A stretch of 64,000 nt of DNA from a virus. This document shows positions 1 through 64,000 of the stretch, one piece after another. Position 1 is the stretch's first letter. The number at the start of each line of letters is the position of its first letter. The stretch is from the IMG/VR virus record IMGVR_UViG_3300031472_000015, positions 16,574 to 80,573 of that record. One strand, given 5' to 3'. A program made the translations under genes and the position numbers. The notes under the pieces are model-generated. The model saw nothing but the letters and a program-made list of their open reading frames with translations, ran no database searches and was not told the origin of the DNA.

Positions 1-2
1 CT

Positions 3-626
3 AGGCGACGGGCTTCGGTGGCGATCAACGCGCGAGATAGCCTGGACTCCATCCTGGCGAACGTGCTGGCGGTGCCAGACGTGCTGGATGCCTATGCGGC
101 TCAGAACGACACGGCGTTCTCTGTCATCAGGGGCGGAATCACCCTGCCCCCGCACTCGCTGTATGTGGGCGTGGCCGGCGGCGATCCCGATGCAGTGGCC
201 CTGGCGATCCGCACCCGCAAGTCTCTGGGCTGCGACACGGTGGGCAACGTCACTCGGATGGTGCCGGATGCTGCTTACGCCGCGCCGCAGCCGACCTATG
301 CCACCTCGTTCCAAGTGCTGGCACCGACGCCAGTCTTGTTCGCCATCAAATTGGCAAACGATCCCAACGTGCCCTCGGATGCGCCGTCGCAGGTACAGGC
401 TGCGATAATCAACGCGTTCGCCGGGGCGGATGGTGGCCTGCGTGCCCGAAGCGGCGGTACGATCTATGCAAGCCGGTACTATGCGCCTGTGTCAGCCTTG
501 GGGGCTTGGGTGCAGATCATGTCCATCACGCTGGGGGTCGGCGCGGCCACCGGCTACTCCACCGTGATGCGGATTGATCAGATGCCAGTTGTGGCCCCGA
601 CTGACATCACCGTGACGTTGGTCTGA
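3..626 (+). CDS. Baseplate J-like protein, 5'-truncated by the window edge
   Basis: Frame is open from position 3. C-terminal PPHSLYVGVAGGD...RTRKSLGCDTVG pattern; directly upstream of a DUF2612-type gene with TGATG overlap. Confidence 0.8.
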   Translation, partial: RRRASVAINARDSLDSILANVLAVPDVLDAYAAQNDTAFSVIRGGITLPPHSLYVGVAGGDPDAVALAIRTRKSLGCDTVGNVTRMVPDAAYAAPQPTYATSFQVLAPTPVLFAIKLANDPNVPSDAPSQVQAAIINAFAGADGGLRARSGGTIYASRYYAPVSALGAWVQIMSITLGVGAATGYSTVMRIDQMPVVAPTDITVTLV

Positions 627-1312
627 TGCAGGGGATTGAGCGGACCGTTGTCTCCCAGTACGGAAACAGTCCCGTGCTGCTGGCGATCATCAACGCCTTC
701 AACGATGCCATTGACCCGGCAGCCGACTTTGAACTGTTCTATGACCAGATTTGGAATCTTGATACCGCATCTGGCTACGGGTTGGATTTGTGGGGCCGCA
801 TCGTTGACGTGTCCCGCACGCTATCGCTCACAGTCGCGCAGACCTCGTTCGGCTTCAACACCAAGAACCGCAGCTTCGCCCCGTTTGGGCAGGCACCCTT
901 CGTCAGCAGCGCAAACGTCACACGGAACTTTCGGCTAGAGGATGAACCTTATCGCCGACTGATCCTAGCAAAAGCGGCGGCCAATATCTGCGCCTGCTCG
1001 GCGCCCGTTCTGAACATGATCTTGACCTCACTGTTTGGGGATCAAGGCCGCTGCTATGTTACCGACTACGGCCACATGATGATGCGGTTCACGTTTGAGT
1101 TCTTCCTGAACCCAACCGACTTCGCGATCCTCACGCAGTCCGGCGTGATGCCAAAGCCTGCCGGCGTCACCCTCTATGTGGCGCAGCTTCCGCCACGCAG
1201 AACGTTCGGTTTTGCGGAAGCGGGGCGTGATTCGTCGGCACCGTTCGGACAGGCGCCGATGTTGTCCACTGCCAGCATCATCGTCGCTGTCGCCCAACAG
1301 CCAGGCATCTAG
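626..1312 (+). CDS. DUF2612-type baseplate wedge protein
   Basis: SQYGNSP...WNLDTASGYGLDLWGRIV and YRRLILAKAAANI motifs; position after baseplate J. Confidence 0.8.
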   Translation: MQGIERTVVSQYGNSPVLLAIINAFNDAIDPAADFELFYDQIWNLDTASGYGLDLWGRIVDVSRTLSLTVAQTSFGFNTKNRSFAPFGQAPFVSSANVTRNFRLEDEPYRRLILAKAAANICACSAPVLNMILTSLFGDQGRCYVTDYGHMMMRFTFEFFLNPTDFAILTQSGVMPKPAGVTLYVAQLPPRRTFGFAEAGRDSSAPFGQAPMLSTASIIVAVAQQPGI

Positions 1313-1359
1313 CCGCCCTGCCTTTGCGCTGCGCCGTTACGCGCGCTGGAGAACACTTG

Positions 1360-2319
1360 ATGCAGTCCAGCAACCTCCCGGCGCGGGTTCCACTCGCCTT
1401 CGCGACCGATGGACCCAAGAACATTATCCCGCTTGCCTCGCAGATCGCAATCAAACCGGCTATCGCCTCCCTAACTGATGGCTTTCCGCCTATCACTATG
1501 CTGCCTGACAACGCTGGCGGTTTGGCGCCGTTCGGCGAGGACTTCAACGGTATCCTCTTTTTGTTGTCCGCGCAGATTGTTTGGGCGTGCGCGGGCGGTC
1601 CAATGACGTTTGATGTTGGGTTCGCAGAAGCGGTTGGCGGCTATCCCAAGGGCGCGAACCTCGCATCCAACACCGCTCCTGGCCGGCGCTGGACATCAGT
1701 CATTGAGAACAATGCCAACGACCCAGACGCGGGCGGCGCCGGATGGATTGTCGGAGCGCAGCCGCCAACAGCGCGCGAGGTGTACAGCCAGCCCGGTACG
1801 GTGGAATGGGTTTGTCCCCCTGGTGTGTATCAGCTTGAGCCGCGTTTGGTTGGCCCTGGCGGCGCAGGCAGCAATGGCGCGCCCCCGAATCCTGGCCATG
1901 GCGGCGGCGGCGGCGGTTACTGCTCCGGCCCGGTGTATGTAGTTCCGGGCAACATCTATCCTCTCTCAGTTGGCTTGTTCGGCGGCGTGGGCGTTCCCGG
2001 TAGTCCGACCAGCGCGTTCGGTCTGATCGCAAACGACGGCGGCAATGGCAGTGCGGGTGGCCCTGGCGCTGGCGGCACGGCCACAGGTGGCCTTATCAAT
2101 CGCCAAGGCGGCGGCGGTGGCTACGGCTACATGGGGGGTACGACGGCCTTCGGCGGTGGCGGCGGCGCTTCGCCTACGTTGTATGGACCAAACCCCAGCG
2201 TCAACAGCCCTGGCCCAGCCACGCCAGGCCAGCCCGGTAGCACCGGACAGGGCGGCACGGGCGGCCCGAACGGCTCAGGCGGCAATGGCGGTGGTGGAGA
2301 AATCGTACTATGCTACTGA
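1360..2319 (+). CDS. Tail fibre-like protein with Gly-rich C-terminal domain
   Basis: N-terminal ASLTDGFPPITM...PFGEDFNGILFLLS baseplate-attachment pattern, GYPKGA motif, GGGGGGY repeats; GGAG RBS before ATG 1360. Confidence 0.75.
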   Translation: MQSSNLPARVPLAFATDGPKNIIPLASQIAIKPAIASLTDGFPPITMLPDNAGGLAPFGEDFNGILFLLSAQIVWACAGGPMTFDVGFAEAVGGYPKGANLASNTAPGRRWTSVIENNANDPDAGGAGWIVGAQPPTAREVYSQPGTVEWVCPPGVYQLEPRLVGPGGAGSNGAPPNPGHGGGGGGYCSGPVYVVPGNIYPLSVGLFGGVGVPGSPTSAFGLIANDGGNGSAGGPGAGGTATGGLINRQGGGGGYGYMGGTTAFGGGGGASPTLYGPNPSVNSPGPATPGQPGSTGQGGTGGPNGSGGNGGGGEIVLCY

Positions 2320-3698
2320 CCCGCGCCACGCTAATGGCCAGCGTGCTGCTCTTGCCTATGGCAAGCCGTGCTGCGGAGCCGACCAGCGCACCGATCAGCG
2401 GCCTGCCGACCGCAACGTCAACAACCGGCGGGGAACTGCTTCCCTGCGTTCAGGGCGGCGTGACGCGCCGCTGCACCGTGCAGCAGATCGTCAAGGCCCC
2501 AATGGACAGCGTTGCCGCCGAGGCTGCTCGCGCGCTTGCAGCGGAGGCCGCCAAAGCCAGTCAAGCCAATTTCTCCACGTCCACCACGGGCGATGTGGTG
2601 CTGAGTTCAGGCACCGCCGGAGCGCAGGTCAGAACCACGCTCGGTATCTCAGCCATCGGCTCCATAACAGCGGGGTTCGACGGCAGGGTGCCTGGCGCGA
2701 ATTGGCTTAGGACCTATGCCTATGGCGATCATGCCAGCTTCGTCGGCTTATCTCCTTACGGAGATGTCGGCCTCACTGGCGCAAGCAGGAACACTGACAA
2801 CGGGGGCGCGCAGTCGGCGTCGATTGGGACCGTAGGGTTCAACTTCAACTACAACACGGTGACACCGGCCGGCGGTTGGGGCGGGTATTTTGAAACCCGC
2901 CATGCCCAGGGTGCCGGCGTTTCGCAGGGCATTGAGATCGACGCGACCGAGTTTGGCACCGCTATCAACCCGACCGCTTATTACGGTGCGTTCAGCACCG
3001 CAGCTTTGTGGCTTGCTTCAGGCGGTGGCTGCATTGCTAGTGCACCATGCTGGAACGGGACATCGCAGGGCGGCGTGGCCTCGGATGCCAGCGTGGCAAT
3101 CGGCATCACCAACAATGGTGCTAGGTTTTTGAAAGGCATTGTCGTCCGCAATGGCTCCGTCACCGGCTGTGACGGTACGAGCCCTAATCAGACTTGCACT
3201 GTCTTGGAAGCAGGGCGTGGTTCACAGATCGTATTTGATGACCCTCTGGGCAGTCCGCGCTCCGTCATCAGTGCTGATGCCGGAACAGGTGCTCCTGTGT
3301 CGAAAATCAAGTTTACCGATCAAGGCGTGGCTATTCAGAATGCGTTTAATGTGAACACACTTCGTGTTGTGCCTGACAGCAGCGACGTGAACGGGATTGT
3401 TATTGCTGGTGCCACGTCGGGAAACAGCCCTACCATCATTCCCTCGCAAGAGAACACCGGGCTGCTGCTGACCGGGAACGGCGGAAGCACGCTCATCCGA
3501 CTCTTGCCGTTCGTGAAGTTTGGCGAGGGGCTGCTGGTCGCCTCCCTTCCATCCTGCGATGCCGCCCATGCGGGCTGGGTTACGTTCGTCACGGACGCCG
3601 CTTCCCCCGCCTATAACGCGGCGGTCACGGGCGGCGGCATAGGCCCGTCTGCTTCGGTCAATGTGCTTTGCAACGGAGCCGCCTGGACGGCGCATTGA
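2310..3698 (+). CDS. Tail fibre/tailspike-like protein (462 aa) with signal-peptide-like N-terminus
   Basis: ISGLPTA...GGELLPCVQGGVTRRCTVQQI and AAEAARALAAEAA fibre motifs; beta-rich body; start overlaps previous stop. Confidence 0.55.
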   Translation: MLLTRATLMASVLLLPMASRAAEPTSAPISGLPTATSTTGGELLPCVQGGVTRRCTVQQIVKAPMDSVAAEAARALAAEAAKASQANFSTSTTGDVVLSSGTAGAQVRTTLGISAIGSITAGFDGRVPGANWLRTYAYGDHASFVGLSPYGDVGLTGASRNTDNGGAQSASIGTVGFNFNYNTVTPAGGWGGYFETRHAQGAGVSQGIEIDATEFGTAINPTAYYGAFSTAALWLASGGGCIASAPCWNGTSQGGVASDASVAIGITNNGARFLKGIVVRNGSVTGCDGTSPNQTCTVLEAGRGSQIVFDDPLGSPRSVISADAGTGAPVSKIKFTDQGVAIQNAFNVNTLRVVPDSSDVNGIVIAGATSGNSPTIIPSQENTGLLLTGNGGSTLIRLLPFVKFGEGLLVASLPSCDAAHAGWVTFVTDAASPAYNAAVTGGGIGPSASVNVLCNGAAWTAH

Positions 3699-3778
3699 GA
3701 AGCACGCCGATCTTCGCCGCTTGCTGACGCATCCCTGACTGCTGGTCTTACCGCATCTCTCGCAAGGAACCCCCTGCC

Positions 3779-5008
3779 ATGACCTATGTCCTCCCGAAGC
3801 CGCCGTCCGCCGTCGTCATCCGGCCTGACAATGGGCAACAGTTGCCGGCAACGGGAGCCGACATTCCGCCGGCCTACATCAACTGGGTCCTGACGGAGCT
3901 AAAGGCGCAGGCGATCCAGCTTGGCAGCGCGCCGGTCGGCAGCGTGACCGTGCCGACGCCTACTCCGACGCCTACGCCCGTTCCTACGCCCGTTCCAACG
4001 CCTGTGCCGACGCCGACCCCCACACCCAGCCCGACGCCCACCGGCACCTATGACACTGATGCACAGGTTCATGCCGTCGTTGCGGCGGCCCTGGCCGCGT
4101 TCCCTGGCGGTGAGCTGCCCGCGCAGGTTCACACCGACATCGCCGCAGCCCTGGCGGCGCTTCCACCCTCCGCCACCTCGGCGCAGATGGCCGCCGCTAT
4201 CGCGACTGCCGTGCAGCCTCTTGCGACGCAGGCGCAAGTCACGGCATTCATCAGCGCCGCTGTAGCCGCCTTGCCGCCCGGCGAGACCCAGGCGCAGGCA
4301 CATACAGACATCGCGACGGCGATTGCGGCCCTGCCGGCTGGCGCGACCCTGGCGCAGATGACGGCGGCCATCGCAACCGCAGTGGCCCCGCTCCAAACTG
4401 CGGTGCAGGTCACGGCCTTGATCAACGCGGCTTTGGCGGCCCTGCCAAGCAGCAGCGCGCCCGGCACCACGCTCAGCCAGGTCAACACGGCGATCAGCAC
4501 CGCGCTCGCCGCCCTGCCGCCCAGCGAGTCCGCAGCCAAGGTTCAGACCGATATCGCGGCGGCCATCGCAGCCCTGCCGGCCAGTTCCACCCCGGCGCAG
4601 GTGAGCGCGGCCATTGCGGCGGCCATTGCGGCATTGCCGGCGACGGACAGCCACGCGGCCATTGCGGCGGAAATCGCGGTGGCGATCCAGGCGATCCCCG
4701 CCCCGGTGCCGGACCCGATCCACAAATACGTGGCGGCCGGCGCCATCGCCTCAAACGTCCGCAACGCTTGGCTGTATGCAGCAGGGGCCTACACGCTCGG
4801 TGCACCGACGCAGGACGGCCAGCGCATGACCATCAAGCGCCGGGTGGCGGGTTCGGTCAGCGTCACCCTGTCGCTTGAGGATCAGGCAAGCTACGCCTTT
4901 ACGATGGGCGATCCTGCCGCGCCGTCGCCACCGACGTTCCCGCGCGACTGCCTAACCCTGACCGGCGAGACCACCACCGCAGCGGCGCCCACTTGGTCGC
5001 TGATCTAA
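3779..5008 (+). CDS. Pro/Thr-linker, Ala-rich repeat protein (stalk-like), tail region
   Basis: PTPTPTPVPTPVPTP linker followed by about 11 repeats of ~20 aa (AQVxxxIAAAxAALPxxxT). Confidence 0.6.
   Translation: MTYVLPKPPSAVVIRPDNGQQLPATGADIPPAYINWVLTELKAQAIQLGSAPVGSVTVPTPTPTPTPVPTPVPTPVPTPTPTPSPTPTGTYDTDAQVHAVVAAALAAFPGGELPAQVHTDIAAALAALPPSATSAQMAAAIATAVQPLATQAQVTAFISAAVAALPPGETQAQAHTDIATAIAALPAGATLAQMTAAIATAVAPLQTAVQVTALINAALAALPSSSAPGTTLSQVNTAISTALAALPPSESAAKVQTDIAAAIAALPASSTPAQVSAAIAAAIAALPATDSHAAIAAEIAVAIQAIPAPVPDPIHKYVAAGAIASNVRNAWLYAAGAYTLGAPTQDGQRMTIKRRVAGSVSVTLSLEDQASYAFTMGDPAAPSPPTFPRDCLTLTGETTTAAAPTWSLI
4060..4700 (+). repeat. About 11 imperfect ~60-bp coding repeats (AQVHTDIAAALAALP-type)
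   Basis: Read directly from the translation of 3779..5008. Confidence 0.8.
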
Positions 5009-5018
5009 GACCTCAGTC

Positions 5019-6266
5019 ATGTCCTACTTGCCCACGCCCGCTGCAGCCGACCAGGTTATTGCGCCGAGCATCGCGATAACCGACACGCTGCGGGGGCTGC
5101 ATGGGCGGGCGGAGGTGCAGTACACTCCGCAGGCCATCGCCGACCTGATCCGCGATCTCAATGCGGTGAAGCCACTGCAAATCGCGCAGACCTACGGTGC
5201 CCAGCCCGATGCTGACCAGGGCGCCTTCCTGAACAAGTTCGTTGTCCACGAGAACATCCAGTTTGCTGGCAAGATCGACGTGCTCACGCTGGAACACCAC
5301 TACGGGGGCGGTGCTGGCGGGCGCAACACTTCGGAAGTGTTTAGCTTCTTCGACAGCGCGTCCTTGCCCTCAAACACCGACCGCAACTATGTGGGCTTTG
5401 CCAGCAGCTTCTTCGCAAGCGCGGCGGATAGCCCCGATGCCAACGGCAACGGCGGCGGGGGCTTTGCCGTAAACTTCGTCGCAACGGTCGGACCCGGCGT
5501 CAAGTGGTACAATATCACCGGGGGCGAGATAAACTTTGGGATTGAAACAGGCGGTTCCGCCATACTTAAAAGCGGGCTTTCCATTGCGCCTAATCCCACC
5601 GACACGGTGCAGGCAACGCTCTATGATTGCGGCCTGTCGATCAGCAGCCAGAATGCGACGTTGGGCCTGCGGCACGGTATCCTGTTCAGCAACTACAACG
5701 GATACTTCCCGTGCCGGGCCGATGGCACCCTGATCGGGGTCGCAGGCCCTGGCGCTGCAACCCGCAACGGCATCGACTTCACAGGCTGCAAGTTCTCCGG
5801 CGCCGCCTTCGCATCGGCTAACTTCCAGGTGGATGGCAGCGGCGAGATGCTGGCGAACTCGCTCTCCATCTTCGGCAACCTGGGACCTCCCGGGCAAGCT
5901 CTCCTCGTCCCGGCGTCGCATGCCAACCGCGGGGGCCTTGTCGGCTGGAATGCGTCCAACCTCTCAGGCGAGGTCTCCTACATAAACACCTACCCCGGGG
6001 CGCAGAACGCGCACGAGTGGTACCAGCAGATCGCGGACGGATCGCTGCGTGCCCTGGGCGCGGTCGATAGCACAGGGGCTTGGCAGTTCCCCGTGAGCGT
6101 GTTCACGCCACGGCTGGAGTTCACCCCGGGCGGCGCGGTCCAGGCGTTCTACGACCCTGCTCCAGGCAAGATACTTTTTCAGATCGGGGGCGTGGTTGTC
6201 ATGTCCGTCGATGCCGGTGGCAATATCCGCTCCAAGGGAACCCTCACGGGAAGCGTCGTCCCGTGA
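5019..6266 (+). CDS. Tailspike/fibre-like beta-rich protein (415 aa)
   Basis: Long ORF with G/N/S/T/F-rich beta-type composition in the tail operon. Confidence 0.5.
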   Translation: MSYLPTPAAADQVIAPSIAITDTLRGLHGRAEVQYTPQAIADLIRDLNAVKPLQIAQTYGAQPDADQGAFLNKFVVHENIQFAGKIDVLTLEHHYGGGAGGRNTSEVFSFFDSASLPSNTDRNYVGFASSFFASAADSPDANGNGGGGFAVNFVATVGPGVKWYNITGGEINFGIETGGSAILKSGLSIAPNPTDTVQATLYDCGLSISSQNATLGLRHGILFSNYNGYFPCRADGTLIGVAGPGAATRNGIDFTGCKFSGAAFASANFQVDGSGEMLANSLSIFGNLGPPGQALLVPASHANRGGLVGWNASNLSGEVSYINTYPGAQNAHEWYQQIADGSLRALGAVDSTGAWQFPVSVFTPRLEFTPGGAVQAFYDPAPGKILFQIGGVVVMSVDAGGNIRSKGTLTGSVVP

Positions 6267-6451
6267 TGTTCACGCAAGCCCAAGCCGCAAACCTACTGGC
6301 GTTTCTACGCCCCGAAATCGAGAAGGCGCAGGCGCTCGGCGAACTACTGAACATCATCGGGCCGATTGCCAATCCGCCGCCATCGCCGCCCGGATCGCCT
6401 ACGCCGTCTCTGCCCGAACCGCCTGCCGAGGCGCCTTTCAACCCGTCCTGA
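6266..6451 (+). CDS. Small helical protein with Pro-rich tail (possible fibre chaperone)
   Basis: TGATG coupling to upstream gene; MFTQAQAANLLAFLRPEIEKAQALGELL. Confidence 0.5.
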   Translation: MFTQAQAANLLAFLRPEIEKAQALGELLNIIGPIANPPPSPPGSPTPSLPEPPAEAPFNPS

Positions 6452-6469
6452 CACGAGGGGCTATCATCC

Positions 6470-9400
6470 ATGTCCATCATCAATCCGCAGCCCGCGCAGG
6501 GCACGCTAGGCACGAGCACGTCGTTCGTGGTGTCCGATTCTACTGGACAGCAGACAGCCACGCCAACGCAGGTTGGCGTGCTCCTGGGCATTACTGTGGC
6601 ACCAGCGGCCACCACTCCCACGCCCACCCCGACGACGCCCGGTCCGACCCCGACGCCGACCACGCCGACCACGCCGACCACGGCATTCTCGCTGGTGACG
6701 GCTGGCAACCCCATGCCGGACCTGCTGCTGGCCCTCGACCCGGCGCTGCCGGCTTCCACCGCATCGCTGGTGACCGGCACGCCCGGCATCCAGGTCGATA
6801 CGAACAAGAACGTCCTTGCTCTGATCGAGCCGGTGAACGGCTACCCGTGCGGCCATGGGTATGGCGAGACCATGCTGGTGGCGAGCGGCCCCGGCGGGTT
6901 CCCAGTGTTCCACTCGACCCCAGCCGGATACAATCAGACCTACGACGCCATCGTCTTGCCGTATGAAGTCGGGACCAAGCTGTTCGGCGCCCCGAACGCA
7001 GGCGCCTATGTCGCCTTCGTGCTCAAGCAGACCGCGGCTGGCGCGAACGCGCTGCTGCAGGTGTGGGGGGCGAACGGCAACGTCAACGTCATCGGCGCGT
7101 CCGGGGCCTCCGACGGCGCGCTGCGGGTCGAGCAGAACAACGGCGGCGCGGTGGGCTCGGAGCCGACCTCGTCCGCGACCGCGCTGAACCAACTGCAGAT
7201 CCTTGAGCTGATTTTCGACCCGAACAAAAAGACCATTGCGGTCTGGCGCAACGGCAGCCTCACCTTGGAGACCCCGCCCGGCTACATCGGCAACATCGGC
7301 GCGCTCAGCCGCTTCGAGGTGCTGAATGACGGCCGCGCCGACGTGAGTTGCGCGCTGTTCGGCAGCACCATCCCCACAGTGGCCCAGCAGAACGCGGTCC
7401 GCGCCTTCCTGGCGGCGCGCTATGCCATCACCGTGACGACGAGCACCCCCGCCGTCGTCAACCCGCCTGCCACCACGCCTGGCGCGCTGGCCGACTACCC
7501 GCAAATCTATCGCCAGCCGTCCGGCCCAATATTCAAAGATACGACCCAGGTGCCGTTTGGGGTGACATTGGTCAACCCGGCCAGCAACGTCCAGTGGCTG
7601 AAAATGGGACGCTTGGTTTCAGACGCGAACATCAAGAGCCAAGCCGACCTTTTCTCACAAGTCTATACGCGGAACGCCAACGCCATAGACTCTCCCAGCT
7701 ATTATCCCAACCAGGGAGAAAACGGGTTCGACGCGGTTTATCGGGATTATCCGGAAGGCGACCCTCGGAACCTGCACGTCATCAAGGATGACTGCATGGC
7801 GCTGATCCTCCGCACCCTGGTGGTCGGTCAGACCAGCAGCTACCGTTTCGAGATGGGCTTCATGCGGCTGCTGGAGCACCTGACGAAGGGACGCTACGCC
7901 GAGATGACCTGGACTTGGCCAGGTGGCGACTTTGACACCATCGTCGGGCAGTTGATTTCCTGGCTGACGTTCTGGGGCTTTTCGAACTATCAGGAGCCGT
8001 TGACAAAGAACGTGTATATCGGGCAACCGAGCCTTGAAGGCGACTGGCCCGACAACTTCAAAGAGGATCATGCCCAGCTTGGCGACAGCTATAATACCGG
8101 GTATGTCCTATATGGTAATTACCTGAAGGATGCGCAGGGCAACTACTATCCCGATCCCTCTGTTTATGGAAATCCGAGAAACCTATACCTGAGCAACACG
8201 CCGCCCTTCGTCGGTGGGCGGAACGGGCGGGTCTATGTCACCGATCCCGCCATGAAGCCGCACACCGGCAAGCATCGCATGGGGATCGACTGGCGGCTGG
8301 ATGACACCTGGGTTTTCGTCATTGACGGCGTGCCGGTCCGCAAGCTGCACATCGCGTATCCAGCCGTCTTCGGATCAGGCGGCAGCTACGTGGGCCAGGG
8401 CAATCCCCCGCCGGCCGCCATGAACGGTAAGCCGGTGCCGTTGAACATTGAGATCGGGCACCAGAGCCAGGCGCGGTTCAACCCTGACACCTACGCCAAG
8501 ATGATCGCCAACAACGACACGACAAACCCGCTGCGGGCGGAGCTTCGCATCTACTCCATCGGCGTCTGGGACAGCAACACGACGGTCGAGCCGCCGACCA
8601 GCACGCCCATCCCGGCGCTCCCAGCGCCGCAGACCGGCGCCGCGCTAGGCGACCTGCCGGCGATCACGTCGGGCACCTACCTGCTCAACATCGACGCCGG
8701 CAAGCCGAACCCAGTCAGCGACCAACTCGGGCTGAACACCGTGTTTGCGGTCAACAACCTCTACGTGCCGACCGACCAGATCAACGGGCTGGGCACGATC
8801 CACCTGGACGGCGACGACAACAACCCCGCCGGCCTCGCCGTCCGCGGCCCGGCCGTGGGCCAGGCGCAGGGGGCAGGGCAGGTCGTCCTTTTCGTGGTGC
8901 TCAAGGACGCCAATCCCTATGCGGACAGCCATCCGCAGGTGCTGGCGCAGTTCTCCAGGATCACCCCTCAGACCGACCAGAACACGAACCGCATCACGCT
9001 GAGCATGTCGTCCTTCGGCGCCGGCGCATCGTGCCAGGCGTTCGGCACCCACGGCGGCAACTACGGGGCCTGCATCGCCGGCAGCGACGGGCACTATGCC
9101 ACGGCGTCGGCGGGAGGCTGCAATTTCGGACAGACCGAGATCATCACCCTGACCAAGTCCCTGGCGGGCGACGGCACGGTGGTGGTTGGATCGGGCTACG
9201 GCGGGCAGCAGAACCTGCCGGCGTCCGGCGGCGGGGTGCCGCCTGCCAACATCAGCGGGCTGACCGAGCTGACCATCGGGTGCGCCCGCGACTACGACGG
9301 GTTTGCCACCTGGGGCGCGCTTGGACTGCTGGGACAGGTGATCGAGGTGGGCGTCGCGGCCGGCGGCAGCTTGTCCGCTACCGATTACACGGCCATCGTC

Positions 9401-9481
9401 GCCTACCTGCAAGCCAAGCGCGGGGCGGCCAACCCAGGCGCGTCCACCAGCGCGAACGCCGCGGCATCCTCGGGTTTCTAG
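6470..9481 (+). CDS. 1003-aa multidomain protein: PT linker, LamG-like, divergent GH16-like and second LamG-like domains
   Basis: GRYAEMTWTWPGG...WLTFWGF...LEGDWPD...HRMGIDW...FVIDG follows the GH16 beta-jelly-roll pattern; (PT)n linker near the N-terminus. Confidence 0.65.
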   Translation: MSIINPQPAQGTLGTSTSFVVSDSTGQQTATPTQVGVLLGITVAPAATTPTPTPTTPGPTPTPTTPTTPTTAFSLVTAGNPMPDLLLALDPALPASTASLVTGTPGIQVDTNKNVLALIEPVNGYPCGHGYGETMLVASGPGGFPVFHSTPAGYNQTYDAIVLPYEVGTKLFGAPNAGAYVAFVLKQTAAGANALLQVWGANGNVNVIGASGASDGALRVEQNNGGAVGSEPTSSATALNQLQILELIFDPNKKTIAVWRNGSLTLETPPGYIGNIGALSRFEVLNDGRADVSCALFGSTIPTVAQQNAVRAFLAARYAITVTTSTPAVVNPPATTPGALADYPQIYRQPSGPIFKDTTQVPFGVTLVNPASNVQWLKMGRLVSDANIKSQADLFSQVYTRNANAIDSPSYYPNQGENGFDAVYRDYPEGDPRNLHVIKDDCMALILRTLVVGQTSSYRFEMGFMRLLEHLTKGRYAEMTWTWPGGDFDTIVGQLISWLTFWGFSNYQEPLTKNVYIGQPSLEGDWPDNFKEDHAQLGDSYNTGYVLYGNYLKDAQGNYYPDPSVYGNPRNLYLSNTPPFVGGRNGRVYVTDPAMKPHTGKHRMGIDWRLDDTWVFVIDGVPVRKLHIAYPAVFGSGGSYVGQGNPPPAAMNGKPVPLNIEIGHQSQARFNPDTYAKMIANNDTTNPLRAELRIYSIGVWDSNTTVEPPTSTPIPALPAPQTGAALGDLPAITSGTYLLNIDAGKPNPVSDQLGLNTVFAVNNLYVPTDQINGLGTIHLDGDDNNPAGLAVRGPAVGQAQGAGQVVLFVVLKDANPYADSHPQVLAQFSRITPQTDQNTNRITLSMSSFGAGASCQAFGTHGGNYGACIAGSDGHYATASAGGCNFGQTEIITLTKSLAGDGTVVVGSGYGGQQNLPASGGGVPPANISGLTELTIGCARDYDGFATWGALGLLGQVIEVGVAAGGSLSATDYTAIVAYLQAKRGAANPGASTSANAAASSGF

Positions 9482-9534
9482 CCGGGAGCACGGGGGCGCC
9501 GGCCCCCGCTGCTCCCACCCCGCCCGCCCCCGGC
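9472..9534 (+). promoter_or_regulatory. Putative programmed -1 ribosomal frameshift signal
   Basis: In-phase X XXY YYZ heptamer G GGT TTC (9472-9478) just before TAG; 5-nt spacer; 14-bp hairpin 9484-9516; loop could pair with CCGGC at 9530-9534. Confidence 0.75.
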
Positions 9535-11178
9535 TTGGTGATGACCTTCGACTACCAGGCCGCACGCGACGGCCTGGCCCTGCTGACGCACGGTGATAAC
9601 GCCAGCCTGGATGCCGGCTACCAGGCCAGCGCCGCAGCCAATCCCGCCGCGATCTGGAACCCACGCTATGTGCCGCAAGGCGCGGCAGCAAAGGGCGGCA
9701 CCGACGTTTTCAGCGGCAACTATCAGTTCAACGCTGATCCCGAGTTCGCTTGGTCCAACCACTTCACGCCGTTCGCCACTGACGGCAACGGCGACCTTCG
9801 CATCCGCGCACAGCAGATCTCGACTTTGGGGTTCGCGTCCGGCGAGGTGCCGATTGAGCCGGTGAGCGGCCAGCCATACCCGTATATGTCGGGCCTGCTG
9901 TCCAGCAAGGATCGGTTCTCCCAGCAGGGCGGCTACTGGGAGGTGGTCGCCAAGATGCCGCATGGCACGGCCACTTGGCCTGCATTCTGGCTGATACCGC
10001 TCGCCGAGACGCACCCGCCGGAAATCGACATCAACGAGTATGTCGGCCAGGACGCGGCCACGACCTACCGCACGAACGCCATCTCGGCTGGCCCCACCAT
10101 GCACTCGCAGCCGGTGGCAGGTGCGGTTGACCTCAGCGCCGACTTCTACACCTACGGCGTTTTCTGGACCGACACGACGCTGACCTACTACCTGGACCGG
10201 GTAGCCATGGCCACGGTGGACATCAAGGACGACCCGGAGTTTGGCCAGCCGTTCTACGCGCTCCTCAACCTCCAGATCGGCTCCCGCTTGTCCGGATGGG
10301 TGCCACCGCCTGACGGCAGCACACCGGCCATCCTTGACATGCTGGTCCGGTCTATGAGCGTCTGGCAGCAACCCGGCCCGGTTGGCGTCAACTTCTCAGC
10401 CAGTAGCTTCCTGGATACGACACCGGTTGGCGGCGTAGTATGCACGCTCACAAGCGGCAGCTTCGGCGGCAGCACGGGCCAGACGTTTACCCTGTTGGCT
10501 GGGTCTGATCCGTCCCTGGCTGTGACCGGGAACACGGTCACTGTGGCGCAGGTCGTGTCTGCAAAGACGAGCGCCGCCCGATCTATTCGAGTCCAGGTGA
10601 TGGACAGCGCTGGGCGGACGCAGCAGCGGCTGTTGAAGCTTTCGGTCGTCAGCGGTGCGACGGCCACCAACCTGCTGCCGACTTCGGACCTGACCAGCGA
10701 TGCCTGGAACAAGGAAGGCGTCACCGCGACGGCACCGAACGTTATCATGGAGACGACGGCCAGCGGCGGGCATGACGTGATCGCAGCAGCAGCGGTCGCC
10801 AAACCAGCAGGGGCCACGCGCTTCGCCTTCACCGTTCGCGCGACGCCGAACCTGTCGGATGGCTGGGTGCAGGTCCAGGTGTTCGCCAGCACGGGCGGAG
10901 CAACAGATTTTGGAACGACTGCCACAGCTTGGTTCAATGTGGCGTCGTCGGCAGTCGGTTATAGCGTCACCACCGGCAACTGGTCTGGCGGGGTAGCAGC
11001 GACCGCAACGCCATTGTCCGGCGGCCAAGTGTTGTTAAGCATGACTTGGGCCGCCGGAAACGAAACCGGACTGGTGCCGCTACTTCGTTTAGCCAAAGGT
11101 CAAGATCAAACGTCGTATGCCGGCGCCACAACTGCTGGTATGACGCTAGACAATGTTAATCTTTCTGTGGCGCAGTGA
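9478..11178 (+). CDS. -1 frame extension: Pro/Ala linker, GH16 glycoside hydrolase, cadherin/Ig-like and CBM-like domains
   Basis: GGYWEVVAKMP..WPAFWL...EIDINE canonical GH16 motif; no SD before GTG/ATG at 9538/9541; frame is -1 relative to 6470..9481. Confidence 0.75.
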   Translation, partial: LAGSTGAPAPAAPTPPAPGLVMTFDYQAARDGLALLTHGDNASLDAGYQASAAANPAAIWNPRYVPQGAAAKGGTDVFSGNYQFNADPEFAWSNHFTPFATDGNGDLRIRAQQISTLGFASGEVPIEPVSGQPYPYMSGLLSSKDRFSQQGGYWEVVAKMPHGTATWPAFWLIPLAETHPPEIDINEYVGQDAATTYRTNAISAGPTMHSQPVAGAVDLSADFYTYGVFWTDTTLTYYLDRVAMATVDIKDDPEFGQPFYALLNLQIGSRLSGWVPPPDGSTPAILDMLVRSMSVWQQPGPVGVNFSASSFLDTTPVGGVVCTLTSGSFGGSTGQTFTLLAGSDPSLAVTGNTVTVAQVVSAKTSAARSIRVQVMDSAGRTQQRLLKLSVVSGATATNLLPTSDLTSDAWNKEGVTATAPNVIMETTASGGHDVIAAAAVAKPAGATRFAFTVRATPNLSDGWVQVQVFASTGGATDFGTTATAWFNVASSAVGYSVTTGNWSGGVAATATPLSGGQVLLSMTWAAGNETGLVPLLRLAKGQDQTSYAGATTAGMTLDNVNLSVAQ

Positions 11179-11932
11179 GTGGTAGAGAGACCTCTAACAA
11201 AGTTTTTTGTTCTAATCCAGCGGTCGCACGACGCCAGTTTCTACGGGAACGTACAGCCCGTATTGTCGCACGACATACACCATAGAGTTCCGATAACTGG
11301 CTGTTTGTACTCATAGACAGGTAGATATTACGAGCAATTTCTTCATTCAATACGGTTTGCGGCAGTCTGGTGCCGTACGCGATTGTATCGTTGCTAGCAG
11401 CATCAATCACGTTATCGGTGTGAAGAATGCATATCACGTTGCTTGGCTCATAAGCACCTTTGTCACCCAACCGAGCCATACAAAACTTTCCTTTGGTGCA
11501 TCCTCGCTTTTCAAACCAATCTGCGCCAAGGGCGTTTTCCCACCAAGATACCCACTCTGCAAAAGAGAATAGAAGTGGAATGCCTCGGCTTTTGGCACTA
11601 TAGAATTGATTTTCAAATGCGGTTTTAGCGCGAAGCGTTTCCCGATGCCGGAAACTATAGCAAGAAAAGCAAAGCGTCTTTTCATCTCTAGTTGCCGCCT
11701 GATTACATCCAGGCGTTTGGCACATTGGTTTATACCTACCAAGGTTGTGCCTTAGGTTATATGCGTCAACACGTAGCTCTCCACATAGAGCACAGGTGCC
11801 TCTTGCTGTGTTGCGCTGGCTGCGATGCCCTTTTCCACACAGCCGCCCATCAAAGTATCGGTTCAAGCCTTGCGCAAGCGCGTTCGCGCGCGTGACAATC
11901 GGCCCGGCATAGTCCACGGTCTCGTCAGCCAT
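11156..11932 (-). CDS. Free-standing HNH/His-Me homing endonuclease-like protein
   Basis: RYFDGRLCGKGH zinc motif, CMARLGDKGAYEPSNV...HTDN nuclease core, C-terminal HTH; AT-richer than flanks. Confidence 0.7.
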   Translation of the reverse strand: MADETVDYAGPIVTRANALAQGLNRYFDGRLCGKGHRSQRNTARGTCALCGELRVDAYNLRHNLGRYKPMCQTPGCNQAATRDEKTLCFSCYSFRHRETLRAKTAFENQFYSAKSRGIPLLFSFAEWVSWWENALGADWFEKRGCTKGKFCMARLGDKGAYEPSNVICILHTDNVIDAASNDTIAYGTRLPQTVLNEEIARNIYLSMSTNSQLSELYGVCRATIRAVRSRRNWRRATAGLEQKTLLEVSLPLTAPQKD

Positions 11933-11957
11933 GTCGCGTGTGCCCCTGTATGCGCGT

Positions 11958-12034
11958 TTCGGTCAGGAGCCGCATGGGTCTGATCACCCGGCGGCTCCGC
12001 TCCCATCATAGCACAAACCTCCTACGCCGGCAGC
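11958..12034 (-). promoter_or_regulatory. Promoter and 5'-UTR hairpin of the HNH gene
   Basis: Minus strand TGcTATGAT extended -10, followed by the GAGCCGC...GCGGCTC stem. Confidence 0.5.
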
Positions 12035-12085
12035 ACCGCCGCCGGGATGCAGCTCGACGCCATCAGCCTCTCCGTCGCGCAATAA
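12014..12085 (+). pseudogene. Orphan duplicate of the 3' end of the GH16 extension (QTSYAGSTAAGMQLDAISLSVAQ*)
   Basis: Aligns codon for codon with 11107-11178 (QTSYAGATTAGMTLDNVNLSVAQ*). Confidence 0.8.
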
Positions 12086-12107
12086 AGATCGCTCAAGGAA
12101 CGTCCAT

Positions 12108-15100
12108 ATGAGCTTTACGCCACTCCTGACTGCTGCCGCCATTGATGTGAAGGTCGCAGCCTTGCGCGCCGAACTGGTTGCGGCTGGGGTCCTGTCGGCA
12201 ACCAGCGCCCCGGTGGTCCCTGCATCCCCTCTGGCTCCCACGCCCACGCCTACCCCGGTGGTCCTGCCAGCCATCACGGCTAGCCCCATCGCGCCGACCA
12301 GCGTCATCGGGTTCACGCTCGGCACCGGCAACGCGGCCATAGCGCTGCTGTCCGCCGTGCCGTCTGGCGCGACCCGCAGCCTGTCGCCGAACGACGGGCG
12401 CGTGGTCCTGGACAGCAGCGGCACGCACCTGATCGTGGGCATGACCGCAGCTACGGCCGGGACGATCAGCTACACCATCACCGACACTCTATCCGGCAGC
12501 GCCAGCGTAAGCCTCGTGGTGCCCGTCGTGGTCAGCGCCGCGCAGCTTGCCCAGGCCACTGCACCGACCGGCCCGGCGCCCGCCATCACCATCCCCGGTG
12601 CGGGCCAGCTCCCCAACCAGCGCGTTGGCCTCTTGCAGCCCGCTCTATTTGTCAGCCCGACCGGATCGGACAGCAACCCCGGCACGCAGTCGGCCCCGCT
12701 CAAGACTGCGGCGGCAGCACAGACGGCCATGCGCGCCCAGGGCGTCAAGACCGTCTATTTCCGCGATGGTGTCTATCCGCTGACCGCAACGCTGCAAATC
12801 AGCGAGAGCGACAGCGGCACCAACTGGCTGGGCTTCCCCGGCGAAAAGCCGATCTTCGACGGCGGCGGCACGACCGTTGGCGGTTTTCTGCTGCAATACT
12901 ACACGACTGGCGCGAAGGTGGACCACCTCACGTTCCGCAACTTCTCCACGAATGGCATTTGGATACACGGTGGCAATGGGGCTGGCGCAGTCGGGAACAC
13001 CATCTCCAATAACGAAGTCTATAATATCAGCATTCCGAACATCGCGGGTGGTGCCGGAAATAGTGGCGGCATTCTGCTGACATACAACACCCAGGGCAAC
13101 GTCGTTACGCACAACTTCGTCCATGATACTCAAACCGCCGGGATTAGCATGGCGGCAGGCAGTACGGGCGAAAGCATCAAGGGTAATGCGATCACCTTCA
13201 ATAAGGTGTGGCGTACGAATTCATCTGGGCAGTTGGACAGCGGAGGCGTATACGCCCTCGACCGCACTGCGGCGCAATCAGGCTGCATCATCGCCTACAA
13301 TGACGTGCGGGACACGTCGAAAAACGCTAGTGGCGGTGGCCCTGGCAACGGATGCGACAATACGAAGGGAATTTATGCCGACGATATGGCGAGCGGCTTC
13401 ACCATCGCCTACAACATAATTTCCGGCAATGAGGCCATGGCGATCCAATACCATGGCGGGACGAACAACAAGGTTTACGGCAACATTCTCGACGTGTCGC
13501 AGACTATGCTTGGCATCCTGTACCAGGATGATACCGAGTTCGGTGGCACCACGATGAGCGGCAACACCTTCACCGGAAACATCGTCTATACGAGCACGGC
13601 CTACAATGGCAACGTCGGCCAAGCTGGGCAGCCGGGGCTTTGGACCGTGGGGTTCGTCAGCACGCTCATCAAGCCGAGCGTCAGTGGCAACATCTATTGG
13701 AATACCACAAACACGACCACGCCATTCCCGAACAGTGGTGCTGTGGACGTGATCGACCTCAGCCCGCATGTGGTCAACCCAAATTTCGCCAACCCGGCAC
13801 TTTACGACTACAGCTTCACGGACGGTGGGGCTGCGATGGCTGCTTTTGGGTTTGCGCCCATCGACCAGACCATCATCGGTCCGAACGTCCAGTCTATCGG
13901 CGCGGCGCAGGCAAGCCTGTCCGGCATCCCGAGCGCATCTACTGTCGGCGCGGACATCTCCGGGTCTGTGGTACTCACCTACATTCAGACGGCGTATGCC
14001 GCTCTATACGTAGGCGGCGCGGACGAGGGCGCGTGTGTGGCGTTCCAGGGCGGCACGCTGCCCAAGTTGCAGGCGCAGACCTCCTCACCACAGTACGAAT
14101 ACCACGTCTATGACGCCATGGTCGGCGGCAACCTGTTGGCCAAGTTCGGTCCCATCAGCGTCGGCGGCCCCGTGGCGACCGCTACCCTGTCCAACGTCAC
14201 CACCACCGTCTCGGTCGGCGGCACCGTCTCGGGCACCGTGGCGCTGCGCTACACCAGCACCGCCTACGCCGTCCTGGCCTCTGGCGGCGCTGACATCGGC
14301 AGCCGCGTGGCCGTGTCCAACGGCGCGCAGCTCGCGCTGACCGCGCCCTCCATCGCCGTCGATACGGTGCGCGTGTGGGATGCGGCGACCGGGGGCACGC
14401 TGCTGGTGGAGTCCGGCGCGATCAACGTCCATGCGGTCGGGGCGGTGCCCTCTCCAGCGTTCTTCATCGCGCCCACTGGCTCGGATGCAAACCCGGGCAC
14501 GCAGGCGGCACCCTTCCTCACCTTCGAGGCGGCGCTTGCGGCCATGCAGGGTAGCACCACCAAGCTGACCCTGGCGCGCGGCGGTCTTTACCCGCGCACG
14601 GCGTCGATCAAGTTCAACGACAGCAGCAACACGGCCATCGGCGGGCCTGGCCCCAAGACGCACGACAACGGGGTGACGTTCATGCGCTTCCCCGGCGAGG
14701 TGCCGGTGGTGGACGGCGGCGGGAGTGTAACTGATCTCTGGTTTTTGGACTATCACACCCAAAGAGTTACAATCCAGGGTTTTGAGATACGAAACTGTCT
14801 TAATTCAGGCGTGCATCTAAATGGTTACAGGACCGCAACGGATGAGGGCACGATCCTTGGATGCGTGGTCCAGGACAACTACATCCACGACATTGCCAAC
14901 GGCGTGTCCAACGTCGGCGCAGGCAATACAGGCGGTGTGCGCGGTTCCTTTGCCACCCGCAACAACATCGTGCGGAACAACCGTATTGAAAACACGTTCG
15001 GCCCAGCCGTGTCCTTCGTGGCCGGGGGGACGAATGAGACGATTGCCGGGAACCAGATGCTAAACAATATCTGCCGGAACAACAACCAATCCGGGCAGCC

Positions 15101-15716
15101 GGATACTGGCGCTCTCTACATTCTCGATCGTGGTCATAATGCCATATCTACTGATCAGGTTATCATCAGCAATAACTACGTTGAAAATCCTGGCGGAGGT
15201 GCCGCAACGAAAGGAATATACCTGGATGATCATTCTTCTTACGTAACGGTATCTAATAACATTGTTCGTGGCGTTATGAAAAACTCTATGCAACTTCATG
15301 GCGGCGACCACGTGACATTCAGCGGAAATATATTCGACATCTCGGGCACAGCGGAACAGCCTTTCTACGCACAAGAGGCAGTTTTGTCAGCAGGTCCAAC
15401 AAACTTTGGCATGGGGAGCGATGCATTTACGGGCAACATCATCTACTGCGCCACTTCTTGGCACGGCGGCGACCTTTGGCTCTTTGAGACTGACGGGCAA
15501 GTCATCGCCCTGCCTGCTGTGAGCAACAACCTGTATTTCTGCACAGCAGGGCCTTTGCCCAATACCGGTGCCGTGGTGGATGCCTCGCCCAAGTCCGTTA
15601 ATCCAAATTTCACCAATGCCAGTATTGGAGACTACAGCTTTACCGATGGCGGGGCTGCTGTCGCCGCCGCCATTGGATTCAGTCCCATAAACCAAAACGC
15701 TCTAGGACCGCAATAG
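12108..15716 (+). CDS. 1202-aa protein with two tandem right-handed parallel beta-helix (pectin-lyase-like) modules
   Basis: FVSPTGSDSNPGT..P and FIAPTGSDANPGT..P module starts, GIYxDD motifs, both modules end VNPNFxN...DYSFTDGGAA; PT linker at the N-terminus. Confidence 0.75.
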   Translation: MSFTPLLTAAAIDVKVAALRAELVAAGVLSATSAPVVPASPLAPTPTPTPVVLPAITASPIAPTSVIGFTLGTGNAAIALLSAVPSGATRSLSPNDGRVVLDSSGTHLIVGMTAATAGTISYTITDTLSGSASVSLVVPVVVSAAQLAQATAPTGPAPAITIPGAGQLPNQRVGLLQPALFVSPTGSDSNPGTQSAPLKTAAAAQTAMRAQGVKTVYFRDGVYPLTATLQISESDSGTNWLGFPGEKPIFDGGGTTVGGFLLQYYTTGAKVDHLTFRNFSTNGIWIHGGNGAGAVGNTISNNEVYNISIPNIAGGAGNSGGILLTYNTQGNVVTHNFVHDTQTAGISMAAGSTGESIKGNAITFNKVWRTNSSGQLDSGGVYALDRTAAQSGCIIAYNDVRDTSKNASGGGPGNGCDNTKGIYADDMASGFTIAYNIISGNEAMAIQYHGGTNNKVYGNILDVSQTMLGILYQDDTEFGGTTMSGNTFTGNIVYTSTAYNGNVGQAGQPGLWTVGFVSTLIKPSVSGNIYWNTTNTTTPFPNSGAVDVIDLSPHVVNPNFANPALYDYSFTDGGAAMAAFGFAPIDQTIIGPNVQSIGAAQASLSGIPSASTVGADISGSVVLTYIQTAYAALYVGGADEGACVAFQGGTLPKLQAQTSSPQYEYHVYDAMVGGNLLAKFGPISVGGPVATATLSNVTTTVSVGGTVSGTVALRYTSTAYAVLASGGADIGSRVAVSNGAQLALTAPSIAVDTVRVWDAATGGTLLVESGAINVHAVGAVPSPAFFIAPTGSDANPGTQAAPFLTFEAALAAMQGSTTKLTLARGGLYPRTASIKFNDSSNTAIGGPGPKTHDNGVTFMRFPGEVPVVDGGGSVTDLWFLDYHTQRVTIQGFEIRNCLNSGVHLNGYRTATDEGTILGCVVQDNYIHDIANGVSNVGAGNTGGVRGSFATRNNIVRNNRIENTFGPAVSFVAGGTNETIAGNQMLNNICRNNNQSGQPDTGALYILDRGHNAISTDQVIISNNYVENPGGGAATKGIYLDDHSSYVTVSNNIVRGVMKNSMQLHGGDHVTFSGNIFDISGTAEQPFYAQEAVLSAGPTNFGMGSDAFTGNIIYCATSWHGGDLWLFETDGQVIALPAVSNNLYFCTAGPLPNTGAVVDASPKSVNPNFTNASIGDYSFTDGGAAVAAAIGFSPINQNALGPQ

Positions 15717-16599
15717 TATTCAACCGCGCGCGCTCGGCTCTTTCGCGTGCGCCGCGCTTCCTCTGTGCCTCGCTCATCTTTGCTTTCGTTTCAAGACTAG
15801 CCTTGGTTCCTGCTCGTGACCTACCAACCGCAATGATAGCGGCTCGGTGTTCAGCAGAGTTTGGGTTTGTCTGCCATCTCAGCAAAGCGGAAGCGCTCAT
15901 CTGAGCGCGCGTCTCTGGCGTGTTCTTTCGACCGGTATTCTTAAGAGCGGTTTCCGCGACATGACGCGGGTCTAGGAACCCAGCGGGAATCTTGCCGGTC
16001 ATGTTGGCGCGTTGCTTCTCAATATGCTCTGGACTGAGTTTCCGGCCCTTTAACCCAGCGCTGATGGCAGCGCGCCATTCCGGCGTTATTATCCTGCCGC
16101 GGTTCGCCACGCTAAGCTTAAGACGCGCTTCTGCACTCATCACCCGCCCCTTAGACCGCAGACCTACCCTAGCGCGAGCTTCTGGAGTGGACTGGACAAC
16201 CTTCTGAACAGCCCGCATCTTAGCGAGTGTCTCAGCCGAGTGCTTATGGCCGCGATTGCTGGCGGCTACGGTGCGGGTGTTGTAGCCAAACTTGGGATCA
16301 GTTGCCTGCGTCCTATCAAGCCAAACCTGTTCATGGGCTAAGAGGTCGTCAATGCCCTCAACGATTTCTAGCACTTCAAACGCGAAGGCATCTTCACCGT
16401 GCTTGGAGAATGCATGTTGCAGGTAGCGGGCGATGTGTGTCCCTTGCCGTAGGTGATGGATATGAATGTTCCAGCGCAGGTTAATACTTTGGGCGCTGCC
16501 AACGTAAAGTTGGCCGCTCGCTAGGTGCCGGATTCCATAGATGCCAGCGCACTTGGGCTTGACCTTGGTGCGCGTTCCGTCCAACTGAATTACAACCAT
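15679..16599 (-). CDS. GIY-YIG homing endonuclease with NUMOD3 repeats
   Basis: GIYGIRHLASGQLYVGSA..R..H, LAHEQVWLD, GYN; repeated HSAETLAKM / TPETRAQMS / SLETKAKMS. Confidence 0.85.
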   Translation of the reverse strand: MVVIQLDGTRTKVKPKCAGIYGIRHLASGQLYVGSAQSINLRWNIHIHHLRQGTHIARYLQHAFSKHGEDAFAFEVLEIVEGIDDLLAHEQVWLDRTQATDPKFGYNTRTVAASNRGHKHSAETLAKMRAVQKVVQSTPEARARVGLRSKGRVMSAEARLKLSVANRGRIITPEWRAAISAGLKGRKLSPEHIEKQRANMTGKIPAGFLDPRHVAETALKNTGRKNTPETRAQMSASALLRWQTNPNSAEHRAAIIAVGRSRAGTKASLETKAKMSEAQRKRGARERAERARLNTIAVLERFGLWD

Positions 16600-16626
16600 C
16601 TGATGCAACTCGCTCTTGCTAGGGTG

Positions 16627-16697
16627 GCCAGGGGCGCGAGGGCTGTTTCAGCAACCCTCGCGTTCCCGCATTTTAGCAGACCCTCCAAAACCTGCAA
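16627..16697 (-). promoter_or_regulatory. Promoter and 5'-UTR hairpin of the GIY-YIG gene
   Basis: Minus strand TTGCAG-N16-TAAAAT with TG extension, then CGCGAGGG...CCCTCGCG stem. Confidence 0.5.
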
Positions 16698-16729
16698 GAA
16701 CTCACGTAGATCACCAAAGGACGGCCCAC

Positions 16730-19700
16730 ATGAGCCACCTGCCCGGCTTCTTCACCTCGCCTGCCCAGATGCAGAGCGCCATCACCACAGCCGTCTCCGG
16801 CGTGCCGCTGGGCGAGCTGCCGACACAGGTGCACCAGGACATCGCCGCCGCGGTCCTGGCGCTTCCGGCAGGCTCTACGCCCGCGCAGGTGCAGACCGCG
16901 ATCACCACGGCGCTCGCTGGGCAGCCGGTGGGGGAGTTGCCCGCGCAGGTTCATGCGGACATCGCGGCGGCGGTTGCGGCTCTGCCGGTTGGCGCGACCC
17001 CGGCGCAGGTGACGGCGGCGATCACCAGCGCGACGGCTGGGCTGGCGACGGTGGCGCAGGTGGCGGCACAGTTCAGCGGCGCACCGCTGGCAGCGCTGGC
17101 GGACACGACGCAGCTCGCAGTGTCGTCCGGCAGCGCCATCGTCGGCACGATCCCAGTCAGCGCGTTCCGATCCTACCTCATGGCAACCTCTGCTCCAGTG
17201 CCGTTGCCTATACTGGCGCTGGTCATGCCAACCGCCGTCCAGTCAGGTACCGGCTACATGATCAACGGCACCTACGCCAACGACGGCACCTCGCCGATCC
17301 TGAGCGTCATCGTGGATGGCGGCAGTCCCCAAACCCTTCCGGCCGGCAGCACCGTCAGCGGCGGCAGCATCGTGCTGGCGATGGGCGGCATGAGCAACGG
17401 CACGCACCGCGTGCAGGTGCAGGACGGCAACGGCAACCTGAGCAACGTGGTTCAGTTCGCGGTTACGCCGGCTGAAACGCTGACCCTGGACCCGATCACG
17501 ACGCCGCCCGCGCCGGGCGCGGCGTTCTCGCTGACAGGTGGGTATGCCAACGGCACGCCAGGCGGGCTGGACTACGCCATCACGCTCACGGGCGACACCG
17601 TCACCTGGACCTCCGCCGTGTCGCCGACGCTTGCCAGCGGGCGCTACAGCATCGCGGTGCCGGCGCTCCCGGCTGCGGGCAGATACACCGTGCAGGTGCG
17701 TGACCACTCGGCGCAAAGCATCGTGGCTAGCACGGCGCTGACAGTAGCCGCGGCGGCTGGAACCATGCCGACCGTGCCGCTGCCGGTCAATGCGGCAGCC
17801 GGCGCACCGGCGCCCGCGAACCTGCCGCCGCTGCTGGCTTTCACCGGACCTGCAGGTCCGCCGACCGGCGCGCTGGCGCTGACCCATCTCGGCGGCGCTG
17901 CAATCGACACCATGGTTCAAAACGGTTCTGGCGCGCTGGTTCTGCCGGGCGTGGCGTATGCCTATGCGGCGCTTGAGGGCCTCGGCGCGCTTGCAAACGG
18001 GGCGTTTGAGATCGTTGCGGCCAATGGCCCCCAAGCGCTGAACTTCGGGGTGTTTGTCCGGGTGCCTCCCGACTTCTCCAAGTCCCCCGTGCTGCTCTTC
18101 AAGGGCGGCAACGGCGTGCAGTTGTATGGGTTTGACCCATCCAATCCATCGTTCAGCGCGCCAGCCACATTCAGCGACCTGCTTGTCTCAGTAACAGGGC
18201 AGACGGTGGTCGTGACCGTGGATGGCGCTCAAGTGCTGTCTTTCACCGGCACCCAGCTTCCGGCCTCCGGCTTTGTCGGCCTTGGATCGTCTACCACGCC
18301 GATGCCGCAGGCGCAGGTCGCCTCCGTGCGCGTGTTGACGGCAGCGCAAATCGCAGCGGCACTAGCGCAGTCCGCTGCGACCGCCGCTGCCGCTGCCACC
18401 GCGGAAGCCTTGATCGGCAACCCGGTCACGAACCCCAATGCGGACGGCTTTGCTCCCGGCATCTACGGACCGGACACCGTAGTTGTCGCCGCCGGCAGCT
18501 ACGGCACCCGCACCTATGGCAACTGGTTCGCGCGACTGCCGACCGGCGGCGCGCAGCAATGGTCGTTGAGCGGTCCTGCCGCCTCGACCGGCATGTATCT
18601 GGGCGGCACGAGCGGCACCAGCTTGACGGAATACGGCATCGGAGCGGCAAACGGCACCTATCCTGGGGTGCTGACAGTCACCGATGGGCAGAGCACGTTC
18701 ACCAAGAACATTTCGGTCGTCGTCCAGGCCACCGCCGTCATCCCAGGCGGATGCTTTATCTTGGACAGCGCGGCGGTCAACCCCTATGGCAACGGCAGCG
18801 GCGATCTTGCGGCGCAGCTCATCCTTGAGCCGCCCATTGATCAGTTTGCAGGGGGCGCCGCCACCTTCACCGATCCGAACGGGATGCTAGGCTGGGATCG
18901 ACAGGGTTTGAACCAGCTTTGGGTCACGTCTGCCGGACGCCCCCTCTCGGCGCACTACGGCAAGCACACGGGAGCGACGTTCACCTCGCCGGCAGGGACG
19001 CAGGCATTTACCTACTACTTCGCGCAAGAGCAGCCTGCCGGGCTGACGTTCCAGCCGGTGCCCGCTTACACCTATGCCCAGCCTGGCAATGTGTTCGGCC
19101 GCCTGCTGGCCTCATCGGATGCGGGTATCGCGAGCTACAGCGTCATCTCGACAGACACGCCGCTGTCCATCGGCAGCGACGGAACCATGCGCTATCTGGT
19201 CCAGCCCGCGGCAGGAGCCGGCAACGCGGTGCATGTGCGCGTCACCAGCCAGAGCGGCCACACGACGGACATCACCGTCAGCAACCCCGTCCAGGCCAGC
19301 ACGACGCTGCCGGCCAGCAGCATGACGCTGACCTTGTCGGCCGCGCTGGACAACAGCATGGGCACCCTCGTGGCACCCGGCCCGGTGCCGGTCGGCACGG
19401 CGTCCGTCAGCGGCATGGGCAACCCCGTGTGGCGCGTGCAGGCGGTCGGCGAGTTCCCGCTCAACACGGGCAGCGGCATCCAGGGCACGTTCAACATCGC
19501 GCCGCGCGCCGGCAACCCAGCCCTGGCCGACATCACGGCCAACTTCTTGTCGGGCCAGACCTATCAGGTCCAGGTGACGGCGACCCAGGGGGCCACGCAA
19601 TGCCAGGCGACGACGGCGCTGACGGTCGCCGACCTGAACGGCACGGGTCCGGTCATCCAGATCGTGCCCGGCAGCGCCGTCACGGCGACGCAGGCCCCGA

Positions 19701-21211
19701 CCTGGAACCAGGCCATGGACATCTACCGGCAGGCTCCAGCTGCGAACAAGGGCTGCACGATGCAGCTTCCCGGCGGCCCCTTTGCCATCGTCAACGACCC
19801 CTCGGGCACGGCGGACTTCAACCGCCACGGCATCGGGCACGGCAACAACGAACAGTATCCGCCCGGTCCCTACACCCTGCGCGGGCCTGCCGATGTCAGC
19901 AACCCTGCGATCCTGACCTTGAACGGTGCGCCAGGCTTGTCGGCGCAGGGCGGCCTGATCGCGCAGGGCGGCGACGTGCAGTTCATCAACCTCATGGTCA
20001 AGAACGTCAGCAACCTCAATGCCGGGGAAGGCAACGCTGGCGCGTTCTACAAGACGGGTGGCTGCCCCCACAACCTACTGATCCAGGACAGCAAGGCATA
20101 CAACAGCGACAACGGGTTCCTATCCGGCTACAACGAGGCCAGCACCATCACGATGCGGCGGTGCGTGTTCGCCTTCAACGGCATCGGCGCGGGCGGCCTC
20201 ACCCACAACTTCTATGTGGGCCATGCCGGGCACGCCATCGCCGACCAGGTGCTGTCGTTCTCGACGGCGCAGGTGCATGAGGGCAAGTGGCGCAGCCGCA
20301 TCACCACGATCACGAACAGCACCTTTGCCGACGGGCAGAACGGCGTGCCGGGCAGCAGCTCGTGCCTAGACTTCCCGCTGGGTGGGCTGGTGAACGTCAC
20401 CAACACCGTGCTGCACAAAGGCCCCTGCCCGAACGGCGACACGGACATGGTGCAGTATGGCGAGGAGGCGCCGGGGCAGAACGGCCCCGCCTGGGACGTG
20501 AACGTGCTGACCCTGGACGGCGTGACGTTCCTGAACACGGCGGCACCAGGCTCCACCAGCTCAAGCACGATCGCGGTCAACTTCATGCAGGGCGGCGCCG
20601 TGCCGTGCGTGTCCCCGACGACCGGCACTCCTGCGACCATCGTCGTCAAGAACAGCCGGTTCTACAACCTGCCGCGGGATCAGTGGTTCCTGGAAAGCGC
20701 GCCAGGTAACACCATCACCGATGGCGGCGGCAACGTGTTCCTGACCGATTGGCCCGGCCTGCAAGCCATTGATCCCAGCACGGGCGTGCTGCTAACGCAG
20801 GCGCACAAACCGGGGCCAGGGTTCGACGCGGGCTACATCGGCGTCAAAGGCGATCATGGCATCGTGCTGGATGCGCTGGAGCTGGAGACGCGCATCCCGG
20901 CCGGCGCCTCAGTCGGCAGCTGGGTGACGCAGTTCTTCGTTTACGACCAAGCCGGCAAGCCGCTGGGCAGCCCCGTGTGGTCCCTGCCGACCGACCAGGT
21001 GAACACCGGGGCGTTCAGCCTCACCGCGTCCGGCCAGCTCAACGTGGCGCAGGCAGGGCTTGTGGACGGCCTGCGCTGGGCCAAGGCGCAGGTGACGGGC
21101 ACGGACAGCTTCGGTGCGGCACAGAGCTACACGAAATACATCTACGTGATTGTGGGCACCGGGCACGTTCCGGGCCTGGCGACGCAGGGTGGGGCGGTTC
21201 TGGCCGCCTAG
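16730..21211 (+). CDS. 1493-aa protein: Ala-rich stalk repeats, Ig/cadherin-like domains, C-terminal beta-helix domain
   Basis: AAGGA RBS; GELPxQVHxDIAAA repeats; Ig-like G.HxVxVxD segments; NGFLSG/THNFYVG/EGKWRSR beta-helix pattern. Confidence 0.7.
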   Translation: MSHLPGFFTSPAQMQSAITTAVSGVPLGELPTQVHQDIAAAVLALPAGSTPAQVQTAITTALAGQPVGELPAQVHADIAAAVAALPVGATPAQVTAAITSATAGLATVAQVAAQFSGAPLAALADTTQLAVSSGSAIVGTIPVSAFRSYLMATSAPVPLPILALVMPTAVQSGTGYMINGTYANDGTSPILSVIVDGGSPQTLPAGSTVSGGSIVLAMGGMSNGTHRVQVQDGNGNLSNVVQFAVTPAETLTLDPITTPPAPGAAFSLTGGYANGTPGGLDYAITLTGDTVTWTSAVSPTLASGRYSIAVPALPAAGRYTVQVRDHSAQSIVASTALTVAAAAGTMPTVPLPVNAAAGAPAPANLPPLLAFTGPAGPPTGALALTHLGGAAIDTMVQNGSGALVLPGVAYAYAALEGLGALANGAFEIVAANGPQALNFGVFVRVPPDFSKSPVLLFKGGNGVQLYGFDPSNPSFSAPATFSDLLVSVTGQTVVVTVDGAQVLSFTGTQLPASGFVGLGSSTTPMPQAQVASVRVLTAAQIAAALAQSAATAAAAATAEALIGNPVTNPNADGFAPGIYGPDTVVVAAGSYGTRTYGNWFARLPTGGAQQWSLSGPAASTGMYLGGTSGTSLTEYGIGAANGTYPGVLTVTDGQSTFTKNISVVVQATAVIPGGCFILDSAAVNPYGNGSGDLAAQLILEPPIDQFAGGAATFTDPNGMLGWDRQGLNQLWVTSAGRPLSAHYGKHTGATFTSPAGTQAFTYYFAQEQPAGLTFQPVPAYTYAQPGNVFGRLLASSDAGIASYSVISTDTPLSIGSDGTMRYLVQPAAGAGNAVHVRVTSQSGHTTDITVSNPVQASTTLPASSMTLTLSAALDNSMGTLVAPGPVPVGTASVSGMGNPVWRVQAVGEFPLNTGSGIQGTFNIAPRAGNPALADITANFLSGQTYQVQVTATQGATQCQATTALTVADLNGTGPVIQIVPGSAVTATQAPTWNQAMDIYRQAPAANKGCTMQLPGGPFAIVNDPSGTADFNRHGIGHGNNEQYPPGPYTLRGPADVSNPAILTLNGAPGLSAQGGLIAQGGDVQFINLMVKNVSNLNAGEGNAGAFYKTGGCPHNLLIQDSKAYNSDNGFLSGYNEASTITMRRCVFAFNGIGAGGLTHNFYVGHAGHAIADQVLSFSTAQVHEGKWRSRITTITNSTFADGQNGVPGSSSCLDFPLGGLVNVTNTVLHKGPCPNGDTDMVQYGEEAPGQNGPAWDVNVLTLDGVTFLNTAAPGSTSSSTIAVNFMQGGAVPCVSPTTGTPATIVVKNSRFYNLPRDQWFLESAPGNTITDGGGNVFLTDWPGLQAIDPSTGVLLTQAHKPGPGFDAGYIGVKGDHGIVLDALELETRIPAGASVGSWVTQFFVYDQAGKPLGSPVWSLPTDQVNTGAFSLTASGQLNVAQAGLVDGLRWAKAQVTGTDSFGAAQSYTKYIYVIVGTGHVPGLATQGGAVLAA

Positions 21212-22167
21212 CTTATCGCCAGCACCCGCCGCTTGGGATGCAGCATCGCCCCAAGCGGCACTTCCACCCACCGATGCACGATCCAGCCCACGGCCACGCA
21301 CGCGACGATGGCGACCGGCAGCGCGGCCAGCATGGGCAACGGCAGCGTCACCGGGCGGATGGCTTGCAGGACGAACAGATGTGTGAGGTAGAGGGCATAG
21401 CTGCTGTCCCCGATGCGGCCTAGCAGCGGGATGCGGGGCAGGCGTCCGCCGGCTTCCAGGCCGAGCGCGGCGGCGGTAATCAGCAGCACAGGCAACCCCC
21501 AGGCCAGCGCCCGCCACGTCTCGGGCACGGGGCTGCGGGATTGCACCGCCAGCAGCATGGCGCCGGCGAAGGCAATCACGATACCCCGCGGCAGACATCC
21601 ATGCTGCCAGGCCCGGTGCAGGCACGCCCCGGCCAGAAACTCCAGCAGCATTGGGCTGGTGACGGTGGCAAGGATCGGGTCGGCCGGGCGCAGTGCGATC
21701 CCGGCTAGGACCAGCGCCCCAAACCCTGCGGTCAACACCAGCAGGCGGCGCGCGGCAGGCAGCAGCAGCGACGCGGCGAATAGCAGGTAGAACAGAGCCT
21801 CGAAGTTGAGCGTCCACCCCTGGACCAGCACTGGCCAGCCGCGCCCGTCCGGCCCGGCGTGCGGCAGGAAAAGCAGCGACGCCAGCAGGTGCCCGGCGTC
21901 CGTCGTGCGAGCCAGCACCGCCGCCAGGAGCGTTGCCAGCCAGTAGAGCGGCACCACCCGCACTGCGCGGGCGCGCAGGAAGGCGGCGGGCGACGGCTCG
22001 CGTCCGCTGACGTGCACCATGATGAAGCCGCTGATGACGAAAAACAGATCTACGCCAGCCTGCCCGACCTGAGTGTGCGTCCAGGTGGTGTGGTGCGCCA
22101 CCACGGCCAGCGCCGCGATGCCGCGCAGATACTGAATGGAGCGGAGCGAGCCGGGTGCATGGGTCAT
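21208..22167 (-). CDS. Acyltransferase family 3 (OafA-like) membrane O-acetyltransferase
   Basis: IQYLRGIAALAVVAHH, GVDLFFVISGFIM, FLRARAVRVVPLYW, WTLNFEALFY, GDSSYALYLTH motifs; multiple TM segments. Confidence 0.9.
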   Translation of the reverse strand: MTHAPGSLRSIQYLRGIAALAVVAHHTTWTHTQVGQAGVDLFFVISGFIMVHVSGREPSPAAFLRARAVRVVPLYWLATLLAAVLARTTDAGHLLASLLFLPHAGPDGRGWPVLVQGWTLNFEALFYLLFAASLLLPAARRLLVLTAGFGALVLAGIALRPADPILATVTSPMLLEFLAGACLHRAWQHGCLPRGIVIAFAGAMLLAVQSRSPVPETWRALAWGLPVLLITAAALGLEAGGRLPRIPLLGRIGDSSYALYLTHLFVLQAIRPVTLPLPMLAALPVAIVACVAVGWIVHRWVEVPLGAMLHPKRRVLAIS

Positions 22168-22226
22168 GCCCGCATTCGTCCCGCACGCCTCTCGTCCGTC
22201 AACCCACCCTTTCGCACAGGTGCCCC

Positions 22227-22397
22227 ATGCCCGTCCTCACGACCCCCAGCAACACCGTGCTGTTTGCCCAGCCTGCGCTGACCCCACAAGCGCTTGCCGC
22301 CGCGCTGACCGCGCTGCTGGCGACGCTGCCCACATCCCCGGCCGCGACTTCCAAAGCCCTGTGGAACAACGGCGGCGTCATTGAGCAAACCCCATGA
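22227..22397 (+). CDS. Small phage protein (56 aa) ending ALWNNGGV
   Basis: AGG RBS, ATGA coupling to the next gene. Confidence 0.5.
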   Translation: MPVLTTPSNTVLFAQPALTPQALAAALTALLATLPTSPAATSKALWNNGGVIEQTP

Positions 22398-22996
22398 GGT
22401 CGAACATGATCCTACGCCGCATCCTCCTGGCCTCTGCCTTGCTATGCGGGCAGGCCCAGGCACAGACCGTGCAGCCCTTCGCCGTCGGCACGCCGACGCA
22501 GGCGAACCAAGCCACGCCGAAGAGCTACGTGGACAGTGCCGTTGCTGCCGTCCTGGCCGTCGCCTGCCAAGCATTCGGCACCTCTGCGGCCGGCGTTCCA
22601 GCTTGCGCGAGCGCCACGGCCTCGACGCCGCCGCCCAGCACGCCGCCCATCACGACCAACACCCAGGCGCAAATCGCGGCGCTCGCGGCCATCGGGCTGC
22701 CGGCCGACACGGTGTTCGCGCTGGACCCGGCGCAGGGCGTCACCTCGAACGCGACCAACGTGACGCAGGTGGCATCGGTCGCAGGCGGCTGGCTGTTCAC
22801 CCCGAGCGGCGGGCGAACCGTGCTGAACCCGACCGGCATCAATGGCCAGCCGGCGTTCACAAACCCTTCTTTCCTAAGATTATGCCGCATCACCGTGGCG
22901 CGGGGTTCGCCGCTCATGCCGCGCGTCTCCACCCGGCCGGCGCTGGATGCGCCTCATGCGCCGCGGGCGCACAAGCAGCAGCGCCATGGCCAGTAG
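22394..22996 (+). pseudogene. Exported LamG-like protein, apparently truncated near 22860
   Basis: Signal peptide MILRRILLASALLCGQAQA; LNPTGINGQPAFT resembles the start of a LamG-type domain, then the frame runs into the antisense PEP-CTERM cassette. Confidence 0.45.
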
Positions 22997-23575
22997 CGCC
23001 ATGACCAGTAGCGACAATGAGGCCGGCTCCGGCACGGCCACCCCAGCATAGTCATAGGACACCGTGACGGTCCCGCTTGCGGTGGTGCGGGACGATCCGT
23101 CGAACAGGAAGGAAAGCCCGCCCTGCGGCTGGGCGAAGATGTCATACCTGACGGTGAGCGGGCCGCTCGCGGAATAGTCGGCGACCGGCACCGTGAAGCT
23201 GTCGGTGAAGCCCGCGGTGACGAGGCCCGTCCCGTCTGCGGCAATCGCGGTCGAGACCGATTGCGTGAGAACACTCCTGTCGGCCGCGGGCGTCGGAATC
23301 ACCTGGGCATTGTAGATGGCCTCGAAACTTCCCGTGCCAGGGAAGGCAGCGCCTGTTGCCGCCTGCACCTGCACGGTTTCCGACAGGAAGGCACGTGTGC
23401 TCACGGTGATGCTGTTGAGCGTGCCAAGGCTCGCATCGAACCCAGGCAGCACCTCGTCCCGCTCGCTGTAATAGGGGTCGAACGTCCCCAAGGGAGTGCT
23501 GAAAACCTCGACCGCCGCCTGTGCGCCCATCGAGGCCACGCACGTCATCGCTGCCAGCAATAGAGTTGTTCGCAT
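22880..23575 (-). CDS. PEP-CTERM protein (choice-of-anchor E-like domain)
   Basis: Signal peptide, LPGFDASLGTLNSITV motif, VPEPASLSLL + TM + RPRRMRR. Confidence 0.85.
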   Translation of the reverse strand: MRTTLLLAAMTCVASMGAQAAVEVFSTPLGTFDPYYSERDEVLPGFDASLGTLNSITVSTRAFLSETVQVQAATGAAFPGTGSFEAIYNAQVIPTPAADRSVLTQSVSTAIAADGTGLVTAGFTDSFTVPVADYSASGPLTVRYDIFAQPQGGLSFLFDGSSRTTASGTVTVSYDYAGVAVPEPASLSLLVMALLAMALLLVRPRRMRRIQRRPGGDARHERRTPRHGDAA

Positions 23576-23607
23576 GGGTGTTTTCCTAACTTTGATATGA
23601 GGCTGGC

Positions 23608-23748
23608 CTAGACTCGTGCATTCCGCCAAGCGTCCACGATCCGCCGGATTAGGTCCGACACGCTGATGCCCAACTTGTCAGCTTCTTGCTTGAGGATTTC
23701 GTGCTGAGGAATGGTCAGGGTGATGGACTGGCGAAACATGGTGCTCAT
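23608..23748 (-). CDS. CopG/ribbon-helix-helix protein (46 aa, below the ORF-track cutoff)
   Basis: Hand translation MSTMFRQSITLTIPQHEILKQEADKLGISVSDLIRRIVDAWRNARV. Confidence 0.7.
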   Translation of the reverse strand: MSTMFRQSITLTIPQHEILKQEADKLGISVSDLIRRIVDAWRNARV

Positions 23749-23756
23749 AAGCACCG

Positions 23757-23785
23757 TTGATACACCTGATGCAGCGACTTTGCAA
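23757..23785 (-). promoter_or_regulatory. sigma70-type promoter for the RHH + PEP-CTERM cassette
   Basis: TTGCAA-N17-TATCAA on the minus strand. Confidence 0.55.
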
Positions 23786-23910
23786 GCGCTTCATGCGCCC
23801 AACGTCGCGCGGGGATTGTCGCTCATGCCGCGCACCGTGCCCTGCGGCGTCCTGACCGTCCATAGCATCTGGAGACCGCGCATGACATTTGCTGACCGAG
23901 CGTGGCGCTG

Positions 23911-24348
23911 ATGCCCCCTGAACGGCCTCATGGATTGATTTTGACCTTGGTTCGAGCCGCGCTGGCGCACCTGCGGCGGGTGTTCAGCCGCAGCCCGTGG
24001 GCAGCCGAGTGCGCGTCGGCCATGACCCTCATGACGTGGGCCGTCTATTGCTGGGCCGGACCCAACGACATGGAAATATGGCCGTCCGCGGTCATGATGA
24101 TGCAACTCGGGACCGATGAAGCGTGGCAGATGGTGGGATTCTCCCTCGGGTTCTGGCAACTCATGTTCCTCGGCCTGGACCGGCGCTGGACGCGATGGAT
24201 GATGGCGCTGGCATGCTGTTGGTTCTGGGCGCTGCTGGCCTTGAGCGTATGGGTGGCCACCCCGTGGAACCCGCATGTGCCGGCTTACGGCGGCTATATC
24301 CTCATCAACCTGTTCTCAATCCTGCGCCTGCTCCGCCCGGAGCGGTGA
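23911..24348 (+). CDS. Multi-TM membrane protein
   Basis: About four Trp-rich hydrophobic segments; resembles 24872..25258. Confidence 0.6.
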   Translation: MPPERPHGLILTLVRAALAHLRRVFSRSPWAAECASAMTLMTWAVYCWAGPNDMEIWPSAVMMMQLGTDEAWQMVGFSLGFWQLMFLGLDRRWTRWMMALACCWFWALLALSVWVATPWNPHVPAYGGYILINLFSILRLLRPER

Positions 24349-24359
24349 GGGTGGACCTT

Positions 24360-24875
24360 ATGTGGCTGTTCATCGCGCCGGCCATGGCGTCGGATGGCAT
24401 GCCTGCGCTGAATGCAAATTCCCCCTGGTGGTTGGTGGTGCTTGCGTTCTTGCCGACTGTTGGCGGCGGTGCGTTGGCGGCGTGGCGTTACCGGGCGGAT
24501 CGCGGCGACAAGAGCGAGATTGAGCATCTGACGCGCGAGCAGCAGCTGATGCGCGACCTCGACGCCCAGCGGGCTGCGGCGGACCTAAAGGCATCAAACC
24601 TCGCTGATCGGACGCTGGCGGCGCTGAACCGGGCCGAGTTGGAAAGCTCCAACATGCGGACGCAACGCGATGCAGCGTGGGCCGAGGGCGACAAGCAACG
24701 GCTGGACAAAGAGGATTACGCCGAGGCAGCGCGTCGCTGGGAACGTGTGGCGCGGCGGCTACGACACGAGATGCAGATGGCCCGCAGCAAAGTGAACCTG
24801 ATGCGCGCTGCTGCCGCCTTACCGCCTCTTGAGTGGTCGGACGACGATATGCCTACGGCTGAGAAGCCTGAATGA
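24360..24875 (+). CDS. TM-anchored coiled-coil protein (lysis-module-like)
   Basis: N-terminal TM (PWWLVVLAFLPTVGGGALAAW) followed by a long charged helix. Confidence 0.55.
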   Translation: MWLFIAPAMASDGMPALNANSPWWLVVLAFLPTVGGGALAAWRYRADRGDKSEIEHLTREQQLMRDLDAQRAAADLKASNLADRTLAALNRAELESSNMRTQRDAAWAEGDKQRLDKEDYAEAARRWERVARRLRHEMQMARSKVNLMRAAAALPPLEWSDDDMPTAEKPE

Positions 24876-25258
24876 TCGACCGGTTGCGCGGCGCGCTGCT
24901 GCATCCCGTCGAAATTTGGTCAGCGCTGGCGGCGATCAGTTTTTCGAAGGCGATCTTCTGGCTGGACGACACGCTGGATGGCAACCCCTCTTACAGCGTG
25001 GCCACGGCCCTTTGGGATACCGCCGACTGGGACCTTGCGGCATTCGTGATCGGCCTAGCGCAACTCGGCGCGCTGCTGTGGGGCTGCCGGTGGGGGCGCA
25101 TCGTCGCGGCCGGCGCGGCGGGCTGGTTCTGGCTGCTGCTCGGGCTGGCGTTCTGGATGGCCAATACCCACGCGCCGGGGTTCGTGCCGCTGATCGCATT
25201 GGGAGTTCTCAATCAGGACACCATGCTGCGGTGCATCATTCATCGCAAACACGCATAA
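24872..25258 (+). CDS. Multi-TM membrane protein (holin-like)
   Basis: About four TM segments; ATGA coupling. Confidence 0.55.
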   Translation: MIDRLRGALLHPVEIWSALAAISFSKAIFWLDDTLDGNPSYSVATALWDTADWDLAAFVIGLAQLGALLWGCRWGRIVAAGAAGWFWLLLGLAFWMANTHAPGFVPLIALGVLNQDTMLRCIIHRKHA

Positions 25259-25291
25259 AACGGCCGCTGCTGGCCGGAATGGAGGCCAACC

Positions 25292-25489
25292 ATGGCAACG
25301 ACCAGCTGTCCCATCCTGTTCGGCCCACTGCTTGGCCAAGTCGGTGTCGTCGCTATCGGCGAGGTCCATGACCTCAGCGGCGAGCTGACGGTTGAGGCGG
25401 CCGAGGAACTGATCGTCTCGCTGACCCTGGCCGTCGCCAGAGCAAAAGCGTGGAAGTCCGCAATCTTGGTTGAGGATCTTCTGGGGTAG
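25292..25489 (+). CDS. Hypothetical protein
   Basis: GGAGG RBS, 65 aa. Confidence 0.55.
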   Translation: MATTSCPILFGPLLGQVGVVAIGEVHDLSGELTVEAAEELIVSLTLAVARAKAWKSAILVEDLLG

Positions 25490-25687
25490 GCACTGCGAAC
25501 CGGGTTCGACACCGGCTACGGATTTTCGCTTGCGGAAGCTAGGGCGCGAGTGTGTCGGGCATCTCCGCACTTTCTTTGGTCCAACGTATCGGCATCCGTC
25601 CTGCCCACGGGGTCTCAGCCCGCCTTTGAGCCGGTCCTTCCCGGCTGTCGCAGCATGATCTGCATACCACATTTCTAGGAGCACAGC

Positions 25688-26128
25688 ATGAGCCTGTTCA
25701 CCGATGCCGCGATCCGGCTGCTGCGAGGCGAGGATTACACCGTCTATGCGCCGGGCGACGAGCCGAAGGCGCTGCTGAAAGATGAGATGGTGGACCTGTT
25801 GGCCGGTGCCGGCTTCACGGTCCTACCGCCGGGCGTGTCTGTGGCGCAGGCGGCGCGGAACATGGGGTTGGTGGTCCTGCAGCGCGGTGAGAAGCCCCCG
25901 GCAATCGGTAATTGGGTGCCGAAGGACAAGGCCAACTCACTGCGGATCGTGCTTGAGACAGACGGGGCAAGTGTCCTCTATCGGCAGGATGGCGACCTGC
26001 GGCGGCACACGGTCGGGGCGTTTCACAAGTGGCGGAGGCGGAACAAGGCGGTGCTGGTCAGGATCACGCCTGGCCCGGCACAACCCTCTGTTTCCGAGAA
26101 AGAGCAGCACTCCGGGGAACCCTCATGA
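25688..26128 (+). CDS. Hypothetical protein
   Basis: AGGAG RBS, 146 aa. Confidence 0.6.
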   Translation: MSLFTDAAIRLLRGEDYTVYAPGDEPKALLKDEMVDLLAGAGFTVLPPGVSVAQAARNMGLVVLQRGEKPPAIGNWVPKDKANSLRIVLETDGASVLYRQDGDLRRHTVGAFHKWRRRNKAVLVRITPGPAQPSVSEKEQHSGEPS

Positions 26129-26544
26129 CCCACGACCAAGAGCTGCAACTGCTCGCCCCCATCATCTCCCCCCTGATCCTGGGCGTCGGCAGCACGCTGA
26201 CCGTCATCGTGTCCCTGGGCACCGCGCGCCTGCGCGCTTGGCTGGACGCCCGCAGCCAAGCCGACGCCTCCCGCGTGGTGGCCGACGCCAGCACCCGCTT
26301 GCAGGCCGCGATGGGCAACAGCGCCGGCAACATCGCGCTGGCCATCCAGACGGGCGCGCTGGACCCCACGAGCCTGTTGTCGCTGCGGCAGGCAGCCATG
26401 GCGGAGGCGGTGAAGATCGCGGCCAAGATGCCGGGCGCGCTGGCGGTGCTGCAACCCCTTGAGGGGTCTGTGGTCGAGGGCATCATGGGCAAGATCACGG
26501 CGGCTGCGGCCGGGGTGAGTGCGCCGGCTGCGGTGAAGGCGTGA
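26125..26544 (+). CDS. Holin-like single-TM protein
   Basis: N-terminal TM then amphipathic helices, as in LL-H-type holins. Confidence 0.45.
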   Translation: MTHDQELQLLAPIISPLILGVGSTLTVIVSLGTARLRAWLDARSQADASRVVADASTRLQAAMGNSAGNIALAIQTGALDPTSLLSLRQAAMAEAVKIAAKMPGALAVLQPLEGSVVEGIMGKITAAAAGVSAPAAVKA

Positions 26545-26548
26545 TCCT

Positions 26549-27302
26549 TTATCCCAGCACCTTGAGAACAGACCCGCATGAGCACTCAATCGGCACCCGA
26601 GGCGCGTCCAGGTCAACTTTGTGCTGAGCACCGCATTTGGGGCATCGAAAGTCGATATCGGAGGACGCTTCCACACCGTAGGTCATCTTTCAGGTTGTCT
26701 GTGGAGTGTCATCTTTTTTGCTAGTCGGCATTTTCGGCCTCCCAGGCAAAAGGAAAACATTCATGGTGCGGATCCACATGCCAGTATCCGACTCCGTTAT
26801 TGATCTGCCAGCAGGTTGCTATCGGGCCATTCTGCGTTGAAGGGCCATTGCACCAAGCCTTGATCCATGTGCCATCGCGCGGCGCAATCTCTATGGGCCA
26901 GACGGTTCTATGGTTCGTCTCAGGTTGCTTGCTGTCGCTCATGGTGTCTGCGCCTCCTTGCGCTTGGTGCGGGTCTGTTCGCCTGCGATTTTAAGGCCAC
27001 GCAACGTTGCCCCAGCCGGCTGCAACCGCAGCCACGCATAAACGTGAGCGGCGGCCTTAATAATATCGTCGGGAATGGTGATAGTCCCGACAGGTCTGCC
27101 GTGCTTATCGAATAGATCGTGGCGGGTCGCCTGCACTGCGCCGGTGTCACTCATCGTCCTCGTTCTCCTCGCTATCGCTTTCCATGCAAGCGCACGGCTC
27201 ATCATCGGACGGCGATAGCGTCGCCAGGTTTCGAAGCACGCCGGAGCCTCCGCATTTCGGGCAGACGTTGCCCTCCTCGTCTCTCACTAGAAACCTGCCC
27301 AT
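26549..27302 (-). CDS. Antisense block of four small genes: Zn-ribbon 26549-26686, DUF551-like 26721-26942, 26939-27154, Zn-finger 27147-27302
   Basis: CPKC..CSC motifs; WPIEIAPRDGT; overlapping start/stop codons; AAGGAGG RBS at the head. Confidence 0.55.
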
Positions 27303-27360
27303 CGTTCTGGACCTCCTTGTGCTTGGTGTGAACGCTACCCGCCAACGGATCATAAGCCCC

Positions 27361-27603
27361 ATGCGCCCCGCCCTCCTAGCCGTCCTCGCCCTCACTGCCT
27401 GCGCCACCCCGGAGCAGACCCAGCGCGCCCGCGCCACCGTGGACCAGGGCGCGCACGTCATCAGCGTCGCAGCCCCGATGCTGGTGCTGATCCCGGAATT
27501 CGGGCCAGCCTGCGTTGTCGCGCTGCGGGCGGCGTGCGCTGCCGTGGAGACGGCTGCTGAATGGCCAGATGGCCCGGGCGCAACTGTAGTGCCGGTACCC
27601 TAA
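27361..27603 (+). CDS. Small lipoprotein (spanin-like candidate)
   Basis: Lipobox LTAC after a hydrophobic signal; second Cys pair. Confidence 0.6.
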   Translation: MRPALLAVLALTACATPEQTQRARATVDQGAHVISVAAPMLVLIPEFGPACVVALRAACAAVETAAEWPDGPGATVVPVP

Positions 27604-27704
27604 CCAAGAGTTTTCGGGCTGATCCTTCGCTTACCAAGGGTCCAATTTGCTGCATGGCGTAGCCCGCAACCATGCGTGCAGCACATTACACCAAGGATCA
27701 CACC

Positions 27705-28052
27705 ATGAAGCACCTCATGCTTGCCACCCTCGCCTTGTCTGTCGTCAGCCTATCCGCCTGCGCCGTGGACCCCGCCACGGGCCAGATGACGTTCTCCAAG
27801 CCCGTCCCGGTCAGCGCCGACACGCTCCGCGCCGACATCGCCGAGGGTCAGCTTCTCTGCCAGGCTGGACCCGGCACCGTCGCCATGTTCAGCGCGTCCG
27901 GCGCGGCGATCCTGGCGAAGGGTGCTACCAAGGTGGCCGTCGATACCGTGTGCGGCATCCTCGGCAGCGTAGCCGTGTCGCCGGTTGGTGCGCCCGTGGG
28001 CAGCGTCACCGTTGCGTTGCCGGCCAGCTTGAGCATCCCACTCAAGACTTAG
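27705..28052 (+). CDS. Lipoprotein (spanin-like candidate)
   Basis: AAGGA RBS; lipobox LSAC; two further Cys. Confidence 0.65.
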   Translation: MKHLMLATLALSVVSLSACAVDPATGQMTFSKPVPVSADTLRADIAEGQLLCQAGPGTVAMFSASGAAILAKGATKVAVDTVCGILGSVAVSPVGAPVGSVTVALPASLSIPLKT

Positions 28053-28337
28053 CACCCCCTGGGCGGCGGGTTGTACGCATCAGCCTGCTGCCCTATGCTT
28101 CCGGTAAGGGCAGAAGGGATAGATAGAAGGCACCTGACTGGCCAGATCACCGACCCCGGTGCGATGCAGAAGAATGAGCAGCCATAGCTTAAAGCTCAAA
28201 GCACCAAGACAACTTGGAATGTTACGGGTAGGACCAAATCCCGTTGGCGCGCCCCTTACAGGGATAAAACAGTCTGCATGGGGTCCCCCATTTTACAGAT
28301 CACAAATCTCAGGAGGTTCCCGGTGCAGCGCCAAGCC

Positions 28338-28523
28338 ATGACCCGCCGCACGCTGGTGTTCGCGGCGTTCGCGCCGAGCGCCGCCGCAGCCAGCGCCACC
28401 CTCCCATCGTGGCCGGAGTGCGGTCGCAAGCCGCGATGCAATTTCGTGCAGATCGCGCGATCGCAGGATGTGACCCGGTGCGTGCCGCCGCCGCGGGACA
28501 GCCAGGGGCGGGTGCTGTCGTAG
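28338..28523 (+). CDS. Small exported Cys-containing protein, possibly truncated
   Basis: MTRRTLVFAAFAPSAAAA leader; AGGAGG upstream. Confidence 0.35.
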   Translation: MTRRTLVFAAFAPSAAAASATLPSWPECGRKPRCNFVQIARSQDVTRCVPPPRDSQGRVLS

Positions 28524-28643
28524 GGTGGAGATTGCTGGTTGCCGGTGCGGACGGAGTGGGTCTGTCAGGTGTGCGGCAAATTAGTGCGCACAATGGATTA
28601 GGGACCTATTGCTTTGAGTAACGCGGCATGGTAGGTTCCGTGC

Positions 28644-29561
28644 ATGAACCTGATCTCCTTCATGAAGGACTACGGCACCCTTGAAGCCTGCCGGGCGCAC
28701 ATGGAAAGCGTGCGCTGGCCGGATGGTCCGGTGTGTCCGAAGTGCGGTGCGGTCGGTCATGCGGGCCGGGTTGGTCCCCGTCCCGGCATGTATCGCTGCC
28801 ACGCCTGCAAGAGCCAGTTCAGCGTCACCGTGGGCACCGCGATGGAGGGCACCCACCTGCCGCTGAACATCTGGTATCTCGCCATGTACCTGATGCTGAG
28901 CACGGCCAAGCCGATCAGCGCCATGAGCCTGTCGCGCCAGATGCAGATGCAGTACCGCACCTGCTGGCACCTGCTGCATCGGCTGCGCGCCATGATGGAA
29001 GGCGGCGGGACGCTGCCGCTGTCCGGCATCGTCGAGACGGACGAAACCTACGTCGGCGGCAAGGCCCGGAACCGGCAGAAGCATCGCCCTGACGCCACGC
29101 GGGGCCGTGGCACCGACAAGCCCATGCTGTTCGCGGCCATCGAGCGCGGCGGCGAGGCGCGCTCGATGGTGGTGCCCTCTGCTTCCATCGCCGCCATCGC
29201 ACCTGCCTTGTGGGACTGGACCGGGGGTGCTGCCACGCTGATGACGGACGAGTTGGGCGCTTACCGCTGGATCGGGCGGAAGATGGAAGCGCACCACCGC
29301 GTCAACCACAGCCAGAAGGAATACGCCCGCACCACGTCTGGCGGCTTGCGTGCCCACGTCAACACGGCGGAAGGCTTCTTCGGCCTGTTCAAGATGGCGC
29401 TGGTTGGCGTCCACCATGCCGTGTCTCCGAAGCACCTGCACCGCTACGCCACCGAGCACACCTTCCGCTACAACCGCCGGGGTCACGACGCCGCTGAGCG
29501 CATCGCGCGCTGCCTGATCGGGCGTCATGGGCGGCTGCGCCTCCGGGACCTGTTCGCGTGA
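28644..29561 (+). CDS. tnpA: IS1595 (ISXO2-like) DDE transposase
   Basis: WPDGPVCPKC...YRCHAC Zn ribbon; VETDETYVGG, TDE, HVNTAEGFFGLFK, KHL.RY..E..FRYN. Confidence 0.92.
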   Translation: MNLISFMKDYGTLEACRAHMESVRWPDGPVCPKCGAVGHAGRVGPRPGMYRCHACKSQFSVTVGTAMEGTHLPLNIWYLAMYLMLSTAKPISAMSLSRQMQMQYRTCWHLLHRLRAMMEGGGTLPLSGIVETDETYVGGKARNRQKHRPDATRGRGTDKPMLFAAIERGGEARSMVVPSASIAAIAPALWDWTGGAATLMTDELGAYRWIGRKMEAHHRVNHSQKEYARTTSGGLRAHVNTAEGFFGLFKMALVGVHHAVSPKHLHRYATEHTFRYNRRGHDAAERIARCLIGRHGRLRLRDLFA

Positions 29562-30790
29562 CGGCTGGCGTCATGCAGGCGGCGAAGGGACGCCTCTACG
29601 GCGGCGGGCTGGCTGGCGTGGCACGGACCGGCGGCCAGTGCCGGGCGGTGTGGAACCTGTTCGTTGCCGAGAATGCCGACCGCTACAAGGCGGAAGGCAA
29701 GTTCGTGTTCTACGCCGAGATGTCGGCACGGCTGCCCAAGCTGCTGAAAGAAGACCCGCGCCTCGCCGGGCTGCCGCACCGGGCGGCGCAGATGACCGTG
29801 CAGAAGCTGGACCGGGCGCTGCGGGAGTGCGGCCGCGCGCATGGCAACCGGCGCAAGGGCTTCCCGCGCTTCAAGAAATACGCTGACCGCTCGGACGCCT
29901 TCTCCTTCGTTGGGCGCGAGTGCCGCTTCGAGGCAGGGCGCGTGCGGCTGCCCAAGGTGGGATGGCTGCGCGTGCGCGGCTTGTCCTTGCCGGTAGGTGC
30001 GGACGCCAAGGTGGTCGCGGTCACGCAGGAGCCGAACGGCTGGCACGTCTCCGTCCAGTTCGAGGCCGCGCCCAAGGCGTATGCTGAGCCGACGCAGCCC
30101 ATGATCGGCATTGACGGCGGGCTGACCTACTTGGCAACGCTCAGCGACGGGACGCGGATCGCGCACCCCCGGCTGGCGCGCAAGGCGGCGAAGCGGCTGC
30201 GGCGGCTGAACAGGCAGCGCGACCGGAGGCGCAAGGGCAGCGTCAATCGGCGGCGCACCGTGGCCCGGCTGGGCCGCGCGCACCGGGCGCTGGGCGACGC
30301 CCGCAAGGACGCCATGCACAAGGCGACACGGTCGCTGGTGGACACCTACGAGGGCTTTGCCGTCGAGGATTTGAGCCTGCGCGGCTTGATGCGGACCCGC
30401 ATGGCGGGTTCGCTGGCCGACGCCGGGCTGGGAGGGTTCCTGCGGACCCTCCGCTACAAGGCCGAATGGGCAGGGCGCAGTTGGCGCGTCCACGCCCGCT
30501 TCAAGCGCAGCACGGGCGTCTGCCCGGCGACTGGCGCGGTTGGCCCCAAGCTGTCCCTCTCCGTGCGGAGTTGGGCCTGTGATAGCTGCGGCGCGGTCCA
30601 TGACCGCGACGTGGCGGCTGCTCAGGTAATCCTGAGCGGCGCGGTACCGCAAGCGTTGCGGGAACCGGCTTCGGATACGAAGCCTAAGCGAGGCGCTGCC
30701 GTACGTGGCGGGGTCCGGGTGAAAGCCAGGACTAGTCACGGCGGGCCACCTTCGAATGTTGCCGATACCCTGCTGGACGAAGCGGCGTGA
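29558..30790 (+). CDS. tnpB: TnpB RNA-guided endonuclease (IS200/IS605 OrfB family)
   Basis: KGFPRFKK; RuvC-I IGIDGG, RuvC-II VEDLSL, RuvC-III HDRDVAAA; Zn finger CPAT...CDSC; GTGA overlap with the transposase. Confidence 0.9.
   Translation: MTAGVMQAAKGRLYGGGLAGVARTGGQCRAVWNLFVAENADRYKAEGKFVFYAEMSARLPKLLKEDPRLAGLPHRAAQMTVQKLDRALRECGRAHGNRRKGFPRFKKYADRSDAFSFVGRECRFEAGRVRLPKVGWLRVRGLSLPVGADAKVVAVTQEPNGWHVSVQFEAAPKAYAEPTQPMIGIDGGLTYLATLSDGTRIAHPRLARKAAKRLRRLNRQRDRRRKGSVNRRRTVARLGRAHRALGDARKDAMHKATRSLVDTYEGFAVEDLSLRGLMRTRMAGSLADAGLGGFLRTLRYKAEWAGRSWRVHARFKRSTGVCPATGAVGPKLSLSVRSWACDSCGAVHDRDVAAAQVILSGAVPQALREPASDTKPKRGAAVRGGVRVKARTSHGGPPSNVADTLLDEAA
30644..30760 (+). ncRNA. Probable omega/re-RNA scaffold overlapping the tnpB 3' end
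   Basis: Hairpins ccgcaa-gcg-ttgcgg, ggcttcg-gata-cgaagcc and gtcc...ggac inside the low-complexity C-terminal tail, the usual position for TnpB guide scaffolds. Confidence 0.5.
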
Positions 30791-30821
30791 GTAAAAGCAA
30801 TAAGCGCGATGTGGAAGTAGC

Positions 30822-31043
30822 CTACCCCAACGCCACCCGCACCGCTCGCGCCACGGCTGCGGCGCGGGACGGGTCGCCGTGGCGCTGGGCTAAGGTGTCC
30901 AGGGCGTCCATCACATCGCCGGGCAGTTCCACCCGTCCGACACGCCGCGCTGCCACGCTGGCCCGCTTGCGCTCGGTTGCGGTCATAGGGGCCGGACCAA
31001 GGGGCGGTCGACCACGGAGACGTTTTGGAGTTTCATGAGCCAT
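30822..31043 (-). CDS. Small RHH/CopG-like DNA-binding protein
   Basis: RGRPPLG..MTATERKR...VELPGDVMDALD..A...SRAAAVARAV. Confidence 0.55.
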   Translation of the reverse strand: MAHETPKRLRGRPPLGPAPMTATERKRASVAARRVGRVELPGDVMDALDTLAQRHGDPSRAAAVARAVRVALG

Positions 31044-31957
31044 AGGCGTTCGCCGTCTTGGGCGCAGCAGGGCAAGGCATCCAGTGTGTCGGCACACCCT
31101 CCCGCACTTCACAATGCCAGTAGCCATCATCGGCTTGTGAACTTTCCTTGCCAGACAAGTCTAGCCAGGAGGAGACTGCTACCCAAAGCGGTATATCATC
31201 TAGCCAATGAGCAAGAATGACATCCGTTCCATCATGCGGCGCGCTACTGATCGGTTGCCATTCGGTCGTGCTTGAATTTGTTTCTTGACTAAGTTCTGCG
31301 CGTAATCTGGTAATTTCAGCAGCTTGGCGCTCAAGCCAATGGGCACATGACATGAGGTCGGTGTAGAACGTAGACGCACCCGCCCGCGTCATTGCCCAAG
31401 CTCGAAGCACTTCCGGGCCGGTGCGAGCGCCGCCGACATACGGAATGTCTGGCTTTCTTAAGTAGCTCGCTTTTGGCGTATGAGCAGAGTCCATCATCAC
31501 ACCGCGCCGATGGCGGCATCAACGGACGCCCGCCCATAAACCAACTCAGTCTGGCCGATCAGGATGACCGTCCAGCCGTGGATCGTCAGGACAGCTCGCA
31601 CCAAGTTGGTGCCGTAGCGCCACGGCGTTGCGTTGTGGGTTTCAACGGCAGCGCGGGCGCGGGCTTCAGTGACATAGATCATGATGCTGCATCCTGCTGG
31701 TCCTGGGTGTTGTAGAAGGCCATAGCCCGGTCAAACGGGTTGTAGCCGATGGCCGCCTTGAAGTGCTTCAGCTTCCAGTCGCCACGCTCGCCGGTCACGC
31801 CGTCGCAGAACTCGACAAGCCCGTCGTCATGCTCTGCGGCGTAACGCCATAGCTTCAAGCCATCTTCCGGGGTCTTGAGGCCGAAAGACAAGTCCTCGTG
31901 CTGATAAGAAAGCCAGTGCGCGGCGGCCGCCAGCTGTTCGCGTGCGTTCATGTCCAT
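31033..31957 (-). CDS. Antisense block: DUF551-like 31033-31500, hypotheticals 31497-31682 and 31679-31957
   Basis: WQPISSAPHDGTDV...PTHWMPCP; coupled start/stop codons. Confidence 0.6.
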
Positions 31958-32003
31958 ACTCTACATCCTACCTGCCGGGGCCTGATCGCCTCCGGTGACA
32001 ACA

Positions 32004-32032
32004 GATATACGCGGCACCCCGCACATATGCAA
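32004..32032 (-). promoter_or_regulatory. sigma70-type promoter of the antisense block, with GCGGCACCCC direct repeats
   Basis: TTGCAT-N17-TATATC; gcggcacccc at 32011-32020 and again near 32042-32051. Confidence 0.55.
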
Positions 32033-32084
32033 CATCTATTTGCGGCACCCCACAAAATAATCACCACACAACCGCGAGGCCACC

Positions 32085-32780
32085 ATGCTCCCTATCCCGC
32101 CCGCCGCCCTGGCGCTGGTGTCCGCCCTCGTGATGGACGAAGAGGTTTATGCAGCGAAGCCGTACTACGATGAGATCGGCAAGATTTGGAGCCAGGGTTA
32201 TGGTTTCACATTCACACCGAGCGGCGGCCCAATCAATGCGTACAGCCCACCGCTAACCCAAGTCGCGTGCCAGGCGCTGCTGACGAACAAGCTGCTGGCA
32301 ACCTACCTACCGCCGGTCATTGCGGAGTGCGGCTGGCCCCTGACCAACGGGCAGCTTGCCGGCCTCGGATCGCTTTGCTGGAACTGCGGCCCTGGCGCGA
32401 TCAGGAACAGCATCATCCCGAATCTGGCGCGTGCTGGCGTTTGGGCTGGGGTCCAGGCCGCCATGCAGCAGTTCACACATGACCATGTCGGCCATATCGT
32501 GCCGGACCTGGTTGGTCGCCGCCGCCGTGAAGGATTGATCCTGATGGGGGTCACGTTCCTGCCCGGCAAGCGCACTGGCGAGGTATTGGGCACGCCGACA
32601 CGCCCACCCGTGCTAGCTGTGCAGGCGCATCCGTATGCAGCTCCGCAGTTGCAGCCCCGTCCGGCGCTGGCCGCAGCGCGCGCCGTGGTGTCGCCCGCGC
32701 AGTCCGTCGCGCCCGCGCCGCAGTCGGAAGCCGATGCCTTGATGGCCGGTGAACTTCACAACCTCGGAGTGCCGACATGA
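32085..32780 (+). CDS. Endolysin, GH24 lysozyme family, with Pro/Ala-rich C-terminal tail
   Basis: EE.YAAKPYYD.IGKIWSQGYG (E-D-T triad with Ser), LCWNCGPGA, LVGRRRRE. Confidence 0.85.
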   Translation: MLPIPPAALALVSALVMDEEVYAAKPYYDEIGKIWSQGYGFTFTPSGGPINAYSPPLTQVACQALLTNKLLATYLPPVIAECGWPLTNGQLAGLGSLCWNCGPGAIRNSIIPNLARAGVWAGVQAAMQQFTHDHVGHIVPDLVGRRRREGLILMGVTFLPGKRTGEVLGTPTRPPVLAVQAHPYAAPQLQPRPALAAARAVVSPAQSVAPAPQSEADALMAGELHNLGVPT

Positions 32781-33316
32781 ACACCATCACCCTTGACCTC
32801 ACCTATTCCGACTTGGCGGCTTTCCTGCCAGGCGAGAATGCCCTTCCTGCCGGGCTGACACGGCAGCTTTTCTCAATCCTCTTTCAAGGACTTGATAACA
32901 TCATGCTCGACATCACCAAGCTGACCGACGCCATCACCTCGCTCAAGGCAGACGAGGCAGACGAAAAGGTCCGTGTCACAGCAGACCTCGCCGCGCTCAA
33001 GGCGCAGGTGGCCGCGCTGCCGGTCGATACCGCAGAGGTGCAGGCCAAGATCGACGCGCTGACTGTCACCGTCAGCGGCATGGACACCGACGTAAAGGGT
33101 GTGGACGCTTCTGCGTCCGCGCCCGTCGTGCCCGTTGACCCCGCCGCCTCCAGCAACCCCGCCGAGCCGGTTGTCGCCACTGGCACCGTCGCCACTGGCA
33201 CCGTGGTGGCTGAGCCGACCGTGCCTGTACTGCCGGTCACAACCGAGCCGGCCAAGCCCGTCGTGACCACCGAGCCGGCCCCGGCTCCGACCCCGTCCAG
33301 CACGCCTGCTGGCTAG
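32777..33316 (+). CDS. Coiled-coil protein with Pro/Thr-rich tail
   Basis: ATGA coupling to the endolysin; heptad segment followed by PVV/TEPA repeats. Confidence 0.55.
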   Translation: MNTITLDLTYSDLAAFLPGENALPAGLTRQLFSILFQGLDNIMLDITKLTDAITSLKADEADEKVRVTADLAALKAQVAALPVDTAEVQAKIDALTVTVSGMDTDVKGVDASASAPVVPVDPAASSNPAEPVVATGTVATGTVVAEPTVPVLPVTTEPAKPVVTTEPAPAPTPSSTPAG

Positions 33317-33364
33317 AGCACTGCGCCCCGGCCAATCCACGCTGGTCGGGGCGCACCTCGGACC

Positions 33365-33919
33365 ATGAACCCACTCGCACGGCTGCGCCTGCCCGCCCTG
33401 TTTCGCCGGTCGCCGCCGGCAACGCTCACGAACGCCCCTGCGGTGAGCGACACCCCCGCCAAAGGACACCTCATGAGCGACACCTCCGCCGAACTGATGC
33501 CGACCGCGCTGGATTTCCTGACCAAGATGGCCGACACGCTGCAAGCCGAGCGGAAGGCGCGGAAAGTGGCCGAGATGCAGATCGCCACGCTCATGGGGCG
33601 CGAAGCCGTGATGAAGCAGCTCATGACCGACGTTTTGCGGGCGCATGAGGACGATGGGGGCGTTGTGACGCCGCCTGTGGCGCTGACCGCACCAACTGTC
33701 GGCGGCGGTGCGGGAGGGATTGCGGCACCCATGCCGGCTGCTCTGCCTGACGTTACTTACACCGTTCATCTGCCCGACGCGGCGCCGGTCGGGCTAGAGA
33801 TGGCACTGCATCCGCCGGTGGGGGTGCCGACCGTGGAGAGCGTGATCCCGACGCCGCCCGTCGTCGCTGCGCCGACCGTGCTGCCGGTGGGGGCGAATGC
33901 GGATGGGATGGTGGGATGA
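33365..33919 (+). CDS. Hypothetical coiled-coil/Pro-rich protein
   Basis: 184-aa ORF co-directional with the lysis genes. Confidence 0.5.
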   Translation: MNPLARLRLPALFRRSPPATLTNAPAVSDTPAKGHLMSDTSAELMPTALDFLTKMADTLQAERKARKVAEMQIATLMGREAVMKQLMTDVLRAHEDDGGVVTPPVALTAPTVGGGAGGIAAPMPAALPDVTYTVHLPDAAPVGLEMALHPPVGVPTVESVIPTPPVVAAPTVLPVGANADGMVG

Positions 33920-33943
33920 CTACTCTGGAGTTAGTAATCTCAA

Positions 33944-35740
33944 CTATTGTTTATTCCCGCTGACCGGATCAGTACCGTCATCAGTTTGTGGAAGCGGCAT
34001 CCACCAGTAAACTGGATGCACATGAACGGTATGGCCATAGCCTTCGTTGGTTCTCCACCACATGCCCCCTCTCCAAGAGCCATCATAAATACATGCCGGT
34101 CGCCCAGCGCATATAATAACAGATTCAAACTCGGGAGGCAGTTGTTCGCTTGGTTTAAAAGTGTCCCGTGGCAATGTTCCACCGCGCTTTTCTACTACCA
34201 TCTCATCGGCAACTTGCATGCATTCTGGATGCCAGTCGGCAGGCGGCTTTCCTGCTCTAACATGACATCGACAGCATAAGTAATTGTCATCTTGGCAATG
34301 CATTGCTGGTCTGCCGCATACCCAGCACTTTGTTTCAAATGGCTCTTGGTTGGTGGATTGAGCGAGATTCATGGCTAAACTTTCAGAGGTTGAGATTAGT
34401 AATCTGGCCTGCGAACGAACACGGATGGGACGGTGCCGGGGAGTGCTTCGGGGTTAGGCTGCCCCCTCAATCCCTGATCACGACAAGAATTGATGCAGGC
34501 GGAATTACACGGTTAAAGTCTAACTCGACCGTATCGGCATCCAGGATCGTCAGTATTAGATCCAGGTCAAAGCAAAGACCATATGGCGGTGCGTTCACGT
34601 AAGACTCTATGATCACGTGGCTGGTCCCAAGCCCATGCCGCACGCGATACACGCCGGTTGTGCCGCCGCCGATGACTTCGCGGTATTGGGAAGCCTGATC
34701 GTCGGCCGCCATCACCCGTCCCCGCCGTCGCCAGCCCACGCCGTCGCGACGTGCCGATCCCGTTCCCACCGCTGCATCTCCAACTCAACCATCCACGCCT
34801 GCCATTCCGCCTCGCCGTTCGGCGCGCGCCGTTCCTTGGCTCGCTGGACCTGCTTGAGACAAGCTTCTATCTCCGATCGGTTCTTGGCGCAAAGTGCGGA
34901 TTGCAGCCCGATCTCCATGCCCAACCGGTAACTCGGCGTGTGGAACGTGTCATCGGTCATCTCACTGCCCCTCCAACGCAGCGCGGCCGGCGGGGGTAAT
35001 GTGGACGGCAGGGACACCCTTATCGCCGGTCTTGATTATCGGATGGTCGCACGTCTCAATCCACTTCTCGTTCAGCGCCTTGCGCGCCCTTGGCACATCG
35101 CCGTTTGCCTGGACGGTCAGTTGCAGGAACGCACCGTCGCCGTCTGTGGCTCGGCAGATGCGGTCAAGCATAGCGCGGGTCGCGGGCGCCAGCTTGGTGG
35201 CGCTCATGGGTTGGCTCCTAATGCGGCGCGACCAGCGTCGGTCGTGGCAGCATCTTCCGCAGCTTCATCCCTAGCTTGCATCAGATCAGCCATCGCTGCG
35301 GCGATCGCTCGGCCTAGAGCTTCAATACAGCAAGTCATCTCGTAGATTTCCGTATATGAAACGGGACCGCTCAGCCCATTGTTAACATTAATATCTTTCA
35401 GTCTATGGGTAAGGTCGCCCGCTGCCTCCGCAGCACTCCTAAAGTGCTCTGGCGTGTTTGCGACGATGCTTGTGCGCTTGTACCTGTTCGGATGATTCAC
35501 CACGGCCTAGCACTCCCGAGCGGATTTGAGGGTAAGCCTGAAAGCTACCTCGTCCTGCTCAATGTCGCCCTTCGCGCCAATTTCATCTGCGTAGTTATTA
35601 GCAACCTGAACGCAGAGCTTGATGAGACGCAGGCGAGCAACACCTTCTACGGTGTCTACTGCCTCATCCATGTTGTCGTAGCAGTCCTTGAGGTCTTCCA
35701 GCGTGTTGCTGTGCCGGCAGTGGTTCATGTTGGCCATCAT
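33944..35740 (-). CDS. Antisense operon of six small genes: DUF551-like 33944-34372, 34467-34712, 34712-34960, 34962-35207, 35204-35503, 35507-35740
   Basis: Coupled ORFs; WWMPLP motif; MANMNHCRHSNTLEDLKDC phage-type N-terminus; VRHGLGTSHV motif. Confidence 0.6.
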
Positions 35741-35777
35741 CTATCTCTGCCCCTGGATGTCCGAGGCGCGGCAACTG

Positions 35778-35869
35778 GTTTGCCTCGGAAGGGGGTCGGG
35801 TTTGCCTCCCAGGCAAACCTACTCTAGTTTGCCTCAGGCTGGCAAACAATAGGCAAACCGATGGCAAAC
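35778..35869. repeat. Seven GGCAAAC/GTTTGCC heptamers (operator or centromere-like array)
   Basis: GTTTGCC at 35778, 35800, 35827; GGCAAAC at 35812, 35841, 35852, 35863; further copies at 36219, 36254, 36265, 36981, 37164. Confidence 0.85.
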
Positions 35870-36301
35870 CCGGAAAACTTACAAGACGCTGCCCCATGGA
35901 CGATCAAGAACGTAGGGGTGCGAACCCGGAAGATCGCAACCGACTGCGCCGCCCGCGAGGACATGACGATGGGGCAGTGGATGGACCGCATGGTGCCGAT
36001 GATGGCGACGATTCAGGAGGGCAACCAAGTGCTTCCACCTGACCAACGTGGGACAGCGCCACCGTCCGCGCACGCCGTCACCATGATGGAAGTGGAGCGC
36101 ATGGACGCCCTCTCCCGCTTGATGACAGCGGTCGCCAGCGCCGCTGCGGCCGGGGTGCCGAAGCGGGCTGTGGGAGAGATAGCCGCCCTGGCACGCGAGC
36201 AGGGCCGGCTTGCGCGCGGTTTGCCTGCCTTAGCGCCACCAAGCAAACCGGAGGGCAAACGCAAGGCAAACCCGGCGGACCCACGGCTGATTGAGGGCTG
36301 A
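35861..36301 (+). CDS. Ribbon-helix-helix protein, plasmid partition/centromere-binding type
   Basis: PWTIKNVGVRTRKIATDCAAREDMTMGQWMDRMV RHH pattern; heptamers overlap its start and its 3' end. Confidence 0.65.
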   Translation: MANPENLQDAAPWTIKNVGVRTRKIATDCAAREDMTMGQWMDRMVPMMATIQEGNQVLPPDQRGTAPPSAHAVTMMEVERMDALSRLMTAVASAAAAGVPKRAVGEIAALAREQGRLARGLPALAPPSKPEGKRKANPADPRLIEG

Positions 36302-36304
36302 TGG

Positions 36305-36769
36305 CTACATCTGGCAGCGCCCAGCAACCCGCGCCATCCGCTCCGCCACCAACGCCCGATGCGCCTCAGTGACCACCGGCAGCAACGCAAGCTGCTGTGC
36401 CACGGAGCGCACCTGACCGCTTCCTATCCTTGAACTTACTGGCCGTCCGTCCCCCTGATGCATCCGGCGGACGCAGGGCGCGGGCGGCAACATCGTTTGG
36501 TAAGCGCACGGCTTATCGCGGCGTAGGTTGCCCGCGTAGACCGGCTGCCGCTCCCACTCTAGCAGGCCGAGGCGCTTCCCGGCCCGCTTAGCGCGGGTGA
36601 CGGTGGATCGGGATACGCCGGCCTCGCTGGCAAGGCGGGCCTCCGACGGTTCCGTATCGCCCTGGAGGGCCAGCCGCCCCAGCACATCAAGCACGCGCGC
36701 CTGGTCGCCGGAGATGTTGCGGTTGCGGCGCTCAAGATCCACGCGGTCCAGCCATACGCGGTCAAACAT
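36305..36769 (-). CDS. HTH protein resembling plasmid replication initiators
   Basis: PSEARLASEAGVSRSTVTRAKRAGKRLGLLEW winged-HTH; C-terminal RSVAQQLALL; GGAG RBS. Confidence 0.55.
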   Translation of the reverse strand: MFDRVWLDRVDLERRNRNISGDQARVLDVLGRLALQGDTEPSEARLASEAGVSRSTVTRAKRAGKRLGLLEWERQPVYAGNLRRDKPCAYQTMLPPAPCVRRMHQGDGRPVSSRIGSGQVRSVAQQLALLPVVTEAHRALVAERMARVAGRCQM

Positions 36770-36896
36770 GGGTCAGCTCCACAAGGGGCCGACGAACAAG
36801 CATAGCGAGGGCGTTGCCCGGTTGGGGGTTGTTTTCACGCGCTCACTATGGTCTGGTGATAGCTGCCCCTCGCAAGGCTTCCATCATCAGCTTACC

Positions 36897-36930
36897 GAAG
36901 GTCGTCCCGCTGCCAGGCAGGGCGACCTTC
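36897..36930. other. Strong GC hairpin upstream of the rep-like gene
   Basis: gaaggtcg...cgaccttc plus an inner stem. Confidence 0.5.
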
Positions 36931-37277
36931 GCTGTTCATGGGCTAGTTCATCGGACACTCCGAACTCACGGGGATCGTGAGGTTTGCCAGCGTGGCACGG
37001 AGTCCGGCGTGGGGGAAGCCGTTGCGCGCCCACACAATCAAGGCAAGCTGGTCGTCACCTTGGTAAAGTCTGCCCGGTCACGATCTAGGCTGGCATCCGT
37101 TTCGTCCGCTAAGATTTATTTTCGCCCCCTATCTGTATGATCCGCCTCATGCTCGCCCCCGCCGGCAAACACCGGTGGGGAGCAGATTACGTGAGGCAAC
37201 AGGTCACCCGTTGGGAGCATTTCAGGCGAGGCAATGCGATGCGCGTGGTGGCGGGTGCTACATAGTGCCGCTTACCA

Positions 37278-37472
37278 GCGAGCACCGGCATCATCCTGAC
37301 CTCAGTTCCGCCATTGGCACGGATTGTGAGCACAACCCTTGGTTGGCGAGCACGACACGATGATGGCGAGCACAGTGGCAGATAATGTGAGCACGAGGCC
37401 CGCCCCATTGTCAGCGAATCCGAGCAGAAATCCGCTCCGTTTGCGAGCACGACGTCCGATGATTGCGAGCGG
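37278..37472 (+). repeat. Iteron-like GYGAGCAC repeats
   Basis: Copies at 37278, 37326, 37346, 37366, 37387, 37443 and a degenerate copy near 37465; core spacing 20/20/21 bp. Confidence 0.8.
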
Positions 37473-37546
37473 CTACACCTATCCGGCCTCGCAATGTTCT
37501 TCCAGATACACCAGGAATCGTTCAACCAAGGAGGGATGCGGGGCGG

Positions 37547-38080
37547 TCATGGCGCGGCTCCAGCCGGCGGGGCTGGCATGGGCCGCCAATGCGTCGGGTC
37601 CTGATCGGTTAGGAACCCGAACCCGTCCCCGTGCCAGTGGGTGCCGCGCGTCCATCCCGGGCCGCCCACCAGCACCCGCGTTCCATCCTGCGGGGCCGTC
37701 GCAATCGGTTGCCAGCCCTCCCCCGCTTGCACAGCGGCGATGGCGGCGCGCACGATGTCACACAGCGCTTTCGTGGTCGCCTCTGTGCTGCCTGTCAAGC
37801 GTTCCCACTTGGCGCAGTGCGCGGCATCCCAATAGCCGTCGTGATGAAAAACCAGCACGGCTTGCAACGCATTCTCCACGCCGGGCTGCTGCGGCCGGAC
37901 GACCTGGCGTAACTCCATCAGCTCGTCCAGGATCACGAGCATGGACCTGCGCTCCACCATGATCAGCGCTTCTGGACTGGCGCCGGTTGGGCCAGCGCAG
38001 AGGGCGCGCAGTTCCAGCAGGCGAGCGTTCGTGGGGTGGTCGGCGGGAGATTGCTCCCCCGCTGGGATCGGCGCGGTCAT
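37547..38080 (-). CDS. DUF551-like phage protein
   Basis: WQPIATAPQDGTRVLV...PTHWRPMPAPP. Confidence 0.7.
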   Translation of the reverse strand: MTAPIPAGEQSPADHPTNARLLELRALCAGPTGASPEALIMVERRSMLVILDELMELRQVVRPQQPGVENALQAVLVFHHDGYWDAAHCAKWERLTGSTEATTKALCDIVRAAIAAVQAGEGWQPIATAPQDGTRVLVGGPGWTRGTHWHGDGFGFLTDQDPTHWRPMPAPPAGAAP

Positions 38081-38508
38081 GCTGCTTTCCGATCATCGAT
38101 GTGATACGCCGCATGACAGGGGACACACATCCAGGGGATGGCAAGTGGTAAATCATAATTATCGTGGTGGGCTGTCACCGGCTTCTCCTCACGACAAGTT
38201 TGACAACGTGTAGGTTTTGCAAGCAAGCCGTCTCTCAAAGCGTTACTAACGGCTATATGCGCCGCCCGCTTCTTAGGATTACGAACTGCCCAAGCTTTAG
38301 AACTAGCACGAAGCTTGATTTTTCCTGCTTCTGTTGATTTATATGCAACTCGCGCTGCCACGCGATCAAGCGCGTTTGCTCGTTTCTGGTCACAGTCACT
38401 CTGACAGATTTTGCAACGTGCAACCAGCCCATCAGGACTGGCTGCACGCTTATGAAAAAAATTTGCTGGATATGTCATCTGGCAAATTCTGCATAACTTA
38501 ACTTGCAT
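38077..38508 (-). CDS. Zn-finger/HNH-like protein
   Basis: CRIC...CKIC; CQTC...HHDNYDLPLAIPWMCVPCH. Confidence 0.7.
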   Translation of the reverse strand: MQVKLCRICQMTYPANFFHKRAASPDGLVARCKICQSDCDQKRANALDRVAARVAYKSTEAGKIKLRASSKAWAVRNPKKRAAHIAVSNALRDGLLAKPTRCQTCREEKPVTAHHDNYDLPLAIPWMCVPCHAAYHIDDRKAA

Positions 38509-38520
38509 TTTTGACTATTC

Positions 38521-39000
38521 CTAAAAGGGTATTTCGTCGTCCAGATCAGCATCTACTGCAACCGACTGACGCGACGGCGGTGCAGCAGCACGACGCGAAG
38601 GCATCGCGGTGCTGGCCTGCTGCTTCGACGGATCAAGATAATAAGCAACCTTGTTCTTTGGCTCATAGCCAGGGTTGACATCCTTGGCGATCTTGCAGCG
38701 ACCACTGGCGTGCAGGATGTCACTTGGTCCAAACTCACCAGTATCATACTGCTGCAACAGTCCGACCGCAGCAGCAAAACCGCGTATCTTCCGCAGGCCA
38801 CCATCGCTGGAAACGAGGTAGTCCCGCACGGTGCGGGAACCGCCATCGCCGTCATGCACCTTTAAGCTCAAAACCATCATTTCATTTCCGGATGTTTTGC
38901 TGATTGCATCCTCTACATCCGCAACTTCAAAATCATAGTCGCCATTCGGCAACAAGCCACCTTCGGCGATTTCTTCAGCACTCTTAGGAGGAAACTTCAT
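38521..39000 (-). CDS. DUF669-like ssDNA-binding protein
   Basis: LLPNGDYDFEV...SGNEMMVL; acidic DDEIPF C-terminus. Confidence 0.75.
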   Translation of the reverse strand: MKFPPKSAEEIAEGGLLPNGDYDFEVADVEDAISKTSGNEMMVLSLKVHDGDGGSRTVRDYLVSSDGGLRKIRGFAAAVGLLQQYDTGEFGPSDILHASGRCKIAKDVNPGYEPKNKVAYYLDPSKQQASTAMPSRRAAAPPSRQSVAVDADLDDEIPF

Positions 39001-39009
39001 CTTACATTC

Positions 39010-39591
39010 CTAAAGAAGACGCCCATTCTCTTGGGCAAAAGTTATAGGGTCTTTCGCATACTTCCGCTGATTGCAAGGCTGGCAAAGTAGCTTGAGATTA
39101 CGCACGTCATTGTGGCCACCAAGGGCAATAGGCATCCAGTGATCTATATGAAAACCCTGGCGTATAGACTTGAAACAGACTGCACAACAATATTTCTGCT
39201 TAATCTGCAAAGCAGAAATATCAGCGGCGGTGTATGTTCCTCTTGCCTTCTTGATCCTGGCACGTCGATTGCCCTTATGAACCACCCGGGCCAGCGGATT
39301 ACGCTTGTGCCAGTCCTGACAGGCTTTGCGGCTTCTATCCGAATGCAAGGCATACCAGTCTCGGTTCTTTTGCTGATAGATGGCAGGGGCTTTCCAGTAT
39401 CGCTCACGGGCGTAAGACCTAGAGTGATCACGGTTTTTATTGTGCCATATCGCAGCATTGCGATTTTGACATTCAGAACAGTTGCCAGTGCTCACGTAGC
39501 GTTCCGCAAAATGTCCAGCAGGACAGGGCTTACCCGTGAAATACCGGACAAGACCCAAGGCCGCAGCAACCGCGCGAGCGCCAGCAGGCAT
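39010..39591 (-). CDS. HNH homing endonuclease
   Basis: RYFTGKPCPAGH; CAVC...HIDHWMPIALGGHNDVRNLKLLCQPCN. Confidence 0.9.
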   Translation of the reverse strand: MPAGARAVAAALGLVRYFTGKPCPAGHFAERYVSTGNCSECQNRNAAIWHNKNRDHSRSYARERYWKAPAIYQQKNRDWYALHSDRSRKACQDWHKRNPLARVVHKGNRRARIKKARGTYTAADISALQIKQKYCCAVCFKSIRQGFHIDHWMPIALGGHNDVRNLKLLCQPCNQRKYAKDPITFAQENGRLL

Positions 39592-40505
39592 TAGACCTCT
39601 ACTCCCTTCAATTTGTCGTTTAGCAGCTCAAGCACTTTGCTGGCGTGATCGACGGACATCTCGGCAAACGTCGCAGCTTGTGCCTTTGTGAGCATCTTCT
39701 CAGTCCAGCCATCTGGCATCTTCACCACCGTAAGAAGACGTTCAATTTCCGCTACGTCCGCAGTAGCAGCCAGTTGGATCGAAACCGCTGCGTTCTCCAT
39801 CACATCGCGGCCATATCGACCAGCAAACTCTTCATAAGTCCAAGGAAACCGCTCATTGTCAGGGAACCCAAGTAACCGAGTCTTGCGGACTTGGGCATAA
39901 CGGCTGTTGCCTTCCTTTAGAATATGTAAGCACAGGTGCAGTTCATAAGCAGTGCGATCCCAAGCATCAAACGTAGCACCGATCTGCTCACGCTGGCCCT
40001 TATTGTTTAGACCCCATTCTGCCATCTCATGAGCAATCAGAATCACGTTCATATCAAGCCTGTTCAGCCACGCAATCAGACGGCGCATGAGCGAAATTGC
40101 CTGCTTCTTGTCAGCACCAAAAGCATTCTTATCGCCAAGTCGCTCAGCTTCCAGAGTGATGGCAGTTTGGAACATCTTGGAAATGCTGTCAATAACCAAA
40201 GTCCGGTATGGATGTTCCTCGGTAGCAAGTGCCTGGACTTGACCAATCACAGTTTCGAAATCAAGGCTTCCCTGGTCTGGCCCGAAATAGACACCGCCAG
40301 CTTTTTCCAAACGATCTGTATAATGCGGTAGATTAGCACCTCCTTCGGTGTCTATGAAATAAGGCGTAGGCCACGTAACAGCAGCCCAGGTCTTGCCGAC
40401 CCCAGGCTTGCCGAACACCAGGATTTTCGGCTTGCTGGGCGCTGCTGCCTTAGGCGCAACAGCCTTTAGTTTTGACTTCGGCGCAGGCTTCGTGATTGCG
40501 TTCAT
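39591..40505 (-). CDS. AAA ATPase (Sak4-like recombination protein)
   Basis: LVFGKPGVGKT Walker A, IDTEGG, LVIDSIS Walker B, ILIAHE. Confidence 0.85.
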   Translation of the reverse strand: MNAITKPAPKSKLKAVAPKAAAPSKPKILVFGKPGVGKTWAAVTWPTPYFIDTEGGANLPHYTDRLEKAGGVYFGPDQGSLDFETVIGQVQALATEEHPYRTLVIDSISKMFQTAITLEAERLGDKNAFGADKKQAISLMRRLIAWLNRLDMNVILIAHEMAEWGLNNKGQREQIGATFDAWDRTAYELHLCLHILKEGNSRYAQVRKTRLLGFPDNERFPWTYEEFAGRYGRDVMENAAVSIQLAATADVAEIERLLTVVKMPDGWTEKMLTKAQAATFAEMSVDHASKVLELLNDKLKGVEV

Positions 40506-40506
40506 G

Positions 40507-42126
40507 TCAGTTTGCCTTTCGTTGTGTGTTCGCAGCCTGCAACTCCCGCAGTGCCACCTCCGCCGCAGCAATATTCGGAAACGGGCCGATCTTCTGTTCA
40601 GGCATGACAAAGATCAGCCAGCATCGGTTGTTGAGGTCCACGCTCACGCGCCACTCGCCCTGGCTCAAAGCAGCACCAGCATGTCAAGCTGCGGATTGCG
40701 GCGCTGATCAGCACGGCGAAGTGCAGCCCATGCCCTGATCGCGTCGGCTAGGGCGTCCGCCTGGTCCGGCGTGGGGTCTAGCGGCACTGCCTGCATGGCA
40801 GGGTAGGCGTCGGGGTCAGACGAGGCACTGAACAGCGTCCAGCCGTCGCGCTCCAGGAGCAGGCTGCCAGTGTGCGCAGCGCCTGAAAACACAATCTCAA
40901 TCATCGCGTCGCCCTCCGCATCCCCAAAAACGGAAGAACATTGTTCCTTGACTGCGAAGCCAACATCTCACGCATGACAGAAGCTCCTTCCAAAAGTTGC
41001 GCGAGCACAGCGGCCTCGGTGGCTGTCAGGCTGACAGGATCGCCTATGGCTTTGTCGCGCATGATCGCGGCGGCGCGGGCGTATTTGCAGGCTGGGACGG
41101 GCATAGCTATACAAACTCCTTTGGCGCTGCACCCGGCTCCAGCGTGTCGGGGTCAATCCATTCGATGAAGCCAAGCCGGCCCATGACGCGGGTCAGTTGT
41201 CCACCGCCCGTCGTCTTTAGGTGCCCATGGCAGACGATCTCTTGGTCTACGATTGACCCTTTGTGACAAAGAAAGTCCGTATCCTTCCGAACTGTATCCC
41301 GTATGATCTGTGCAGTTCTCTTGTTTGGCACAATGCGATTTTTAGAATACAAGCACTGGCCGCACTGACGGGCCATCACTTTGTGCTTGCTCATACTCAG
41401 GACTCCATCGGTGGGTGCTCAGCGCGCATCGGGCGCCGCAGCCAGCTTTCGATTGCGGACAGGATCAGAGCACGGGGCATCAGTGGGGCCTCCCTTGCGG
41501 CAGTTCGCCGTCGCCAAGGTCAAGCGGCGATCCGTTGTTGGTGACCGTCACGCCCGGCAGGCTGCCCAGCGTGCGCATCAGGGTTATCAGGGCAGCTTCG
41601 CGCTCCATGGGCGGCAGCGCATTCAGCACCATCATCGGCAACAGGCAAATCGCCAGGACGGCCTGCTGCTCCCGGTGCTTCGCATTGGGCAGGGCGTCGA
41701 TGGTGCGGCAGAGGGCCAGCAACGCCGCCTGCATCTCGGCGTCCTCGGGATCGTCGTCCAGGTCGTCGGTCGCAATCGGGCCGATCATGATACCGCCCCC
41801 TCAATCAACGCCAGCCCATGCGCCGCCGCGGCCAGCACGTCGGCCGCCTCGAAGCACCCGGCCGTCCGCAAGGCCGTGCGGATGCGCCGGGCTTGGCGCA
41901 CGTCCTGCTCCATGAGCCGGGTGGTGCAGACGTTGAACTCCGGGTGCTCAGCGATGAACTCCGCGTGGTGGCGCACCATGCGGACGTGCCACGCATGGGT
42001 TTCCGCGAGCAGCGCTGCCACATCGTCGGGCAGGCCGACGCGCTCCGCCGGCGGCATGACGGGGCAGGGGGCCGGCGGCGCAGGCATGTGCACCGCGATG
42101 CGGGCGAACTCGGCGGCGGTAATCAT
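40507..42126 (-). CDS. Six small early-left hypothetical genes (40507-40668, 40665-40904, 40901-41104, 41107-41394, 41480-41788, 41785-42126)
   Basis: Coupled minus-strand ORFs; 41107-41394 has CGQC..FLCH..VCHG. Confidence 0.55.
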
Positions 42127-42647
42127 GATGCGGCTCTTTCGGCATTGGTGATGGCGCGATCAGGCTCAGCGACCTCGCGCAGCGTCACCGATGCAATGGT
42201 AGCCGCGTCCCAGATGCAGCCGCTTGCGCAGTCCCACCCGTAGTACCAGCCAGAATGCCGGCTAAGCCGCCGCTGCCAAACGTAGGGCGCAATAATGATG
42301 CCCTGATACACCCTAGCCACTCTGTTCCAGTCGATAGTGTCAAGGCTGTACTGGCGGTTGGATTTCAAGAATTGAAAGGTGAAGGCGTCGATCTCACTCG
42401 CATCGGTCAACCGCAGCACATTCGCGCTGGGTGCAAGCAGCACGTCATGAACGTGTGTCAGACTGACCAAGTTGAACTCCTCGGCAATGCACCACTCGCG
42501 CCAGCCGTCGCCGTTGCCCTCAACAGAGACCCAGAGGCCGTTGGGCTTGCCAATGCCCAGGCCGTCGCCAGACTGCTCCGCTGACCTCACTTGAAGGACA
42601 GGGGACGCTCCGTAGTGGACCAGATGTTCGGTTTGGACGCGGTTCAT
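42123..42647 (-). CDS. Conserved phage protein with KPNGLWVS / YGWDCASG motifs
   Basis: 174-aa ORF, ATGA coupled on both sides. Confidence 0.6.
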   Translation of the reverse strand: MNRVQTEHLVHYGASPVLQVRSAEQSGDGLGIGKPNGLWVSVEGNGDGWREWCIAEEFNLVSLTHVHDVLLAPSANVLRLTDASEIDAFTFQFLKSNRQYSLDTIDWNRVARVYQGIIIAPYVWQRRLSRHSGWYYGWDCASGCIWDAATIASVTLREVAEPDRAITNAERAAS

Positions 42648-43182
42648 TGTGCAGCACTCCACTTGATACCCAGCCCCGCCACCTCGCCACGCGCCAGCAG
42701 CGCCCCGCGCAGACGTGCGATGTCCAGGCTCAGCCGGGCCACCAACACTGGCGCGCGATCCTCGCCGAGCAAGTCGCGGCACGGGCGGTTGCGCACGGCG
42801 GCAAGCTCTTGGCGCGTGGTGCGCAGCGTGCGCTTGAGACACCACGTCGGCAGGCTGTTGATGTGATCGCGACGGTCAGCGCGAAGGGTCGGGATGGCGG
42901 CCGGGGCGGCTAGGGCGACGGCGGGGGTCATGCTCTGCCTCCTGCCATCTTCGCCAGGAACGCCGTTATCTCGTCGTCCTTCTCGGCCTCCTGCTCATCG
43001 ACGCGGACGGACAGGGCCAGCAACTCAATCAGGCTGATGGCGCGCGCAAGGATGATGCCGGCGGCGTCCTGGGTGTGCGGGTCGGCGGTGGGGTGGATCA
43101 GGGCGGCTTGGTCGCGGACGGCCTCTAATAAACCACGAAGATTGCCTATGCAGGTGCCTGGAAGATTAATGGCGACGGTCAT
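42644..43182 (-). CDS. Two small hypothetical genes (42644-42931, 42928-43182)
   Basis: Coupled ORFs. Confidence 0.5.
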
Positions 43183-43616
43183 GCTGTGGTCTCCGCTGTC
43201 TGCGCTTCGGGCACGCCGCGCCCATCCGATGCTGCCAAGGCAAGCAGAATTGGGCCATGCGCGTCCCAGAACCGCCGCGACGCCCTGCCATCCATGCGGG
43301 CGATCTGGGCATTGTCGAATGCCGCCCAATCAGCCAACGAGTGCAACTCGCAGCCAATTTGCATGTGCTGGTCGAGGATCGTGACGGGGTAGGCCAGTCC
43401 GTAAAGCTGCAGTGGGCGGTGGTTGAGGATGATGCCGTTGCGCCACTTGGCGCCGGCCAGGTTGGCGCCGGCCAGGTAGGCGCCGGCCAGGTAGGCGCCG
43501 GCCAGATTGGCGCCGGCACTCACTGCCGCGGTTACGGCATCCCGTAGCGAGGCATGCTCGCTGCTGAACAGAATGCCATTGTTCCAGCGGTGTTTGATCT
43601 CAATGAGATTGCTCAT
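43179..43616 (-). CDS. Pentapeptide-repeat protein
   Basis: IEIKHRW..GILF, A(N/Y)LAG x4; 15-bp DNA tandem repeats at about 43450-43517. Confidence 0.85.
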   Translation of the reverse strand: MSNLIEIKHRWNNGILFSSEHASLRDAVTAAVSAGANLAGAYLAGAYLAGANLAGAKWRNGIILNHRPLQLYGLAYPVTILDQHMQIGCELHSLADWAAFDNAQIARMDGRASRRFWDAHGPILLALAASDGRGVPEAQTAETTA

Positions 43617-43927
43617 GCCCCCGCGCTCCCGACCAGCACCAGCAGCAGCACGGTCACGCCGGCTGCCAGGATGGAGGCGATGCTGAGCGCCGCGATGCGA
43701 GCCAGCTCGGCGCGGATCTGTGGGAGCGTCATGGCGCGGAAGCCGGCCAGCAGCTTGGTCATACAGGCGATGACCTGGATGTTGCGCTCGTTGATCAGGT
43801 CGCCCGTGTTGGGGGCGAACAGCACATCGTCGCCCATGGGGTCGCGGATGGGGACCAGGCCGTCAGTCGGCGTGGCAGGAAGCCAGGGCAAAGGCGAGGC
43901 TTGGCGGCTCATTGGGTGGCGCTCCAT
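43613..43927 (-). CDS. First gene of the leftward early operon, with a C-terminal TM
   Basis: Directly downstream of the PL-like promoter. Confidence 0.5.
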   Translation of the reverse strand: MERHPMSRQASPLPWLPATPTDGLVPIRDPMGDDVLFAPNTGDLINERNIQVIACMTKLLAGFRAMTLPQIRAELARIAALSIASILAAGVTVLLLVLVGSAGA

Positions 43928-43944
43928 CAGGGGTGATGGAGGGG

Positions 43945-44008
43945 AGTATTGCTAAACCAGATAGCAGATGCAAGCTCTAACCGCACTCATCCGCTAATTA
44001 GTTTAGCA
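43945..44008 (-). promoter_or_regulatory. PL-like promoter with two 17-bp operators
   Basis: TTGCAT-N17-AATACT; TGCTAAACCAGATAGCA (43950-43966) and CGCTAATTAGTTTAGCA (43992-44008). Confidence 0.7.
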
Positions 44009-44180
44009 TTGCCTCCCTGCTACTTAGCTAGCTCGCACCCAGGATGGACTTTCGTTGCTAAGTAGTAATTGTTTCTGGATGCAAGCGAGATGAGATAGTT
44101 CCTGCTTGCATCATTACAACTATGACGGGATACGCTGTGAACAAAGTGTGTCAGGGGAGGTGTGGCTTTGGCCTTGATAG

Positions 44181-44558
44181 CTATGAAGTGGCCGCTTTCG
44201 ACTTCTTGCGCCGGGGGCGGGCGACCTCCGGTGAAGCAACCTCCACAACCGGCACCTCCGGCTCCCTGGCCTCTGCCGGCGGGACCGCGTCCCCGTCCAT
44301 CGCAGCTTGCAGCCTGATCGCTCTGGCGTAGCCCATGCTGGATGGGTCGTTGTAGAACAACCAGTCCAGCGTGATGCCCTCGGCGCGCAGCGGCCCTAGG
44401 TAGCGCACGGGTGGGAACGCTCGCCCGTTGAGCCACGCATCCACCGTCACACGTTCGGCGCCGAGGAACATGGCGAAGGTCTGCGTCGTCTTGTAGCCAA
44501 GCTCGTTTTTCACGGCGCGCAGGCGACGACCTACAGCCTTCTCGTCATGGTCTGTCAT
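44181..44558 (-). CDS. CI-like XRE HTH repressor without a peptidase domain
   Basis: VGRRLRAVKNELG...FAMFLGAERVTVDAWLNGRAFP...ITLDWL; divergent from cro. Confidence 0.8.
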   Translation of the reverse strand: MTDHDEKAVGRRLRAVKNELGYKTTQTFAMFLGAERVTVDAWLNGRAFPPVRYLGPLRAEGITLDWLFYNDPSSMGYARAIRLQAAMDGDAVPPAEAREPEVPVVEVASPEVARPRRKKSKAATS

Positions 44559-44620
44559 GCTGCTAACCATACCATCAGGCAGGCATAAGGGCATGCTACC
44601 GTTCCCAGCGCGCAAGAGGC

Positions 44621-44650
44621 TTGCGTTCTGCTAAACCACATAGCAATATG
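44621..44650 (+). promoter_or_regulatory. PR-like promoter and operator
   Basis: TTGCGT -35; TGCTAAACCACATAGCA (44629-44645), 16/17 identical to the operator at 43950. Confidence 0.7.
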
Positions 44651-44890
44651 CCTGCCATGGCATCTGCAAACACCATCATCGCCCAGCTTGGGGGTCCTGA
44701 CGCGGTAGCTAGGATCACCGGCGCAAAGCTGAACGCCATCCGACAGTGGGACCGCATCGGCATACCTTACCGGTTCTGGGGTGCGGTGGTGGACGCGGCG
44801 GCAGCGTCCGAGGTTGATGGCATCACCTTCGACGTGCTGCGGGAGAGCAAAGCTGAATACCTGGCGCAGCGCGCTGGGGTGGCCGCTTGA
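44648..44890 (+). CDS. Cro-like regulator
   Basis: IIAQLGGPDAVARITG....IRQW...GIP. Confidence 0.8.
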   Translation: MPAMASANTIIAQLGGPDAVARITGAKLNAIRQWDRIGIPYRFWGAVVDAAAASEVDGITFDVLRESKAEYLAQRAGVAA

Positions 44891-45258
44891 TGCCGGTCTA
44901 CTTTGCACGCATTGAAGGACGCTCTGAGGTCAAGATCGGCCACGCCGCGATCCTCCGTAGTCGCCTTGCCACCATTCAGTCCTGCAATCCTGGTGATGTG
45001 TGGTTCAGTCGCACCTTTGCTGGCAACAGGGCCGATGAGATGGTGCTGCATCAACGATTTGCCCATTTGCGACTGAATGGCGAGTGGTTTGCCTGGGATG
45101 ATGTTTTTAACAGCGATCTCGGACTGATTGATCTTGGCTCAATGGGGCCGTTTCCGGTCCTGATCAAGCGCCCGCCTAAGTCCGAACACACGAGGGCGCT
45201 CCACAGCCAGACCATGCGCGCTTCGTGGGCTGAACGTCGCCAGCGGGGTGCAGCATGA
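44890..45258 (+). CDS. T5orf172/MUG113 (GIY-YIG superfamily) protein
   Basis: VYF......VKIG......RL..IQ..NP; E..LHQRFAHLRLNGEWF. Confidence 0.8.
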   Translation: MPVYFARIEGRSEVKIGHAAILRSRLATIQSCNPGDVWFSRTFAGNRADEMVLHQRFAHLRLNGEWFAWDDVFNSDLGLIDLGSMGPFPVLIKRPPKSEHTRALHSQTMRASWAERRQRGAA

Positions 45259-45494
45259 ATCGCAACTGGGTCGCCGAGATGCAAGCCCGCTCCAAGCGCG
45301 GCGACTTCCACGCCATCGACGGCGCCTTACTGCCCCCGGTCAAGCCCGCCGAACCCGTGCTCCACGCCAATGATGATATCCGCGAGGATGAGTACGACGA
45401 CCCGCTGTCCGCCGTGCGCGGCATCGTGTGGGTTGTGGCGATCTGCGTCGTCGGCGTGCTGCTGGTGGCGCTGGCGATGGCGTATCGCTGGTGA
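45255..45494 (+). CDS. Small C-terminally anchored membrane protein
   Basis: C-terminal TM segment. Confidence 0.55.
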   Translation: MNRNWVAEMQARSKRGDFHAIDGALLPPVKPAEPVLHANDDIREDEYDDPLSAVRGIVWVVAICVVGVLLVALAMAYRW

Positions 45495-46261
45495 GCACGC
45501 ACACTGAGGCGACCAAAGCAAAGATCAGCGCTGCCAAGATGAAGGGCCGTGCGAAGCCGCCCGAGGTCGTCGCCAAGGTCGCAGCCGCGCACACCGGCAT
45601 AAAGCGCCCGCCGGCTACGGATGAGCATCGGGCCAGGATCTCGGCAGGAGTGAAGGCGTATCGCGCAGCGGAACGGGAGCGCAAGGGGATTGCTGCTGCC
45701 GATCCTGTGGCACTCCTGGATGCCGCCGCACGCAAGGAGGCCAGTCCTTGGCCCGATGCCAAGGATGTGCGCCTTACAGCGTTGTGGGCCGAGGGTCATA
45801 GCACGACCGAGATCGGCAAGCGCATCGGCGCATCCAAGAACAGCGTCGTCGGGCGCGCGCACCGTCTCAACCTGCCGGCGCGTCCCAGCCCGATCAAGCA
45901 CAACGCCGAGGCAGGACACGTCAAACGCCGGGATCAGCCTAAGCGCGCTTTCAAGGCGACGCTTCCGCCCCCGCCCTCCGTCGTGCAACTCGCACCTGCC
46001 ATCACCGCCGTGTCCGTCCCTAAGCACACGCCGGACAACCCCGTGCTTCACTTGACCCCCACGGGCAGCGGCGTGGGGCGCATCCCGTCCTGCAGCCCGT
46101 GCCAGTGGCCTACGACGACGGCCAACGGACGGCACCGGATGCTGTGTGAATCCCCCGCAGACGGGCGCACGTCCTATTGCCTCAAGCACCAAGCCGAAAG
46201 CCGCCGCAGCAGTGGGATGCTCGCGGCGACGCAGGCCCGGTTGGCGTCGGCGCATGGCTAA
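45491..46261 (+). CDS. gcrA: GcrA-family regulator with an N-terminal NUMOD3-like extension
   Basis: W.DAKDVRLTALWAEGHSTTEIGKRIGASKNSVVGRAHRLNL; CQWP...C.......SYC.KH; HTEATKAKIS N-terminus. Confidence 0.8.
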   Translation: MSTHTEATKAKISAAKMKGRAKPPEVVAKVAAAHTGIKRPPATDEHRARISAGVKAYRAAERERKGIAAADPVALLDAAARKEASPWPDAKDVRLTALWAEGHSTTEIGKRIGASKNSVVGRAHRLNLPARPSPIKHNAEAGHVKRRDQPKRAFKATLPPPPSVVQLAPAITAVSVPKHTPDNPVLHLTPTGSGVGRIPSCSPCQWPTTTANGRHRMLCESPADGRTSYCLKHQAESRRSSGMLAATQARLASAHG

Positions 46262-47076
46262 CCGCATCCTCGCATTACGCCCGCACCCCATCGCGCTGTG
46301 CGGCGGCGAGCTGATCGCGCTGGGGCTTGGCTGTCCCGACTGCAACGAGGTCGCGTTCCAGGGCGTGGCATCAGGCGTCAGCGATCTATGGCTGTTCATC
46401 ATCGGCACAGATGATGGCGTTCCGAATACAAAACGGCCAGCAGCGCGAAAGGGCGCAGCCTCCGCATGAGCATAACGACGGCCGATCTGTTCCGGCTGGC
46501 CTGGCCTAGGCACGCTGCGAAGCACGCCGCCCGCGCCGCGAGCGGCCCAGTCGATACCGCGCAGCGATGGATGCGCAGCCGCTACCGGCCGAACAGTGAC
46601 ACGCTGCTCAAGATGGTGCAGCAATCAAAGGAGCTGCGGGCCGAGCTGGTCCGGCTATGCGGAGAATGGGATGCAGAAACTCCGTTGGCATCTGGCGCAA
46701 TGGCTCTACCGGCGCGGGCAGACGCTCGGGCGTCTAGCCGATTGGCTGAATCCACTCAGGTAGAGCGGCGCGTCGGCGACAGGCGCCGGGGGTGAGCGTT
46801 CGCAACTGGCTTTCTTGCGAAACTTCCCAGCTGATCGCCAAAGCCGATGCGGCTTGGATCCGTGGCGGCGACATGCCCTATCAGCAGCGCGAGCGCATGC
46901 TCCGCCGAGCGGCGCAATGGCGTGCGTGGAAGTATCCGGATGGGGACCGCGGTCCTATCCCTGAACATGCCATGCCGGTTGCCAATGCCGAAAAGTGGCA
47001 CGCCGAACACGAGCGCATCTTCGGCTACGGGAAGGCTTACTCGGGTCAGCTTGAGATGTTCGGGGATGCAGCATGA
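46254..47076 (+). CDS. Three small early-right genes (46254-46469, 46466-46795, 46792-47076)
   Basis: Coupled ORFs; second is HTH-like; first has CxxC. Confidence 0.55.
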
Positions 47077-47687
47077 TCGGCGCGTGGAGATACACCACGG
47101 TCGCGTGCCGACGCATCTGGCGCTGGTATGACCGAGTTGGCCCCGCCGAGCACGTCCGCAGCGCCATCCCCGCGTGCGCCAAGGTCGCCGGCATCGCCTT
47201 CCCGCTGCTGGCGCTGCCCGGTGCAGTGCCGGTCCCGACGCGGCCCGTGCTGCCGCCTGCCGTGCCGAGTGCGAGCTACGGCGGGTTTGCGCCTGGGGCG
47301 TTCGGGCCGGGTGCGTTCGGGCCGCTGACCGACACGGGCCTTAGTGGCGTCAGTGAAGGCCTGGGCGGCTTCGGCGGCGGACTTGTTTTCCTCAGCGGGG
47401 CAGGTGGTATCGTCAGCACCCCAGCCATCGTCAACATCGCCCCGAACGCGCTCAACGCCAGCCCGGCCATGCTGGCCGTGCTGACGCAGCCGGTCGGCGT
47501 TCCTGCGGTCATCACGGGGCCCGGGCAGGGCGTACCCATGGCGTTCGTGCCCGACGTGCCAGTTCCGCAGCCAGTGCCGTGTCCGCCCGGTGTATGGATG
47601 ATGCTGACGGCGCTGCTGGGGCTGGCTGCGGCGCGGCGGCGGGCGGCGGCGGTCAGGGTGCAACCATGCTCATCCGTCTCGACATGA
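47073..47687 (+). CDS. Low-complexity Gly/Pro protein with a PEP-CTERM-like C-terminus (VPCP variant)
   Basis: PVPCPPGVWMMLTALLGLAAARRR. Confidence 0.5.
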   Translation: MIGAWRYTTVACRRIWRWYDRVGPAEHVRSAIPACAKVAGIAFPLLALPGAVPVPTRPVLPPAVPSASYGGFAPGAFGPGAFGPLTDTGLSGVSEGLGGFGGGLVFLSGAGGIVSTPAIVNIAPNALNASPAMLAVLTQPVGVPAVITGPGQGVPMAFVPDVPVPQPVPCPPGVWMMLTALLGLAAARRRAAAVRVQPCSSVST

Positions 47688-48211
47688 CCCCCGCCGAGGA
47701 ATTGGCCTGGCTGCAAGCCGCGATGGTCCGCAAGGTCGTGCCCAAGCGCCCGGGCAAGCCTCTGCCGCCGGAGCGCGCGGCGCAGCAAAGCGTAGTCGCC
47801 TATTTGCACCGAGTGCTCCCAGATGCGGTGGTGCAGCACGTACGCAACGAGGCTGCACCACGGTCCATGACGCCGCAACAGCGCATGAACTTTCACGCCA
47901 TGCGCAAGCGCGACGGGCTGACTTGGGGATTCCCGGACCTGCTGCTGTTCCTGGCTGACGGGCGCATGGGCTTGGTCGAGATGAAGCGCCCGGTCGGCGG
48001 CATCGTCTCCACGACGCAGGACGAGCTGCACGGCAAGCTGCGCGGCATGGGGCACCTAGTCGGCGTGGCGACGTGCCAGGACACCATGCGGCACCTGCTG
48101 CACGTCTGGGGCGTGACCACGCGTGAGGCTGCTGGCGCTCCTATGCGGGAGGCGGCGGTGCGGGTTGCCAAGCCTCGCACGCGGCTGCCGGCTGACGCGG
48201 TGCCGTTCTAG
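47666..48211 (+). CDS. VRR-NUC domain nuclease
   Basis: E...Q..V..YL; G...GFPDL; LVEMKRP.G.VSTTQ. Confidence 0.8.
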   Translation: MLIRLDMTPAEELAWLQAAMVRKVVPKRPGKPLPPERAAQQSVVAYLHRVLPDAVVQHVRNEAAPRSMTPQQRMNFHAMRKRDGLTWGFPDLLLFLADGRMGLVEMKRPVGGIVSTTQDELHGKLRGMGHLVGVATCQDTMRHLLHVWGVTTREAAGAPMREAAVRVAKPRTRLPADAVPF

Positions 48212-49884
48212 TGCGCGCCCAGCCGCAAACAGACTATTGGAACGCCGCAATGCCGCCAGCAGACCGGCAGGCCTTGCGCGATGCCTGGCAGGCGTATCGC
48301 TCGTGCCGCGACTGCAAGCATTGGGCGCATGAAGCCGGTCATCACGCAGGCTGCTGCGAGGCAGCTTACGAGCCTGGCGTACCAGCGTCGTTGATGACAC
48401 CAGAGGATTACACCTGCGATGATTTCGTTGCAGGTGACGGGACACTCGACGCATGACCCGCCGCTCCCAGCAGCGCACGAAGGCCAGCGACCCGCGTTTC
48501 GTCTGGCCCATCAGCGCCTCGCTCCCGCCCGTGCACAAGCCCGACGCGCCCCCGCCGGTCTGGACGGGCACGTTGTCGCTCAACCCAGGTGCCCACGTCG
48601 GCGGTACGCTGTCCCATGGCGGTTGGACGCTCGGGCTGCAAGGCGTGGTCCAGGACCCGGCACAGGGCGGCATGCTGTGCCTACGCGGCACGGTGATGAC
48701 GCGCGGGCTGGTGGCGCTGCCGTTCGAGGACTTCGGCCTGACCGCCGAGATGACGCAGCGCGCGGCGCACGGATCCTGGCTGCTCATGATGGAACGCAAC
48801 GGCGACGGGTTCCTGGGGACCGTCTGCGGAACTGGCTGGCACCTGGCCGTCCAGGGCACGCCGTTCCAGCCGGGGCGGCTGCGGCTGCGCGGCGTGGTGG
48901 GGGCGGCATGACCGACGATGCAATCAAACCAGCGCCAGAGGCAGACATCACCGTGAACGGGCACCGCCTGACAACGGCGCAGTCGATGACCGTCCGGGTC
49001 GCGCTTGGCAACTTCGCCATGACCCTTCGCGAGCAGGGCGAACCGCAGCCGGGGTCGATTGAGAGCAGCTATCTCCAGCGGATCAGCGAAGTCATGAGGG
49101 CGATGGCATGATCCGCGCCCTGGGCACGCCCGGCAACGTCGTGCCGCGCTCCAATCCCGAGCGCGACGCCCTCGCTGCCGTGCGCGGCCTGCTGCGCATA
49201 GCGCCGATGCGCGAGCCGAGCGCGTTCGTGCTGGCCGTGCTGAGCCTCAGCGAATTGGACCGCGCCGGGGTCGTAGTGGAGCGCGCATGACCCGCCCATC
49301 CGATGAGGAACGCGCCGCGAGATACGAGCAGTATCGCCTGGAACTCATTGTCGCAGATCGGGACCGCTGCAAGGCCCTGCTGGACGCGGCTGAAACACGA
49401 CTGGGGGTCGCATTGGAGCAAGCGGCGCGCGGCGATCTGGTCACGGGCTACTGCAAGGACCAAGCCGGATGACCGGGCATGGCGCCTTGATCGGGCTCGG
49501 CGATCTGAGGTATGCTGCAAGGTGTTGCGCCCACATGGCGCGGCGGGGACCGGCGGCGCTGGAGGCGCCAACCGATCCCCTGACGGCTACGGTGCTGGAG
49601 GCACACATGACCGCTCTTCGCCACGATATCGCACGCCCAGCGTGCGACTGCAATTCCGTTTTCTGTGTGTGCTCGTGAGCGCGTCTGATCGCATCCATCG
49701 CGCACGGAACACGCGCGAAGCCGCGGGACGCGCTTACCTGTTGGCGCTGCACGCTTCCATCGCGGCTGGCGAACCGCTGTATGAGCTGGCGCGCGATCAT
49801 ATGGCCTGGGATCGGGCCGCATCGCAGGTCATAGAGGTTTGCGGGACCGTGGGTGTGGATGCGCCGATGGTGTTGACTGCATGA
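48211..49884 (+). CDS. Seven small coupled hypothetical genes
   Basis: 48211-48456, 48453-48911, 48908-49111, 49108-49290, 49287-49472, 49469-49678, 49675-49884; overlapping start/stop codons. Confidence 0.55.
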
Positions 49885-52484
49885 ACGCCACCGCATCGCC
49901 AGTTGACTTCGCCGCCGTCGCTCGGTTGGCCCTGTCGCAATCGTTGGACCTGCTCACCCGCTGGTTCCCGGCCGGCAAGAAAGTGCAACGCGAGTATGTC
50001 ATCGGCAACCTCGCTGGCGACGCCGGCGATAGCCTGTCCATCAACACGCAGACGGGCCGCTGGGCCGACTTCGCCGCCAATGCGGCTGGCGGCGACCTCG
50101 TAAGCCTGTATGCCGCCATCCATCGCCTGTCGCAATCCGAAGCAGCCCGAAGGCTGGCAGCGGAGCTAGGACAACCAATGGAGGCGCGCACCTCTCGCGC
50201 AGTCCCACCGCGCACCTTGCAGCCGGTCCTGGCCGCTGCGGCGGAGCAGTGGACGCCCGTCCTGCCAATCCCGGAGGATGCACCCGCGCCACCACCTTCG
50301 CACCCCGCGCATGGACGCCCAACGCACGTTGCGACTTACCGCAACCGGGACGGCTTGCCCCTTGGACTGATCTATCGCTGCGAGCCGAAGGGCAAGCGCA
50401 AGCAGGTGATGCCGCTGACCTGGTGCGTCCACACCGATGGGCATCACGCTTGGCAATGGAAGTCCCTGCCCAAGCCCCGCAGCCTCTACGGCGCCGAGCT
50501 GCTGGACGCGGCACCAGCCGCAACGGTGCTGGTGGTGGAAGGCGAGGGCAAGTGCGAAGCCGGCCGGCGCCTGCTGGGCAGCCGCATGACGGTGGTCGCT
50601 TGGCCGGGCGGTGCCAATGCCACCGGCACAGCCGATTGGTCGCTGCTCCGGGACCGCAAGGTGATCGTTTGGCCTGATGCGGACAAGCCTGGCGCTGATG
50701 CCGCGACGGCTATCGTGCGGGCCGTCAAGGCGTTCGGCGCGAATGCCCGCATCGCGGCTCCTCCTGTCTACGTGGCGGACGGCTGGGACCTGGCCGACGC
50801 CGAACATGAGGGCTGGACTGCGGAGCAAGTCATGGATCATCTCGGCCTCACCAGTACGCCCCGGGTGACGCCGCTTGTTCGCCGGTCCGCCAACCTCGAT
50901 GCCATCCGCGTCGTCAAAGGGGAGGCAGACCTGGCCGCATCGGCTGGCGAGGATGCGTTGCTGGCCTCGAAAATGCCCGTGTTCCGGCGGGACAAGCTGC
51001 TTGTGCAGCCAGTTTCGCAGAAGGTGCCGGCCAGCGGCGGGCGGATGACTATCGCCGCAGGGCTGGACACCATCGGGCTGTTCGGCCTGATCGACCTGCT
51101 GTGCCAGGCCGTCGAGTGGGTCAAGTACGACAAGCGGGACGAGAAGTGGAAGCCGATCAATCCGCCGGCCGACGTGACCAGCATCATCCTCTCCCGCGCC
51201 GCCAAGTCGCGCCTGCCGAGCATCGCAGGCGTCATCACCACGCCCACGCTCCGGCCGGACGGCTCCCTGCTGCTGGAGGCGGGTTATGACGAGGCAACCC
51301 GCCTTTACCACATCCAGGACACCGCACTGCGCTTGCCGACCCTGCCGGAGCGGCCGACCAAGGCCAATGCCCTGGAGGCCCTGGCCGACCTTGATGCGCT
51401 GCTGATCGGCTTCCCGTTCTCGGACGACCCGCGGTACGACAAGGCCGGCGTCGCCCTGCCTGTCCAGCACATCTCCAAGGCGGTGGCGTTGTCGGGCATC
51501 ATCACGGCTGTCGTGCGCGGCGCCTTGTCTGTCGCACCCATGCACGCCTTCAAGGCCAGCACCGCCGGCAGCGGCAAGTCGTACCTCGTGGACCTTGCCA
51601 GCCTGATCAGCACCGGGCGGCCCTGCCCGGTCACGTCCGCTGCACCCGACGACCAGGCCGAGACGGAGAAGCGGCTCGTTGGCTTGCTACTGGCCGGCTA
51701 CCCGATCATCAGCCTGGACAACGTGAACGGCGAAATCGGCGGCGACCTGCTGTGCCAGGCCATCGAACGCCCGCTGGTGCGGGTCCGCGGCCTCGGCCAC
51801 TCCACGATCACCGAGATTGAATCGCGCGCTTCCCTGTTCGCCACCGGCAATGCCTTGCGGGTGCGCGGCGACATGACCCGGCGAACGCTAATCGGCTCGC
51901 TTGATGCCGGCATGGAACGGCCGGAGACGCGGGAGTTTGCGACCGATCCCGCCGCCGAAGTGCTGGGCGACCGGGGCCGCTACGTCGCCGCCTGCCTCAC
52001 CATCGTTCGGGCCTACCTTGCAGCAGGCAAGCCGTCCCAATTGACGCCTCTGGCCTCGTTTGAGGAGTGGTCGGATTGGGTGCGTGGCGCCCTGGTATGG
52101 CTCGGCTGTGCCGATCCGGCACTGTCCATGGAGGGCGCGCGCGAGGACGATCCCGAGCTGTCGGACCTGAAAGAGCTGGTGTCGGCGTGGCGCGACTCTC
52201 TGGCACTCAACGACGGCTACACGCTTCGTGAAGTTGACACCATCTCAAACGAGAAGTCTTGGAGTGAAGATGGAACCAGGCACACAGACGAGTTGAAGCA
52301 TCCAGACTTGCGAGTTGTTCTGATGAAGATAGCTGGAGAACGCGGCGTGATGAATACTAAGAGGCTGGCCCGCTATTTCATGGATCGAGAGGGAAGGATA
52401 GCGAATGGACTTCGGATCAAACGCAAGGGCACTGGCCAAGGTGGGATATTGAACTGGAGCGTTGAAGATGTCTCGAAACGCTAG
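49881..52484 (+). CDS. Primase-helicase (TOPRIM primase + P-loop SF3-like helicase)
   Basis: GRWADFA...GGDLVSL; LYG.E.L; VLVVEGEGKCEA, WPDAD..G; GSGKSYL, LDNV, ATGN. Confidence 0.85.
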   Translation: MNATASPVDFAAVARLALSQSLDLLTRWFPAGKKVQREYVIGNLAGDAGDSLSINTQTGRWADFAANAAGGDLVSLYAAIHRLSQSEAARRLAAELGQPMEARTSRAVPPRTLQPVLAAAAEQWTPVLPIPEDAPAPPPSHPAHGRPTHVATYRNRDGLPLGLIYRCEPKGKRKQVMPLTWCVHTDGHHAWQWKSLPKPRSLYGAELLDAAPAATVLVVEGEGKCEAGRRLLGSRMTVVAWPGGANATGTADWSLLRDRKVIVWPDADKPGADAATAIVRAVKAFGANARIAAPPVYVADGWDLADAEHEGWTAEQVMDHLGLTSTPRVTPLVRRSANLDAIRVVKGEADLAASAGEDALLASKMPVFRRDKLLVQPVSQKVPASGGRMTIAAGLDTIGLFGLIDLLCQAVEWVKYDKRDEKWKPINPPADVTSIILSRAAKSRLPSIAGVITTPTLRPDGSLLLEAGYDEATRLYHIQDTALRLPTLPERPTKANALEALADLDALLIGFPFSDDPRYDKAGVALPVQHISKAVALSGIITAVVRGALSVAPMHAFKASTAGSGKSYLVDLASLISTGRPCPVTSAAPDDQAETEKRLVGLLLAGYPIISLDNVNGEIGGDLLCQAIERPLVRVRGLGHSTITEIESRASLFATGNALRVRGDMTRRTLIGSLDAGMERPETREFATDPAAEVLGDRGRYVAACLTIVRAYLAAGKPSQLTPLASFEEWSDWVRGALVWLGCADPALSMEGAREDDPELSDLKELVSAWRDSLALNDGYTLREVDTISNEKSWSEDGTRHTDELKHPDLRVVLMKIAGERGVMNTKRLARYFMDREGRIANGLRIKRKGTGQGGILNWSVEDVSKR

Positions 52485-52487
52485 GAC

Positions 52488-52592
52488 GGTGGCTTCGGTG
52501 GCTTCGGTGGCTTTGCTCAATCCCCCGCGTATGGAGATCGTTCTTCACATGGGGTGGTTAAAACTAAGCCACCAAAGCCACCAAAGCCACCC
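52488..52592. repeat. 3x GGTGGCTT(C/T) facing 3x AAGCCACC(A/C): putative replication origin
   Basis: 9-bp tandem triplets at 52488-52514 and 52566-52592 in inverted orientation with a 51-bp spacer, just after the primase stop. Confidence 0.75.
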
Positions 52593-52715
52593 AAGGGAAG
52601 ATAGGGGAGCCTTCGCATGTTCCGCGACGTGACGGCCAAAGGCGACAAGTTGGCACGCATCCGGGGACAACCCCGTGCCGCAGCGCGCGGTGGTGACGGA
52701 TCGGGGAGAACGAGT

Positions 52716-52937
52716 ATGAGCTGCTTGGTCAAACTTGGCGACCGTACTTGGGTCAATCCAGCCTGCGTCGTGTCCATCACCGCACGCGAAGGCGGCACGC
52801 TTTCGGGTCAATCAGTGGGCGCGCACGTCACCGTCACGACTGGCAGCGGCGATCTCACTTGGCCCTGCGACGACATGGCGGCGGCTGAGTTTCTGGCCGA
52901 ACACATCGGCAAACTATGCAACGGAGACCCCAAATGA
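52716..52937 (+). CDS. Small protein, paralog of 54016..54237
   Basis: LVKLGDRTWVNPACVVSI vs LIRLLDGTWVDPGHVISV; both end A..(L/I)..L.NG. Confidence 0.6.
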   Translation: MSCLVKLGDRTWVNPACVVSITAREGGTLSGQSVGAHVTVTTGSGDLTWPCDDMAAAEFLAEHIGKLCNGDPK

Positions 52938-53341
52938 AACTCAACGCTCTCGCCGTTCTGGCCCTCCTAGCCACCACTACACCCCTAGCCGCCGAGTCCG
53001 AATCCCCAGCCCCCCAATCCCTAACCCTCCTCTTCGCCCCCAACAGCACTGCCATCCGCCCCAGCGACACCCCGCTGCTCGACGCAGCCGCCCGACTCTA
53101 CCGCGACGGCCACCCGATCATCCTGGTGCTGACCGGCGGCACCGACGCGGTCGGCTCGCCGGAACTGAACCTTCGCCTCTCGCAGGCGCGCACGGTGGCA
53201 GTGCTGCATGGGCTAGTGGCGCGTGGCATTCCGGCGGGGCGCTTCCAGCTTGTGGCCAAGGGGGCGTCTGAGCCGGCTGTGCCTGCGGCGGTGGGGGTCG
53301 CAGAGGAGCGGAACCGGCGGGTTGAGATCAGGTGGCGGTAG
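52934..53341 (+). CDS. Exported OmpA C-terminal-like peptidoglycan-binding protein
   Basis: Signal peptide; F..NS, G.TD.VGS..LN..LS..R..AV, NRRVEI. Confidence 0.85.
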   Translation: MKLNALAVLALLATTTPLAAESESPAPQSLTLLFAPNSTAIRPSDTPLLDAAARLYRDGHPIILVLTGGTDAVGSPELNLRLSQARTVAVLHGLVARGIPAGRFQLVAKGASEPAVPAAVGVAEERNRRVEIRWR

Positions 53342-53624
53342 GGGTGGGGCAGGAGGTCGGTGCGCGAATGAGGTGCCGCGATGCCATGATGGCCAATGGT
53401 GACGACTTGATCCCTCGATCCTGCCCGACATGCGGCAGGCTAGGCCCGTGCAAACTGTCTCTGGACGTTCCCAACGTTCACACCGCAGACCCAGTGCCAC
53501 CCACGGGCAAACCTGACCCCACGGTGCCGCTTTGTCCGTTCTGCGGTGCCGCCGCTCATAGCACCTTCTTGTTTGGGCGTCAGGTCTTCGGCTGTCGGAC
53601 AGCGGGCTGCATGCGGAGGCCGGG

Positions 53625-54237
53625 ATGACCGACAACATCCAAGGCGGCTTCGTCCAGGTCCCCCGCATCCCAACCCTGGCGATGCTGGACGCAGCCTGCC
53701 AGGCGATGCGCCACCGGCAGGAGACCATGGGGCCGGACTGGACGCCCGTGTCCAACAAGGCGCGCATTCTCTGGGAAGCGATGCTGGCAGCTTGGGAGGT
53801 GGAGCAGCGCGAGCGGCACACTGTGCTGATCAAAGGCGTTCTGGACGACTACCACGAAGCTTTGAGCGATCCCCGGATGGCAGACGACTATGTGCCGCCT
53901 GCCGCGCCCCCGGATGTACAGTCATGACCATCCTCCTCGGCACCCTCCTCGGCCTCTGGCGGCTGCTGGCCCTCGGCGTGGCCGGCGTTGTGCGGTGGGT
54001 GCGTGGGGGTGGGGTGTGAGCCGACTAATCCGGCTTCTTGACGGCACATGGGTGGACCCGGGCCACGTCATATCGGTTTCGGCCTTTGCGGGCTTTGAGA
54101 TTGGCGACACGCAGGTTGGCCCGAAAGTGATCCTGACGCTCAGCACGACAACATTGCACTGGAGTCAACCCGATCTCGAAACGGCACAGGCCTATGCGAA
54201 CCATCTAGCAGAGCTGGTCAATGGGGCTGACGTATGA
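53625..54237 (+). CDS. Three small genes (53625-53927, 53924-54019, 54016-54237)
   Basis: Coupled ORFs; PT..ML.A motif. Confidence 0.55.
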
Positions 54238-54575
54238 CATCCAACACCGAACGCACCCTGCCGCCGGACCCGAGCGTTGCGGGATACGCCAGAACGCCCC
54301 AAATTGCCGTGCCAGGCGGCACATGGGGAGTTGGCCGTTAGGGGTGGTGCGGACAACCCGCCCAACGCCTCAGAACGTCGCGCGCGTGCGGGTCAGCGGG
54401 AGCACGGCTACCCTGGCGCGTCACGCTCTAGCCCTTCGATCAGCGCCGCACGGGATGCGTCACCCTGTCGTGCTGCTCGGGCGTCTAGGCGGGCTAGAAC
54501 AGCGCCGGACAACTCAACACGGCCAGCCTGCCGCGATGCTTTGCTGGCCTTGCTGCGCACCTGCCACGCTGCTTA

Positions 54576-54809
54576 TCACCGATAGGTCACAGTCAGGTCC
54601 AGGTTCACGATGGCGCGCGTGACGTGGTTGCCAGGGATGGCTTCCATCACGTCGACCGATACGGCGTTGCCGTGCGACCGGGCGTTGCTCAGGCTGCGCT
54701 TGATCGTGCTGGTCGCGGCCTTTACGCCTTCCTCAAGTGTGGTGAACTGCTTGCCGCCTGCCATTACCTTGTTGCACCAGTTGGATACGTAGAACATCGG
54801 GACCATCCT
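54576..54809 (-). CDS. Small antisense hypothetical gene
   Basis: GGTAGG RBS within the 18-bp motif shared with 31964. Confidence 0.5.
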   Translation of the reverse strand, partial: RMVPMFYVSNWCNKVMAGGKQFTTLEEGVKAATSTIKRSLSNARSHGNAVSVDVMEAIPGNHVTRAIVNLDLTVTYR

Positions 54810-55135
54810 ACCTGCCGGGGCTATCATCACGGGATCAGGAGCGCGGCGCCGTGACCAGCACCGCGCGCCTCACCAAGCCGCAAGCCTACGCCCTAAGCCT
54901 AGCCGCCCGCCCCATCTACCGGCAGGATCGCCTCCCCGGCATCCGCCACGACGGGACGCACTGGCTCTGGGGTTGGCCCGGTGTGGGTGCCACCGTGATC
55001 CGCGACGCCACGATGCAGGCGCTGTTCCGGGGTGCGCTGCTGTCCTACGCGCGCTTGGCGGCTTGAAGACTCCGTGGCCCTGCCGACTGAGGCAGGATGG
55101 GCTTGGCTGAACCACAACCAAAAGCAGGAATCCGT

Positions 55136-55579
55136 ATGACATCCTACCTCAGCCGCCGTGCTCTCTTTGGTGGCCTGGCCGCAATCCTGGCCGCGCCAGC
55201 CATCGTCAAGGCAGAGGCGATCATGCGGATCAGTCCGCCTTTTCTGTGGGGCGACGGCATCCACGACGACACTCAGGCAATCCAGGACATGATCGACCGT
55301 TTTGCTCGCGAGAATGCAGGCAATGCTGACCGGCTATTGTTCATGTTTCCTGTTGGAAAGCGGCTGCGTCTGGCAAAGCAGATTTGCATATGCCGCAGCT
55401 TGGGTGGTATTAGCGGCGCTATGGAGCACAAGACGCTTTTGGTCAGCACTGACGAGTCCGCCTGTCTAAGATTTGCTGTTGAACCTGGTTTAGACGGGAC
55501 CGATCTCCCATATCTTGTGACAAATTTTCATGTGACTGGCGGAATTATACCCACGCAAAGCTTGTCCAATGCCGACTGA
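55136..55579 (+). CDS. Tat-like leader plus GDG.HDDT.AIQ (pectate-lyase-3 N-motif) small protein
   Basis: SRRALFGGLAA; LWGDGIHDDTQAIQ. Confidence 0.55.
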   Translation: MTSYLSRRALFGGLAAILAAPAIVKAEAIMRISPPFLWGDGIHDDTQAIQDMIDRFARENAGNADRLLFMFPVGKRLRLAKQICICRSLGGISGAMEHKTLLVSTDESACLRFAVEPGLDGTDLPYLVTNFHVTGGIIPTQSLSNAD

Positions 55580-55779
55580 GGCGGAGCGCAGGTGGTTGGA
55601 GGAGCATTCGTGATGGAAATGGTAAATCAAGCGTGGATTGCCATACTGGCTTTGGTCGTGTCGAGCGTGACGCTGAGAATCTGCGGACTTCCAGCAGAGG
55701 CGCATGACGTTGCGTTGATGTCAGAAGGCGCAGCGGGCGTGAACTTCATTTACATGCGCGCTTTGGTGCGAAAGGGCCT

Positions 55780-56201
55780 GTGATGATGGCCCTAGCCTGG
55801 CTCCTGGGCGCTATGGTCGCCGGACCCATCGGCTACGTCGCCGGCCGATGCGTGGGCCACCACCGCGCGCTCCGGCTGTTGTGCGATGTGAACAACGCGG
55901 TGCAGGTGCTGGATGCGACTGAGGGATTCGATGGGGCGCGGCGCCGGGTTGTGGCTGTGCGGGCGTTTCGAATGCTGCGGGGTGTTTCGTGACCCGCTAC
56001 ATCGCCCACCGCAGCGCGCCGCGCGCCTGGACCGACGATGCACCCGTCAGTGTCATCGCACGCCCGACGCTGACAGTCCACGAGGCCGATAACGCACCTA
56101 TCGATACCGGGCTGCTTGATGCCCATGGGGTGCCGCTCTACCGCGTGCGGGAGCGGGCGGCGGTGGGGTTTGATCTGACAGACAGGAGCCGCCCATCATG
56201 A
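55780..56201 (+). CDS. Two small genes (55780-55992, 55989-56201)
   Basis: Coupled ORFs. Confidence 0.5.
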
Positions 56202-57157
56202 ACGCCATCGTCAGCCCGGTCGTTGACCCCACAAGCGACGTATCGACTGCTGGACCTGCATGGTCTGATGCTGAATACGTCGCTGCCCTGGCCGAGAACG
56301 CATCACGCGATGCAGCACGAGACGTAGCATGGGACGCTCAGGACGCCCTGGACCGCATGGCACGCAACCGTGCATCCGCCACCCGGCTGGGGAGCTTGGC
56401 CCAGCCTGCCGCAATGCCGCCGATCCCGCCCAGGGCATTCCGCATGATGCAGCTCACGCAAGCCATCAAGGAGGCGCGGGACGAACTGGCCATAGCCGAC
56501 TGCGCCCGCCGAGCGGCACGGGGCCGGGTCGCCAAGGAGAAGCTGCGGTCGCCTGTGACGCGGGCGCGGAGCCGGCTGAATGCGGCAGAGGCAGCGCTGA
56601 CGGCCGAGAAGCACGGCGCCGAAATGGCGGACGCCGTAATGCGGACGAATCAAGTGCGTTCGGATGTGCTGGTGCCGGTTAGGACAGGCGAGATGCGCGA
56701 CGGCAAGCATGTGGTCCGCATGGAGCGGCAGGATGTTGTGCTCCGCCAGGCGCAGGTTGTCGTATCGGACGCCGGGCGCATTGAGAAAGTGACGGCCTTG
56801 GGCCGGCTGGTGCGGGATCGGTGCTTGACCCAGCAGCAGGGGGCGGCGCTGGTGCGTTATCGTGAGGCCCATGAGGCATCTGAGGCTGGGTTGTTCGGGG
56901 GTGGCCTTAACCCCGACGCAGTCGGCGGCAGTGGTTCGTCCACCGGCGGGAATGCCCGGATTGAGTCCGCCGTCGCCGATGGCATCCTGCTGGGCAAGAT
57001 GCGGGCGGCACTGTTCCCGCGAGGACTCAATTTGGTCGAGCACGTCGCCGTGCGCGGGCTCACGGTCGCGAGCTGGGCCGCGCAGCAGGAGATGAACCCG
57101 GCGCGGGCCATGGGGCTGCTGGAAGCAGTGGCGGATATATTGGCGGGGGTGGAGTAG
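56198..57157 (+). CDS. Putative late-gene regulator (Q-position protein)
   Basis: End of the nin-like region; L..L.....LT..Q..A...YR..H and C-terminal HTH-like segment. Confidence 0.45.
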   Translation: MNAIVSPVVDPTSDVSTAGPAWSDAEYVAALAENASRDAARDVAWDAQDALDRMARNRASATRLGSLAQPAAMPPIPPRAFRMMQLTQAIKEARDELAIADCARRAARGRVAKEKLRSPVTRARSRLNAAEAALTAEKHGAEMADAVMRTNQVRSDVLVPVRTGEMRDGKHVVRMERQDVVLRQAQVVVSDAGRIEKVTALGRLVRDRCLTQQQGAALVRYREAHEASEAGLFGGGLNPDAVGGSGSSTGGNARIESAVADGILLGKMRAALFPRGLNLVEHVAVRGLTVASWAAQQEMNPARAMGLLEAVADILAGVE

Positions 57158-57162
57158 TCGCG

Positions 57163-57801
57163 ATGTCTAAGCCATGCGTCAAATGTGGTGGCGTGGACCG
57201 TTATGAAAAAACGGGCGGATGTAAAGTTTGCGCGCGCCGAAGAAGCTCCGTCCAGAATGCGATGCGTCAGGTCGTGAGAGCACCTAAACTTGATCTAGCA
57301 GCAAAGTTGTGCGTCAAGTGCGGAAAGCTTGACAGATACGACAATGGCAAGTGCCGCTCTTGTGCTCTAGTCAGAAAGGTAAGACTAAAGGTACTTCATC
57401 CAGAAAAGATCAAAGAGTATAACGCTAACTTCTATCAACGCTATTCTGAGCGAATCAAGGCACGGCAAAAGGAGTGGGTTGCCAATCACCCTGACTATAA
57501 CTGGAAAAAGCAAAATCCTGAAAAATATATGGCTGGGCGACACAAATATATTGAAAGAAATAGAAACAGAATTAAAGTGAGACGTGCTGCGCAGGGTAAG
57601 CTCTATTATGCCAAGAACAGACTTGCAATTATTGCCAAGACTAAGGCATGGAAAATTGCAAATCCAGAGAAACACGCTGCAATGGATTGGAAACGTTACA
57701 ACCAGAACGGAATTGTTAAAAGGCGGCGGAATCGGTTGCTCGTCAACCTTCTTAGCTTACAAAACCTGCAACGCAAGATCATTATAGAGGTTTTTAAATG
57801 A
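57163..57801 (+). CDS. Basic Zn-finger protein resembling an HNH endonuclease N-terminus without the nuclease domain
   Basis: Two CVKCG..DRY...G.C..C repeats and W...NPEK repeats; AT-rich; no HNH motif before the stop. Confidence 0.55.
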   Translation: MSKPCVKCGGVDRYEKTGGCKVCARRRSSVQNAMRQVVRAPKLDLAAKLCVKCGKLDRYDNGKCRSCALVRKVRLKVLHPEKIKEYNANFYQRYSERIKARQKEWVANHPDYNWKKQNPEKYMAGRHKYIERNRNRIKVRRAAQGKLYYAKNRLAIIAKTKAWKIANPEKHAAMDWKRYNQNGIVKRRRNRLLVNLLSLQNLQRKIIIEVFK

Positions 57802-58613
57802 TGTATCACAATGCGTCTGACATTGATCTAATTGAAGCCTACAAGCGCGCAATCGGCCGTTCAGCCGAAGGACTAAAGGAAGCCGCATGCATCTGGTGCG
57901 CGCTCAAGGAGCGTGGTCGCAATATGGACGACTTGCTTGGGCCGTTCGTGGAATACTTCCCAGCCATTGCCGCCGGGCGACTGCTGCCGGAAGTGATTTT
58001 TACGTGCGGCGGTTCGCTGAAGCTGATGGAGGCCGTCGCAGCTTTGGTCCCCGAGGACCAGGCCAAGGTCACGCAGCCTGGCGCAACGGTGCAAGTGCTG
58101 ATGCCGACAGGTGAGGTTGAGCATCGCAAACCCACCGAGCTTCCGGTTGCCATCGCCCGGCAGGTCTTGGGCGACGGTCGCATCCGCACGCCAGAGGAAC
58201 AGCGTCCGTTCGTGGTGTCTCCTCCTCAGCCGTCTAGCCGATCCAAACCGCAGCCAGAAGTGATTAGCTTCCGTCAGCCCCTCGTCGTCCCGCCCACTCC
58301 AACCAAGACAGCACTTGGCTTGGCTCTTGCTGATGCGGGCTACGAGGCGCCGGAGGCGAAGTTGCTGCAAATTGGTGTTGAGGCATGGATCAAGTGGCCG
58401 CAAGTGATCGCAGCCGGTGCCCGCCGTGATTTTGTGAAGGCAAAGCTGCGAGCAGACCTCTCATGGATTTTGATGGAGCAGTATCAGCCCGCCATACTTT
58501 CGCAAGCCGTAGGTTGGCTGTTGGCCGAGGCGGAGCGAAGTATCAAAGATGCAGCACCAGCACGGCGGGCTCACGGCAAGTCTGAAGATTTACATCCCTC
58601 TGGCTTACCGTGA
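57798..58613 (+). CDS. Hypothetical protein
   Basis: 271-aa ORF, ATGA coupling. Confidence 0.55.
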   Translation: MMYHNASDIDLIEAYKRAIGRSAEGLKEAACIWCALKERGRNMDDLLGPFVEYFPAIAAGRLLPEVIFTCGGSLKLMEAVAALVPEDQAKVTQPGATVQVLMPTGEVEHRKPTELPVAIARQVLGDGRIRTPEEQRPFVVSPPQPSSRSKPQPEVISFRQPLVVPPTPTKTALGLALADAGYEAPEAKLLQIGVEAWIKWPQVIAAGARRDFVKAKLRADLSWILMEQYQPAILSQAVGWLLAEAERSIKDAAPARRAHGKSEDLHPSGLP

Positions 58614-58744
58614 CGAGAGGCCCAAAATGCGCGCAGGAATGAGTCGGCACGCTTAGAACTCAGCAGCGCCATCATCTCTGTCCAGCGTGCTTCAAATTCT
58701 ACCGAACTTCCCTTTCTATACTTCTCAGCTTGGCTAAAGAGATT

Positions 58745-58963
58745 CTATGTCAGATTAGGCCGAGGTGGAACGGTATCCAATCCGACAAGAGTCCCATCAG
58801 GATCGGTCTGTCCGTCAAGGTAGTGGCGGCCATCCGCACAACGGATGAACATATCACCAGCATCGTCCACCTGGATCGTCCGCTTTGTGCGATGCCCAAG
58901 GCAGCCCCAGAAGGGATTGCCCGGCATCACCACGTCTCCTGGTTTCAGATCGTGCAGCTTCAT
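58745..58963 (-). CDS. Small hypothetical protein
   Basis: MKLHDLKPGDVV...CADGRHYLDGQ; GGAGG RBS. Confidence 0.55.
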   Translation of the reverse strand: MKLHDLKPGDVVMPGNPFWGCLGHRTKRTIQVDDAGDMFIRCADGRHYLDGQTDPDGTLVGLDTVPPRPNLT

Positions 58964-59000
58964 CGCGTCATCCTCCGGTCGCGGGGGGGGGGTCGTGATC

Positions 59001-59150
59001 CTATGCGGCTTCCTCGGCCGCAGCCTGGTAGCCGTCGTTCCACGACATGAAGTCGGGGTGTTCGTCGGGGTAGGGATTGGACGTCTCGGACTGGCCCGCA
59101 TCGTGCGCTTCGCGGCCTTCGGCATGGGGGTCGTTGTCCTTGTCGCTCAT
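59001..59150 (-). CDS. Rmf/CrpP-like small protein
   Basis: EGREAHDAG....NPY.......W.DGY pattern; GGAG RBS. Confidence 0.55.
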   Translation of the reverse strand: MSDKDNDPHAEGREAHDAGQSETSNPYPDEHPDFMSWNDGYQAAAEEAA

Positions 59151-59170
59151 CTTCGTTCTCCGGCTGGGGT

Positions 59171-59902
59171 CTATGATACCGATCGTGAGAACCGATAATC
59201 TCTGGGCTTCACAGCGGCGTCGGTTGCGTTCACTATCGCAGGCGCAACAGGCACGACCTGGCCTGATGCCAGCGTCCGAAAATGACCACGACGCCAATGG
59301 GTGGACATTGCAGCCCGTTTTTCACCTTCTGCGGATGCCTGAGCTTCCGAGTAAGGAAGCCCGATCTTAACAGTGTGATACTCTGGTAATGCCGTCCTGC
59401 CGTGCTTAGTCCTTTGCCGATTGAGCCGATGCGGAGCCTCGATATAGCTAACCTGTGTTGATTTTGACATCAACGCCGAGATGGAGGACGCGACCAGTAT
59501 GGTTGCTTTGATCGCAAGCTCTTCGGCCCCTGAAGCATCCCGATCCTCAACCCACCCAAACCCGTCGCTGCCAAGAGTGCCTGTTGCGGGAATTCGGCCC
59601 CACTTCTCGCCAACAAGAACGTATGAACGAACGTAAAGCCGTCCATCTACACACCAAGCAATGCAGGCGATGTGATCGAAAAACGCAGCAGGGCGCTTTC
59701 CTGCGAACTCAAAATAGGTAAATGGGAATGGCGTCCTGACCATCCCCTCGGCAGCTAACTTTACCCCAAAGTCTATAAAAGCCGAATTACCGAACTGAAC
59801 TGCGGCACCCATCTCGAACTTACCGCTTGCCGCCAATGCCTGAGCGGCTTGGGGCCAAATCTCAATTTCTTTCATCTGGTCGGCTAACGTATGCGCCTTC
59901 AT
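59171..59902 (-). CDS. Conserved phage protein with HWRRGHFR motif
   Basis: 243 aa, C-terminal THWRRGHFRTL. Confidence 0.65.
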   Translation of the reverse strand: MKAHTLADQMKEIEIWPQAAQALAASGKFEMGAAVQFGNSAFIDFGVKLAAEGMVRTPFPFTYFEFAGKRPAAFFDHIACIAWCVDGRLYVRSYVLVGEKWGRIPATGTLGSDGFGWVEDRDASGAEELAIKATILVASSISALMSKSTQVSYIEAPHRLNRQRTKHGRTALPEYHTVKIGLPYSEAQASAEGEKRAAMSTHWRRGHFRTLASGQVVPVAPAIVNATDAAVKPRDYRFSRSVS

Positions 59903-59926
59903 TGTGCTGGTTCCATTGGCCGGGGT

Positions 59927-60577
59927 CTATGATACTGCTGGCGCGGGTCCGGCTTTGATCTGGTTCAACACCCACACGCGCATCCGCGACCAGCGGGCTT
60001 CCGGAGATTCCCGGTATACCCCTGCTTCGTCGTTCATCCATTCAATCTCTTGGACCAGCGGCGCAGCGACATTGAACGTTTTGGCGATGGCGTCGTAATC
60101 ATCCACGTCCAGCTTCTCCATCTTCACGCCGCGCGCTGGGCCCAGACTGCCGATTGCGCAGACTTCGCCGGCCGCGATTAGGTCGTGCGCGATCAGTCGC
60201 TTGTGCGGCATAGCATCCAACGCACCCAGCAGATCACGCAACATCGCCTGACCGCGCTTGCCGTGTGTGGCACTGGCCACCCGGCCGCGGTGCATGATCT
60301 GTTGCCATTCGCTGTAGTCGCCATCGACGGAATATCCAGATCGGCTCATGTCGATTTCTCCGGTCGAAGGTCTATGTGCTGGTCAGGCTGTGAGACGGAC
60401 ACAGCCACCATCGGCGTAAACACGCATCGCACCGCGCGTCCCGATCCGAACTTCGCACGAAATACCGTGGCGTGCGGCGCTCTGGCGGGCAACGTCGATT
60501 GCACCTTCCATACTGTAGGTCTGTCCCACCAGCGTCCAAGGCTTGTCGGAATGGGACTGGATGATTGTGTAGAACAT
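59927..60577 (-). CDS. Two hypothetical genes (59927-60349, 60383-60577)
   Basis: GGAG RBSs; downstream of the leftward promoter at 60623-60651. Confidence 0.6.
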
Positions 60578-60622
60578 CGTTTGTCTCCGAGTTGGTGTCT
60601 GTGTCGTCTAGCTGACAAGCAC

Positions 60623-60674
60623 ACTCTATAGGATCAGGTCACCCCTTGCAAGCACTAATGATCCGGCATATCAT
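60623..60674. promoter_or_regulatory. Back-to-back promoters sharing one palindromic -35 (TTGCAA, 60646-60651)
   Basis: Plus strand TTGCAA-N17-TATCAT; minus strand TTGCAA-N17-TAGAGT. Confidence 0.55.
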
Positions 60675-60680
60675 CAGACC

Positions 60681-61388
60681 ATGCCATCAGATCACAAGAA
60701 GCGACGACGCCGCATTCCCAAGCCCCTTCTGAGCTTCACGTCCAACATTCCGTGGCGTGGGCGGAAGGACGACGAGCCGATGCTGGTCGGCTATGTGCGG
60801 GTTTCCACTGACACTCAGACTAACCAGCGGCAGGTTGATGAGCTAGTGCAGGCCGGCGTCTCGCCCATCGACATCTTCGGAGATGAAGCCAGTGGCGCAA
60901 CGATGGAGCGCCCTGGCTGGGCAGCATGCGGGCGCGAGCTGCGGGAGGGCGACACGCTCGTCATCTATTCACTAGACCGGCTTTCCCGCGATCTCGTCCA
61001 CACCATGACAACGCTGCGGGCACTTAACGATCGGAACGTGACCGTGAGGGTCCTCACGATGGACTTTGACAGCCGCACTCCAATGGGACGTTTCGTGTTC
61101 AGCATGATGGCCGGGTTCGCGCAGTTTGAGCGGGACATCATCCTGGAGCGGACCCGACACGGGTTGGCGAAGGCTCGGGAGCGCGGCCGGTTTGGTGGCG
61201 CAGTCCAGAAGTACACTGATGAGGCCATCGAACGCGCCTACAAGCGGGCTGGCACGATACCAAGCGCAGCCAAGCTACTGAAGTGCAGCGAGCCAACGAT
61301 CAAGCGAGGGTTGGCTAGGATCAGGGCGAAAGAGGATGCCGAGAAGCCGAAGCGCGAGGAGGCGCAGGGCGATGCCGATCAGGGCTGA
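60681..61388 (+). CDS. Serine recombinase (resolvase/invertase) with C-terminal HTH
   Basis: GYVRVST..Q...Q; SGATMERPG; DRLSRD; AQFERDIILERT..GL..AR.RG..GG. Confidence 0.93.
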   Translation: MPSDHKKRRRRIPKPLLSFTSNIPWRGRKDDEPMLVGYVRVSTDTQTNQRQVDELVQAGVSPIDIFGDEASGATMERPGWAACGRELREGDTLVIYSLDRLSRDLVHTMTTLRALNDRNVTVRVLTMDFDSRTPMGRFVFSMMAGFAQFERDIILERTRHGLAKARERGRFGGAVQKYTDEAIERAYKRAGTIPSAAKLLKCSEPTIKRGLARIRAKEDAEKPKREEAQGDADQG

Positions 61389-61677
61389 GAACAGGGCGCG
61401 TTATCCTGCCGACTGGAAGGCGATCAGCCTTTCCATCCGGGATCGTGCCGGCCAGAAGTGCGAGCAATGCGGGGCCAAAAACGGCGAACCGCATCCGCTC
61501 ACCGGCTCCCGTGTCGTGTTGACCGTCGCTCACCTTGATCATCAACCCGAAAACTGTGACCCAGCCAACCTGCGGGCCTGGTGCCAGAAATGTCACAACG
61601 CCTATGACGCGCCCGCTCGCCGGGCCGGCATGAAGACTAGGCACCGCGCCACTCTTGCCATAGGAGACTTGCTGTGA
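61372..61677 (+). CDS. HNH endonuclease-like protein
   Basis: RYP.DW; CEQCG; VLTVAHLDH.PEN....NLRAWCQKCHNAYD. Confidence 0.85.
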   Translation: MPIRAENRARYPADWKAISLSIRDRAGQKCEQCGAKNGEPHPLTGSRVVLTVAHLDHQPENCDPANLRAWCQKCHNAYDAPARRAGMKTRHRATLAIGDLL

Positions 61678-62140
61678 GCGACGTTCGCACTACACCAACG
61701 ACCGCTGAGCGGGTCAAGACTTACCGCGAGGAGCACCAATGCAGCATGCAAAAGGCTGCGTCCGAGATCGCCCGAGAGGGCGCGCTTGAGCAAGTTGCCA
61801 AGGCGGAGATGTTGGCTGATCTAAAGCCCATTCTCGATGACCTAATCAGGAGGATCATTCGATGATCGTCAAACATGATGCCCTTACGGGAACGACAGTC
61901 GCGCCTCCTAAAAAGGTTCTTACCGCACTCGAAAAGGTGTTTGTCGCTGAGATCAATGGGCAACTTCCGTTTCAATCCAAGGCAAACATTTTTCGTGACC
62001 TTTTAGCCGCCGGGCTAGTGGCGAGCATGCAACGCAAGATCGGAACCGGATGGAGTGCAATCACCGTGGCCGGCTATGAACTGACACATGCTGGGCGCCT
62101 TCTCTACTGCTCAAGCGGCGACGAGGGAGACAAGCCATGA
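61674..62140 (+). CDS. Two small genes (61674-61865, 61862-62140)
   Basis: Coupled ORFs. Confidence 0.5.
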
Positions 62141-62245
62141 GCGACACTGAGCATCCAGAGACGACCGAAGCACCCCGAAAGCGCAAGGCCCGCCAGAGAA
62201 GTCTGGCGGGCCTTGCTCAGTCCATCCCAAAGATCGGCCAGTAGC

Positions 62246-62632
62246 CTAGGCAGCGGTGCGGAAACTCTCAATCTCTTCGCCCGCCGCCTCGGCAGCCGTC
62301 AGCCAGAGAGGCTTGCGCCCCCGACCCGTCCAGGTCTGTCCGGTCGGCGACTGGAACTTGACCGCTCCGGGCTCCTTCGCGCTGGTGGCGCCAGCGGACC
62401 TCTTCGACGCGGCCGTCCCCTTGGTAGCCTGGGCAGGCGACCCGAAGAGTTGCGCTGCTGACAGCCCCACCGCAGCGGCCTTCTCCTCAAACTCAGCGAG
62501 CAACGCAGTCCGAGCAGTCTCAGTATTGGCCTTCATGCGGTTCTGAGCATAAGCGACCAGCCCTTGCAGATGGGCGTTGTCCAGGCGATCAAGCATGGCA
62601 ATCATAACCTCATTCGGTGGTGTCGCGGACAT
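62246..62632 (-). CDS. hns: H-NS family nucleoid-associated protein
   Basis: KFQSP.GQTWTGRGRKPLWL DNA-binding motif, N-terminal coiled coil. Confidence 0.9.
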   Translation of the reverse strand: MSATPPNEVMIAMLDRLDNAHLQGLVAYAQNRMKANTETARTALLAEFEEKAAAVGLSAAQLFGSPAQATKGTAASKRSAGATSAKEPGAVKFQSPTGQTWTGRGRKPLWLTAAEAAGEEIESFRTAA

Positions 62633-62716
62633 CGTATTTTCCTCTGTTAATGGGAAGTGAGTATTTGCAGCGTTCTGGCTATCAAATCAAGAGGGCAAAA
62701 GAGAAATTCAGGCGTC

Positions 62717-63319
62717 CTACCGGGCTCGTACAGATGAAGGGATTGGGGGATCAAGCCAAAGCGGCACGCTGCAAGCCCGGCGCTCCTCAATGACCTTCAC
62801 CGCCGATCCTGTGCAAGCCGCCAGCATTAGTCCGGCATCGTTGGACCGCATCAGGTTCGCCCACGCTGCGGCTGCACTAGGCCCGCCGCGAAACGCCAGC
62901 GCGAGCTGCTGTTCGGTCTGGTGAACGGAGGCGTTGGCTAACGTTACACCCCACAGGAAGCCGCCTCCTGCCGCAACCAGGATGCCGATTGCGAAGGCCC
63001 CGCCATAGGTCAGCAGCGTGCGCCGGTTGTACGCCCGCGCCAACTCCGCCGCGCGCACATCGGCGCCGCGCACGGCTGCCTTTTCCAATCGCTCGACGGC
63101 GTGCTCGACCGTGACCGAATCCAGCGGCTGCCGGATGGCCTGGATGCCGGATGCAAAAGCCCCCAACCCCGCCGAGGACGCCGCCAACAGGTAGCGGATG
63201 GGGTCGCCGGTCATCCCGGCCTTCGCCACTGCCCCGTCAAGGTCCGCCTGCGCCGCCAGGATGCCCGCAAGCACCTGGTCGTCGCCGGCCGGAGTGGGCT
63301 GGGGGGTTACGGCAACCAT
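62717..63319 (-). CDS. Plasmid mobilisation-region membrane protein
   Basis: Single TM segment, C-terminal C.....C motif, coupled to the P-loop gene upstream. Confidence 0.45.
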   Translation of the reverse strand: MVAVTPQPTPAGDDQVLAGILAAQADLDGAVAKAGMTGDPIRYLLAASSAGLGAFASGIQAIRQPLDSVTVEHAVERLEKAAVRGADVRAAELARAYNRRTLLTYGGAFAIGILVAAGGGFLWGVTLANASVHQTEQQLALAFRGGPSAAAAWANLMRSNDAGLMLAACTGSAVKVIEERRACSVPLWLDPPIPSSVRAR

Positions 63320-64000
63320 GCGGTGATCGGGGCGAGCATTGCGTCCATGGCATTCATCCAGGCCCGGACCCGGCTGCGGTCAAACACCCCGAGCGGAGCG
63401 ATGGTCCGAGATGTGGCCACTACCCCATCACGAGCCGATGCGAAATCCAGCCGCTTCGCCTCGATCTCACCTGCCACGGACGGCTCCAGCCGCGGCATCC
63501 ACAGCACTACCGCCCCGCGCGCCACCGCTGCCTTGAACGCGCTGTGACGCATGACGCGGGCGAAGGCGTCTTCCCGCGCCACAGTCGGGTCAGTCAGCCC
63601 TTCATTCAGCACCAGCGCGGTTGCTCGCGGCTGAAACCCCTGCGCCTCGAACGTCGCCAGCGAGGCCAGATCATCTACGCGCGGGCCGAGCGTGTAGATG
63701 GCGACGGGTGCCACGCCCGTGCCTTCCATCGTCGCCGCTAGATCGGGCACGTCGGATAGGACGCGCCCCAGGCTGGTGTCGCCGCCGCCCAGGTCCAGCA
63801 GCGCCGACGTGCCATTCTCCATCATGGCCCGCAGCAGGCTTTCCAGCCACCGCGCGACGGCAGCCGCATCGTTGGTCGGCGGCTGCGCTACCCCGTCAAG
63901 GAAGTTGGCCAGGGACCGATTCTGCGGGTCCAAGGCAGCAGCCAGCGCACTGCCGCTACCGGCTGCCACAAGCTCCATCACGTAGCGGATAAGCGTCGTC
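63307..64000 (-). CDS. ParA/MinD-like P-loop protein of the mobilisation (TraL/MobD-like) type, 5'-truncated by the window edge
   Basis: LDPQNRSL, ALLDLGGGD, LVLNEG, WMPRL motifs; Walker A lies outside the window. Confidence 0.55.
   Translation of the reverse strand, partial: TTLIRYVMELVAAGSGSALAAALDPQNRSLANFLDGVAQPPTNDAAAVARWLESLLRAMMENGTSALLDLGGGDTSLGRVLSDVPDLAATMEGTGVAPVAIYTLGPRVDDLASLATFEAQGFQPRATALVLNEGLTDPTVAREDAFARVMRHSAFKAAVARGAVVLWMPRLEPSVAGEIEAKRLDFASARDGVVATSRTIAPLGVFDRSRVRAWMNAMDAMLAPITAWLP

Follow-up and report, generated by a model that had tools for sequence, protein, structure and literature searches.

Why does a contractile-tailed phage carry a 19-kb array of modular genes where its relatives carry one fibre gene? 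The window analysed here is a 64,000-nucleotide stretch of the virus record IMGVR_UViG_3300031472_000015, and the array fills positions 2310-21211 of it, ~19 kb (all coordinates are those of the window, and features lie on the + strand unless marked −). We propose that the array is a greatly expanded receptor-binding (tail-fibre) locus, a reading that we consider likely, and that its accessory proteins would cleave glycans. The source element is a complete 106.8-kb virus record (a ~107-kb contractile-tailed phage) with a myovirus gene set that includes major head, sheath, tape measure, hub and wedge proteins; type IV secretion system and plasmid-type conjugation genes are encoded on the same record. 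The portal lies at one end of the record and the major capsid at the other. Because host flanks are absent, the label "prophage" used in an earlier note on this DNA is inaccurate; the record is a complete virus and not a chromosomally integrated one.

What occupies the same position in related phages? The gene order here is baseplate J, DUF2612 wedge, primary fibre, array and reverse-strand acyltransferase. The left border of the fibre slot is the baseplate wedge protein (DUF2612/Phage_Wedge1; 626..1312; Pfam PF11041, E 6.7e-56), which is 98.7% identical in the sister contig L023 and 47% identical to the product of the gene that immediately precedes the tail fibre gene of Burkholderia phage PE067. 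The primary, baseplate-anchored tail fibre of 331 aa follows (1324..2319; phrog_12796 tail fibre, E 2.5e-35, aa 13-146), and its residues 13-141 share 49% identity with the N-terminal part of the PE067 tail fibre, a protein of 678 aa. We propose that this fibre is the probable docking platform for the other array proteins. The right border is an Acyltransferase_3 gene of the O-antigen acetylase type (21208..22167, −; Pfam PF01757, E 1.2e-26; phrog_3333 O-acetyltransferase), with which the PE067 acetyltransferase agrees in position and orientation. The O-acetyltransferase gene and a PEP-CTERM gene come after the array. In PE067 and other relatives the DUF2612 wedge gene and the reverse-strand acyltransferase gene enclose a single fibre gene, and in 11 viral contigs encoding a 46-51% identical wedge protein the downstream ORFs measure just 250-810 aa (up to 10 kb of flank). 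Synteny with PE067 and L023, a check suggested by the earlier note, thus places the array in the single-fibre slot of a myovirus.

The array itself comprises six large ORFs of 462, 409, 415, 1003, 1202 and 1493 aa, whose lengths agree with those first listed for them, plus an ORF in the −1 frame. Since each array gene has homologues, these are real genes and not chance ORFs of GC-rich DNA. We correct the first reading by adding that the array is interrupted by two reverse-strand homing-endonuclease genes: an HNH-like gene (11156..11932, −; phrog_16521 and phrog_59, HNH endonuclease; GC 0.49), which has an HNH-like counterpart at the same place in L023 (72% nucleotide identity), and a GIY-YIG/NUMOD3 gene (15679..16608, −; Pfam PF01541 and PF07460; phrog_314, E 1.1e-30; GC 0.56).

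Do the array proteins have the folds of glycan-binding and glycan-cleaving proteins? The 1003-aa protein (6470..9481) contains an N-terminal peptide, a PT linker (nt 6596-6682, aa 43-71), a LamG-like domain (6683-7429), a diverged GH16-fold domain (7538-8578, aa 357-703) and a CBM-like beta-sandwich (8666-9406). Its AF2 model has a pLDDT of 81.9 overall and above 90 for residues 72-320. Homologues number 44 among 1.84 billion representatives, and many homologues are secreted bacterial proteins that start with signal peptides. The LamG-like domain has the LG-type sandwich fold, with Foldseek matches to neurexin LNS and laminin LG domains (E 4e-11 to 1e-8), and the homologue P0016 matches Pfam Laminin_G_2. 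Similarly, the C-terminal sandwich matches domain 4 of AbnA (VIA Z 19.2). The central domain (model residues 357-703) gives VIA Z scores of 18-19.6 to more than 40 GH16 structures, including 19.6 to the laminarinase 8xpk (rmsd 3.0 Å over 230 residues), a Foldseek E of ~1e-7, and an hhalign probability of 91.6% (E 8.3e-7) against the alignment of the canonical GH16 domain described below. The 1003-aa protein itself has no Pfam GH16 match; its homologue P0010 exceeds the Pfam GH16 cut-off (24.5 vs 22). The motif of the central domain is E523-G-D525-W-P-D528 (8036-8053), that is, ExDxxD and not the canonical ExDxxE. It is at best GH16-like in its working, and we therefore do not file the domain as a canonical GH16 member. 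Residues E523, D525 and D528, together with a W..FW strand, do not vary within the close family and recur in nearly all of ~30 members including secreted bacterial ones, a conservation that argues for a selected active site.

A canonical GH16 domain lies in the −1-frame extension (9478..11178), which consists of a Pro/Ala linker, the GH16 domain, an Ig-like domain and a C-terminal sandwich. The Pfam match (PF00722, nt 9838-10272) reaches 63.2 bits, the cut-off being 22 (E 2.7e-17), and PDB laminarinases are matched with E values down to 2e-13. Within the ORF at 9541-11178, a WPAFW strand (aa 146-150) is followed by the motif EIDINE (aa 161-166; 10021-10038), which aligns with EIDILE of ULam111 (5wut). 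The nearest named relatives are the Sinorhizobium-type endo-1,3-1,4-beta-glycanases EglC and ExoK, and the domain falls far under their cut-offs (NCBIfam EglC, E 3e-33, 115 bits vs an equivalog cut-off of 700).

Is this second GH16 domain part of the 1003-aa gene product? The earlier note had left the product as "1003 or ~1570 aa", and the sequence of this junction is best explained by a −1 frameshift, whose read-through form would be 1569 aa as compared with the 1003-aa short form. The candidate signal (9472..9516) combines a heptamer, the stop codon, a spacer and a hairpin. The heptamer G GGT TTC (9472-9478) matches the pattern X XXY YYZ at every position and runs directly up to the stop codon TAG (9479-9481); downstream of the heptamer are a 5-nt spacer, UAGCC, and a 14-bp hairpin (9484-9516; MFE −45.2 kcal/mol, z −2.15), the hairpin z-scores (−2.15 and −2.06) being modest. 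Conservation of the two-frame arrangement was judged on two comparators, L023 and L002. In L023 the same −1 relation occurs at a different sequence, with a UUUU run, a 5-nt spacer and a 12-bp hairpin, and its −1 frame stays open through the stop as linker-like sequence; in the distant phage L002 both parts form a single in-frame ORF, P0008, to whose residues 1301-1839 the −1-frame part is 52% identical. There is a minor chance that the split is not programmed and reflects a one-base assembly error, the record being a metagenome assembly, or a decaying fusion gene, the two parts being simply fused in P0008, or separate translation of the GH16 domain from the ATG present at 9541. However, the independently assembled L023 repeats the −1 relation along with the U-run, spacer, hairpin and open frame, the heptamer here has exactly the expected form and position, and the ATG at 9541 lacks a Shine-Dalgarno sequence, unlike the other array genes, which have AAGGA or GGAG. 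Returning to the programmed frameshift, the 1003-aa gene, at a presumed frameshift efficiency, probably yields both the 1003-aa form and a 1569-aa form with a second GH16 domain.

The remaining candidate cleaving modules are beta-helices. The 1202-aa protein (12108..15716; GC 0.607) carries a docking tag, a PT linker (aa 43-52), an Ig-like domain (12264-12551), a first beta-helix (12615-13907), two small sandwiches (13908-14444) and a second beta-helix (14445-15713). Pfam Beta_helix (PF13229, E 1.5e-14) matches in two stretches, and the two halves of the protein, with their beta-helices in tandem, are 36% identical to each other (E 2e-74). Giant proteins of L002 and L003 have N-termini 43-48% identical to its N-terminal residues 16-148. 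Where a homotrimeric tailspike has its particle-binding domain, the 1202-aa protein shows only the short tag that it shares with other giant proteins. The 1493-aa protein (16730..21211, from the ATG) has Ala-rich stalk repeats (16730-17104), Ig-like domains, four cadherin-like domains (18413-19627; Foldseek E 3e-10 to cadherin ectodomains), a predicted beta-helix (about 19820-20782, low-confidence model) and a C-terminal sandwich. The best 50 VIA matches of its model (pLDDT 53.7) are all beta-helix enzymes or tailspikes (Z 13.9-16.7), two of six family members match Pfam Beta_helix (1.3e-4), and Atlas features agree with a beta-helix (scores 0.92-0.94); an hhalign comparison of this helix with those of the 1202-aa protein was negative. 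The modules read from the sequence in the earlier note are thus largely recovered. Both GH16 and beta-helix folds appear in the models, and the two GH16-like domains are now resolved into one canonical domain (Pfam) and one diverged ExDxxD fold (AF2, VIA and hhalign). The LamG-like and the Ig/cadherin-like modules are likewise found; of the three beta-helices, the two in the 1202-aa protein are upheld by Pfam, while the third depends on the pLDDT 53.7 model.

The 409- and 415-aa proteins resemble stalks or fibres. In the 409-aa protein (3779..5008) an N-terminal docking tag and a PT linker (aa 58-88) lead into a run of Ala-rich repeats, about eleven in number and each of ~20 aa (aa 88-307, nt 4040-4699), and the C-terminal domain is small. 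The (Pro-Thr)n linkers noticed at first reading are therefore present in the 409-, 1003- and 1202-aa proteins. L003 has three giant proteins whose tags, like that of the 1202-aa protein, align with the 409-aa tag, and the Ala-rich repeats recur at the N-terminal end of the 1493-aa sequence (44% over 129 aa, E 2e-20). The 415-aa protein (5019..6266) has homologues at 72% and 52% identity, none of which carries a Pfam domain, and no match in the PDB search; Atlas leads with scores of at most 0.85 point to the trimeric fibre folds Hyaluronidase_1, Mtd_N and Gp34_trimer. A T4 gp10-like branching domain has no Pfam match in any array protein, and for the 415-aa protein an Atlas lead only (0.84) points to a cluster with T4_gp9_10_N in 33% of members.

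How did the array arise? In the sister contig L023 the baseplate is 93-99% identical and the array gene order is kept, with bodies swapped. For example, the slot of the 462-aa gene carries a different, beta-helix-like body, and the homologue of the 1003-aa protein has two extra modules. The 1493-aa protein shares 82% identity with the beginning of the last gene of L023, and the 1202-aa gene and the GIY-YIG gene are missing there, the indel corresponding to window 12016-16709. In L002, an unrelated siphovirus-like contig, homologues of the 1003-aa, GH16 and 1493-aa proteins lie directly after a gpJ-type tail-tip gene. Likewise, the N-terminal tag MTYFTKPPN...ALxxLRxELVxAGILS heads paralogous giant proteins both here and in L003. 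By sequence comparison, the N-terminal modules stay conserved and different bodies are exchanged behind them, which is the pattern of receptor-binding proteins. The locus would have evolved by such whole-body exchange on kept N-terminal modules together with gain and loss of cassettes, one of them beside a homing endonuclease.

Are the array products virion proteins at all? The 462-aa mosaic protein (2310..3698) bears most directly on this question. The first 10 nt of its gene are shared with the fibre gene, the Shine-Dalgarno sequence GGAG precedes the start, and searches of Pfam, PHROG, NCBIfam and the PDB returned no match for the protein. It begins with a signal-peptide-like stretch (aa 1-24), MLLTRATLMASVLLLPMASRA|AEP, of Sec-like n-h-c pattern. 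The N-terminal module (aa 11-92) is 79% identical to P0067 of the sister phage, whose body differs, and the body (aa 84-462) is 75% identical to P0062, a bacterial protein that is encoded among non-phage genes and starts with a clear signal peptide. Many homologues of the 462-aa protein come from bacteria and are secreted. By its sequence the 462-aa protein may thus be exported, and some of the array products, or all of them, might be non-virion proteins, exported or freed at lysis by a resident element so as to remodel host exopolysaccharide or O-antigen. They would then serve in lysogenic conversion, superinfection exclusion or biofilm release, with the secreted succinoglycan glycanases ExoK and ExsH as a comparable case. 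The signal peptides on many 1003-aa homologues and the O-acetylation and PEP-CTERM genes behind the array fit this explanation, as do the plasmid-type conjugation genes, which make long-term carriage of the element plausible. We nevertheless regard it as unlikely. Signal peptides are absent from the 409-, 415-, 1003-, 1202- and 1493-aa proteins, so that the host surface enzymes offered as an alternative in the earlier note have some basis in the 462-aa protein but not in the others. Even there the sister phages diverge most in the signal-like stretch (8 changes in 48 nt) and the L023 gene starts with TTG, so that the 462-aa start could be miscalled. Furthermore, the array lies on one strand directly behind the baseplate genes in a single-fibre slot, its N-terminal modules are kept while bodies are swapped in the manner of receptor-binding proteins, and homologues stand behind gpJ in L002.

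It is less likely still that the proteins are adhesins only, a multivalent lectin apparatus in which the ExDxxD domain and some beta-helices bind without cutting: the GH16 general acid/base Glu is indeed Asp in the 1003-aa protein, which has no Pfam GH16 match of its own, fold likeness alone is no proof of function and the catalytic residues of the beta-helices could not be assigned, but the conserved ExDxxD residues and W..FW strand fit a retained active site, the second GH16 domain has the full EIDINE motif, and the nearest folds to the beta-helix of the 1493-aa model are lyases, hydrolases and depolymerising tailspikes.

We propose, then, that the expanded tail-fibre locus would work as follows. 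A short primary fibre sits on the baseplate wedge, and six or seven accessory proteins of one plan, presumably incorporated into the virion, hang on this fibre or on the baseplate, forming a branched apparatus. Each would consist of an N-terminal docking peptide, a Pro-Thr- or Ala-rich spacer, binding modules of Ig, cadherin or LamG type, and a glycan-cleaving module, the cleaving modules being the canonical GH16, the diverged ExDxxD GH16 and three right-handed beta-helices. Together these proteins would bind and cut several host surface polysaccharides, the GH16 domains acting on a beta-glucan-type exopolysaccharide and the beta-helices on other polymers, which would bring the tail to the outer membrane; the substrates named in the earlier note, beta-glucan and "acidic EPS", we treat as predictions of this kind. 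Several cleaving modules may permit several hosts or serotypes. We count against our explanation that spikes are trimeric, whereas proteins of the GH16 and LamG types usually occur as monomers.

Finally, how does the locus compare with known systems? The Klebsiella jumbo myophage phiKp24 has hyperbranched tail fibres made of 14 proteins, all beta-helical, with T4gp10-like docking domains; its fibres are primary and secondary, and for some only a short N-terminal peptide is proposed for docking (PMC9700779). As in phiKp24, many receptor-binding or depolymerase genes occur here in one phage, with a primary fibre and modular enzymatic bodies. In contrast to phiKp24, the array has GH16/LamG folds of the CAZyme type, Pro-Thr linkers and one double-beta-helix protein, no gp10-like domain is detected by Pfam, and the genome is 107 kb. 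We take phiK64-1 and RaK2 to be further comparable phages with hyperbranched fibres. In the Ackermannviridae, CBA120 bears a branched tailspike complex of TSP1-4 (PMC11414711). Like that complex and the phi92/phAPEC8 apparatus, the array has consecutive spike genes beside baseplate genes, with modules swapped on kept N-terminal parts, and the beta-helix model of the 1493-aa protein (pLDDT 53.7) aligns with TSP2 (Z 15.6). However, the array proteins share no sequence homology with the N-terminal domains of the TSPs, they differ in number, size and mix of folds, and two homing endonucleases are interspersed here.

Annotated GH16 genes are already present in the rhizobiophages phiM9 and RHph_X2_24 and in minor tail proteins of Curtobacterium phage. 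The −1-frame ORF shares its fold, WPAFW strand and ExDxxE motif with GH16 endo-beta-1,3(4)-glucanases and EglC/ExoK. Whereas the GH16 of phiM9 is a stand-alone 429-aa gene outside the fibre cluster, here it is the distal module of a ~1570-aa protein that already has the diverged ExDxxD GH16. Programmed −1 frameshifts are known from phage structural genes such as lambda G/GT and T7 10A/10B. The candidate signal resembles these in its slippery heptamer, spacer and hairpin and in the short and long forms with a common N-terminus, but it lies in a receptor-binding/enzyme gene and would add a whole enzyme domain; among titles and the opening lines of abstracts we found no published description of a −1 frameshift that adds an enzyme domain in a fibre gene.

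By analogy only, the short docking element, flexible Pro-Thr linker, carbohydrate-binding modules and glycoside hydrolase recall the cellulosome, although dockerin or cohesin homology is absent here and the scaffold would be a phage tail. We hold it a speculative prospect, and rather a doubtful one, that possibly monomeric CAZyme-type enzymes are tethered to the small primary fibre by Pro-Thr linkers and interchangeable docking peptides, with the frameshift setting the ratio of one- to two-enzyme forms. If so, this organisation would differ from that of rigid trimeric tailspikes, in an element that is at once myovirus and conjugative plasmid. Taken as it stands beside these systems, the locus richly illustrates a known strategy, with a few unusual details, and is not a new kind of system.

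What occupies the tail-fibre region of this virus? The source record (IMG/VR, 106,826 bp, rated complete by CheckV; the window spans its bases 16574-80573) carries the major head, sheath, tape-measure, hub and baseplate-J wedge genes upstream of the array, the window itself contains a DUF2612 wedge protein gene (626-1312), and the 331-aa fibre has an N-terminus similar to tail-fibre families; by this gene content the phage is a myovirus. Its sheath protein is 53% identical to the sheaths of 44-kb Burkholderia phages such as PE067. The ORF listing contains six large genes at the sizes reported in the earlier note, encoding proteins of 462 (2310-3698), 409 (3779-5008), 415 (5019-6266), 1003 (6470-9481), 1202 (12108-15716) and 1493 aa (16730-21211, length counted from the ATG), and an additional GH16-coding open frame that runs from before 9481 to 11178. 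Two ~0.9-kb gaps in the array are occupied by reverse-strand genes absent from that account: an HNH-like gene (11156-11932, GC 0.49) and a GIY-YIG/NUMOD3 homing endonuclease gene (15679-16608, GC 0.56), compared with a GC of 0.61-0.70 in the fibre genes. A promoter and terminator scan of 2000-21500 returned nothing above chance, a megablast comparison of window positions 1-21300 with 50,697 phage records found no near-identical DNA, and tblastn with the 1202-aa protein gave no match.

In PE067 the gene order is baseplate J, a DUF2612 homologue, one 678-aa tail fibre and a reverse-strand acetyltransferase. The order is shared, the N-terminus of the PE067 fibre has 49% identity to the 331-aa fibre of the window, and a reverse-strand Acyltransferase_3 gene (21208-22167) lies 3' of the array; the 19-kb array therefore fills the slot that holds a single fibre in relatives. 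Among 11 viral contigs whose wedge protein is 46-51% identical, the downstream ORFs (flank of up to 10 kb) are only 250-810 aa long. The reverse-strand stretch 3' of the array (21208-23629) contains an O-antigen-type acyltransferase gene, as in PE067, followed by a gene whose PEP-CTERM sorting signal is weak (E 0.0014, missing the cut-off). Both look like host-surface "moron" genes, and the latter would point to an exosortase-bearing host; contig scans for host identity, using the PEP-CTERM protein and the wedge protein as queries, gave no match.

Which carbohydrate-active modules do the array proteins contain? The open frame ending at 11178 encodes a canonical GH16 domain: it scores 63.2 bits in Pfam against a cut-off of 22, matches laminarinases in the PDB with E-values down to 2e-13, and contains the motifs WPAFW and EIDINE. 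Among named relatives, the endo-1,3-1,4-beta-glycanases EglC and ExoK come closest, at scores far under their cut-offs. Family searches with the 1003-aa protein were without any match; an exhaustive HMMER search collected 44 relatives, and an AlphaFold model built on their alignment (pLDDT 81.9) has three domains. Residues 72-320 form a LamG-like domain matched by Foldseek to neurexin and laminin LG domains, residues 357-703 a GH16-fold domain (laminarinase 8xpk aligns with Z 19.6, and over 40 GH16 enzymes have Z above 18), and residues 733-979 a beta-sandwich similar to carbohydrate-binding domain 4 of AbnA (Z 19.2). In a profile-profile comparison the central domain and the canonical GH16 part align with a probability of 91.6%, E523-G-D525-W-P-D528 falling on EIDINE; the family keeps ExDxxD, not ExDxxE. 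Because fold and profile alignment match GH16 while the motif is ExDxxD, the central domain is GH16-like in fold and descent yet fails the canonical motif test; it may be a binder without cleavage. In the LamG plus ExDxxD family, many members come from bacteria and carry signal peptides (P0020, P0022, P0023, P0025, P0030-P0035, P0039 and others). Secreted bacterial enzymes and phage fibres thus share this family, for which Pfam appears to have no dedicated model. Annotated GH16 genes are known already from rhizobiophages and from tail proteins of Curtobacterium phages.

The junction between the 1003-aa gene and the canonical GH16 frame suggests how the two might be joined. The 1003-aa ORF ends in TCG GGT TTC TAG, where the heptamer G GGT TTC fits X XXY YYZ perfectly; a hairpin of 14 bp begins 5 nt further on, and the -1 frame continues as a Pro/Ala linker into GH16. 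The ATG at 9541 is without a Shine-Dalgarno sequence, and the neighbouring genes have one. In a sister-phage contig (L023) the junction sequence differs, and GH16 still occupies the -1 frame, preceded by a U-run, a 5-nt spacer and a hairpin of 12 bp; in a siphovirus-like contig (L002) the 1003-aa and GH16 parts are fused. A programmed frameshift that adds GH16 to the 1003-aa protein is therefore probable.

The 1202-aa protein contains two right-handed beta-helix modules (Pfam E 1.5e-14) that are 36% identical to each other, with two small sandwiches between them. The 1493-aa model is poor (pLDDT 53.7); its first 400 residues match cadherin ectodomains, and within this low-confidence model residues 470-790 have only beta-helix lyases, hydrolases and tailspikes as structural matches (Z 13.9-16.7). 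Pfam Beta_helix matches two of the six members of the 1493-aa family, and Atlas features are concordant. An hhalign comparison of this beta-helix region with the 1202-aa helices was negative (0.6%), and by the same method the 462- and 415-aa families are unrelated. PDB searches gave nothing useful, either with the sequences of the 1003-, 1202- and 1493-aa proteins or with profiles of the 1493-aa C-terminus and the 462- and 415-aa families. Pro-Thr linkers lie directly behind the first 40-57 residues of three proteins, a stalk repeat of ~20 aa is common to the 409- and 1493-aa proteins, and a gp10-like branching domain was not found in the array proteins. The domain findings on the 1003-aa, GH16, 1202-aa and 1493-aa proteins and the linkers therefore confirm what the earlier note had read in the sequence: Pro-Thr linkers, two GH16-like domains (one canonical by Pfam, the other, with ExDxxD, GH16-like by its modelled fold and by profile comparison), a LamG-like domain, cadherin-like modules and three beta-helices, two in the 1202-aa protein and, by the low-confidence model, one in the 1493-aa protein.

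How variable is the array among related phages? In L023 the wedge and fibre proteins are 93-99% identical to those of the window and gene order is unchanged. Its 462-aa slot encodes a protein that retains the 82-residue N-terminal module (79%) but carries a different, beta-helix-like body, the homologue of the 1003-aa protein has two additional modules of ~220 aa each, and the segment corresponding to 12016-16709, comprising the 1202-aa and GIY-YIG genes, is missing, with flanks that otherwise align. This segment has a lower GC (0.56-0.61), and the 1202-aa receptor-binding gene may have moved jointly with the endonuclease. Behind a gpJ-type gene, L002 encodes the 1877-aa fusion (P0008) and a protein of 1303 aa related to the 1493-aa protein. 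A related metagenomic phage contig (L003) also has an array (1112, 1455, 1999, 1087 and 1472 aa), and the 409- and 1202-aa proteins share an N-terminal tag with three giant proteins encoded there. Synteny, mosaicism, homologues in another tail type and this tag point to the array proteins as receptor-binding proteins. A complex prediction pairing three copies of the C-terminal half of the primary fibre with three of the 462-aa N-terminal module scored 0.30 against a mark of 0.34, a value that counts neither way. We also note that the tandem ~220-aa modules at L023:14068-15381, in a 1441-aa homologue of the 1003-aa protein, are without a Pfam match and missing from the window's protein, and that sequence matching them lies between the two GH16 parts of P0008. 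The 1999-aa protein at L003:14485-20484 has two separate beta-helix regions (Pect-lyase_RHGA_epim, NosD, Beta_helix), and tandem beta-helices within a single fibre protein are therefore a recurring feature of the group.

Could some of these proteins instead act at the host surface, the alternative raised in the earlier note? An exported role is possible for the 462-aa protein alone, because it has a Sec-type signal-peptide-like start (2310-2381; MLLTRATLMASVLLLPMASRA followed by AEP), its body shares 75% identity with a bacterial protein whose signal peptide is clear, and many of the 1003-aa protein's bacterial homologues are likewise secreted. Such a start is unusual for a gene in a tail-fibre slot. 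However, between the sister phages no part is less conserved than this signal-like stretch, which begins with TTG in L023. A chromosomal prophage, the other part of that alternative, was rejected: the major head gene opens the record, terminase and portal genes close it, and there are no host flanks. The preferred reading is that the array proteins are virion parts with predicted glycan-cutting activity.

To the right of the window, at 81841-101825 of the whole record, lies a complete-looking conjugation set: a 1430-aa TrwC relaxase with AAA_30 and Toprim_3, a TraG/VirD4 coupling protein, a VirB11-like ATPase, TrbI/VirB10, VirB8, TrbL/VirB6, TrbE/VirB4 and an SLT transglycosylase. The terminase and portal genes come after it. 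The type IV coupling protein gene (88232-91222 of the record, L026:7233-10223, minus strand) encodes a LAGLIDADG_3 domain at aa 452-513, upstream of the T4SS-DNA_transf domain, which could represent an intein or a homing endonuclease insertion. The 106.8-kb record has two readings, a hybrid of myovirus and conjugative plasmid or a chimeric assembly.

Finally, broad host range has its chief natural model in multi-spike phages, which also supply polysaccharide depolymerases; branched, multi-spike adsorption machines are well known, for example in phi92. Klebsiella phage phiKp24 carries 14 depolymerase fibres (PMC9700779), and TSP1-4 of the Ackermannviridae form a branched multi-spike adsorption apparatus (PMC11414711). 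No feature of the present locus overturns current understanding. Less usual here, and extending the known repertoire, are a CAZyme-style plan (docking peptide, PT linker, LamG/CBM, GH16) that brings GH16 and LamG modules and Pro-Thr tethers into fibre proteins, a conserved ExDxxD clade found also in secreted bacterial proteins, two beta-helices in one chain, a likely frameshift giving a receptor-binding protein an enzyme domain, and a receptor-binding cassette apparently gained or lost jointly with a homing endonuclease.

Follow-up and report, generated by a model that had tools for sequence, protein, structure and literature searches.

A candidate programmed −1 ribosomal frameshift would append a catalytic GH16 module to a myovirus tail fibre

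How does an intact glycanase frame come to begin at the very end of a phage tail-fibre gene, one base out of phase with it? We addressed this question in a 64,000-nucleotide stretch of virus DNA (IMG/VR record IMGVR_UViG_3300031472_000015; hereafter the window, in which all positions are counted and on whose + strand all described features lie). Among phage structural genes, programmed frameshifting has been described in those for capsid, tail-tube and chaperone proteins, where it adds small binding domains. Here, we put the probability at roughly 75% that a programmed −1 ribosomal frameshift appends a catalytic GH16 payload to a tail fibre, a reading drawn from sequence in the absence of protein, reporter or ribosome-profiling data. 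All of the computational tests that we ran favour this reading, and none of its support is experimental.

The putative shift site is formed by the final two sense codons of ORF1 (6470-9481), a myovirus tail-fibre gene that encodes a 1003-amino-acid tail-fibre-like protein in the zero frame and ends TCG GGT TTC TAG. A first-pass annotation of the window had pointed to an in-phase G GGT TTC at this end, and the heptamer is indeed present at 9472-9478 (G_GGT_TTC; conserved core, the tetramer T_TTC at 9475-9478), with the zero-frame stop TAG adjoining it at 9479-9481. No other in-phase canonical heptamer occurs across the 3-kb ORF1. Among the 278 open frames of at least 100 amino acids in the whole 64-kb window, 3 carry an in-phase canonical heptamer among their three final codons. 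The 14-bp stem claimed to follow five nucleotides later was likewise found, as a hairpin at 9484-9516 with arms 9484-9497 and 9502-9516, one bulged C and a GCCG loop, the first base pair lying 5 nt 3′ of the heptamer. This signal anatomy is observed directly; that the hairpin stimulates frameshifting is a candidate role.

Under the proposed mechanism, the majority of ribosomes would terminate at the TAG and release the 1003-amino-acid fibre, and some would stall at the hairpin. tRNA-Phe, together with tRNA-Gly in the window phage, would then slip one base back from G_GGT_TTC to GGG_TTT, after which CTA would be read, followed by a Pro/Ala-rich linker, a GH16 glycanase and two β-sandwich domains. 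The product would be 1569 amino acids long with the junction ...AAASSGF-LAGSTGAP.... These predicted products, the fibre alone and the fibre-GH16 fusion, agree with the two isoforms of ~1002 and ~1570 amino acids originally suggested. Slippage itself, its efficiency and the presence of the long isoform in virions are inferred.

From the slip site, the −1 frame reads GFLAGSTGAPAPAAPTPPAPG... and then on into the GH16 domain. The intervening linker, LAGSTGAPAPAAPTPPAPGLV (9478-9540), would be translated only if the shift occurs; the same linker pattern is found within the continuous proteins P0009, P0010, P0033 and P0038. The GH16 catalytic domain (9535-10371), which the first-pass annotation had also assigned to the −1 frame, was matched by PF00722 at 63.4 bits (cut-off, 22 bits) and contains both WPAFW and the catalytic motif EIDINE (10021-10038). 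It matched solved laminarinases (E 2e-13), and Foldseek aligned its structural model to GH16 structures (E 5e-12, probability 1.00). Residues E184, D186 and E189 are invariant across 15 GH16 homologues. Two C-terminal β-sandwich domains (about 10384-10656 and 10684-11175; AlphaFold pLDDT 80-95) are also kept across homologues, and the frame closes with a stop codon at 11176-11178. The payload is thus 566 amino acids with an intact GH16 active site and two β-sandwich domains, not a small non-catalytic binding domain.

In ORF1 itself, a short N-terminal segment is followed by a Pro/Thr linker and by a divergent, GH16-like central domain in which LEGDWPD replaces ExDxxE. Alignment of residues 456-702 to GH16 with hhalign (probability 50%, E 1.7e-4) paired SWLTFWG with WPAFW and LEGDWPD with EIDINE, at that probability of only 50%. 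A Pfam profile search returned no match for this central domain, and an AlphaFold model of ORF1 built from three sequences reached a pLDDT of only 27. Homologues of ORF1 (P0003, 71% identity; P0033, 56%) both lie in syntenic baseplate/fibre modules.

Among cellular proteins, those closest to the GH16 module have signal peptides and are encoded in Acetobacteraceae loci alongside Wzz/GNVR, Wzy, flippase and glycosyltransferase genes. ExoK of Sinorhizobium is the type of such GH16 exopolysaccharide (EPS) glycanases in bacterial EPS loci; unlike them, the phage copy lacks a signal peptide and is joined to, or adjoins, a fibre gene. Because the module is related to secreted glycanases of Acetobacteraceae exopolysaccharide loci, some fibres probably bear an EPS-cutting enzyme as part of the long isoform. 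Both activity and substrate are inferred, EPS as the substrate solely from the gene neighbourhoods of the bacterial homologues.

Two metagenomic phage contigs from other samples (L002 and L004) share the arrangement: T_TTY is followed after 5 nt by a 14-bp hairpin, and GH16 lies in the −1 frame. The GH16 parts of the three −1 loci are 54-57% identical to one another, and the domains upstream of their junctions are mutually unrelated. The first-pass annotation had proposed looking for the heptamer and stem in homologues. T_TTY, the spacer, the stem and the −1 relation are all observed to be conserved in both contigs, but the canonical heptamer is not kept, the equivalent place being occupied by an in-phase T_TTT tetramer. 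The minimal −1 slip rule is Z_ZZN in the main recoding review (PMC5009743). In L004, a TAA directly follows the slip site, and in L002 the stop lies one codon further 3′. Owing to their shared ancestry, the three −1 loci are not three independent observations.

Codon choice at the slip sites is also skewed. The codon supplying the T ahead of Phe is rare in every case: GGT makes up 11% of Gly codons in the window phage, TCT 5% in L002 and CCT 10% in L004. The peptide QAAPPSF occurs twice in L002, written internally as CCG TCC TTC versus CCG TCT TTT at the junction. The slip motif in the three −1 loci is built of rare synonymous codons, biased toward slipperiness.

The window hairpin has a predicted ΔG of −32.3 kcal/mol (z = −4.2 against shuffles), and the + strand of the window contains just 13 local hairpins of comparable stability over its 64 kb. 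At the same 5-nt spacing, L002 (−33.7, z −5.2) and L004 (−31.6, z −5.6) each form 14 bp, with two compensatory pairs in their stem alignment, and these three are the strongest hairpins of the GH16 clade. In-frame junctions of the clade have no hairpin (L087, −17.9) or one of just 10 bp (L086, −21.6). The argument that such hairpins occur only at −1 junctions is weakened by bacterial homologues whose continuous ORFs contain equally stable ones (L013, −33.4; L015, −31.7), probably owing to complementarity between Gly (GGN) and Pro (CCN) codons. GC-rich DNA encoding Gly/Pro-rich linkers readily forms hairpins. Because GGN and CCN codons are complementary, part of the window stem may likewise be a by-product of linker composition. 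A pseudoknot suggested between the GCCG loop and CGGC at 9531 is not supported: 43% of shuffles match the 4-nt pairing, which is not conserved, with no pairing in L002 and a 6-nt match in L004 (p about 0.02). An intrinsic terminator was rejected, as the hairpin has no T tract and a scan of 9000-10000 found no terminator-like or promoter-like sites.

The competing account that survives best holds that the fibre and GH16 module are two separate genes, the second starting without a Shine-Dalgarno (SD) sequence at ATG 9541-9543 (or at TTG 9535 or GTG 9538), the hairpin being an intergenic RNA element or compositional by-product and the heptamer a coincidence. The earlier statement that the GH16 frame has no SD for an independent start is correct, but it omitted the in-frame TTG-GTG-ATG at 9535-9543, which makes such a start formally possible. 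An SD is absent ahead of the GH16 ORF in L002 and L004 as well, whereas neighbouring fibre genes in the window have AAGGAA or GAGG 8-12 nt upstream and stand-alone phage GH16 genes (L005, L006 and L009) have AAGGAA, AGGAGA or GGAGA. That stand-alone genes are known, including a short independent one without a large anchor domain (L005), speaks for separate genes, as do the frequency of Met or Leu at this position in the family and the ATG at the aligned codon in L002, the one ATG there. In L004, however, the aligned codon is CTG, and the first ATG, GTG or TTG that the GH16 frame offers after the slip site is a TTG 10 codons beyond the start of the conserved TFSY motif, so that no canonical start precedes the conserved N-terminal part.

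The GH16 frame is open from the slip site in all three −1 loci, and the P-x-x-G-L-V and G-S-x-G linker upstream of the Met is conserved with proteins that certainly translate it. The Met itself falls inside a predicted β-strand (23-29 in the AlphaFold model), and separate genes would leave both the rare T_TTY-building codons and the immediately following stop unexplained. Initiation without an SD is not excluded in the window and L002, because both have an in-frame ATG; even so, we consider two genes unlikely.

Further evidence for a programmed shift comes from sister phages that encode fibre, linker and GH16 as a single frame, with a junction peptide matching the predicted trans-frame product. 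These in-frame fusions are observed in P0033 (1,877 amino acids) and P0038 (1,259 amino acids), where the module sits behind homologous fibre parts, and the module is also in frame in P0044, P0046 and P0050; the in-frame state was verified on DNA for L086 and L087, the latter encoding a homologous linker. The P0033 junction reads ...APPSF-SAGGS...PVSGMVSTFDY, versus ...APPSF-SVGGS...PLPGMVSTFDY in the trans-frame product predicted for L002. In the phylogeny, the three −1 loci group with the two in-frame loci in a single clade (support 99/98) with long branches between them. L086, though in frame, retains TCT TTT and a weak hairpin. In-frame fusions without the signal had been named in the first-pass annotation as a result that would refute the shift. 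In-frame homologues do exist, but alongside three independently assembled −1 junctions, and their coexistence in one clade argues, as far as sequence comparison allows, that the fusion is the functional product and that the window does not carry an error.

The same in-frame fusions could instead be taken to mean that an originally in-frame fibre-GH16 fusion was disrupted, without any programming, by module shuffling or the loss of one base, leaving the GH16 part silent, or made by background slippage only, and heading to decay; a one-base difference between the L086 and L002 spacers also fits. Such a history would need all three loci to break within one shared stretch of about 10 nt in a gene exceeding 4.5 kb. 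All GH16 ORFs of the clade are intact, and at 54-57% identity each of the three −1 loci retains about 520-545 uninterrupted codons, in which the catalytic residues are invariant. All three also combine a stop 0-1 codon past the slip site with the strongest hairpins of the clade, and their synonymous codons are skewed toward slipperiness, so we regard unprogrammed breakage as quite improbable. A sequencing or assembly error hiding a single in-frame ORF can be set aside for practical purposes: the window does come from a metagenome assembly and in-frame relatives are known, but a second assembler, applied to the probable source run (58x, contig level), gave an identical sequence across 9200-9800 with no indel, the −1 relation recurs in contigs from two other samples, and the site has no long homopolymer. 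Among public runs, that probable source DNA run was the sole one listed as containing the sequence, with no RNA run listed. Transcriptional slippage was rejected, since the T runs span just 3-5 nt.

Searches for additional examples were negative within their scope. A DNA search of a phage collection with window positions 6000-12000 returned no match, IMG/VR viral contigs, scanned by pattern and with protein guidance, yielded neither a relative nor a further copy of the junction motif, and metagenome and genome scans recovered only signal-peptide-bearing bacterial GH16 genes, none with a −1 junction. P0034, whose called start coincides with the Val of GLV, had for that reason looked like a fourth −1 candidate but turned out to be a bacterial lipoprotein gene with a wrongly called start. 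L008 and L009 were rejected as −1 loci; their architectures differ and they have their own start and SD.

The proposed programmed shift has partial precedents. Capsid −1 frameshifts occur in T7 gene 10A/10B, at the heptamer G_GUU_UUC, and in T3 gene 10 (PMC5009743). As in T7, the shift proposed here would fall close to the 3′ terminus of a gene for a virion structural protein, at a G-rich/U-rich heptamer ending in UUC (here G_GGU_UUC), and would yield a minor C-terminally extended isoform next to a major short one. Unlike T7, the gene concerned encodes a tail fibre rather than a capsid protein, the extension is a 566-amino-acid enzyme-bearing one versus the short 10B extension, and the candidate stimulator is an adjacent hairpin, whereas T7 requires a distal 3′ element (PMC5009743). 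The same review credits Fraser et al. (2006) with Ig-like domains on phage structural proteins, added in frame or via frameshift, and explains the pattern by non-homologous recombination, which can place the module in any reading frame (PMC5009743). The GH16 module is similarly in frame and out of frame within one clade, but the Ig-like payloads are non-catalytic binding domains of ~100 amino acids on capsid or tail-tube proteins, in contrast to the present module, which has three domains and a canonical GH16 active site and would sit on a fibre.

In lactococcal 936-group phages, a programmed frameshift adds a carbohydrate-binding module to the major tail protein (TpeX; PMC6669499). There, too, a glycan-directed module is added to a tail protein on an unknown fraction of subunits, but TpeX carries a binding module on a siphovirus tail tube, in phages of Gram-positive hosts, with no hydrolytic motif reported (PMC6669499). 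The TpeX host protein and signal are unrelated to those of the window. More broadly, the lambda G/GT chaperone and E. coli dnaX share with this locus a −1 shift of bacterial ribosomes on a slippery run. The dnaX shift truncates its protein and does not extend it. Tail assembly chaperone products, unlike the predicted fusion, are not virion enzymes, and neither the chaperone nor the dnaX site has a sequence relationship to that of the window. In dnaX, a hairpin a few nucleotides 3′ stimulates the −1 shift (PMC5009743), and for some tail assembly chaperone genes the poly-T sequence GTTTTT has been put forward as a motif (PMC12846349). Our full-text literature searches found no report of a tail-fibre frameshift adding a catalytic glycanase, and the terms 'tail fiber' and 'hydrolase' are absent from the sections of the main recoding review available to us (PMC5009743).

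More speculatively, the slip tetramer, hairpin, linker and GH16 module could together constitute a portable 'frameshift-ready' depolymerase cassette, graftable behind any fibre domain ending in Phe, that delivers a sub-stoichiometric dose and whose lineages switch frame. We hold this extension only tentatively and think it doubtful as it stands. On such a cassette reading, a trimeric fibre may average fewer than three copies of the monomeric enzyme, and lineages may toggle between in-frame and −1 states, tuning the dose.

If the programmed −1 frameshift is real, gene callers would mis-annotate such depolymerases as separate, anchorless proteins, and the compact signal of tetramer, 5 nt and hairpin would be directly testable in reporters. 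A module that is found in frame, out of frame and stand-alone in one family would be useful for studying the origins of frameshift signals. For the phages themselves, it would mean that recoding can set the share of receptor-binding fibres that bear a depolymerase.

A programmed -1 frameshift at the end of ORF1, a 1,003-aa tail-fibre-like protein (6470-9481, + strand), is our preferred reading of this junction, with a probability of about 75% in the absence of expression data. ORF1 ends TCG GGT TTC TAG and, as the first-pass annotation had proposed, contains the slippery heptamer G_GGT_TTC in the zero-frame phase (9472-9478, + strand). No other in-phase X_XXY_YYZ heptamer (Y = A or T) occurs anywhere in the ORF, and among the window's 278 open frames (≥100 aa) just 3 carry such a heptamer in the final three codons. 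The 14-bp stem described 5 nt further on also folds as claimed, with one bulged C (9484-9516, + strand; ΔG -32.3 kcal/mol, z -4.2, equalled by no shuffle), and the + strand of the 64-kb window holds 13 hairpins of comparable strength. Scanning near the junction found no terminator-like or promoter-like sites. A suggested pseudoknot between the GCCG loop and CGGC was not supported. From the heptamer onward, the -1 frame is open through a Pro/Ala-rich linker into the GH16 domain, whose assignment holds (Pfam 63 bits versus a cut-off of 22; EIDINE motif). The GH16 ORF matches solved laminarinases and, by Foldseek, GH16 structures (E 5e-12), and two beta-sandwich domains are confidently predicted after the GH16 domain.

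Two relatives share this arrangement. A word-index search with ORF1 recovered P0003 on contig L002, which is 71% identical across residues 1-990 before ~450 aa of duplicated extra domain; 50 nt after it lies a GH16 gene 54% identical to that of the window. The closest GH16 homologue overall, P0006 (57% identity), is on L004, a contig from another source whose preceding ORF is partial and unrelated to ORF1. In both, GH16 lies in the -1 frame of the upstream ORF, which ends TCT TTT CCG TAG (L002) or CCT TTT TAA (L004), and the -1 frame also reads TTT at the Phe codon, giving Z_ZZN, the minimal slip motif (PMC5009743). A homologous core stem begins 5 nt past the Phe codon, forming 14-bp hairpins (ΔG -33.7, z -5.2 in L002; ΔG -31.6, z -5.6 in L004), and comparison of the -1 loci revealed compensatory change, with two base pairs altered on both sides and pairing kept. 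The -1 peptides are alike from the Phe codon (F-L/S-x-G-S/G-x-G-..-P-x-x-G-L/M-..-T-F-D/S-Y). At each locus, a rare codon supplies the T before Phe: GGT in the window (11% of Gly codons), TCT in L002 (5% of Ser) and CCT in L004 (10% of Pro). The peptide QAAPPSF closes both copies of the duplicated L002 domain, coded CCG TCC TTC AAC in the internal copy, where the same frame runs on, versus CCG TCT TTT CCG TAG at the junction; the slip motif therefore belongs to the junction, not to the peptide.

Could the GH16 protein instead start independently without an SD? The first-pass annotation was right that no SD is present, the upstream sequence being C-rich, but it did not mention TTG-GTG-ATG at 9535-9543, which lies in the GH16 frame. 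L002 also keeps a single in-frame ATG. L004, however, has no ATG, GTG or TTG in that frame from 462 until a TTG at 711, which lies 10 codons beyond the point where the conserved N-terminal TFSY motif begins. Moreover, no SD for GH16 was found in L002 or L004, whereas stand-alone phage GH16 genes have one (L005, TAAGGAAA; L006, TAGGAGA; L009, GGAGA), as do neighbouring fibre genes in the window (AAGGAA or GAGG, 8-12 nt upstream). The L006 gene has its own ~100-aa fibre N-terminal domain. We thus consider an independent start unlikely.

Searched exhaustively without profiles, a set of 1.8 billion representatives yielded large single-frame proteins with a C-terminal GH16 module: P0033 (1,877 aa), P0038 (1,259 aa), P0044, P0046, P0050 and P0059. 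P0033, from L086, is a homologue of ORF1 and P0003 (56% identity) with one extra-domain copy; its junction reads ...TDIQAAPPSF-SAGGS...PVSGMVSTFDY, and the predicted L002 trans-frame product ...TDIQAAPPSF-SVGGS...PLPGMVSTFDY. In the DNA, the spacers of L086 and L002 differ by a single base (AGCGCA versus CCGTA). P0038, from L087, is sister to the L004 module and has a homologous linker (SGS...GGQASIAP...PGMTQT) in different codons. Maximum-likelihood analysis groups L086 and L087 with the three -1 loci in a single clade (support 99/98), in which L004 and L087 are sisters (100/98), implying at least two frame-state changes. T_TTY, the 5-nt spacer and the 14-bp hairpin are conserved in L002 and L004; L086 retains TCT TTT with a hairpin of only 10 bp (-21.6), and the folded L087 junction has none (-17.9). 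In-frame fusions lacking the signal had been named as grounds for refutation; in-frame homologues exist, but, judged from sequence, we take them to show that the fibre-GH16 fusion is the functional product.

In L002 (12213-13583; P0003 residues 985-1441), two tandem copies of the ~225-aa unknown-family domain separate the ORF1 core from the junction; P0033 contains one and the window none, so the stretch immediately before the junction has both acquired and dropped modules. P0038 ends right after the catalytic domain, and the next ORF, starting in an overlapping TAGCATG (L087 6778-6785), seems to be a separate gene for the beta-sandwich region that comes next; the same module is therefore split differently there.

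An unprogrammed frame break is still harder to sustain. The three -1 loci share ancestry. Through the changes of frame state, no GH16 ORF in the clade was disrupted on branches of 0.2-0.5 changes per site. In three assemblies from different samples the -1 state always maps to one and the same short stretch of nucleotides, is followed by a stop after 0-1 codon and comes with the clade's strongest hairpins. Sequencing or assembly error is made very unlikely by a second assembly (depth 58), identical across 9200-9800, of a rock-metagenome DNA run that contains this stretch and is the probable source of the record.

The hairpin alone is not decisive for a frameshift, because continuous bacterial ORFs also have strong hairpins upstream of the TFDY motif (L013, -33.4; L015, -31.7). 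Perfect 10-11-bp GC hairpins occur in bacterial GH16 linker/leader regions (L013, about 3950-3990; L015, about 3900-3960), either within continuous ORFs or where these begin; one such stem, GCCGGGCGGC...GCCGCCCGGC, encodes KPGG..PPG. The complementarity of Gly (GGN) and Pro (CCN) codons makes GC-rich Gly/Pro linkers stem-prone, and the bacterial hairpins may merely reflect this. On sequence evidence, what matters is that the hairpin keeps a constant distance from T_TTY and has been lost in L087.

The window comes from a 106.8-kb IMG/VR phage record. Its baseplate and tail-fibre module (626-21211) encodes a wedge-like protein, a fibre with a known N-terminal domain and several large ORFs that match no family. 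Sheath_initiator, Baseplate_J and Wedge1 genes in a syntenic relative mark the module as myovirus-type. An HNH endonuclease gene (11156-11932, - strand) separates the GH16 ORF from the next fibre gene. The last ~24 GH16 codons (QTSYAG..GM.LD..SLSVAQ*) occur twice, as the live 3' end (11107-11178) and as a remnant past the HNH gene (12014-12085). After the remnant come the same SD and ATG that in L002, where HNH is absent, stand immediately past the GH16 stop. ORF1's central domain (residues ~456-702; 7800-8580) matches GH16 weakly (hhalign probability 50%), with SWLTFWG and an invariant E523-x-D525-x-P-D528 (LEGDWPD) in the place of the GH16 motif ExDxxE; this could be a GH16-like domain that has diverged or lost its activity.

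The heptamer is related to G_GUU_UUC of T7 gene 10A/10B, likewise near a gene end (PMC5009743), and hairpin-type stimulation, as proposed here, resembles dnaX. Some phages carry Ig-like domains in frame and others reach them by frameshifting (PMC5009743), the pattern that we infer for the GH16 module. In function, the nearest precedent is the carbohydrate-binding module TpeX, joined to the tail tube of 936 phages (PMC6669499). Here the proposed frameshift would instead act on a tail fibre and add a payload of 566 aa whose catalytic site is intact; literature searches found no report of a tail-fibre frameshift adding a catalytic payload.

Directly after the fibre genes lies an O-acetyltransferase gene (phrog_3333, acyltransferase-3 type; 21208-22167, - strand), possibly a modifier of the fibre-targeted glycan. 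In bacterial EPS locus L012, the conserved TFSY N-terminus (4333-4434) is out of frame with the called GH16 gene body, which is either broken or mis-assembled. The module's closest homologues in cells are Acetobacteraceae proteins with signal peptides (Acidisphaera, Roseomonas and lichen-associated MAGs), whose loci also hold Wzz/GNVR, Wzy, flippase and glycosyltransferase genes; ExoK-type GH16 glycanases are analogues for such EPS-locus enzymes. By this analogy, with activity and substrate inferred, the evidence suggests that the module is an EPS glycanase and the host a member of the Acetobacteraceae.

Follow-up and report, generated by a model that had tools for sequence, protein, structure and literature searches.

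A 2.2-kb element in a phage genome, at positions 28601-30808 of the window (the whole 64,000-nt stretch of IMG/VR record IMGVR_UViG_3300031472_000015 that we analyzed), consists of a left inverted repeat (IRL), an IS1595-family DDE transposase, a TnpB nuclease, and a right inverted repeat (IRR), and holds only these two ORFs. Our comparisons support the transposase and TnpB forming a single TIR/DDE element rather than two neighboring insertions. IS1595 adds a new partner family to an arrangement known since 2023, and the element does not represent a new kind of system. We lean towards reading the element as an autonomous IS1595-family IS with ISNwi1-like ends in which TnpB and its omega RNA make up a fixed second module, with TnpB probably homing by means of a guide read from the flanking DNA.

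Element boundaries

Comparison with a sister copy (locus L151) and ~30 related loci fixed the ends at 28601 and 30808. The original prediction of 28602-30807 was therefore nearly right, with the true termini one base further out on each side. The inverted repeat described there exists as well, although the match is weaker than the proposed 17/21, at 15/22 over the terminal 22 bp; the arms 28607-28632 and 30777-30802 match at 20/26 positions. The repeat cores, TATTGCTTT and AAAGCAATA, stand at the same relative position in ~30 loci and similarity halts exactly outside them, so the repeat is not due to chance. IRL was kept in ~20 loci, where it precedes the transposase start by ~43 bp, and similarity to the L151 copy starts exactly at 28601. 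The AAAGCAATA core plus 6 bp was found in 34 distinct right ends. As predicted, the tnpB stop codon (30788-30790) falls within IRR, and it ends 18 bp short of the right terminus.

Table 1 Features of the element and its surroundings in the window.
Feature	Position	Strand	Description
Left flank	28591..28600	+	CA (28591-28592), then 8 bp ATGGATTA abutting IRL
IRL	28601..28622	+	GGGACC followed by the TATTGCTTT core
IS1595-family DDE transposase	28644..29561	+	305 aa; N-terminal zinc ribbon CPKC/CHAC and DDE domain
tnpB	29558..30790	+	410 aa; begins at a GTG that overlaps the transposase stop (GTGA)
Candidate omega-RNA scaffold	30585..30762	+	In the tnpB 3' end; ends with invariant CCACCTTCGAATGTTGC (30746-30762)
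Variable stretch	30763..30786	+	Lies between scaffold and IRR; fast-evolving, with a length of 0-35 nt in relatives
IRR	30787..30808	+	Contains the tnpB stop codon; similarity ends at 30808
Right flank	30809..30828	+	ATGTGGAAGTAGCC...; would template the predicted guide if the omega RNA passes IRR
Small ORF segment	31684..31956	-	92-aa ORF (31679-31957); L151 has the element in its place

One alternative is that an IS1595 element came to lie beside a solo TnpB element through two independent insertions, the inverted repeat being fortuitous. Solo tnpB copies lacking a transposase do occur, but they retain 15-150 bp of the transposase 3' end and so derive from the composite. Identical architecture and ends were found in ~30 loci from different samples, duplications border the entire 2.2-kb unit, the complete unit occupies two sites in sister phages, and there was no IRR-like end between the transposase and tnpB. 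Transposase homologues that never co-occur with this tnpB had been named as the observation expected of two insertions; instead, they adjoined tnpB on the same strand and with the same ends in 24 of the 33 informative loci of the TnpB clade (at least 55% identity). We consider two separate insertions extremely improbable.

Transposase and TnpB genes

The transposase matched Zn_ribbon_IS1595 (PF12760, E=5e-11), DDE_Tnp_IS1595 over the full model (1-153/153; PF12762, E=5e-36), and the NCBIfam IS1595 transposase model NF033547 (176 bits against a cut-off of 75), and it had >100 homologous clusters of ~304 aa. The 4-nt GTGA overlap between the two genes is real, and an RTGA overlap was retained at the same place in relatives. 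With overlapping stop and start codons, the genes look co-transcribed. Values of dN/dS were 0.12-0.33 for the transposase and for tnpB, indicating purifying selection on both.

The tnpB product matched OrfB_IS605, Cas12f1-like_TNB, and HTH models as well as NCBIfam guided_TnpB (206 bits). Its RuvC acidic triad is complete, as first noted, and in an alignment D186 (30113), E270 (30365), and D351 (30608) fall on the ISDra2 TnpB motifs GVDVG, GTEHL, and HDRD (8H1J, E=1e-48). From its sequence, TnpB looks functional. The zinc finger between RuvC-II and RuvC-III has three of four cysteines (C322-P-A-T325 ... C341-x-x-C344) in the window, L151, L057, and L058, whereas other clade members have CPxCG. 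This degenerate first CxxC in the sub-clade of the window counts against the homing reading that we favor. The absence of a Y1 or serine TnpA partner held for the whole 106.8-kb record, in which PF01797 was unmatched and the sole resolvase-type gene lay ~30 kb away.

Insertion sites and recent movement

Seven related insertions were bordered by target-site duplications (L084, L081, L005, L002, L137, L153, and the re-paired L060/L061 site), which measured 8 bp except for 9 bp in L002. The window copy had none, with ATGGATTA on the left versus ATGTGGAA on the right, and the copies in L151 and L152 also lacked duplications, a point against the reading that we favor. Insertion sites showed a one-sided CA(W) motif: CA occupied positions -10/-9, immediately 5' of the duplicated 8 bp, in 18 of 20 distinct left flanks, or 19 when the 9-bp duplication of L002 is allowed for (P ~6e-24), and the first duplicated base was A or T in 20/20 left flanks and 31/34 right flanks. 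The left junctions of both duplication-free phage copies had CA too, which is not expected from selection for a TAM alone and counts against a guide read from the flank.

The sister phage L151, which was 99.5-99.9% identical to the window on the right side, carried a 99.2% identical copy of the element 0.9 kb away. This comparison indicates that the element has moved recently. In each of the two phages the element stands in place of one small ORF, with no duplication; the two replaced ORFs (X and C) showed no relationship to each other and matched no family. The small ORF segment of the window ends in ...GTCCA, which immediately precedes the right-flank sequence of the L151 copy, TACTCTACATCC, and in the element-free allele of the sister phage ...CTCCA lies immediately 5' of the window right-flank sequence. 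In both unoccupied alleles, then, ...TCCA stands just before the sequence found next to IRR in the occupied allele. Contigs from four DNA runs contained the window and L151 arrangements only, and a look-up of RNA runs returned none with the element. The search for further copies and empty sites that had been proposed yielded ends and duplications, but no phage relative free of the element at either site was found in IMG/VR or by exact-protein look-ups.

Conservation of the pairing

Transposase and tnpB were also adjacent on one strand in the distant lineages L099 (42%/36% identity) and L275 (48%), and all three additional transposase homologues examined (75-98% identity) carried tnpB downstream. 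Transposase and TnpB distances were correlated (r = 0.60), a value reached by 0 of 2000 permutations. In a sample of 401 alphaproteobacterial genomes, 29 loci had a related transposase but no tnpB, and the closest of these transposases were at most 45% identical; for such tnpB-less IS1595 relatives (37-45% identity) a simple TIR finder returned near-chance repeats only. The clade tnpB was present in 1/401 sampled genomes of the Crenalkalicoccus roseus order (genome G001, locus L006). DNA searches gave no match in phage collections and one in plasmid collections, of 99 bp at 74% identity under an annotated transposase.

Intact tnpB without transposase and IRL was found in eight loci (L057, L067, L069, L083, L139, L140, and others), where the remnants of the transposase gene differed in length and duplications were absent. 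We considered an IRL-like GGGACCTGTTCGC at the transposase 3' end as the left end of these solo copies, and rejected it on the same differing remnant lengths and lack of duplications. The transposase slot held a methyltransferase in L273/L274, and L272 had tnpB deleted.

The composite IS could be real and TnpB still a passenger with no role at the transposon's own sites, acting as a nuclease or regulator for phage or host or simply riding as a module, with CA(W) a transposase preference only. Such a passenger would fit the intact tnpB in eight transposase-less loci, which implies that the gene is kept without cis mobility, as well as the variable occupancy of the transposase slot and the CA retained at duplication-free junctions. 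However, the omega scaffold, the position of tnpB tight against IRR, and the RTGA coupling were all kept down to 36-48% identity, the catalytic triad is intact, unlike in known domesticated regulators, and a one-sided preference is unusual for a transposase working on two similar ends. We therefore regard a passenger role as unlikely.

Candidate omega RNA and element tail

The predicted hairpins in the tnpB 3' tail were borne out by an alignment of 23 sequences, which gave 55 consensus pairs, 25 of them with compensatory changes. The single-sequence fold of the tail had z = -3.55, and synonymous divergence beyond codon 355 was about half that of the tnpB gene body. An Rfam search of the element matched no family. 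The single-sequence fold also contained a helix between UGUUGC (30757-30762) and the IRR core GCAAUA, which we discarded since 7 of 23 relatives break it uncompensated.

The original prediction had placed a possible scaffold end at GTCAC (~30738), followed by a fixed guide encoded inside the element. This was not supported, as GTCAC lies inside a covarying stem (alignment columns 144-199) and the conserved scaffold continues to GAATGTTGC (30754-30762). A fixed internal guide could instead be the stretch after GAATGTTGC, or IRR itself, directing TnpB to one conserved target (a competitor element, for example) and not to each new flank. The invariant, single-stranded CCACCTTCGAATGTTGC does resemble a scaffold end, and the next 0-35 nt evolve faster, the window and L057 differing there at ~7/25 positions compared with 5.6% overall. 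Yet this stretch ranges from ~0 to 35 nt and is almost gone in L066/L069, where a 16-20-nt guide would be IRR, and it drifts by point changes while also encoding the final TnpB residues and being able to form a small hairpin. No second target was found in the window for either candidate guide, the variable stretch or the right flank, which for the stretch is a further point against a fixed guide, and such a guide would leave unexplained why insertion sites have CA on one side. A fixed guide is, in our judgment, quite unlikely. Nor is the variable stretch a guide taken from the flank, because copies that occupy different sites have homologous versions of it and it is not specific to the site.

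Proposed role of TnpB

We somewhat favor the one-sided CA as the TAM, with the guide being read from DNA that lies past IRR. The omega RNA would be transcribed through IRR into the flank, giving a guide made of the duplicated 8 bp and adjoining DNA. In the element-free allele, the sequence matching the guide would be preceded by CA acting as TAM, and the predicted RNP target would be NNNCA followed by ATGTGGAAGTAGCCTACC. TnpB would then cut element-free alleles on co-infecting phages or sister replicons, and recombination would copy the element in, adding homing to transposition. By choosing CA + N8, the transposase would leave every insertion it makes open to cutting, a parallel to the relationship of TnpA and TnpB in IS605. 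Because DDE excision itself leaves a break, cutting element-free alleles fits better than the re-cutting of excision sites that had also been suggested.

Several points weigh on the other side of this flank-guide reading. Between the last conserved scaffold motif and the flank there are 46 nt (22-68 nt in relatives); a guide in the flank would require tolerance of IRR and the variable stretch, and this gap counts against the reading. The CA may be a transposase target preference alone, and at 2 nt it would be a short TAM for a TnpB; both count against CA as the TAM. As a more specific proposal, which we put forward tentatively and hold to be somewhat doubtful, CA(W) may be the TnpB TAM with a DDE transposase that has co-evolved or cooperates physically with TnpB, inserting only at the TAM.

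If insertion is matched to the TAM in this way, every new copy would be armed against its own empty site, the element could spread from phage to phage by RNA-guided homing during co-infection, and it would offer the first case in which natural alleles reveal what a cut-and-paste element gains from TnpB. Homing into co-infecting phages or plasmids is an existing concept (PMC13565253). Why a cut-and-paste DDE transposon keeps an RNA-guided nuclease is discussed in the same review, where the benefit of TnpB is held to be less obvious than for IS605 because cut-and-paste excision leaves a break (PMC13565253). The IS1595-TnpB family makes a compact natural test case, as an autonomous 2.2-kb element with enzymes intact by sequence, a defined scaffold, defined ends, and a simple candidate TAM, and with a near-identical phage pair that has the element at two sites and unoccupied alleles retaining the predicted TAM and target. 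A 410-aa ISDra2-like TnpB with a possibly short TAM may also interest genome-editing work.

Comparison with known systems

The DDE and TnpB pairing is less novel than originally suggested, since a 2023 paper had described TnpBs that accompany DDE transposases between inverted repeats (Altae-Tran, PNAS, PMC10691335). As set out in the main text of that paper, the DDE-1 to DDE-6 branches resemble our element in having TnpB beside a DDE transposase with both inside inverted terminal repeats, a TnpB 3' end <250 bp from the transposon end, and solo TnpBs with related ends (PMC10691335). That main text names IS630 only, for DDE-6, and IS1595 goes unnamed there; a 2026 review lists ISL2, IS630, and IS1031, again without naming IS1595 (PMC13565253). 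Our literature searches on IS1595 with TnpB, ISNwi1, and IS1595 passenger genes returned nothing on an IS1595-TnpB pairing. Relative to the Altae-Tran branches, the present element adds the 8-bp duplication, the one-sided CA(W) motif, and the phage-to-phage site comparison.

ISDra2 and other IS200/IS605 elements share a ~35-40% identical nuclease with the same RuvC triad, an RNA scaffold that overlaps the ORF 3' end beside the right end, and a short motif 5' of the target that coincides with the transposase insertion site. Their Y1 TnpA, subterminal hairpin ends, and scarless single-strand excision are absent here, where there are instead TIRs, duplications, and a 22-bp IRR between scaffold and flank. 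ISNwi1-type IS1595 elements have the same zinc-ribbon and DDE_Tnp_IS1595 transposase and the 8-bp duplication seen in relatives of the window copy. The ends of the present element have the form GGnnnnTATTGC, which we take to be ISNwi1-type in the ISfinder classification. Elements of that type are ~1.1 kb, whereas ours reaches ~2.2 kb owing to the TnpB/omega module. Unlike CRISPR-associated transposons, which use a nuclease-dead effector with TniQ/TnsC, the element has an intact triad and two ORFs only.

Eukaryotic Fanzor1 is likewise a TnpB-family nuclease carried in cut-and-paste TIR/DDE transposons with duplications, and a TAM that includes the 5' duplication or flank has been suggested for it (PMC13565253). 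The present element differs in being prokaryotic or phage-borne, and its TnpB is compact and ISDra2-like and shows the canonical RuvC-II glutamate spacing. Should TAM-matched insertion prove true, it would be a prokaryotic counterpart of the Fanzor-carrying TIR transposons.

Gene content of the element

The source record is a 106.8-kb IMG/VR virus, a high-GC phage, in which an IS1595-family transposase gene and tnpB abut on the same strand between two inverted repeats (IRL and IRR). The transposase scored 176 bits against the NCBIfam IS1595 transposase model (cut-off 75) and TnpB scored 206 bits against the guided_TnpB model. Alignment with ISDra2 TnpB (8H1J/8BF8) covered TnpB residues 21-379 (E=1e-48) and placed D186, E270, and D351 in the three RuvC motifs. 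The tnpB GTG start overlapped the transposase stop (GTGA). The equivalent site in relatives was ATGA or GTGA, favouring both translational coupling and the choice of GTG as start codon. The intact acidic residues and the 4-nt overlap had both been noted before, as had the lack of a Y1 or serine TnpA partner, and all three were confirmed: the virus record contained no Y1 transposase, and its sole resolvase-type serine recombinase gene was ~30 kb from the element and unrelated to it. Values of dN/dS were 0.12-0.33 for both genes. Within the sub-clade of the window TnpB, the first CxxC of the zinc finger was C-P-A-T, leaving three cysteines. The C-P-A-T-G sequence was shared with L151 (a sister-phage contig) and the related loci L057 and L058, other clade members had CPxCG, and the DNA at this site resembled a small compensated indel.

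Features of the element, its relatives, and the two insertion sites in sister phages
Feature	Window	Strand	Other locus	Remarks
Element copies	28601-30808		L151:3440-5647	
Transposase ORF	28644-29561	+		305 aa; IS1595 zinc ribbon and full DDE_Tnp_IS1595 domain
tnpB ORF	29558-30790	+		410 aa; OrfB_IS605, Cas12f1-like TNB domain, HTH
C-P-A-T-G	30521-30535			TnpB residues 322-326
Predicted scaffold pairs	~30585-30747			
GTCAC	~30738			
CCACCTTCGAATGTTGC	30746-30762			
Serine recombinase gene	60786-61190			
Flank left of site 1	28310-28601		L151:2081-2372	
Segment A (left flank)	A		L151 A'	94.5% identity
Site 1	element		L151 X (193 bp)	
Segment B	30809-31683		L151 B	99.9% identity
Site 2	C (31684-31956)		L151 element	
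Segment D	D		L151 D	99.5% identity
Solo tnpB			L057:1957-3484	95% identical to window tnpB
Related element			L152:649-7341	
tnpB-deleted element			L272:1800-2862	
Transposase-methyltransferase pairs			L273:2464-5028, L274:1552-4116	

A single composite element

Homologues of the transposase and of TnpB were common in metagenomes, and loci for comparison were drawn from genomes, metagenomes, and viral contigs. Within the TnpB clade of at least 55% identity, the transposase lay directly upstream on the same strand at 24 of the 33 loci with enough upstream sequence, and its 3' part was visible on six shorter contigs; tnpB was downstream of all three extra transposase homologues checked (75-98% identity). 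The distant loci L099 (transposase 42%, TnpB 36% identity) and L275 (transposase 48% identity) were organised in the same way, with the RTGA overlap and a GGACCTATTGAC left end. Every locus had GGnnnnTATTGCTTT at the left end, ~43 bp upstream of the transposase start, and AAAGCAATAAnnnCG at the right end, overlapping or just 3' of the tnpB stop, and similarity between loci stopped exactly at these ends. The whole unit was flanked by 8-bp duplications (one of 9 bp) in L084, L081, L005, L002, L137, and L153, with a seventh emerging once the swapped flanks of L060 and L061 were re-paired. Transposase and TnpB pairwise distances were correlated (r = 0.60; 0/2000 permutations as high). The original prediction, a single TIR/DDE element with both genes, is thus supported at the sequence level by co-occurrence, conserved ends, and duplications around the unit, and the opposing view of two chance neighbours beside a fortuitous repeat is extremely improbable.

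Two insertion sites, with duplications ATCATCTG and AAATCGGC, had exchanged flanks among the contigs L060, L061, and L137, either because two copies recombined or because the assembly is chimeric across a repeated IS; CGCGTTCA immediately preceded the duplication at both sites. The transposases of L162 and L084 were 80-85% identical to those of L137 and L152, whereas the linked TnpBs were only 59-62% identical, indicating that the two halves recombine inside the family.

Recent movement in sister phages

L151 came from a different rock-metagenome study and carried a 99.2% identical copy of the element at a different site. All 17 differences were transitions, 11 of which altered an amino acid (6 in the transposase, 5 in TnpB). 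In each phage the element took the place of a single short ORF on the minus strand without a known family; the replaced stretch began at the stop codon and stopped just short of the ribosome-binding site. Neither copy had a duplication. Insertion followed by transposase-mediated adjacent deletion is the simplest account of these sites; a one-step event joining the two ends at two different sites is a possible alternative. Identity between the phages was 94.5% and lower to the left of site 1 versus 99.5-99.9% to the right, so a recombination boundary coincides with the element's site. Several replaced blocks lay further left. A search for a fully element-free relative of the phage found none.

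One-sided target motif

CA directly preceded the 8 bp abutting IRL in 18 of 20 distinct left flanks, or 19 of 20 if the L002 duplication is 9 bp (background frequency 0.039; P about 6e-24). The first duplicated base was A or T in 20/20 left and 31/34 right flanks, and the flanks examined had no mirror-image TG after the duplication. In both unoccupied alleles, TCCA lay directly 5' of the sequence found just beyond IRR in the occupied counterpart. With a guide running outward from IRR, the empty site would be CA, the duplicated 8 bp, and flank, and CA would match the expected transposon-adjacent motif (TAM). CA was also found at the left junctions of both duplication-less phage copies, such that the joining reaction itself seems to prefer CA + N8; the motif is probably set by the transposase and not solely by TnpB selection. 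The two readings are compatible because the site targeted by TnpA of IS605 is also the TAM of its TnpB. A passenger role for the TnpB nuclease, with no relation to the sites of the element itself, seems unlikely to us. A related element in L152, between a portal gene and a large terminase gene with a Hom_end (intein-type) insert, had neither duplication nor CA.

Candidate omega-RNA scaffold

RNAalifold of 23 diverse copies predicted 55 pairs, 25 with compensatory double changes, and the clearest hairpins were at alignment columns 94-108, 115-135, and 164-185. The window fold beat 200/200 shuffles (z = -3.55), in agreement with the omega-RNA-like hairpins noted earlier in the tnpB 3' tail. Beyond codon 355 of tnpB, synonymous divergence was roughly half as high as in the gene body, with equal or higher non-synonymous divergence, a signature of overlapping RNA constraint. 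Invariant CCACCTTCGAATGTTGC closes the predicted scaffold and is followed by 0-35 nt of variable length with point-change drift and finally by the 22-bp IRR, which does contain the tnpB stop codon as first noted. A fixed guide encoded inside the element had been suggested for the case that the scaffold ends at GTCAC. That motif is part of a covarying stem, placing the scaffold end elsewhere, and we consider an internal guide distinctly unlikely.

Derivative loci

Eight loci had an intact tnpB and IRR without transposase or IRL. In this series of 5' truncations, 15 to 150 bp remained from the 3' end of the transposase gene, and duplications were absent. Two tandem genes for resolvase-type serine recombinases lay 17 bp upstream of the solo tnpB of L057, where only ~15 bp of the transposase 3' end was left. 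In L004, IRL adjoined tnpB, making it a transposase-deleted cassette, again with CA + N8. L272 was the reverse, with the transposase present and tnpB deleted; it kept the last ~70 nt of the omega scaffold region and IRR, and this scaffold stretch may be needed for transposition. L273 and L274 paired a 55%-identical IS1595 transposase with a 547-aa N6/N4 DNA methyltransferase through the same 4-nt overlap. Both had IRL with CA + N8, and a search for their IRR found none; their surroundings were phage-like, with GcrA and YdaS neighbours.

Proposed mechanism and known systems

We lean slightly towards a mechanism in which the DDE transposase would cut and paste the whole unit into CA-W-N7 sites, as family properties and our data suggest, omega RNA would be read through IRR with ~16-20 nt of flank serving as guide, and TnpB would cut element-free alleles, into which recombination then copies the element. 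Such cutting fits the many loci that lie in phages or prophages (the window, L151, L152 between terminase and portal, and L137-L143). Cutting and copying-in also agrees with a published idea, non-restorative homing with co-infecting phages or plasmids as targets (PMC13565253).

Altae-Tran et al. 2023 (PMC10691335) described six DDE-transposase-associated TnpB branches, and the main text gives all six inverted terminal repeats, a TnpB 3' end ≤250 bp from the transposon terminus, and solo TnpBs bounded by the same ends, naming IS630 as a DDE partner. A 2026 review gives ISL2, IS630, and IS1031 as partners (PMC13565253). IS1595 is named in neither that main text nor the review, and we found no description of an IS1595-TnpB pairing in the literature searched; it may already have been catalogued. 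Since DDE-associated TnpBs with inverted ends were published in 2023, the novelty of the element was originally rated too high. We class it with the known DDE-associated TnpB transposons, which, as the main text describes them, it resembles in having a DDE transposase and TnpB inside inverted ends. To that class it adds a phage-borne, autonomous member with an IS1595 partner, and it provides a useful natural experiment with a testable TAM prediction.

Follow-up and report, generated by a model that had tools for sequence, protein, structure and literature searches.

Phage-plasmids such as P1, N15 and SSU5 combine the genes of an integrase-less tailed phage with plasmid-type functions in one record (Pfeifer et al., 2021, PMC7969092). 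In a 2025 review, T4SS and relaxase genes are treated as an alternative route of transfer and not as a phage-plasmid feature (PMC12282955). Members of the IS481 family are bounded by NCTAGN 6-bp repeats, followed inwards by inverted repeats that begin with TGT (PMC6794481). Arc and Mnt of P22 and omega of pSM19035 are small RHH-type proteins found with phased arrays of 7-bp direct and inverted sites that overlap promoters. Omega has heptad repeats and works with delta. The window analysed here, a stretch of 64,000 nucleotides, comprises bases 16574-80573 of a 106.8-kb (106,826 bp) viral record from a rock metagenome and shares features with each of these systems. An earlier note had read positions 35750-37500 of the window as an oriV of the Rep/iteron/AT-rich kind with a partition adaptor, which is not borne out: the supposed iterons are part of the end of a transposon, the HTH protein consists of one winged helix in 154 aa, ParA and ParB are absent, and a better candidate origin lies at 52.5 kb. 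Iteron replicons are recognised by direct repeats next to rep that serve as binding sites of the initiator and by an AT-rich unwinding element, and neither was found in the region; 36760-37140 contains no direct repeats. The region is probably not a Rep/iteron/Par replicon but a composite of four things, namely an RHH-like gene with its operator arrays, a winged-helix gene, a structured leader and a transposon remnant.

Judged by its gene content, the record is a contractile-tailed phage genome without integration machinery, and CheckV puts its completeness at 100%. Genes for the major head protein, terminase large subunit, portal, sheath (DUF3383), a tape-measure-like protein and baseplate (DUF2612) are present, and a gene at 32085-32780 has ~76% DNA identity to a lysozyme-family gene of the related element L008. 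The absence of a tyrosine or large serine integrase, noted earlier for the window, holds for the entire 106.8-kb record: no tyrosine integrase (PF00589) was found in either, PF00665 and PF00717 have no match in the record, and neither a large serine recombinase, an rve/Mu-type transposase nor an att-like repeat was found across it. Because ARAGORN detects no tRNA or tmRNA in the window, no tRNA-type att is visible. The only site-specific recombinase of the record is a small serine recombinase (resolvase) of 235 aa at 60681-61388 on the plus strand, and an H-NS-like protein is encoded at 62246-62632 on the minus strand. These two genes agree with the placement of resolvase, H-NS and mobilisation-like genes at the right end of the window, and the conjugation genes begin just past its edge. 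Partition genes were sought with the same breadth; the profiles for ParA (PF01656) and ParB (PF02195) match no part of the record at E<=1, the ParA of relative L013 finds nothing in it when used as a tblastn query, and profiles give no other Walker partition ATPase. The major head gene stands at the left end of the record, and the terminase, which was to be looked for in the rest of the contig along with integrase and att, stands with the portal gene at the right end. In a check of contig circularity, no terminal repeat or circular overlap was found in the record, and an exact-sequence look-up with the portal and head proteins returned no contig bridging its ends. No phage or plasmid record matches the portal protein at more than 46% identity, and when 33900-40700 was compared by blastn with 50,697 phage records, two matches of 156 nt each were all that appeared.

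The genes for a full VirB/D4 T4SS and for a TrwC relaxase follow the early/replication genes of the phage and precede those for terminase and portal; with the head gene at one end of the record and terminase and portal at the other, phage genes flank the T4SS block on both sides. The block encodes TrwC (with AAA_30 and Toprim), VirD4 (T4SS-DNA_transf/TraG-D_C), VirB11 (T2SSE), VirB10/TrbI, VirB9/CagX, VirB8, VirB6/TrbL, a VirB5-type protein (T4SS), VirB4 (CagE_TrbE_VirB) and SLT, together with a weak match to VirB2 (TrbC pilin). The relaxase, coupling protein, VirB4 and core channel genes that define an MPF_T T4SS with a MOBF relaxase are all found, and the module is complete-looking (MPF_T, T4CP, TrwC relaxase, VirB1-B11-type). 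Measured against phage-plasmids as a class, the record has virion, packaging and lysis genes and lacks ParA/ParB or equivalents. Its replication protein would be an 881-aa primase-helicase with a C-terminal module common to small plasmids and phages, and no match of the Rep_3, RepA or TrfA type was found among the proteins scanned. The suggestion that the element is maintained extrachromosomally or is a phage-plasmid cointegrate is supported by gene content, which comprises the integrase-less record, the embedded T4SS, T4CP and TrwC, the primase module shared with plasmids, and relatives with ParA plus RHH or MazEF. The element would be read as a contractile-tailed phage joined to a primase-helicase replicon and a complete conjugation module, without integration machinery.

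The strongest alternative concerns the record itself. GC content in the T4SS block is 0.66 against 0.62-0.63 and GC3 is also higher, so that a recent fusion or an assembly join is possible. The record could then be a prophage carried by a conjugative plasmid or by an ICE, or a phage and a plasmid may have been wrongly joined during metagenome assembly through repeats that they share, and the missing integrase would be uninformative about lifestyle. Besides base composition, such an origin would fit the lack of terminal overlap, the presence of assembly-breaking repeats in the genome and the existence of prophages on conjugative megaplasmids (PMC12934698). Either version is harder to reconcile with a conjugation block that is flanked on both sides by phage genes in one contig, with head and terminase-portal ends that fit a permuted circle, and with the CheckV call of a complete record. 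Both parts are also present, with comparable shares, in each of two rock metagenomes that were obtained independently in separate studies, with 0.96 and 0.48 for the phage stretch and 0.99 and 0.62 for the relaxase/T4CP stretch. Insertion of a prophage would call for an integrase, an att-like repeat or a suitable transposase, all of which are absent. Taken together, a record that is not a single functional replicon is considered unlikely.

Within the preferred reading of a phage with a primase-helicase replicon, the replication protein is encoded at 49839-52484 on the plus strand. It is an 881-aa Toprim primase/helicase-like protein, the C-terminal 520 aa of which have homologues on plasmids of 6.5-47 kb (PriCT-2, RepB-primase and primase-polymerase; 26-47% identical). 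A candidate replication origin composed of inverted triplets of 9-bp repeats (52487-52595) starts 3 nt after the primase stop codon. Three copies of CGGTGGCTT occupy 52487-52513, and 3.3 repeats of the near-exact reverse complement AAGCCACCA, in which one base differs, occupy 52566-52595. The same layout with other repeat sequences is found 3' of the primase homologue in relatives L014 (543-570 / 694-721) and L012 (4868-4779 / 4491-4516). On these grounds 52487-52595 appears to be a better candidate for the origin than 35750-37500, and replication would most likely start at the inverted repeat arrays just 3' of the primase-helicase gene, a testable candidate site.

The left part of the disputed region is dominated by the heptamer GGCAAAC, which occurs 23 times in the window (11.2 expected), with 12 of the 23 copies in 35778-37170 and seven within 92 bp at 35778-35869. 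These seven form predicted operator array A, in the orientation -,-,+,-,+,+,+ with the last three 11 bp apart, and occupy the divergent intergenic region between a leftward operon of small genes and the RHH-like gene. All seven sites recur in the same order in relatives L008-L011 at ~80% overall DNA identity. Predicted array B (36219-36271) lies within the 3' end of the RHH-like gene and consists of GGCAAAC at 36219(-), 36254(+) and 36265(+) and AGCAAAC at 36243(+), with 11-bp spacing; in L008-L011, three phased sites recur at this position despite differences in the encoded residues. Arrays of short repeats at the protein's own promoter are a mark of the RHH class, and here they comprise seven plus four heptamers with 11-bp phasing and site-for-site conservation. 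The putative RHH-like DNA-binding protein itself (35861-36301, plus strand, 146 aa) shows a strand-helix-helix pattern in its N-terminal part and a helical hairpin in its C-terminal part. An AF2 monomer model (pLDDT 65) places helices at 20-32, 37-55, 70-96 and 101-118, with two helices after a short extended segment. The protein has no Pfam, PHROG or NCBIfam match, its Atlas leads are weak (0.85-0.87; RHH_1/NikA-like/CopG), and its homodimer prediction scores 0.31, below the mark, which speaks neither for nor against a dimer. Three close homologues are known, distant ones (29-32% identity) adjoin the winged-helix gene in L012, L021 and L025, and a search of viral and genome contigs for related loci with this protein gave no match. 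The earlier description of an RHH gene with a heptamer array is thus confirmed for the array, which has seven sites in 92 bp and a second cluster, and weakened for the family assignment by the missing profile match.

Most likely, the GGCAAAC sites serve the 146-aa RHH-like repressor as its operators, and the leftward operon (33944-35740, minus strand) is probably under its control. This operon, which begins at the heptamer array, comprises about six small genes without an assigned function, is syntenic in relatives and includes phrog_8760 at 35507-35740. A sigma-70 promoter scan found none, and the terminator-like matches are the heptamer palindromes themselves. Oligomers of the repressor would most likely assemble on two helically phased sets of GGCAAAC, one at the divergent promoter and one in the 3' part of the repressor gene. 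Such assembly would silence both this gene and the leftward small-gene operon, and looping between arrays A and B over 400 bp may occur during repression. The same components could instead be a centromere-binding protein and its centromere, following type Ib/II partition logic, with the motor ATPase lost or supplied in trans. Phased short-repeat arrays that flank the gene do look like centromeres of the parC/parH type, and in L013 and L024 the slot convergent with the winged-helix gene holds ParA and a ParG-like RHH protein. Such a role is rather improbable here, as neither profiles nor tblastn with the L013 ParA reveal a ParA, ParB or Walker ATPase in the record, and the L013 RHH protein likewise has no tblastn match in it. 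The RHH-like motif is N-terminal in the 146-aa protein whereas it is C-terminal in ParG-like proteins, array A is a divergent promoter region for which autoregulation alone suffices, and the cassette is exchanged in the closest relative, from metagenome run X2.

Next to the repressor cassette stands a gene for a 154-aa protein with a single winged helix (36305-36769, minus strand), convergent with the RHH-like gene and with stop codons 4 nt apart. It had been called an HTH Rep-like gene; the HTH stands, but the likeness to Rep is weakened, since the PHROG matches at E ~1e-3 span the HTH only. Matches of the GntR/HTH_36 type fall under the cut-off. The AF2 model (pLDDT 78) consists of the winged helix and a C-terminal helix, its best folds (DnaD-NTD, Zur and TFE) are tied at Z ~8, and Foldseek finds no PDB match at E<=0.001. 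An initiator role is possible because the fold is as near to DnaD-NTD, pSK41 RepA-NTD and RctB domain 1 as to repressors. The family has 293 members, each of ~150-220 aa, and the protein appears to be one without any Rep hallmark. It has no tblastn match on plasmids, and searches of viral and genome contigs for loci with this protein or with alignment A1 returned nothing. In related elements the winged-helix gene is always at the end of the early operon and adjoins a maintenance device that varies between elements, which may be ParA plus RHH (L013, L024), MazEF or an integrase and is the RHH cassette here. Its position and conservation suggest that it regulates the state of maintenance or lysogeny.

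Upstream of the winged-helix gene, a structured, ncRNA-like leader of ~135-250 nt extends over 36770-37040 on the minus strand, with the core of its covariance model at 36884-37018 (alignments A5-A9). In the leader alignment, 96% of cells are paired compared with 29-48% in slid controls, and double changes occur in five pairs. The covariance model (R1) detects one copy per locus, always in this slot, and Rfam has no match at E<=1 on 35000-38500. The strong hairpin reported in the earlier note is real (36896-36931, -15 kcal/mol, z -3.75) and belongs to the core of this conserved, covarying leader; a second palindrome at 36442-36479 is no better than shuffles. A tRNA-like or attP identity was considered for the leader and rejected, as ARAGORN is negative and the covariation points to a folded single strand. 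In L008-L010 the leader is kept (129 bits) though an unrelated protein of 154 aa is encoded in place of the winged-helix one, so that the leader would act in cis on expression of the slot, as RNA. It is best described as a conserved folded RNA with compensatory base changes and a probable cis-acting role.

With the winged-helix protein as initiator, the leader could also be the origin, as a single-strand initiation site or a primer-RNA site. The element is conserved with covariation and always adjoins the slot, the winged-helix protein has a DnaD-NTD-like fold, and L014, a circular relative of 10 kb, has little beyond the winged-helix gene, a portion of the element, the primase and head genes. 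An origin in the leader is nevertheless distinctly improbable. The replacement of the winged-helix gene in L008-L010, where the element is kept, indicates that the leader is independent of the specificity of that protein; the element extends at its 3' end into the ribosome-binding site, as expected of a leader; and the classical iteron layout adjoins the primase-helicase gene instead. A cis-acting leader remains the preferred description.

The repeats that had been taken for iterons (37278-37470) are carried by the right arm (~37311-37477) of a 344-bp element at 37134-37477 on the plus strand, which resembles a non-autonomous IS481-like (MITE-like) transposon. Four exact copies of GCGAGCAC and two of GTGAGCAC lie on one strand in 37278-37450, with one further exact copy in the 64 kb, and the GYGAGCAC repeats are spaced ~20-22 bp apart. 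The element shows the NCTAGN-type duplication and TGT start of the IS481 family, as CCTATC-TGTA..TACA-CCTATC, with its duplications at 37128-37133 and 37478-37483. A stretch of ~175 nt (37311-37490) matches non-coding DNA on 71 plasmids, which are alphaproteobacterial, with 72-81% identity. On those plasmids the ends pair in inverted orientation around varied cargo with perfect 6-bp duplications, such as CCTAGC (L006), CCTATC (L007) and GCTACG (L019). Autonomous copies consist of an IS481-like DDE gene paired with an AAA ATPase gene (AAA_22); the best NCBIfam model for the DDE gene is IS481, with 68.5 bits against a cut-off of 224, and rve scores 25.9 against 32.6. The element is ~17-36x over-represented in two rock metagenomes, with a word depth of 927 against ~56 (X1) and 399 against ~11 (X2), and metagenome contigs break at 37143 and 37448 and have loose ends at 37138 and 37481. 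Similarity of the left arm to other left arms is weak (score 30; null 19.7 +/- 3). The record contains no TniA/TniB-like gene and no second inverted copy of the transposon arm, and metagenome contigs gave no exact match to an unoccupied site or to the left flank of the element. A Mu-like transposable phage, which the multi-repeat end had suggested, was rejected, as there is no rve gene and the end lies within the phage, with phage genes on both sides. The sequence evidence indicates that the iteron-like repeats, real as repeats, are subterminal transposase-binding repeats of a dead IS481-like transposon remnant, with termini and a duplication of their own, and this remnant would be the fourth component of the region.

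Directly left of the insertion site is the AT-rich patch, placed earlier at about 37100-37140. It exists but is a mere 14 nt long (37110-37123) and unremarkable: GC is 0.37 over 30 nt (1.4th percentile), 0.43 over 40 nt and 0.57 over 100 nt, which is ordinary for the window, and the truly AT-rich spot of the window is at ~57.5 kb. The proposal that the 154-aa HTH protein is a plasmid-type initiator, the GYGAGCAC repeats its iterons and the AT patch the unwinding element of an origin used in the plasmid (prophage) state could draw on weak PHROG matches to initiators of replication (E 1.7e-3 and 5.8e-3), an HTH_36 match shown by 14 of the 54 members examined in the family together with one RP-C match, folds near DnaD-NTD (Z 8.4), primosome DnaB-NTD (7.8) and RctB domain 1 (6.7), Foldseek rows for pSK41-type RepA NTD, and a repeat spacing of ~20-22 bp. 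It is very improbable, as the repeats align in every column with homologous transposon ends from more than 70 plasmids, possess termini and a target duplication of their own and are massively multicopy in the metagenomes, L012, L021, L013, L024 and L025 carry the winged-helix gene without the repeats, a relative in X2 with a near-identical winged-helix gene joins 37019 to 37890, the 154-aa protein has one winged helix with fold scores tied with ordinary repressors, and the AT patch measures 14 nt.

A fuller interpretation, offered tentatively, is that a single replicon of ~107 kb unites three identities in the record, those of a contractile-tailed temperate phage, of a plasmid that replicates from a primase-helicase origin and of a conjugative element capable of its own transfer. 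Its carrier state might be set by an undescribed switch, in which an RHH-like repressor with looped heptamer arrays operates with a winged-helix regulator gated by a new structured RNA leader. If it is one replicon, it would unite virions and conjugation, the two main routes of horizontal transfer that the review literature treats as alternatives, and would work without a recognisable partition or integration system. Several parts appear undescribed in themselves, namely the RHH/heptamer cassette, the covarying RNA-like leader without an Rfam family, and an IS481-like family that occurs widely on alphaproteobacterial plasmids and has multi-repeat ends of 170 bp. A transposon end rich in subterminal repeats can pass for a set of iterons, and an attractive origin call is corrected here.

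Set beside Arc, Mnt and omega, the RHH-like protein shares small size and phased heptamer arrays at a promoter but differs in that it has no profile match to RHH families and carries a 90-aa helical C-terminal extension. Its second array lies inside the 3' end of its gene, and it is accompanied by neither a partner ATPase nor a recognisable antirepressor gene. The transposon shares with IS481 and with TnRErm46/ISRe46 the 6-bp duplication, the CTA(G) core, the repeat starting with TGT, a DDE gene best matched by IS481 and forms with cargo (PMC6794481). In contrast to IS481, its ends are ~170 bp long with 6-8 internal repeats, the copy in the window has no genes and a decayed left arm, and the autonomous copies, with a DDE score far under the cut-off, add an AAA_22 ATPase and often a resolvase, as in Tn552/Tn5053-type elements. 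Small-plasmid primase-helicase replicons also have a large primase-plus-helicase-like protein with an adjoining, repeat-bearing origin candidate, whereas the N-terminal primase is of the Toprim type here and of other types on the plasmids, and the predicted origin here consists of inverted 9-bp triplets 3' of the gene. Phages N15 and P4 also have primase-helicase replicons, and a primase-helicase-type replication protein is a feature that the record shares with N15. Compared with P1, N15 and SSU5, the record lacks ParA/ParB or SopA/SopB, a protelomerase and a Rep_3-type RepA with incC/incA iterons, its plasmid maintenance is predicted from genes, and it carries a full T4SS and relaxase within its phage genome.

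The window covers bases 16574-80573 of a 106,826-bp virus record. This record is classed as linear in IMG/VR and rated 100% complete by CheckV, and no terminal repeat or long internal repeat is found in the whole record. Baseplate DUF2612 and beta-helix fibre proteins are encoded inside the window, while the sheath protein (DUF3383) and a tape-measure-like gene lie upstream of it. The major head protein gene occupies record 28-1173 (coordinates marked "record" refer to the whole record), and the terminase large subunit and portal genes occupy record 103558-105198 and 105200-106762. With the head gene at one record end and terminase and portal at the other, the morphogenesis module is split by the ends, as in a permuted circle.

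A complete-looking conjugation set is flanked by the early/replication genes on one side and the terminase gene on the other, and the mobilisation-like genes noticed earlier at the right end of the window are present as the edge of this full T4SS. The set comprises a TrwC relaxase of 1430 aa that also contains AAA_30 and Toprim domains, a VirD4-type coupling protein of 996 aa (record 88232-91222; 7733-10723 of record piece L004, minus strand), VirB11, TrbI/VirB10, CagX/VirB9, VirB8, TrbL/VirB6, a VirB5-type protein, VirB4 and an SLT transglycosylase, together with a weak match to VirB2 pilin. Residues 452-513 of the coupling protein form a LAGLIDADG_3 domain, which may be an intein or homing-endonuclease insertion. 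The T4SS operon is headed, just before the terminase gene, by a region (record 101903-102869; 6904-7870 of record piece L005) encoding a 103-aa XRE/HTH_3 protein, the sole HTH_3 protein in the record. Its gene is divergent from a 135-aa gene, and the protein may be a switch for transfer or late genes.

Profile searches for integration, repressor and partition families in all six frames of the record find no tyrosine integrase, large serine recombinase, rve/Mu-type transposase, S24 repressor, ParA or ParB; one 235-aa resolvase is found. The absence of a recognisable integrase, claimed by the earlier note for the window, is thus true of the entire record. The phage stretch occurs in two rock metagenomes from different studies, one of which is probably the source sample, at shares of 0.96 and 0.48, and the relaxase/coupling-protein stretch at 0.99 and 0.62; this co-occurrence weakly supports physical linkage of the two stretches. 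The proposal that the element is extrachromosomal or a phage-plasmid is strengthened at the level of the whole element by the missing integrase and the full T4SS, and stays a hypothesis. The features reported at 35750-37500 are largely real, but their reading as a Rep/iteron/AT-patch maintenance module is wrong in central parts. In the early leftward region, 43447-43517 consists of a 15-bp unit repeated in tandem 4.7 times (94% matches), and metagenome depth is raised in its bin.

A better candidate for the replication origin lies at 52487-52595. The gene at 49839-52484 encodes an 881-aa protein that combines a Toprim primase domain with a large C-terminal module. The module is 26-47% identical to proteins that plasmids of 6.5-47 kb carry under the annotations PriCT-2, RepB-primase or primase-polymerase. 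Starting 3 nt past the stop codon of this primase-helicase gene are inverted triplets of 9-bp repeats: three repeats, a 52-bp spacer and 3.3 copies of the unit's near-exact reverse complement, which differs from the first unit at one base. The same layout, each time built from different repeat units, follows primase homologues on the related contigs L014 (543-570 / 694-721) and L012 (4779-4889 / 4491-4516). A layout that is kept while the repeat sequence changes is as expected of an initiator and its sites, and on this sequence comparison 52487-52595 is the likely origin rather than 35750-37500.

The strong hairpin at 36896-36931 is real, and alignment of the regions upstream of homologues places it within a conserved element. 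Its parts are the invariant block CGCCGGACTCCGTGCCA; a hairpin whose ATCCC loop is fixed and whose stem varies by compensatory substitutions; an enclosing stem; the second hairpin (36896-36931), which every sequence has with a different stem sequence; and conserved blocks reaching into the ribosome-binding site. Among seven different sequences, 96% of cells form pairs, versus 29-48% with slid partners, and five pairs have changed on both sides, a number reached by 2 of 500 shuffles. A covariance model detects a single copy at each locus, in every case in the winged-helix slot, and no further copies elsewhere in the record; there is no Rfam match. The leader scores 129 bits in the related phage loci L008-L010, where the downstream gene is unrelated. 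The rival reading takes the element for a single-strand origin; three G-U pairs speak for the sense strand, and we read the element as a cis-acting RNA leader. In L008-L010 the winged-helix slot is filled by an unrelated 154-aa protein of unknown family (L008 10849-11313), with conserved flanks and the structured leader intact.

The winged-helix gene (36305-36769, minus strand) encodes 154 aa, predicted to fold into one winged helix followed by a C-terminal helix (pLDDT 78). Its earlier label as Rep-like may still be right but has no specific support: profile matches to GntR/HTH_36 are sub-threshold, the fold comparison ranks DnaD-NTD first (Z 8.4) with Zur, TFE, PerR and MarR-type proteins within one Z unit, and a Foldseek search with the model gives no significant match. 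Among 1.8 billion representatives, a search with its profile finds 293 relatives of about 150-220 aa, and none of the best 150 exceeds 297 aa. The neighbours of its homologues vary. Two (L013, L024) are convergent with an RHH+ParA partition pair, four (L012, L021, L025, L026) are followed by MazE/PemK, and a more distant one is convergent with, and overlaps, a tyrosine integrase gene (L023 5156-6741). The L023 contig also carries pieces of a T7-type RNA polymerase gene. L014, a circular 10,025-bp metagenome contig (coordinates 1-10080, with a 55-bp terminal overlap), holds only head genes (HK97-type capsid, S78 protease, portal), the winged-helix gene and the primase-helicase gene, with no integrase or partition genes, and looks like a capsid-forming satellite or mini phage-plasmid. 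The winged-helix gene thus marks the maintenance slot of this element group, in which the adjacent device varies, and from these neighbourhoods we take its product to be a putative regulator of the maintenance state.

The heptamer array is real as well. The window contains 23 copies of GGCAAAC, where 11.2 +/- 3.4 would be expected. Array A (35778-35869, seven sites) fills the 120-bp gap between a leftward gene (35507-35740) and the rightward RHH-like gene (35861-36301, 146 aa), and array B (36219-36271) has three exact sites and one AGCAAAC; the last three sites are spaced by 11 bp in each cluster. On four metagenome contigs (L008-L011) a homologue with 80% identity sits in the same place, directly after the lysis genes, and all seven upstream sites are kept there in order and orientation. 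The three phased sites in the 3' end of the gene are also kept despite differing encoded residues, so the sites themselves are under selection. The 146-aa protein matches no profile; its N-terminus has a strand-helix-helix pattern, the AF2 model places helices at 20-32 and 37-55 before a helical hairpin, and Atlas gives weak leads to RHH_1/NikA-like families. In our reading the protein is an RHH-type repressor: it would bind the arrays, autoregulate and control the leftward operon, and arrays A and B would permit a DNA loop. Distant homologues lie just upstream of the winged-helix homologue in L012, L021 and L025. In the closest relative, from the second rock metagenome (run X2), 1321 unrelated bases stand in place of 34996-36338, the stretch with the small genes, the array and the RHH-like gene. 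The winged-helix gene next to it is nearly identical, differing at 2 of 459 nt, so the cassette is exchangeable. This relative also has 37019 joined to 37890.

The AT-rich patch exists, but it is 14 nt long (37110-37123), not unusual, and adjoins an insertion site. The AT-richest spot of the window is at about 57480-57580 (GC 0.33 over 100 nt, 0.17 over 30 nt), among unannotated genes with the primase gene on one side and the resolvase gene on the other. The iteron-like repeats are a transposon end instead. The stretch 37311-37490 matches a non-coding segment of about 175 nt found on 71 plasmids (72-81% identity), mostly of Sphingomonadaceae and Rhizobiaceae, many with 2-4 copies. Copies are paired in opposite orientation, and the cargo they enclose differs: BrnT/BrnA in L007 (3914-5164), a small ORF in L006 (922-1710), a SulP/USP block in L015, and in L018 (3242-12150) an operon for phosphite/phosphonate together with genes for a resolvase, a DDE protein and an ATPase. 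In L019 (7049-12167) the pair encloses nothing but a DDE transposase of 550 aa and an AAA ATPase (AAA_22) of 325 aa. The plasmid elements end in TGTAG...CTACA and are flanked by perfect 6-bp duplications (CCTAGC, CCTATC, GCTACG). In the window, the right terminus at 37477 is followed by CCTATC, and CCTATC then TGTA at 37128-37137 is the left-side counterpart, a combination with an estimated chance of about 3 in 10,000 within the available 290 bp. The left arm is decayed and aligns weakly, but in register, with the left arm of another element. In Logan contigs of both metagenomes, word depth in the element's bin is 927 versus about 56 and 399 versus about 11; contigs end at 37143 and resume at 37448, with loose ends at 37138, 37312 and 37481. 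As the record holds no matching transposase or ATPase, the window copy is non-autonomous.

Transposons of this kind on alphaproteobacterial plasmids have inverted ends of about 170 bp with multiple repeats, TGTAG termini, and IS481-like DDE and AAA_22 ATPase genes, and what they carry extends from toxin-antitoxin pairs to the phosphite/phosphonate operon; the best model for the DDE protein is IS481, with a score well under the cut-off. NCTAGN duplications followed by an inward TGT... repeat are a known trait of the IS481 family (PMC6794481). The window element and its plasmid relatives resemble this family in their 6-bp duplication with a CTA core and their repeat starting with TGT.
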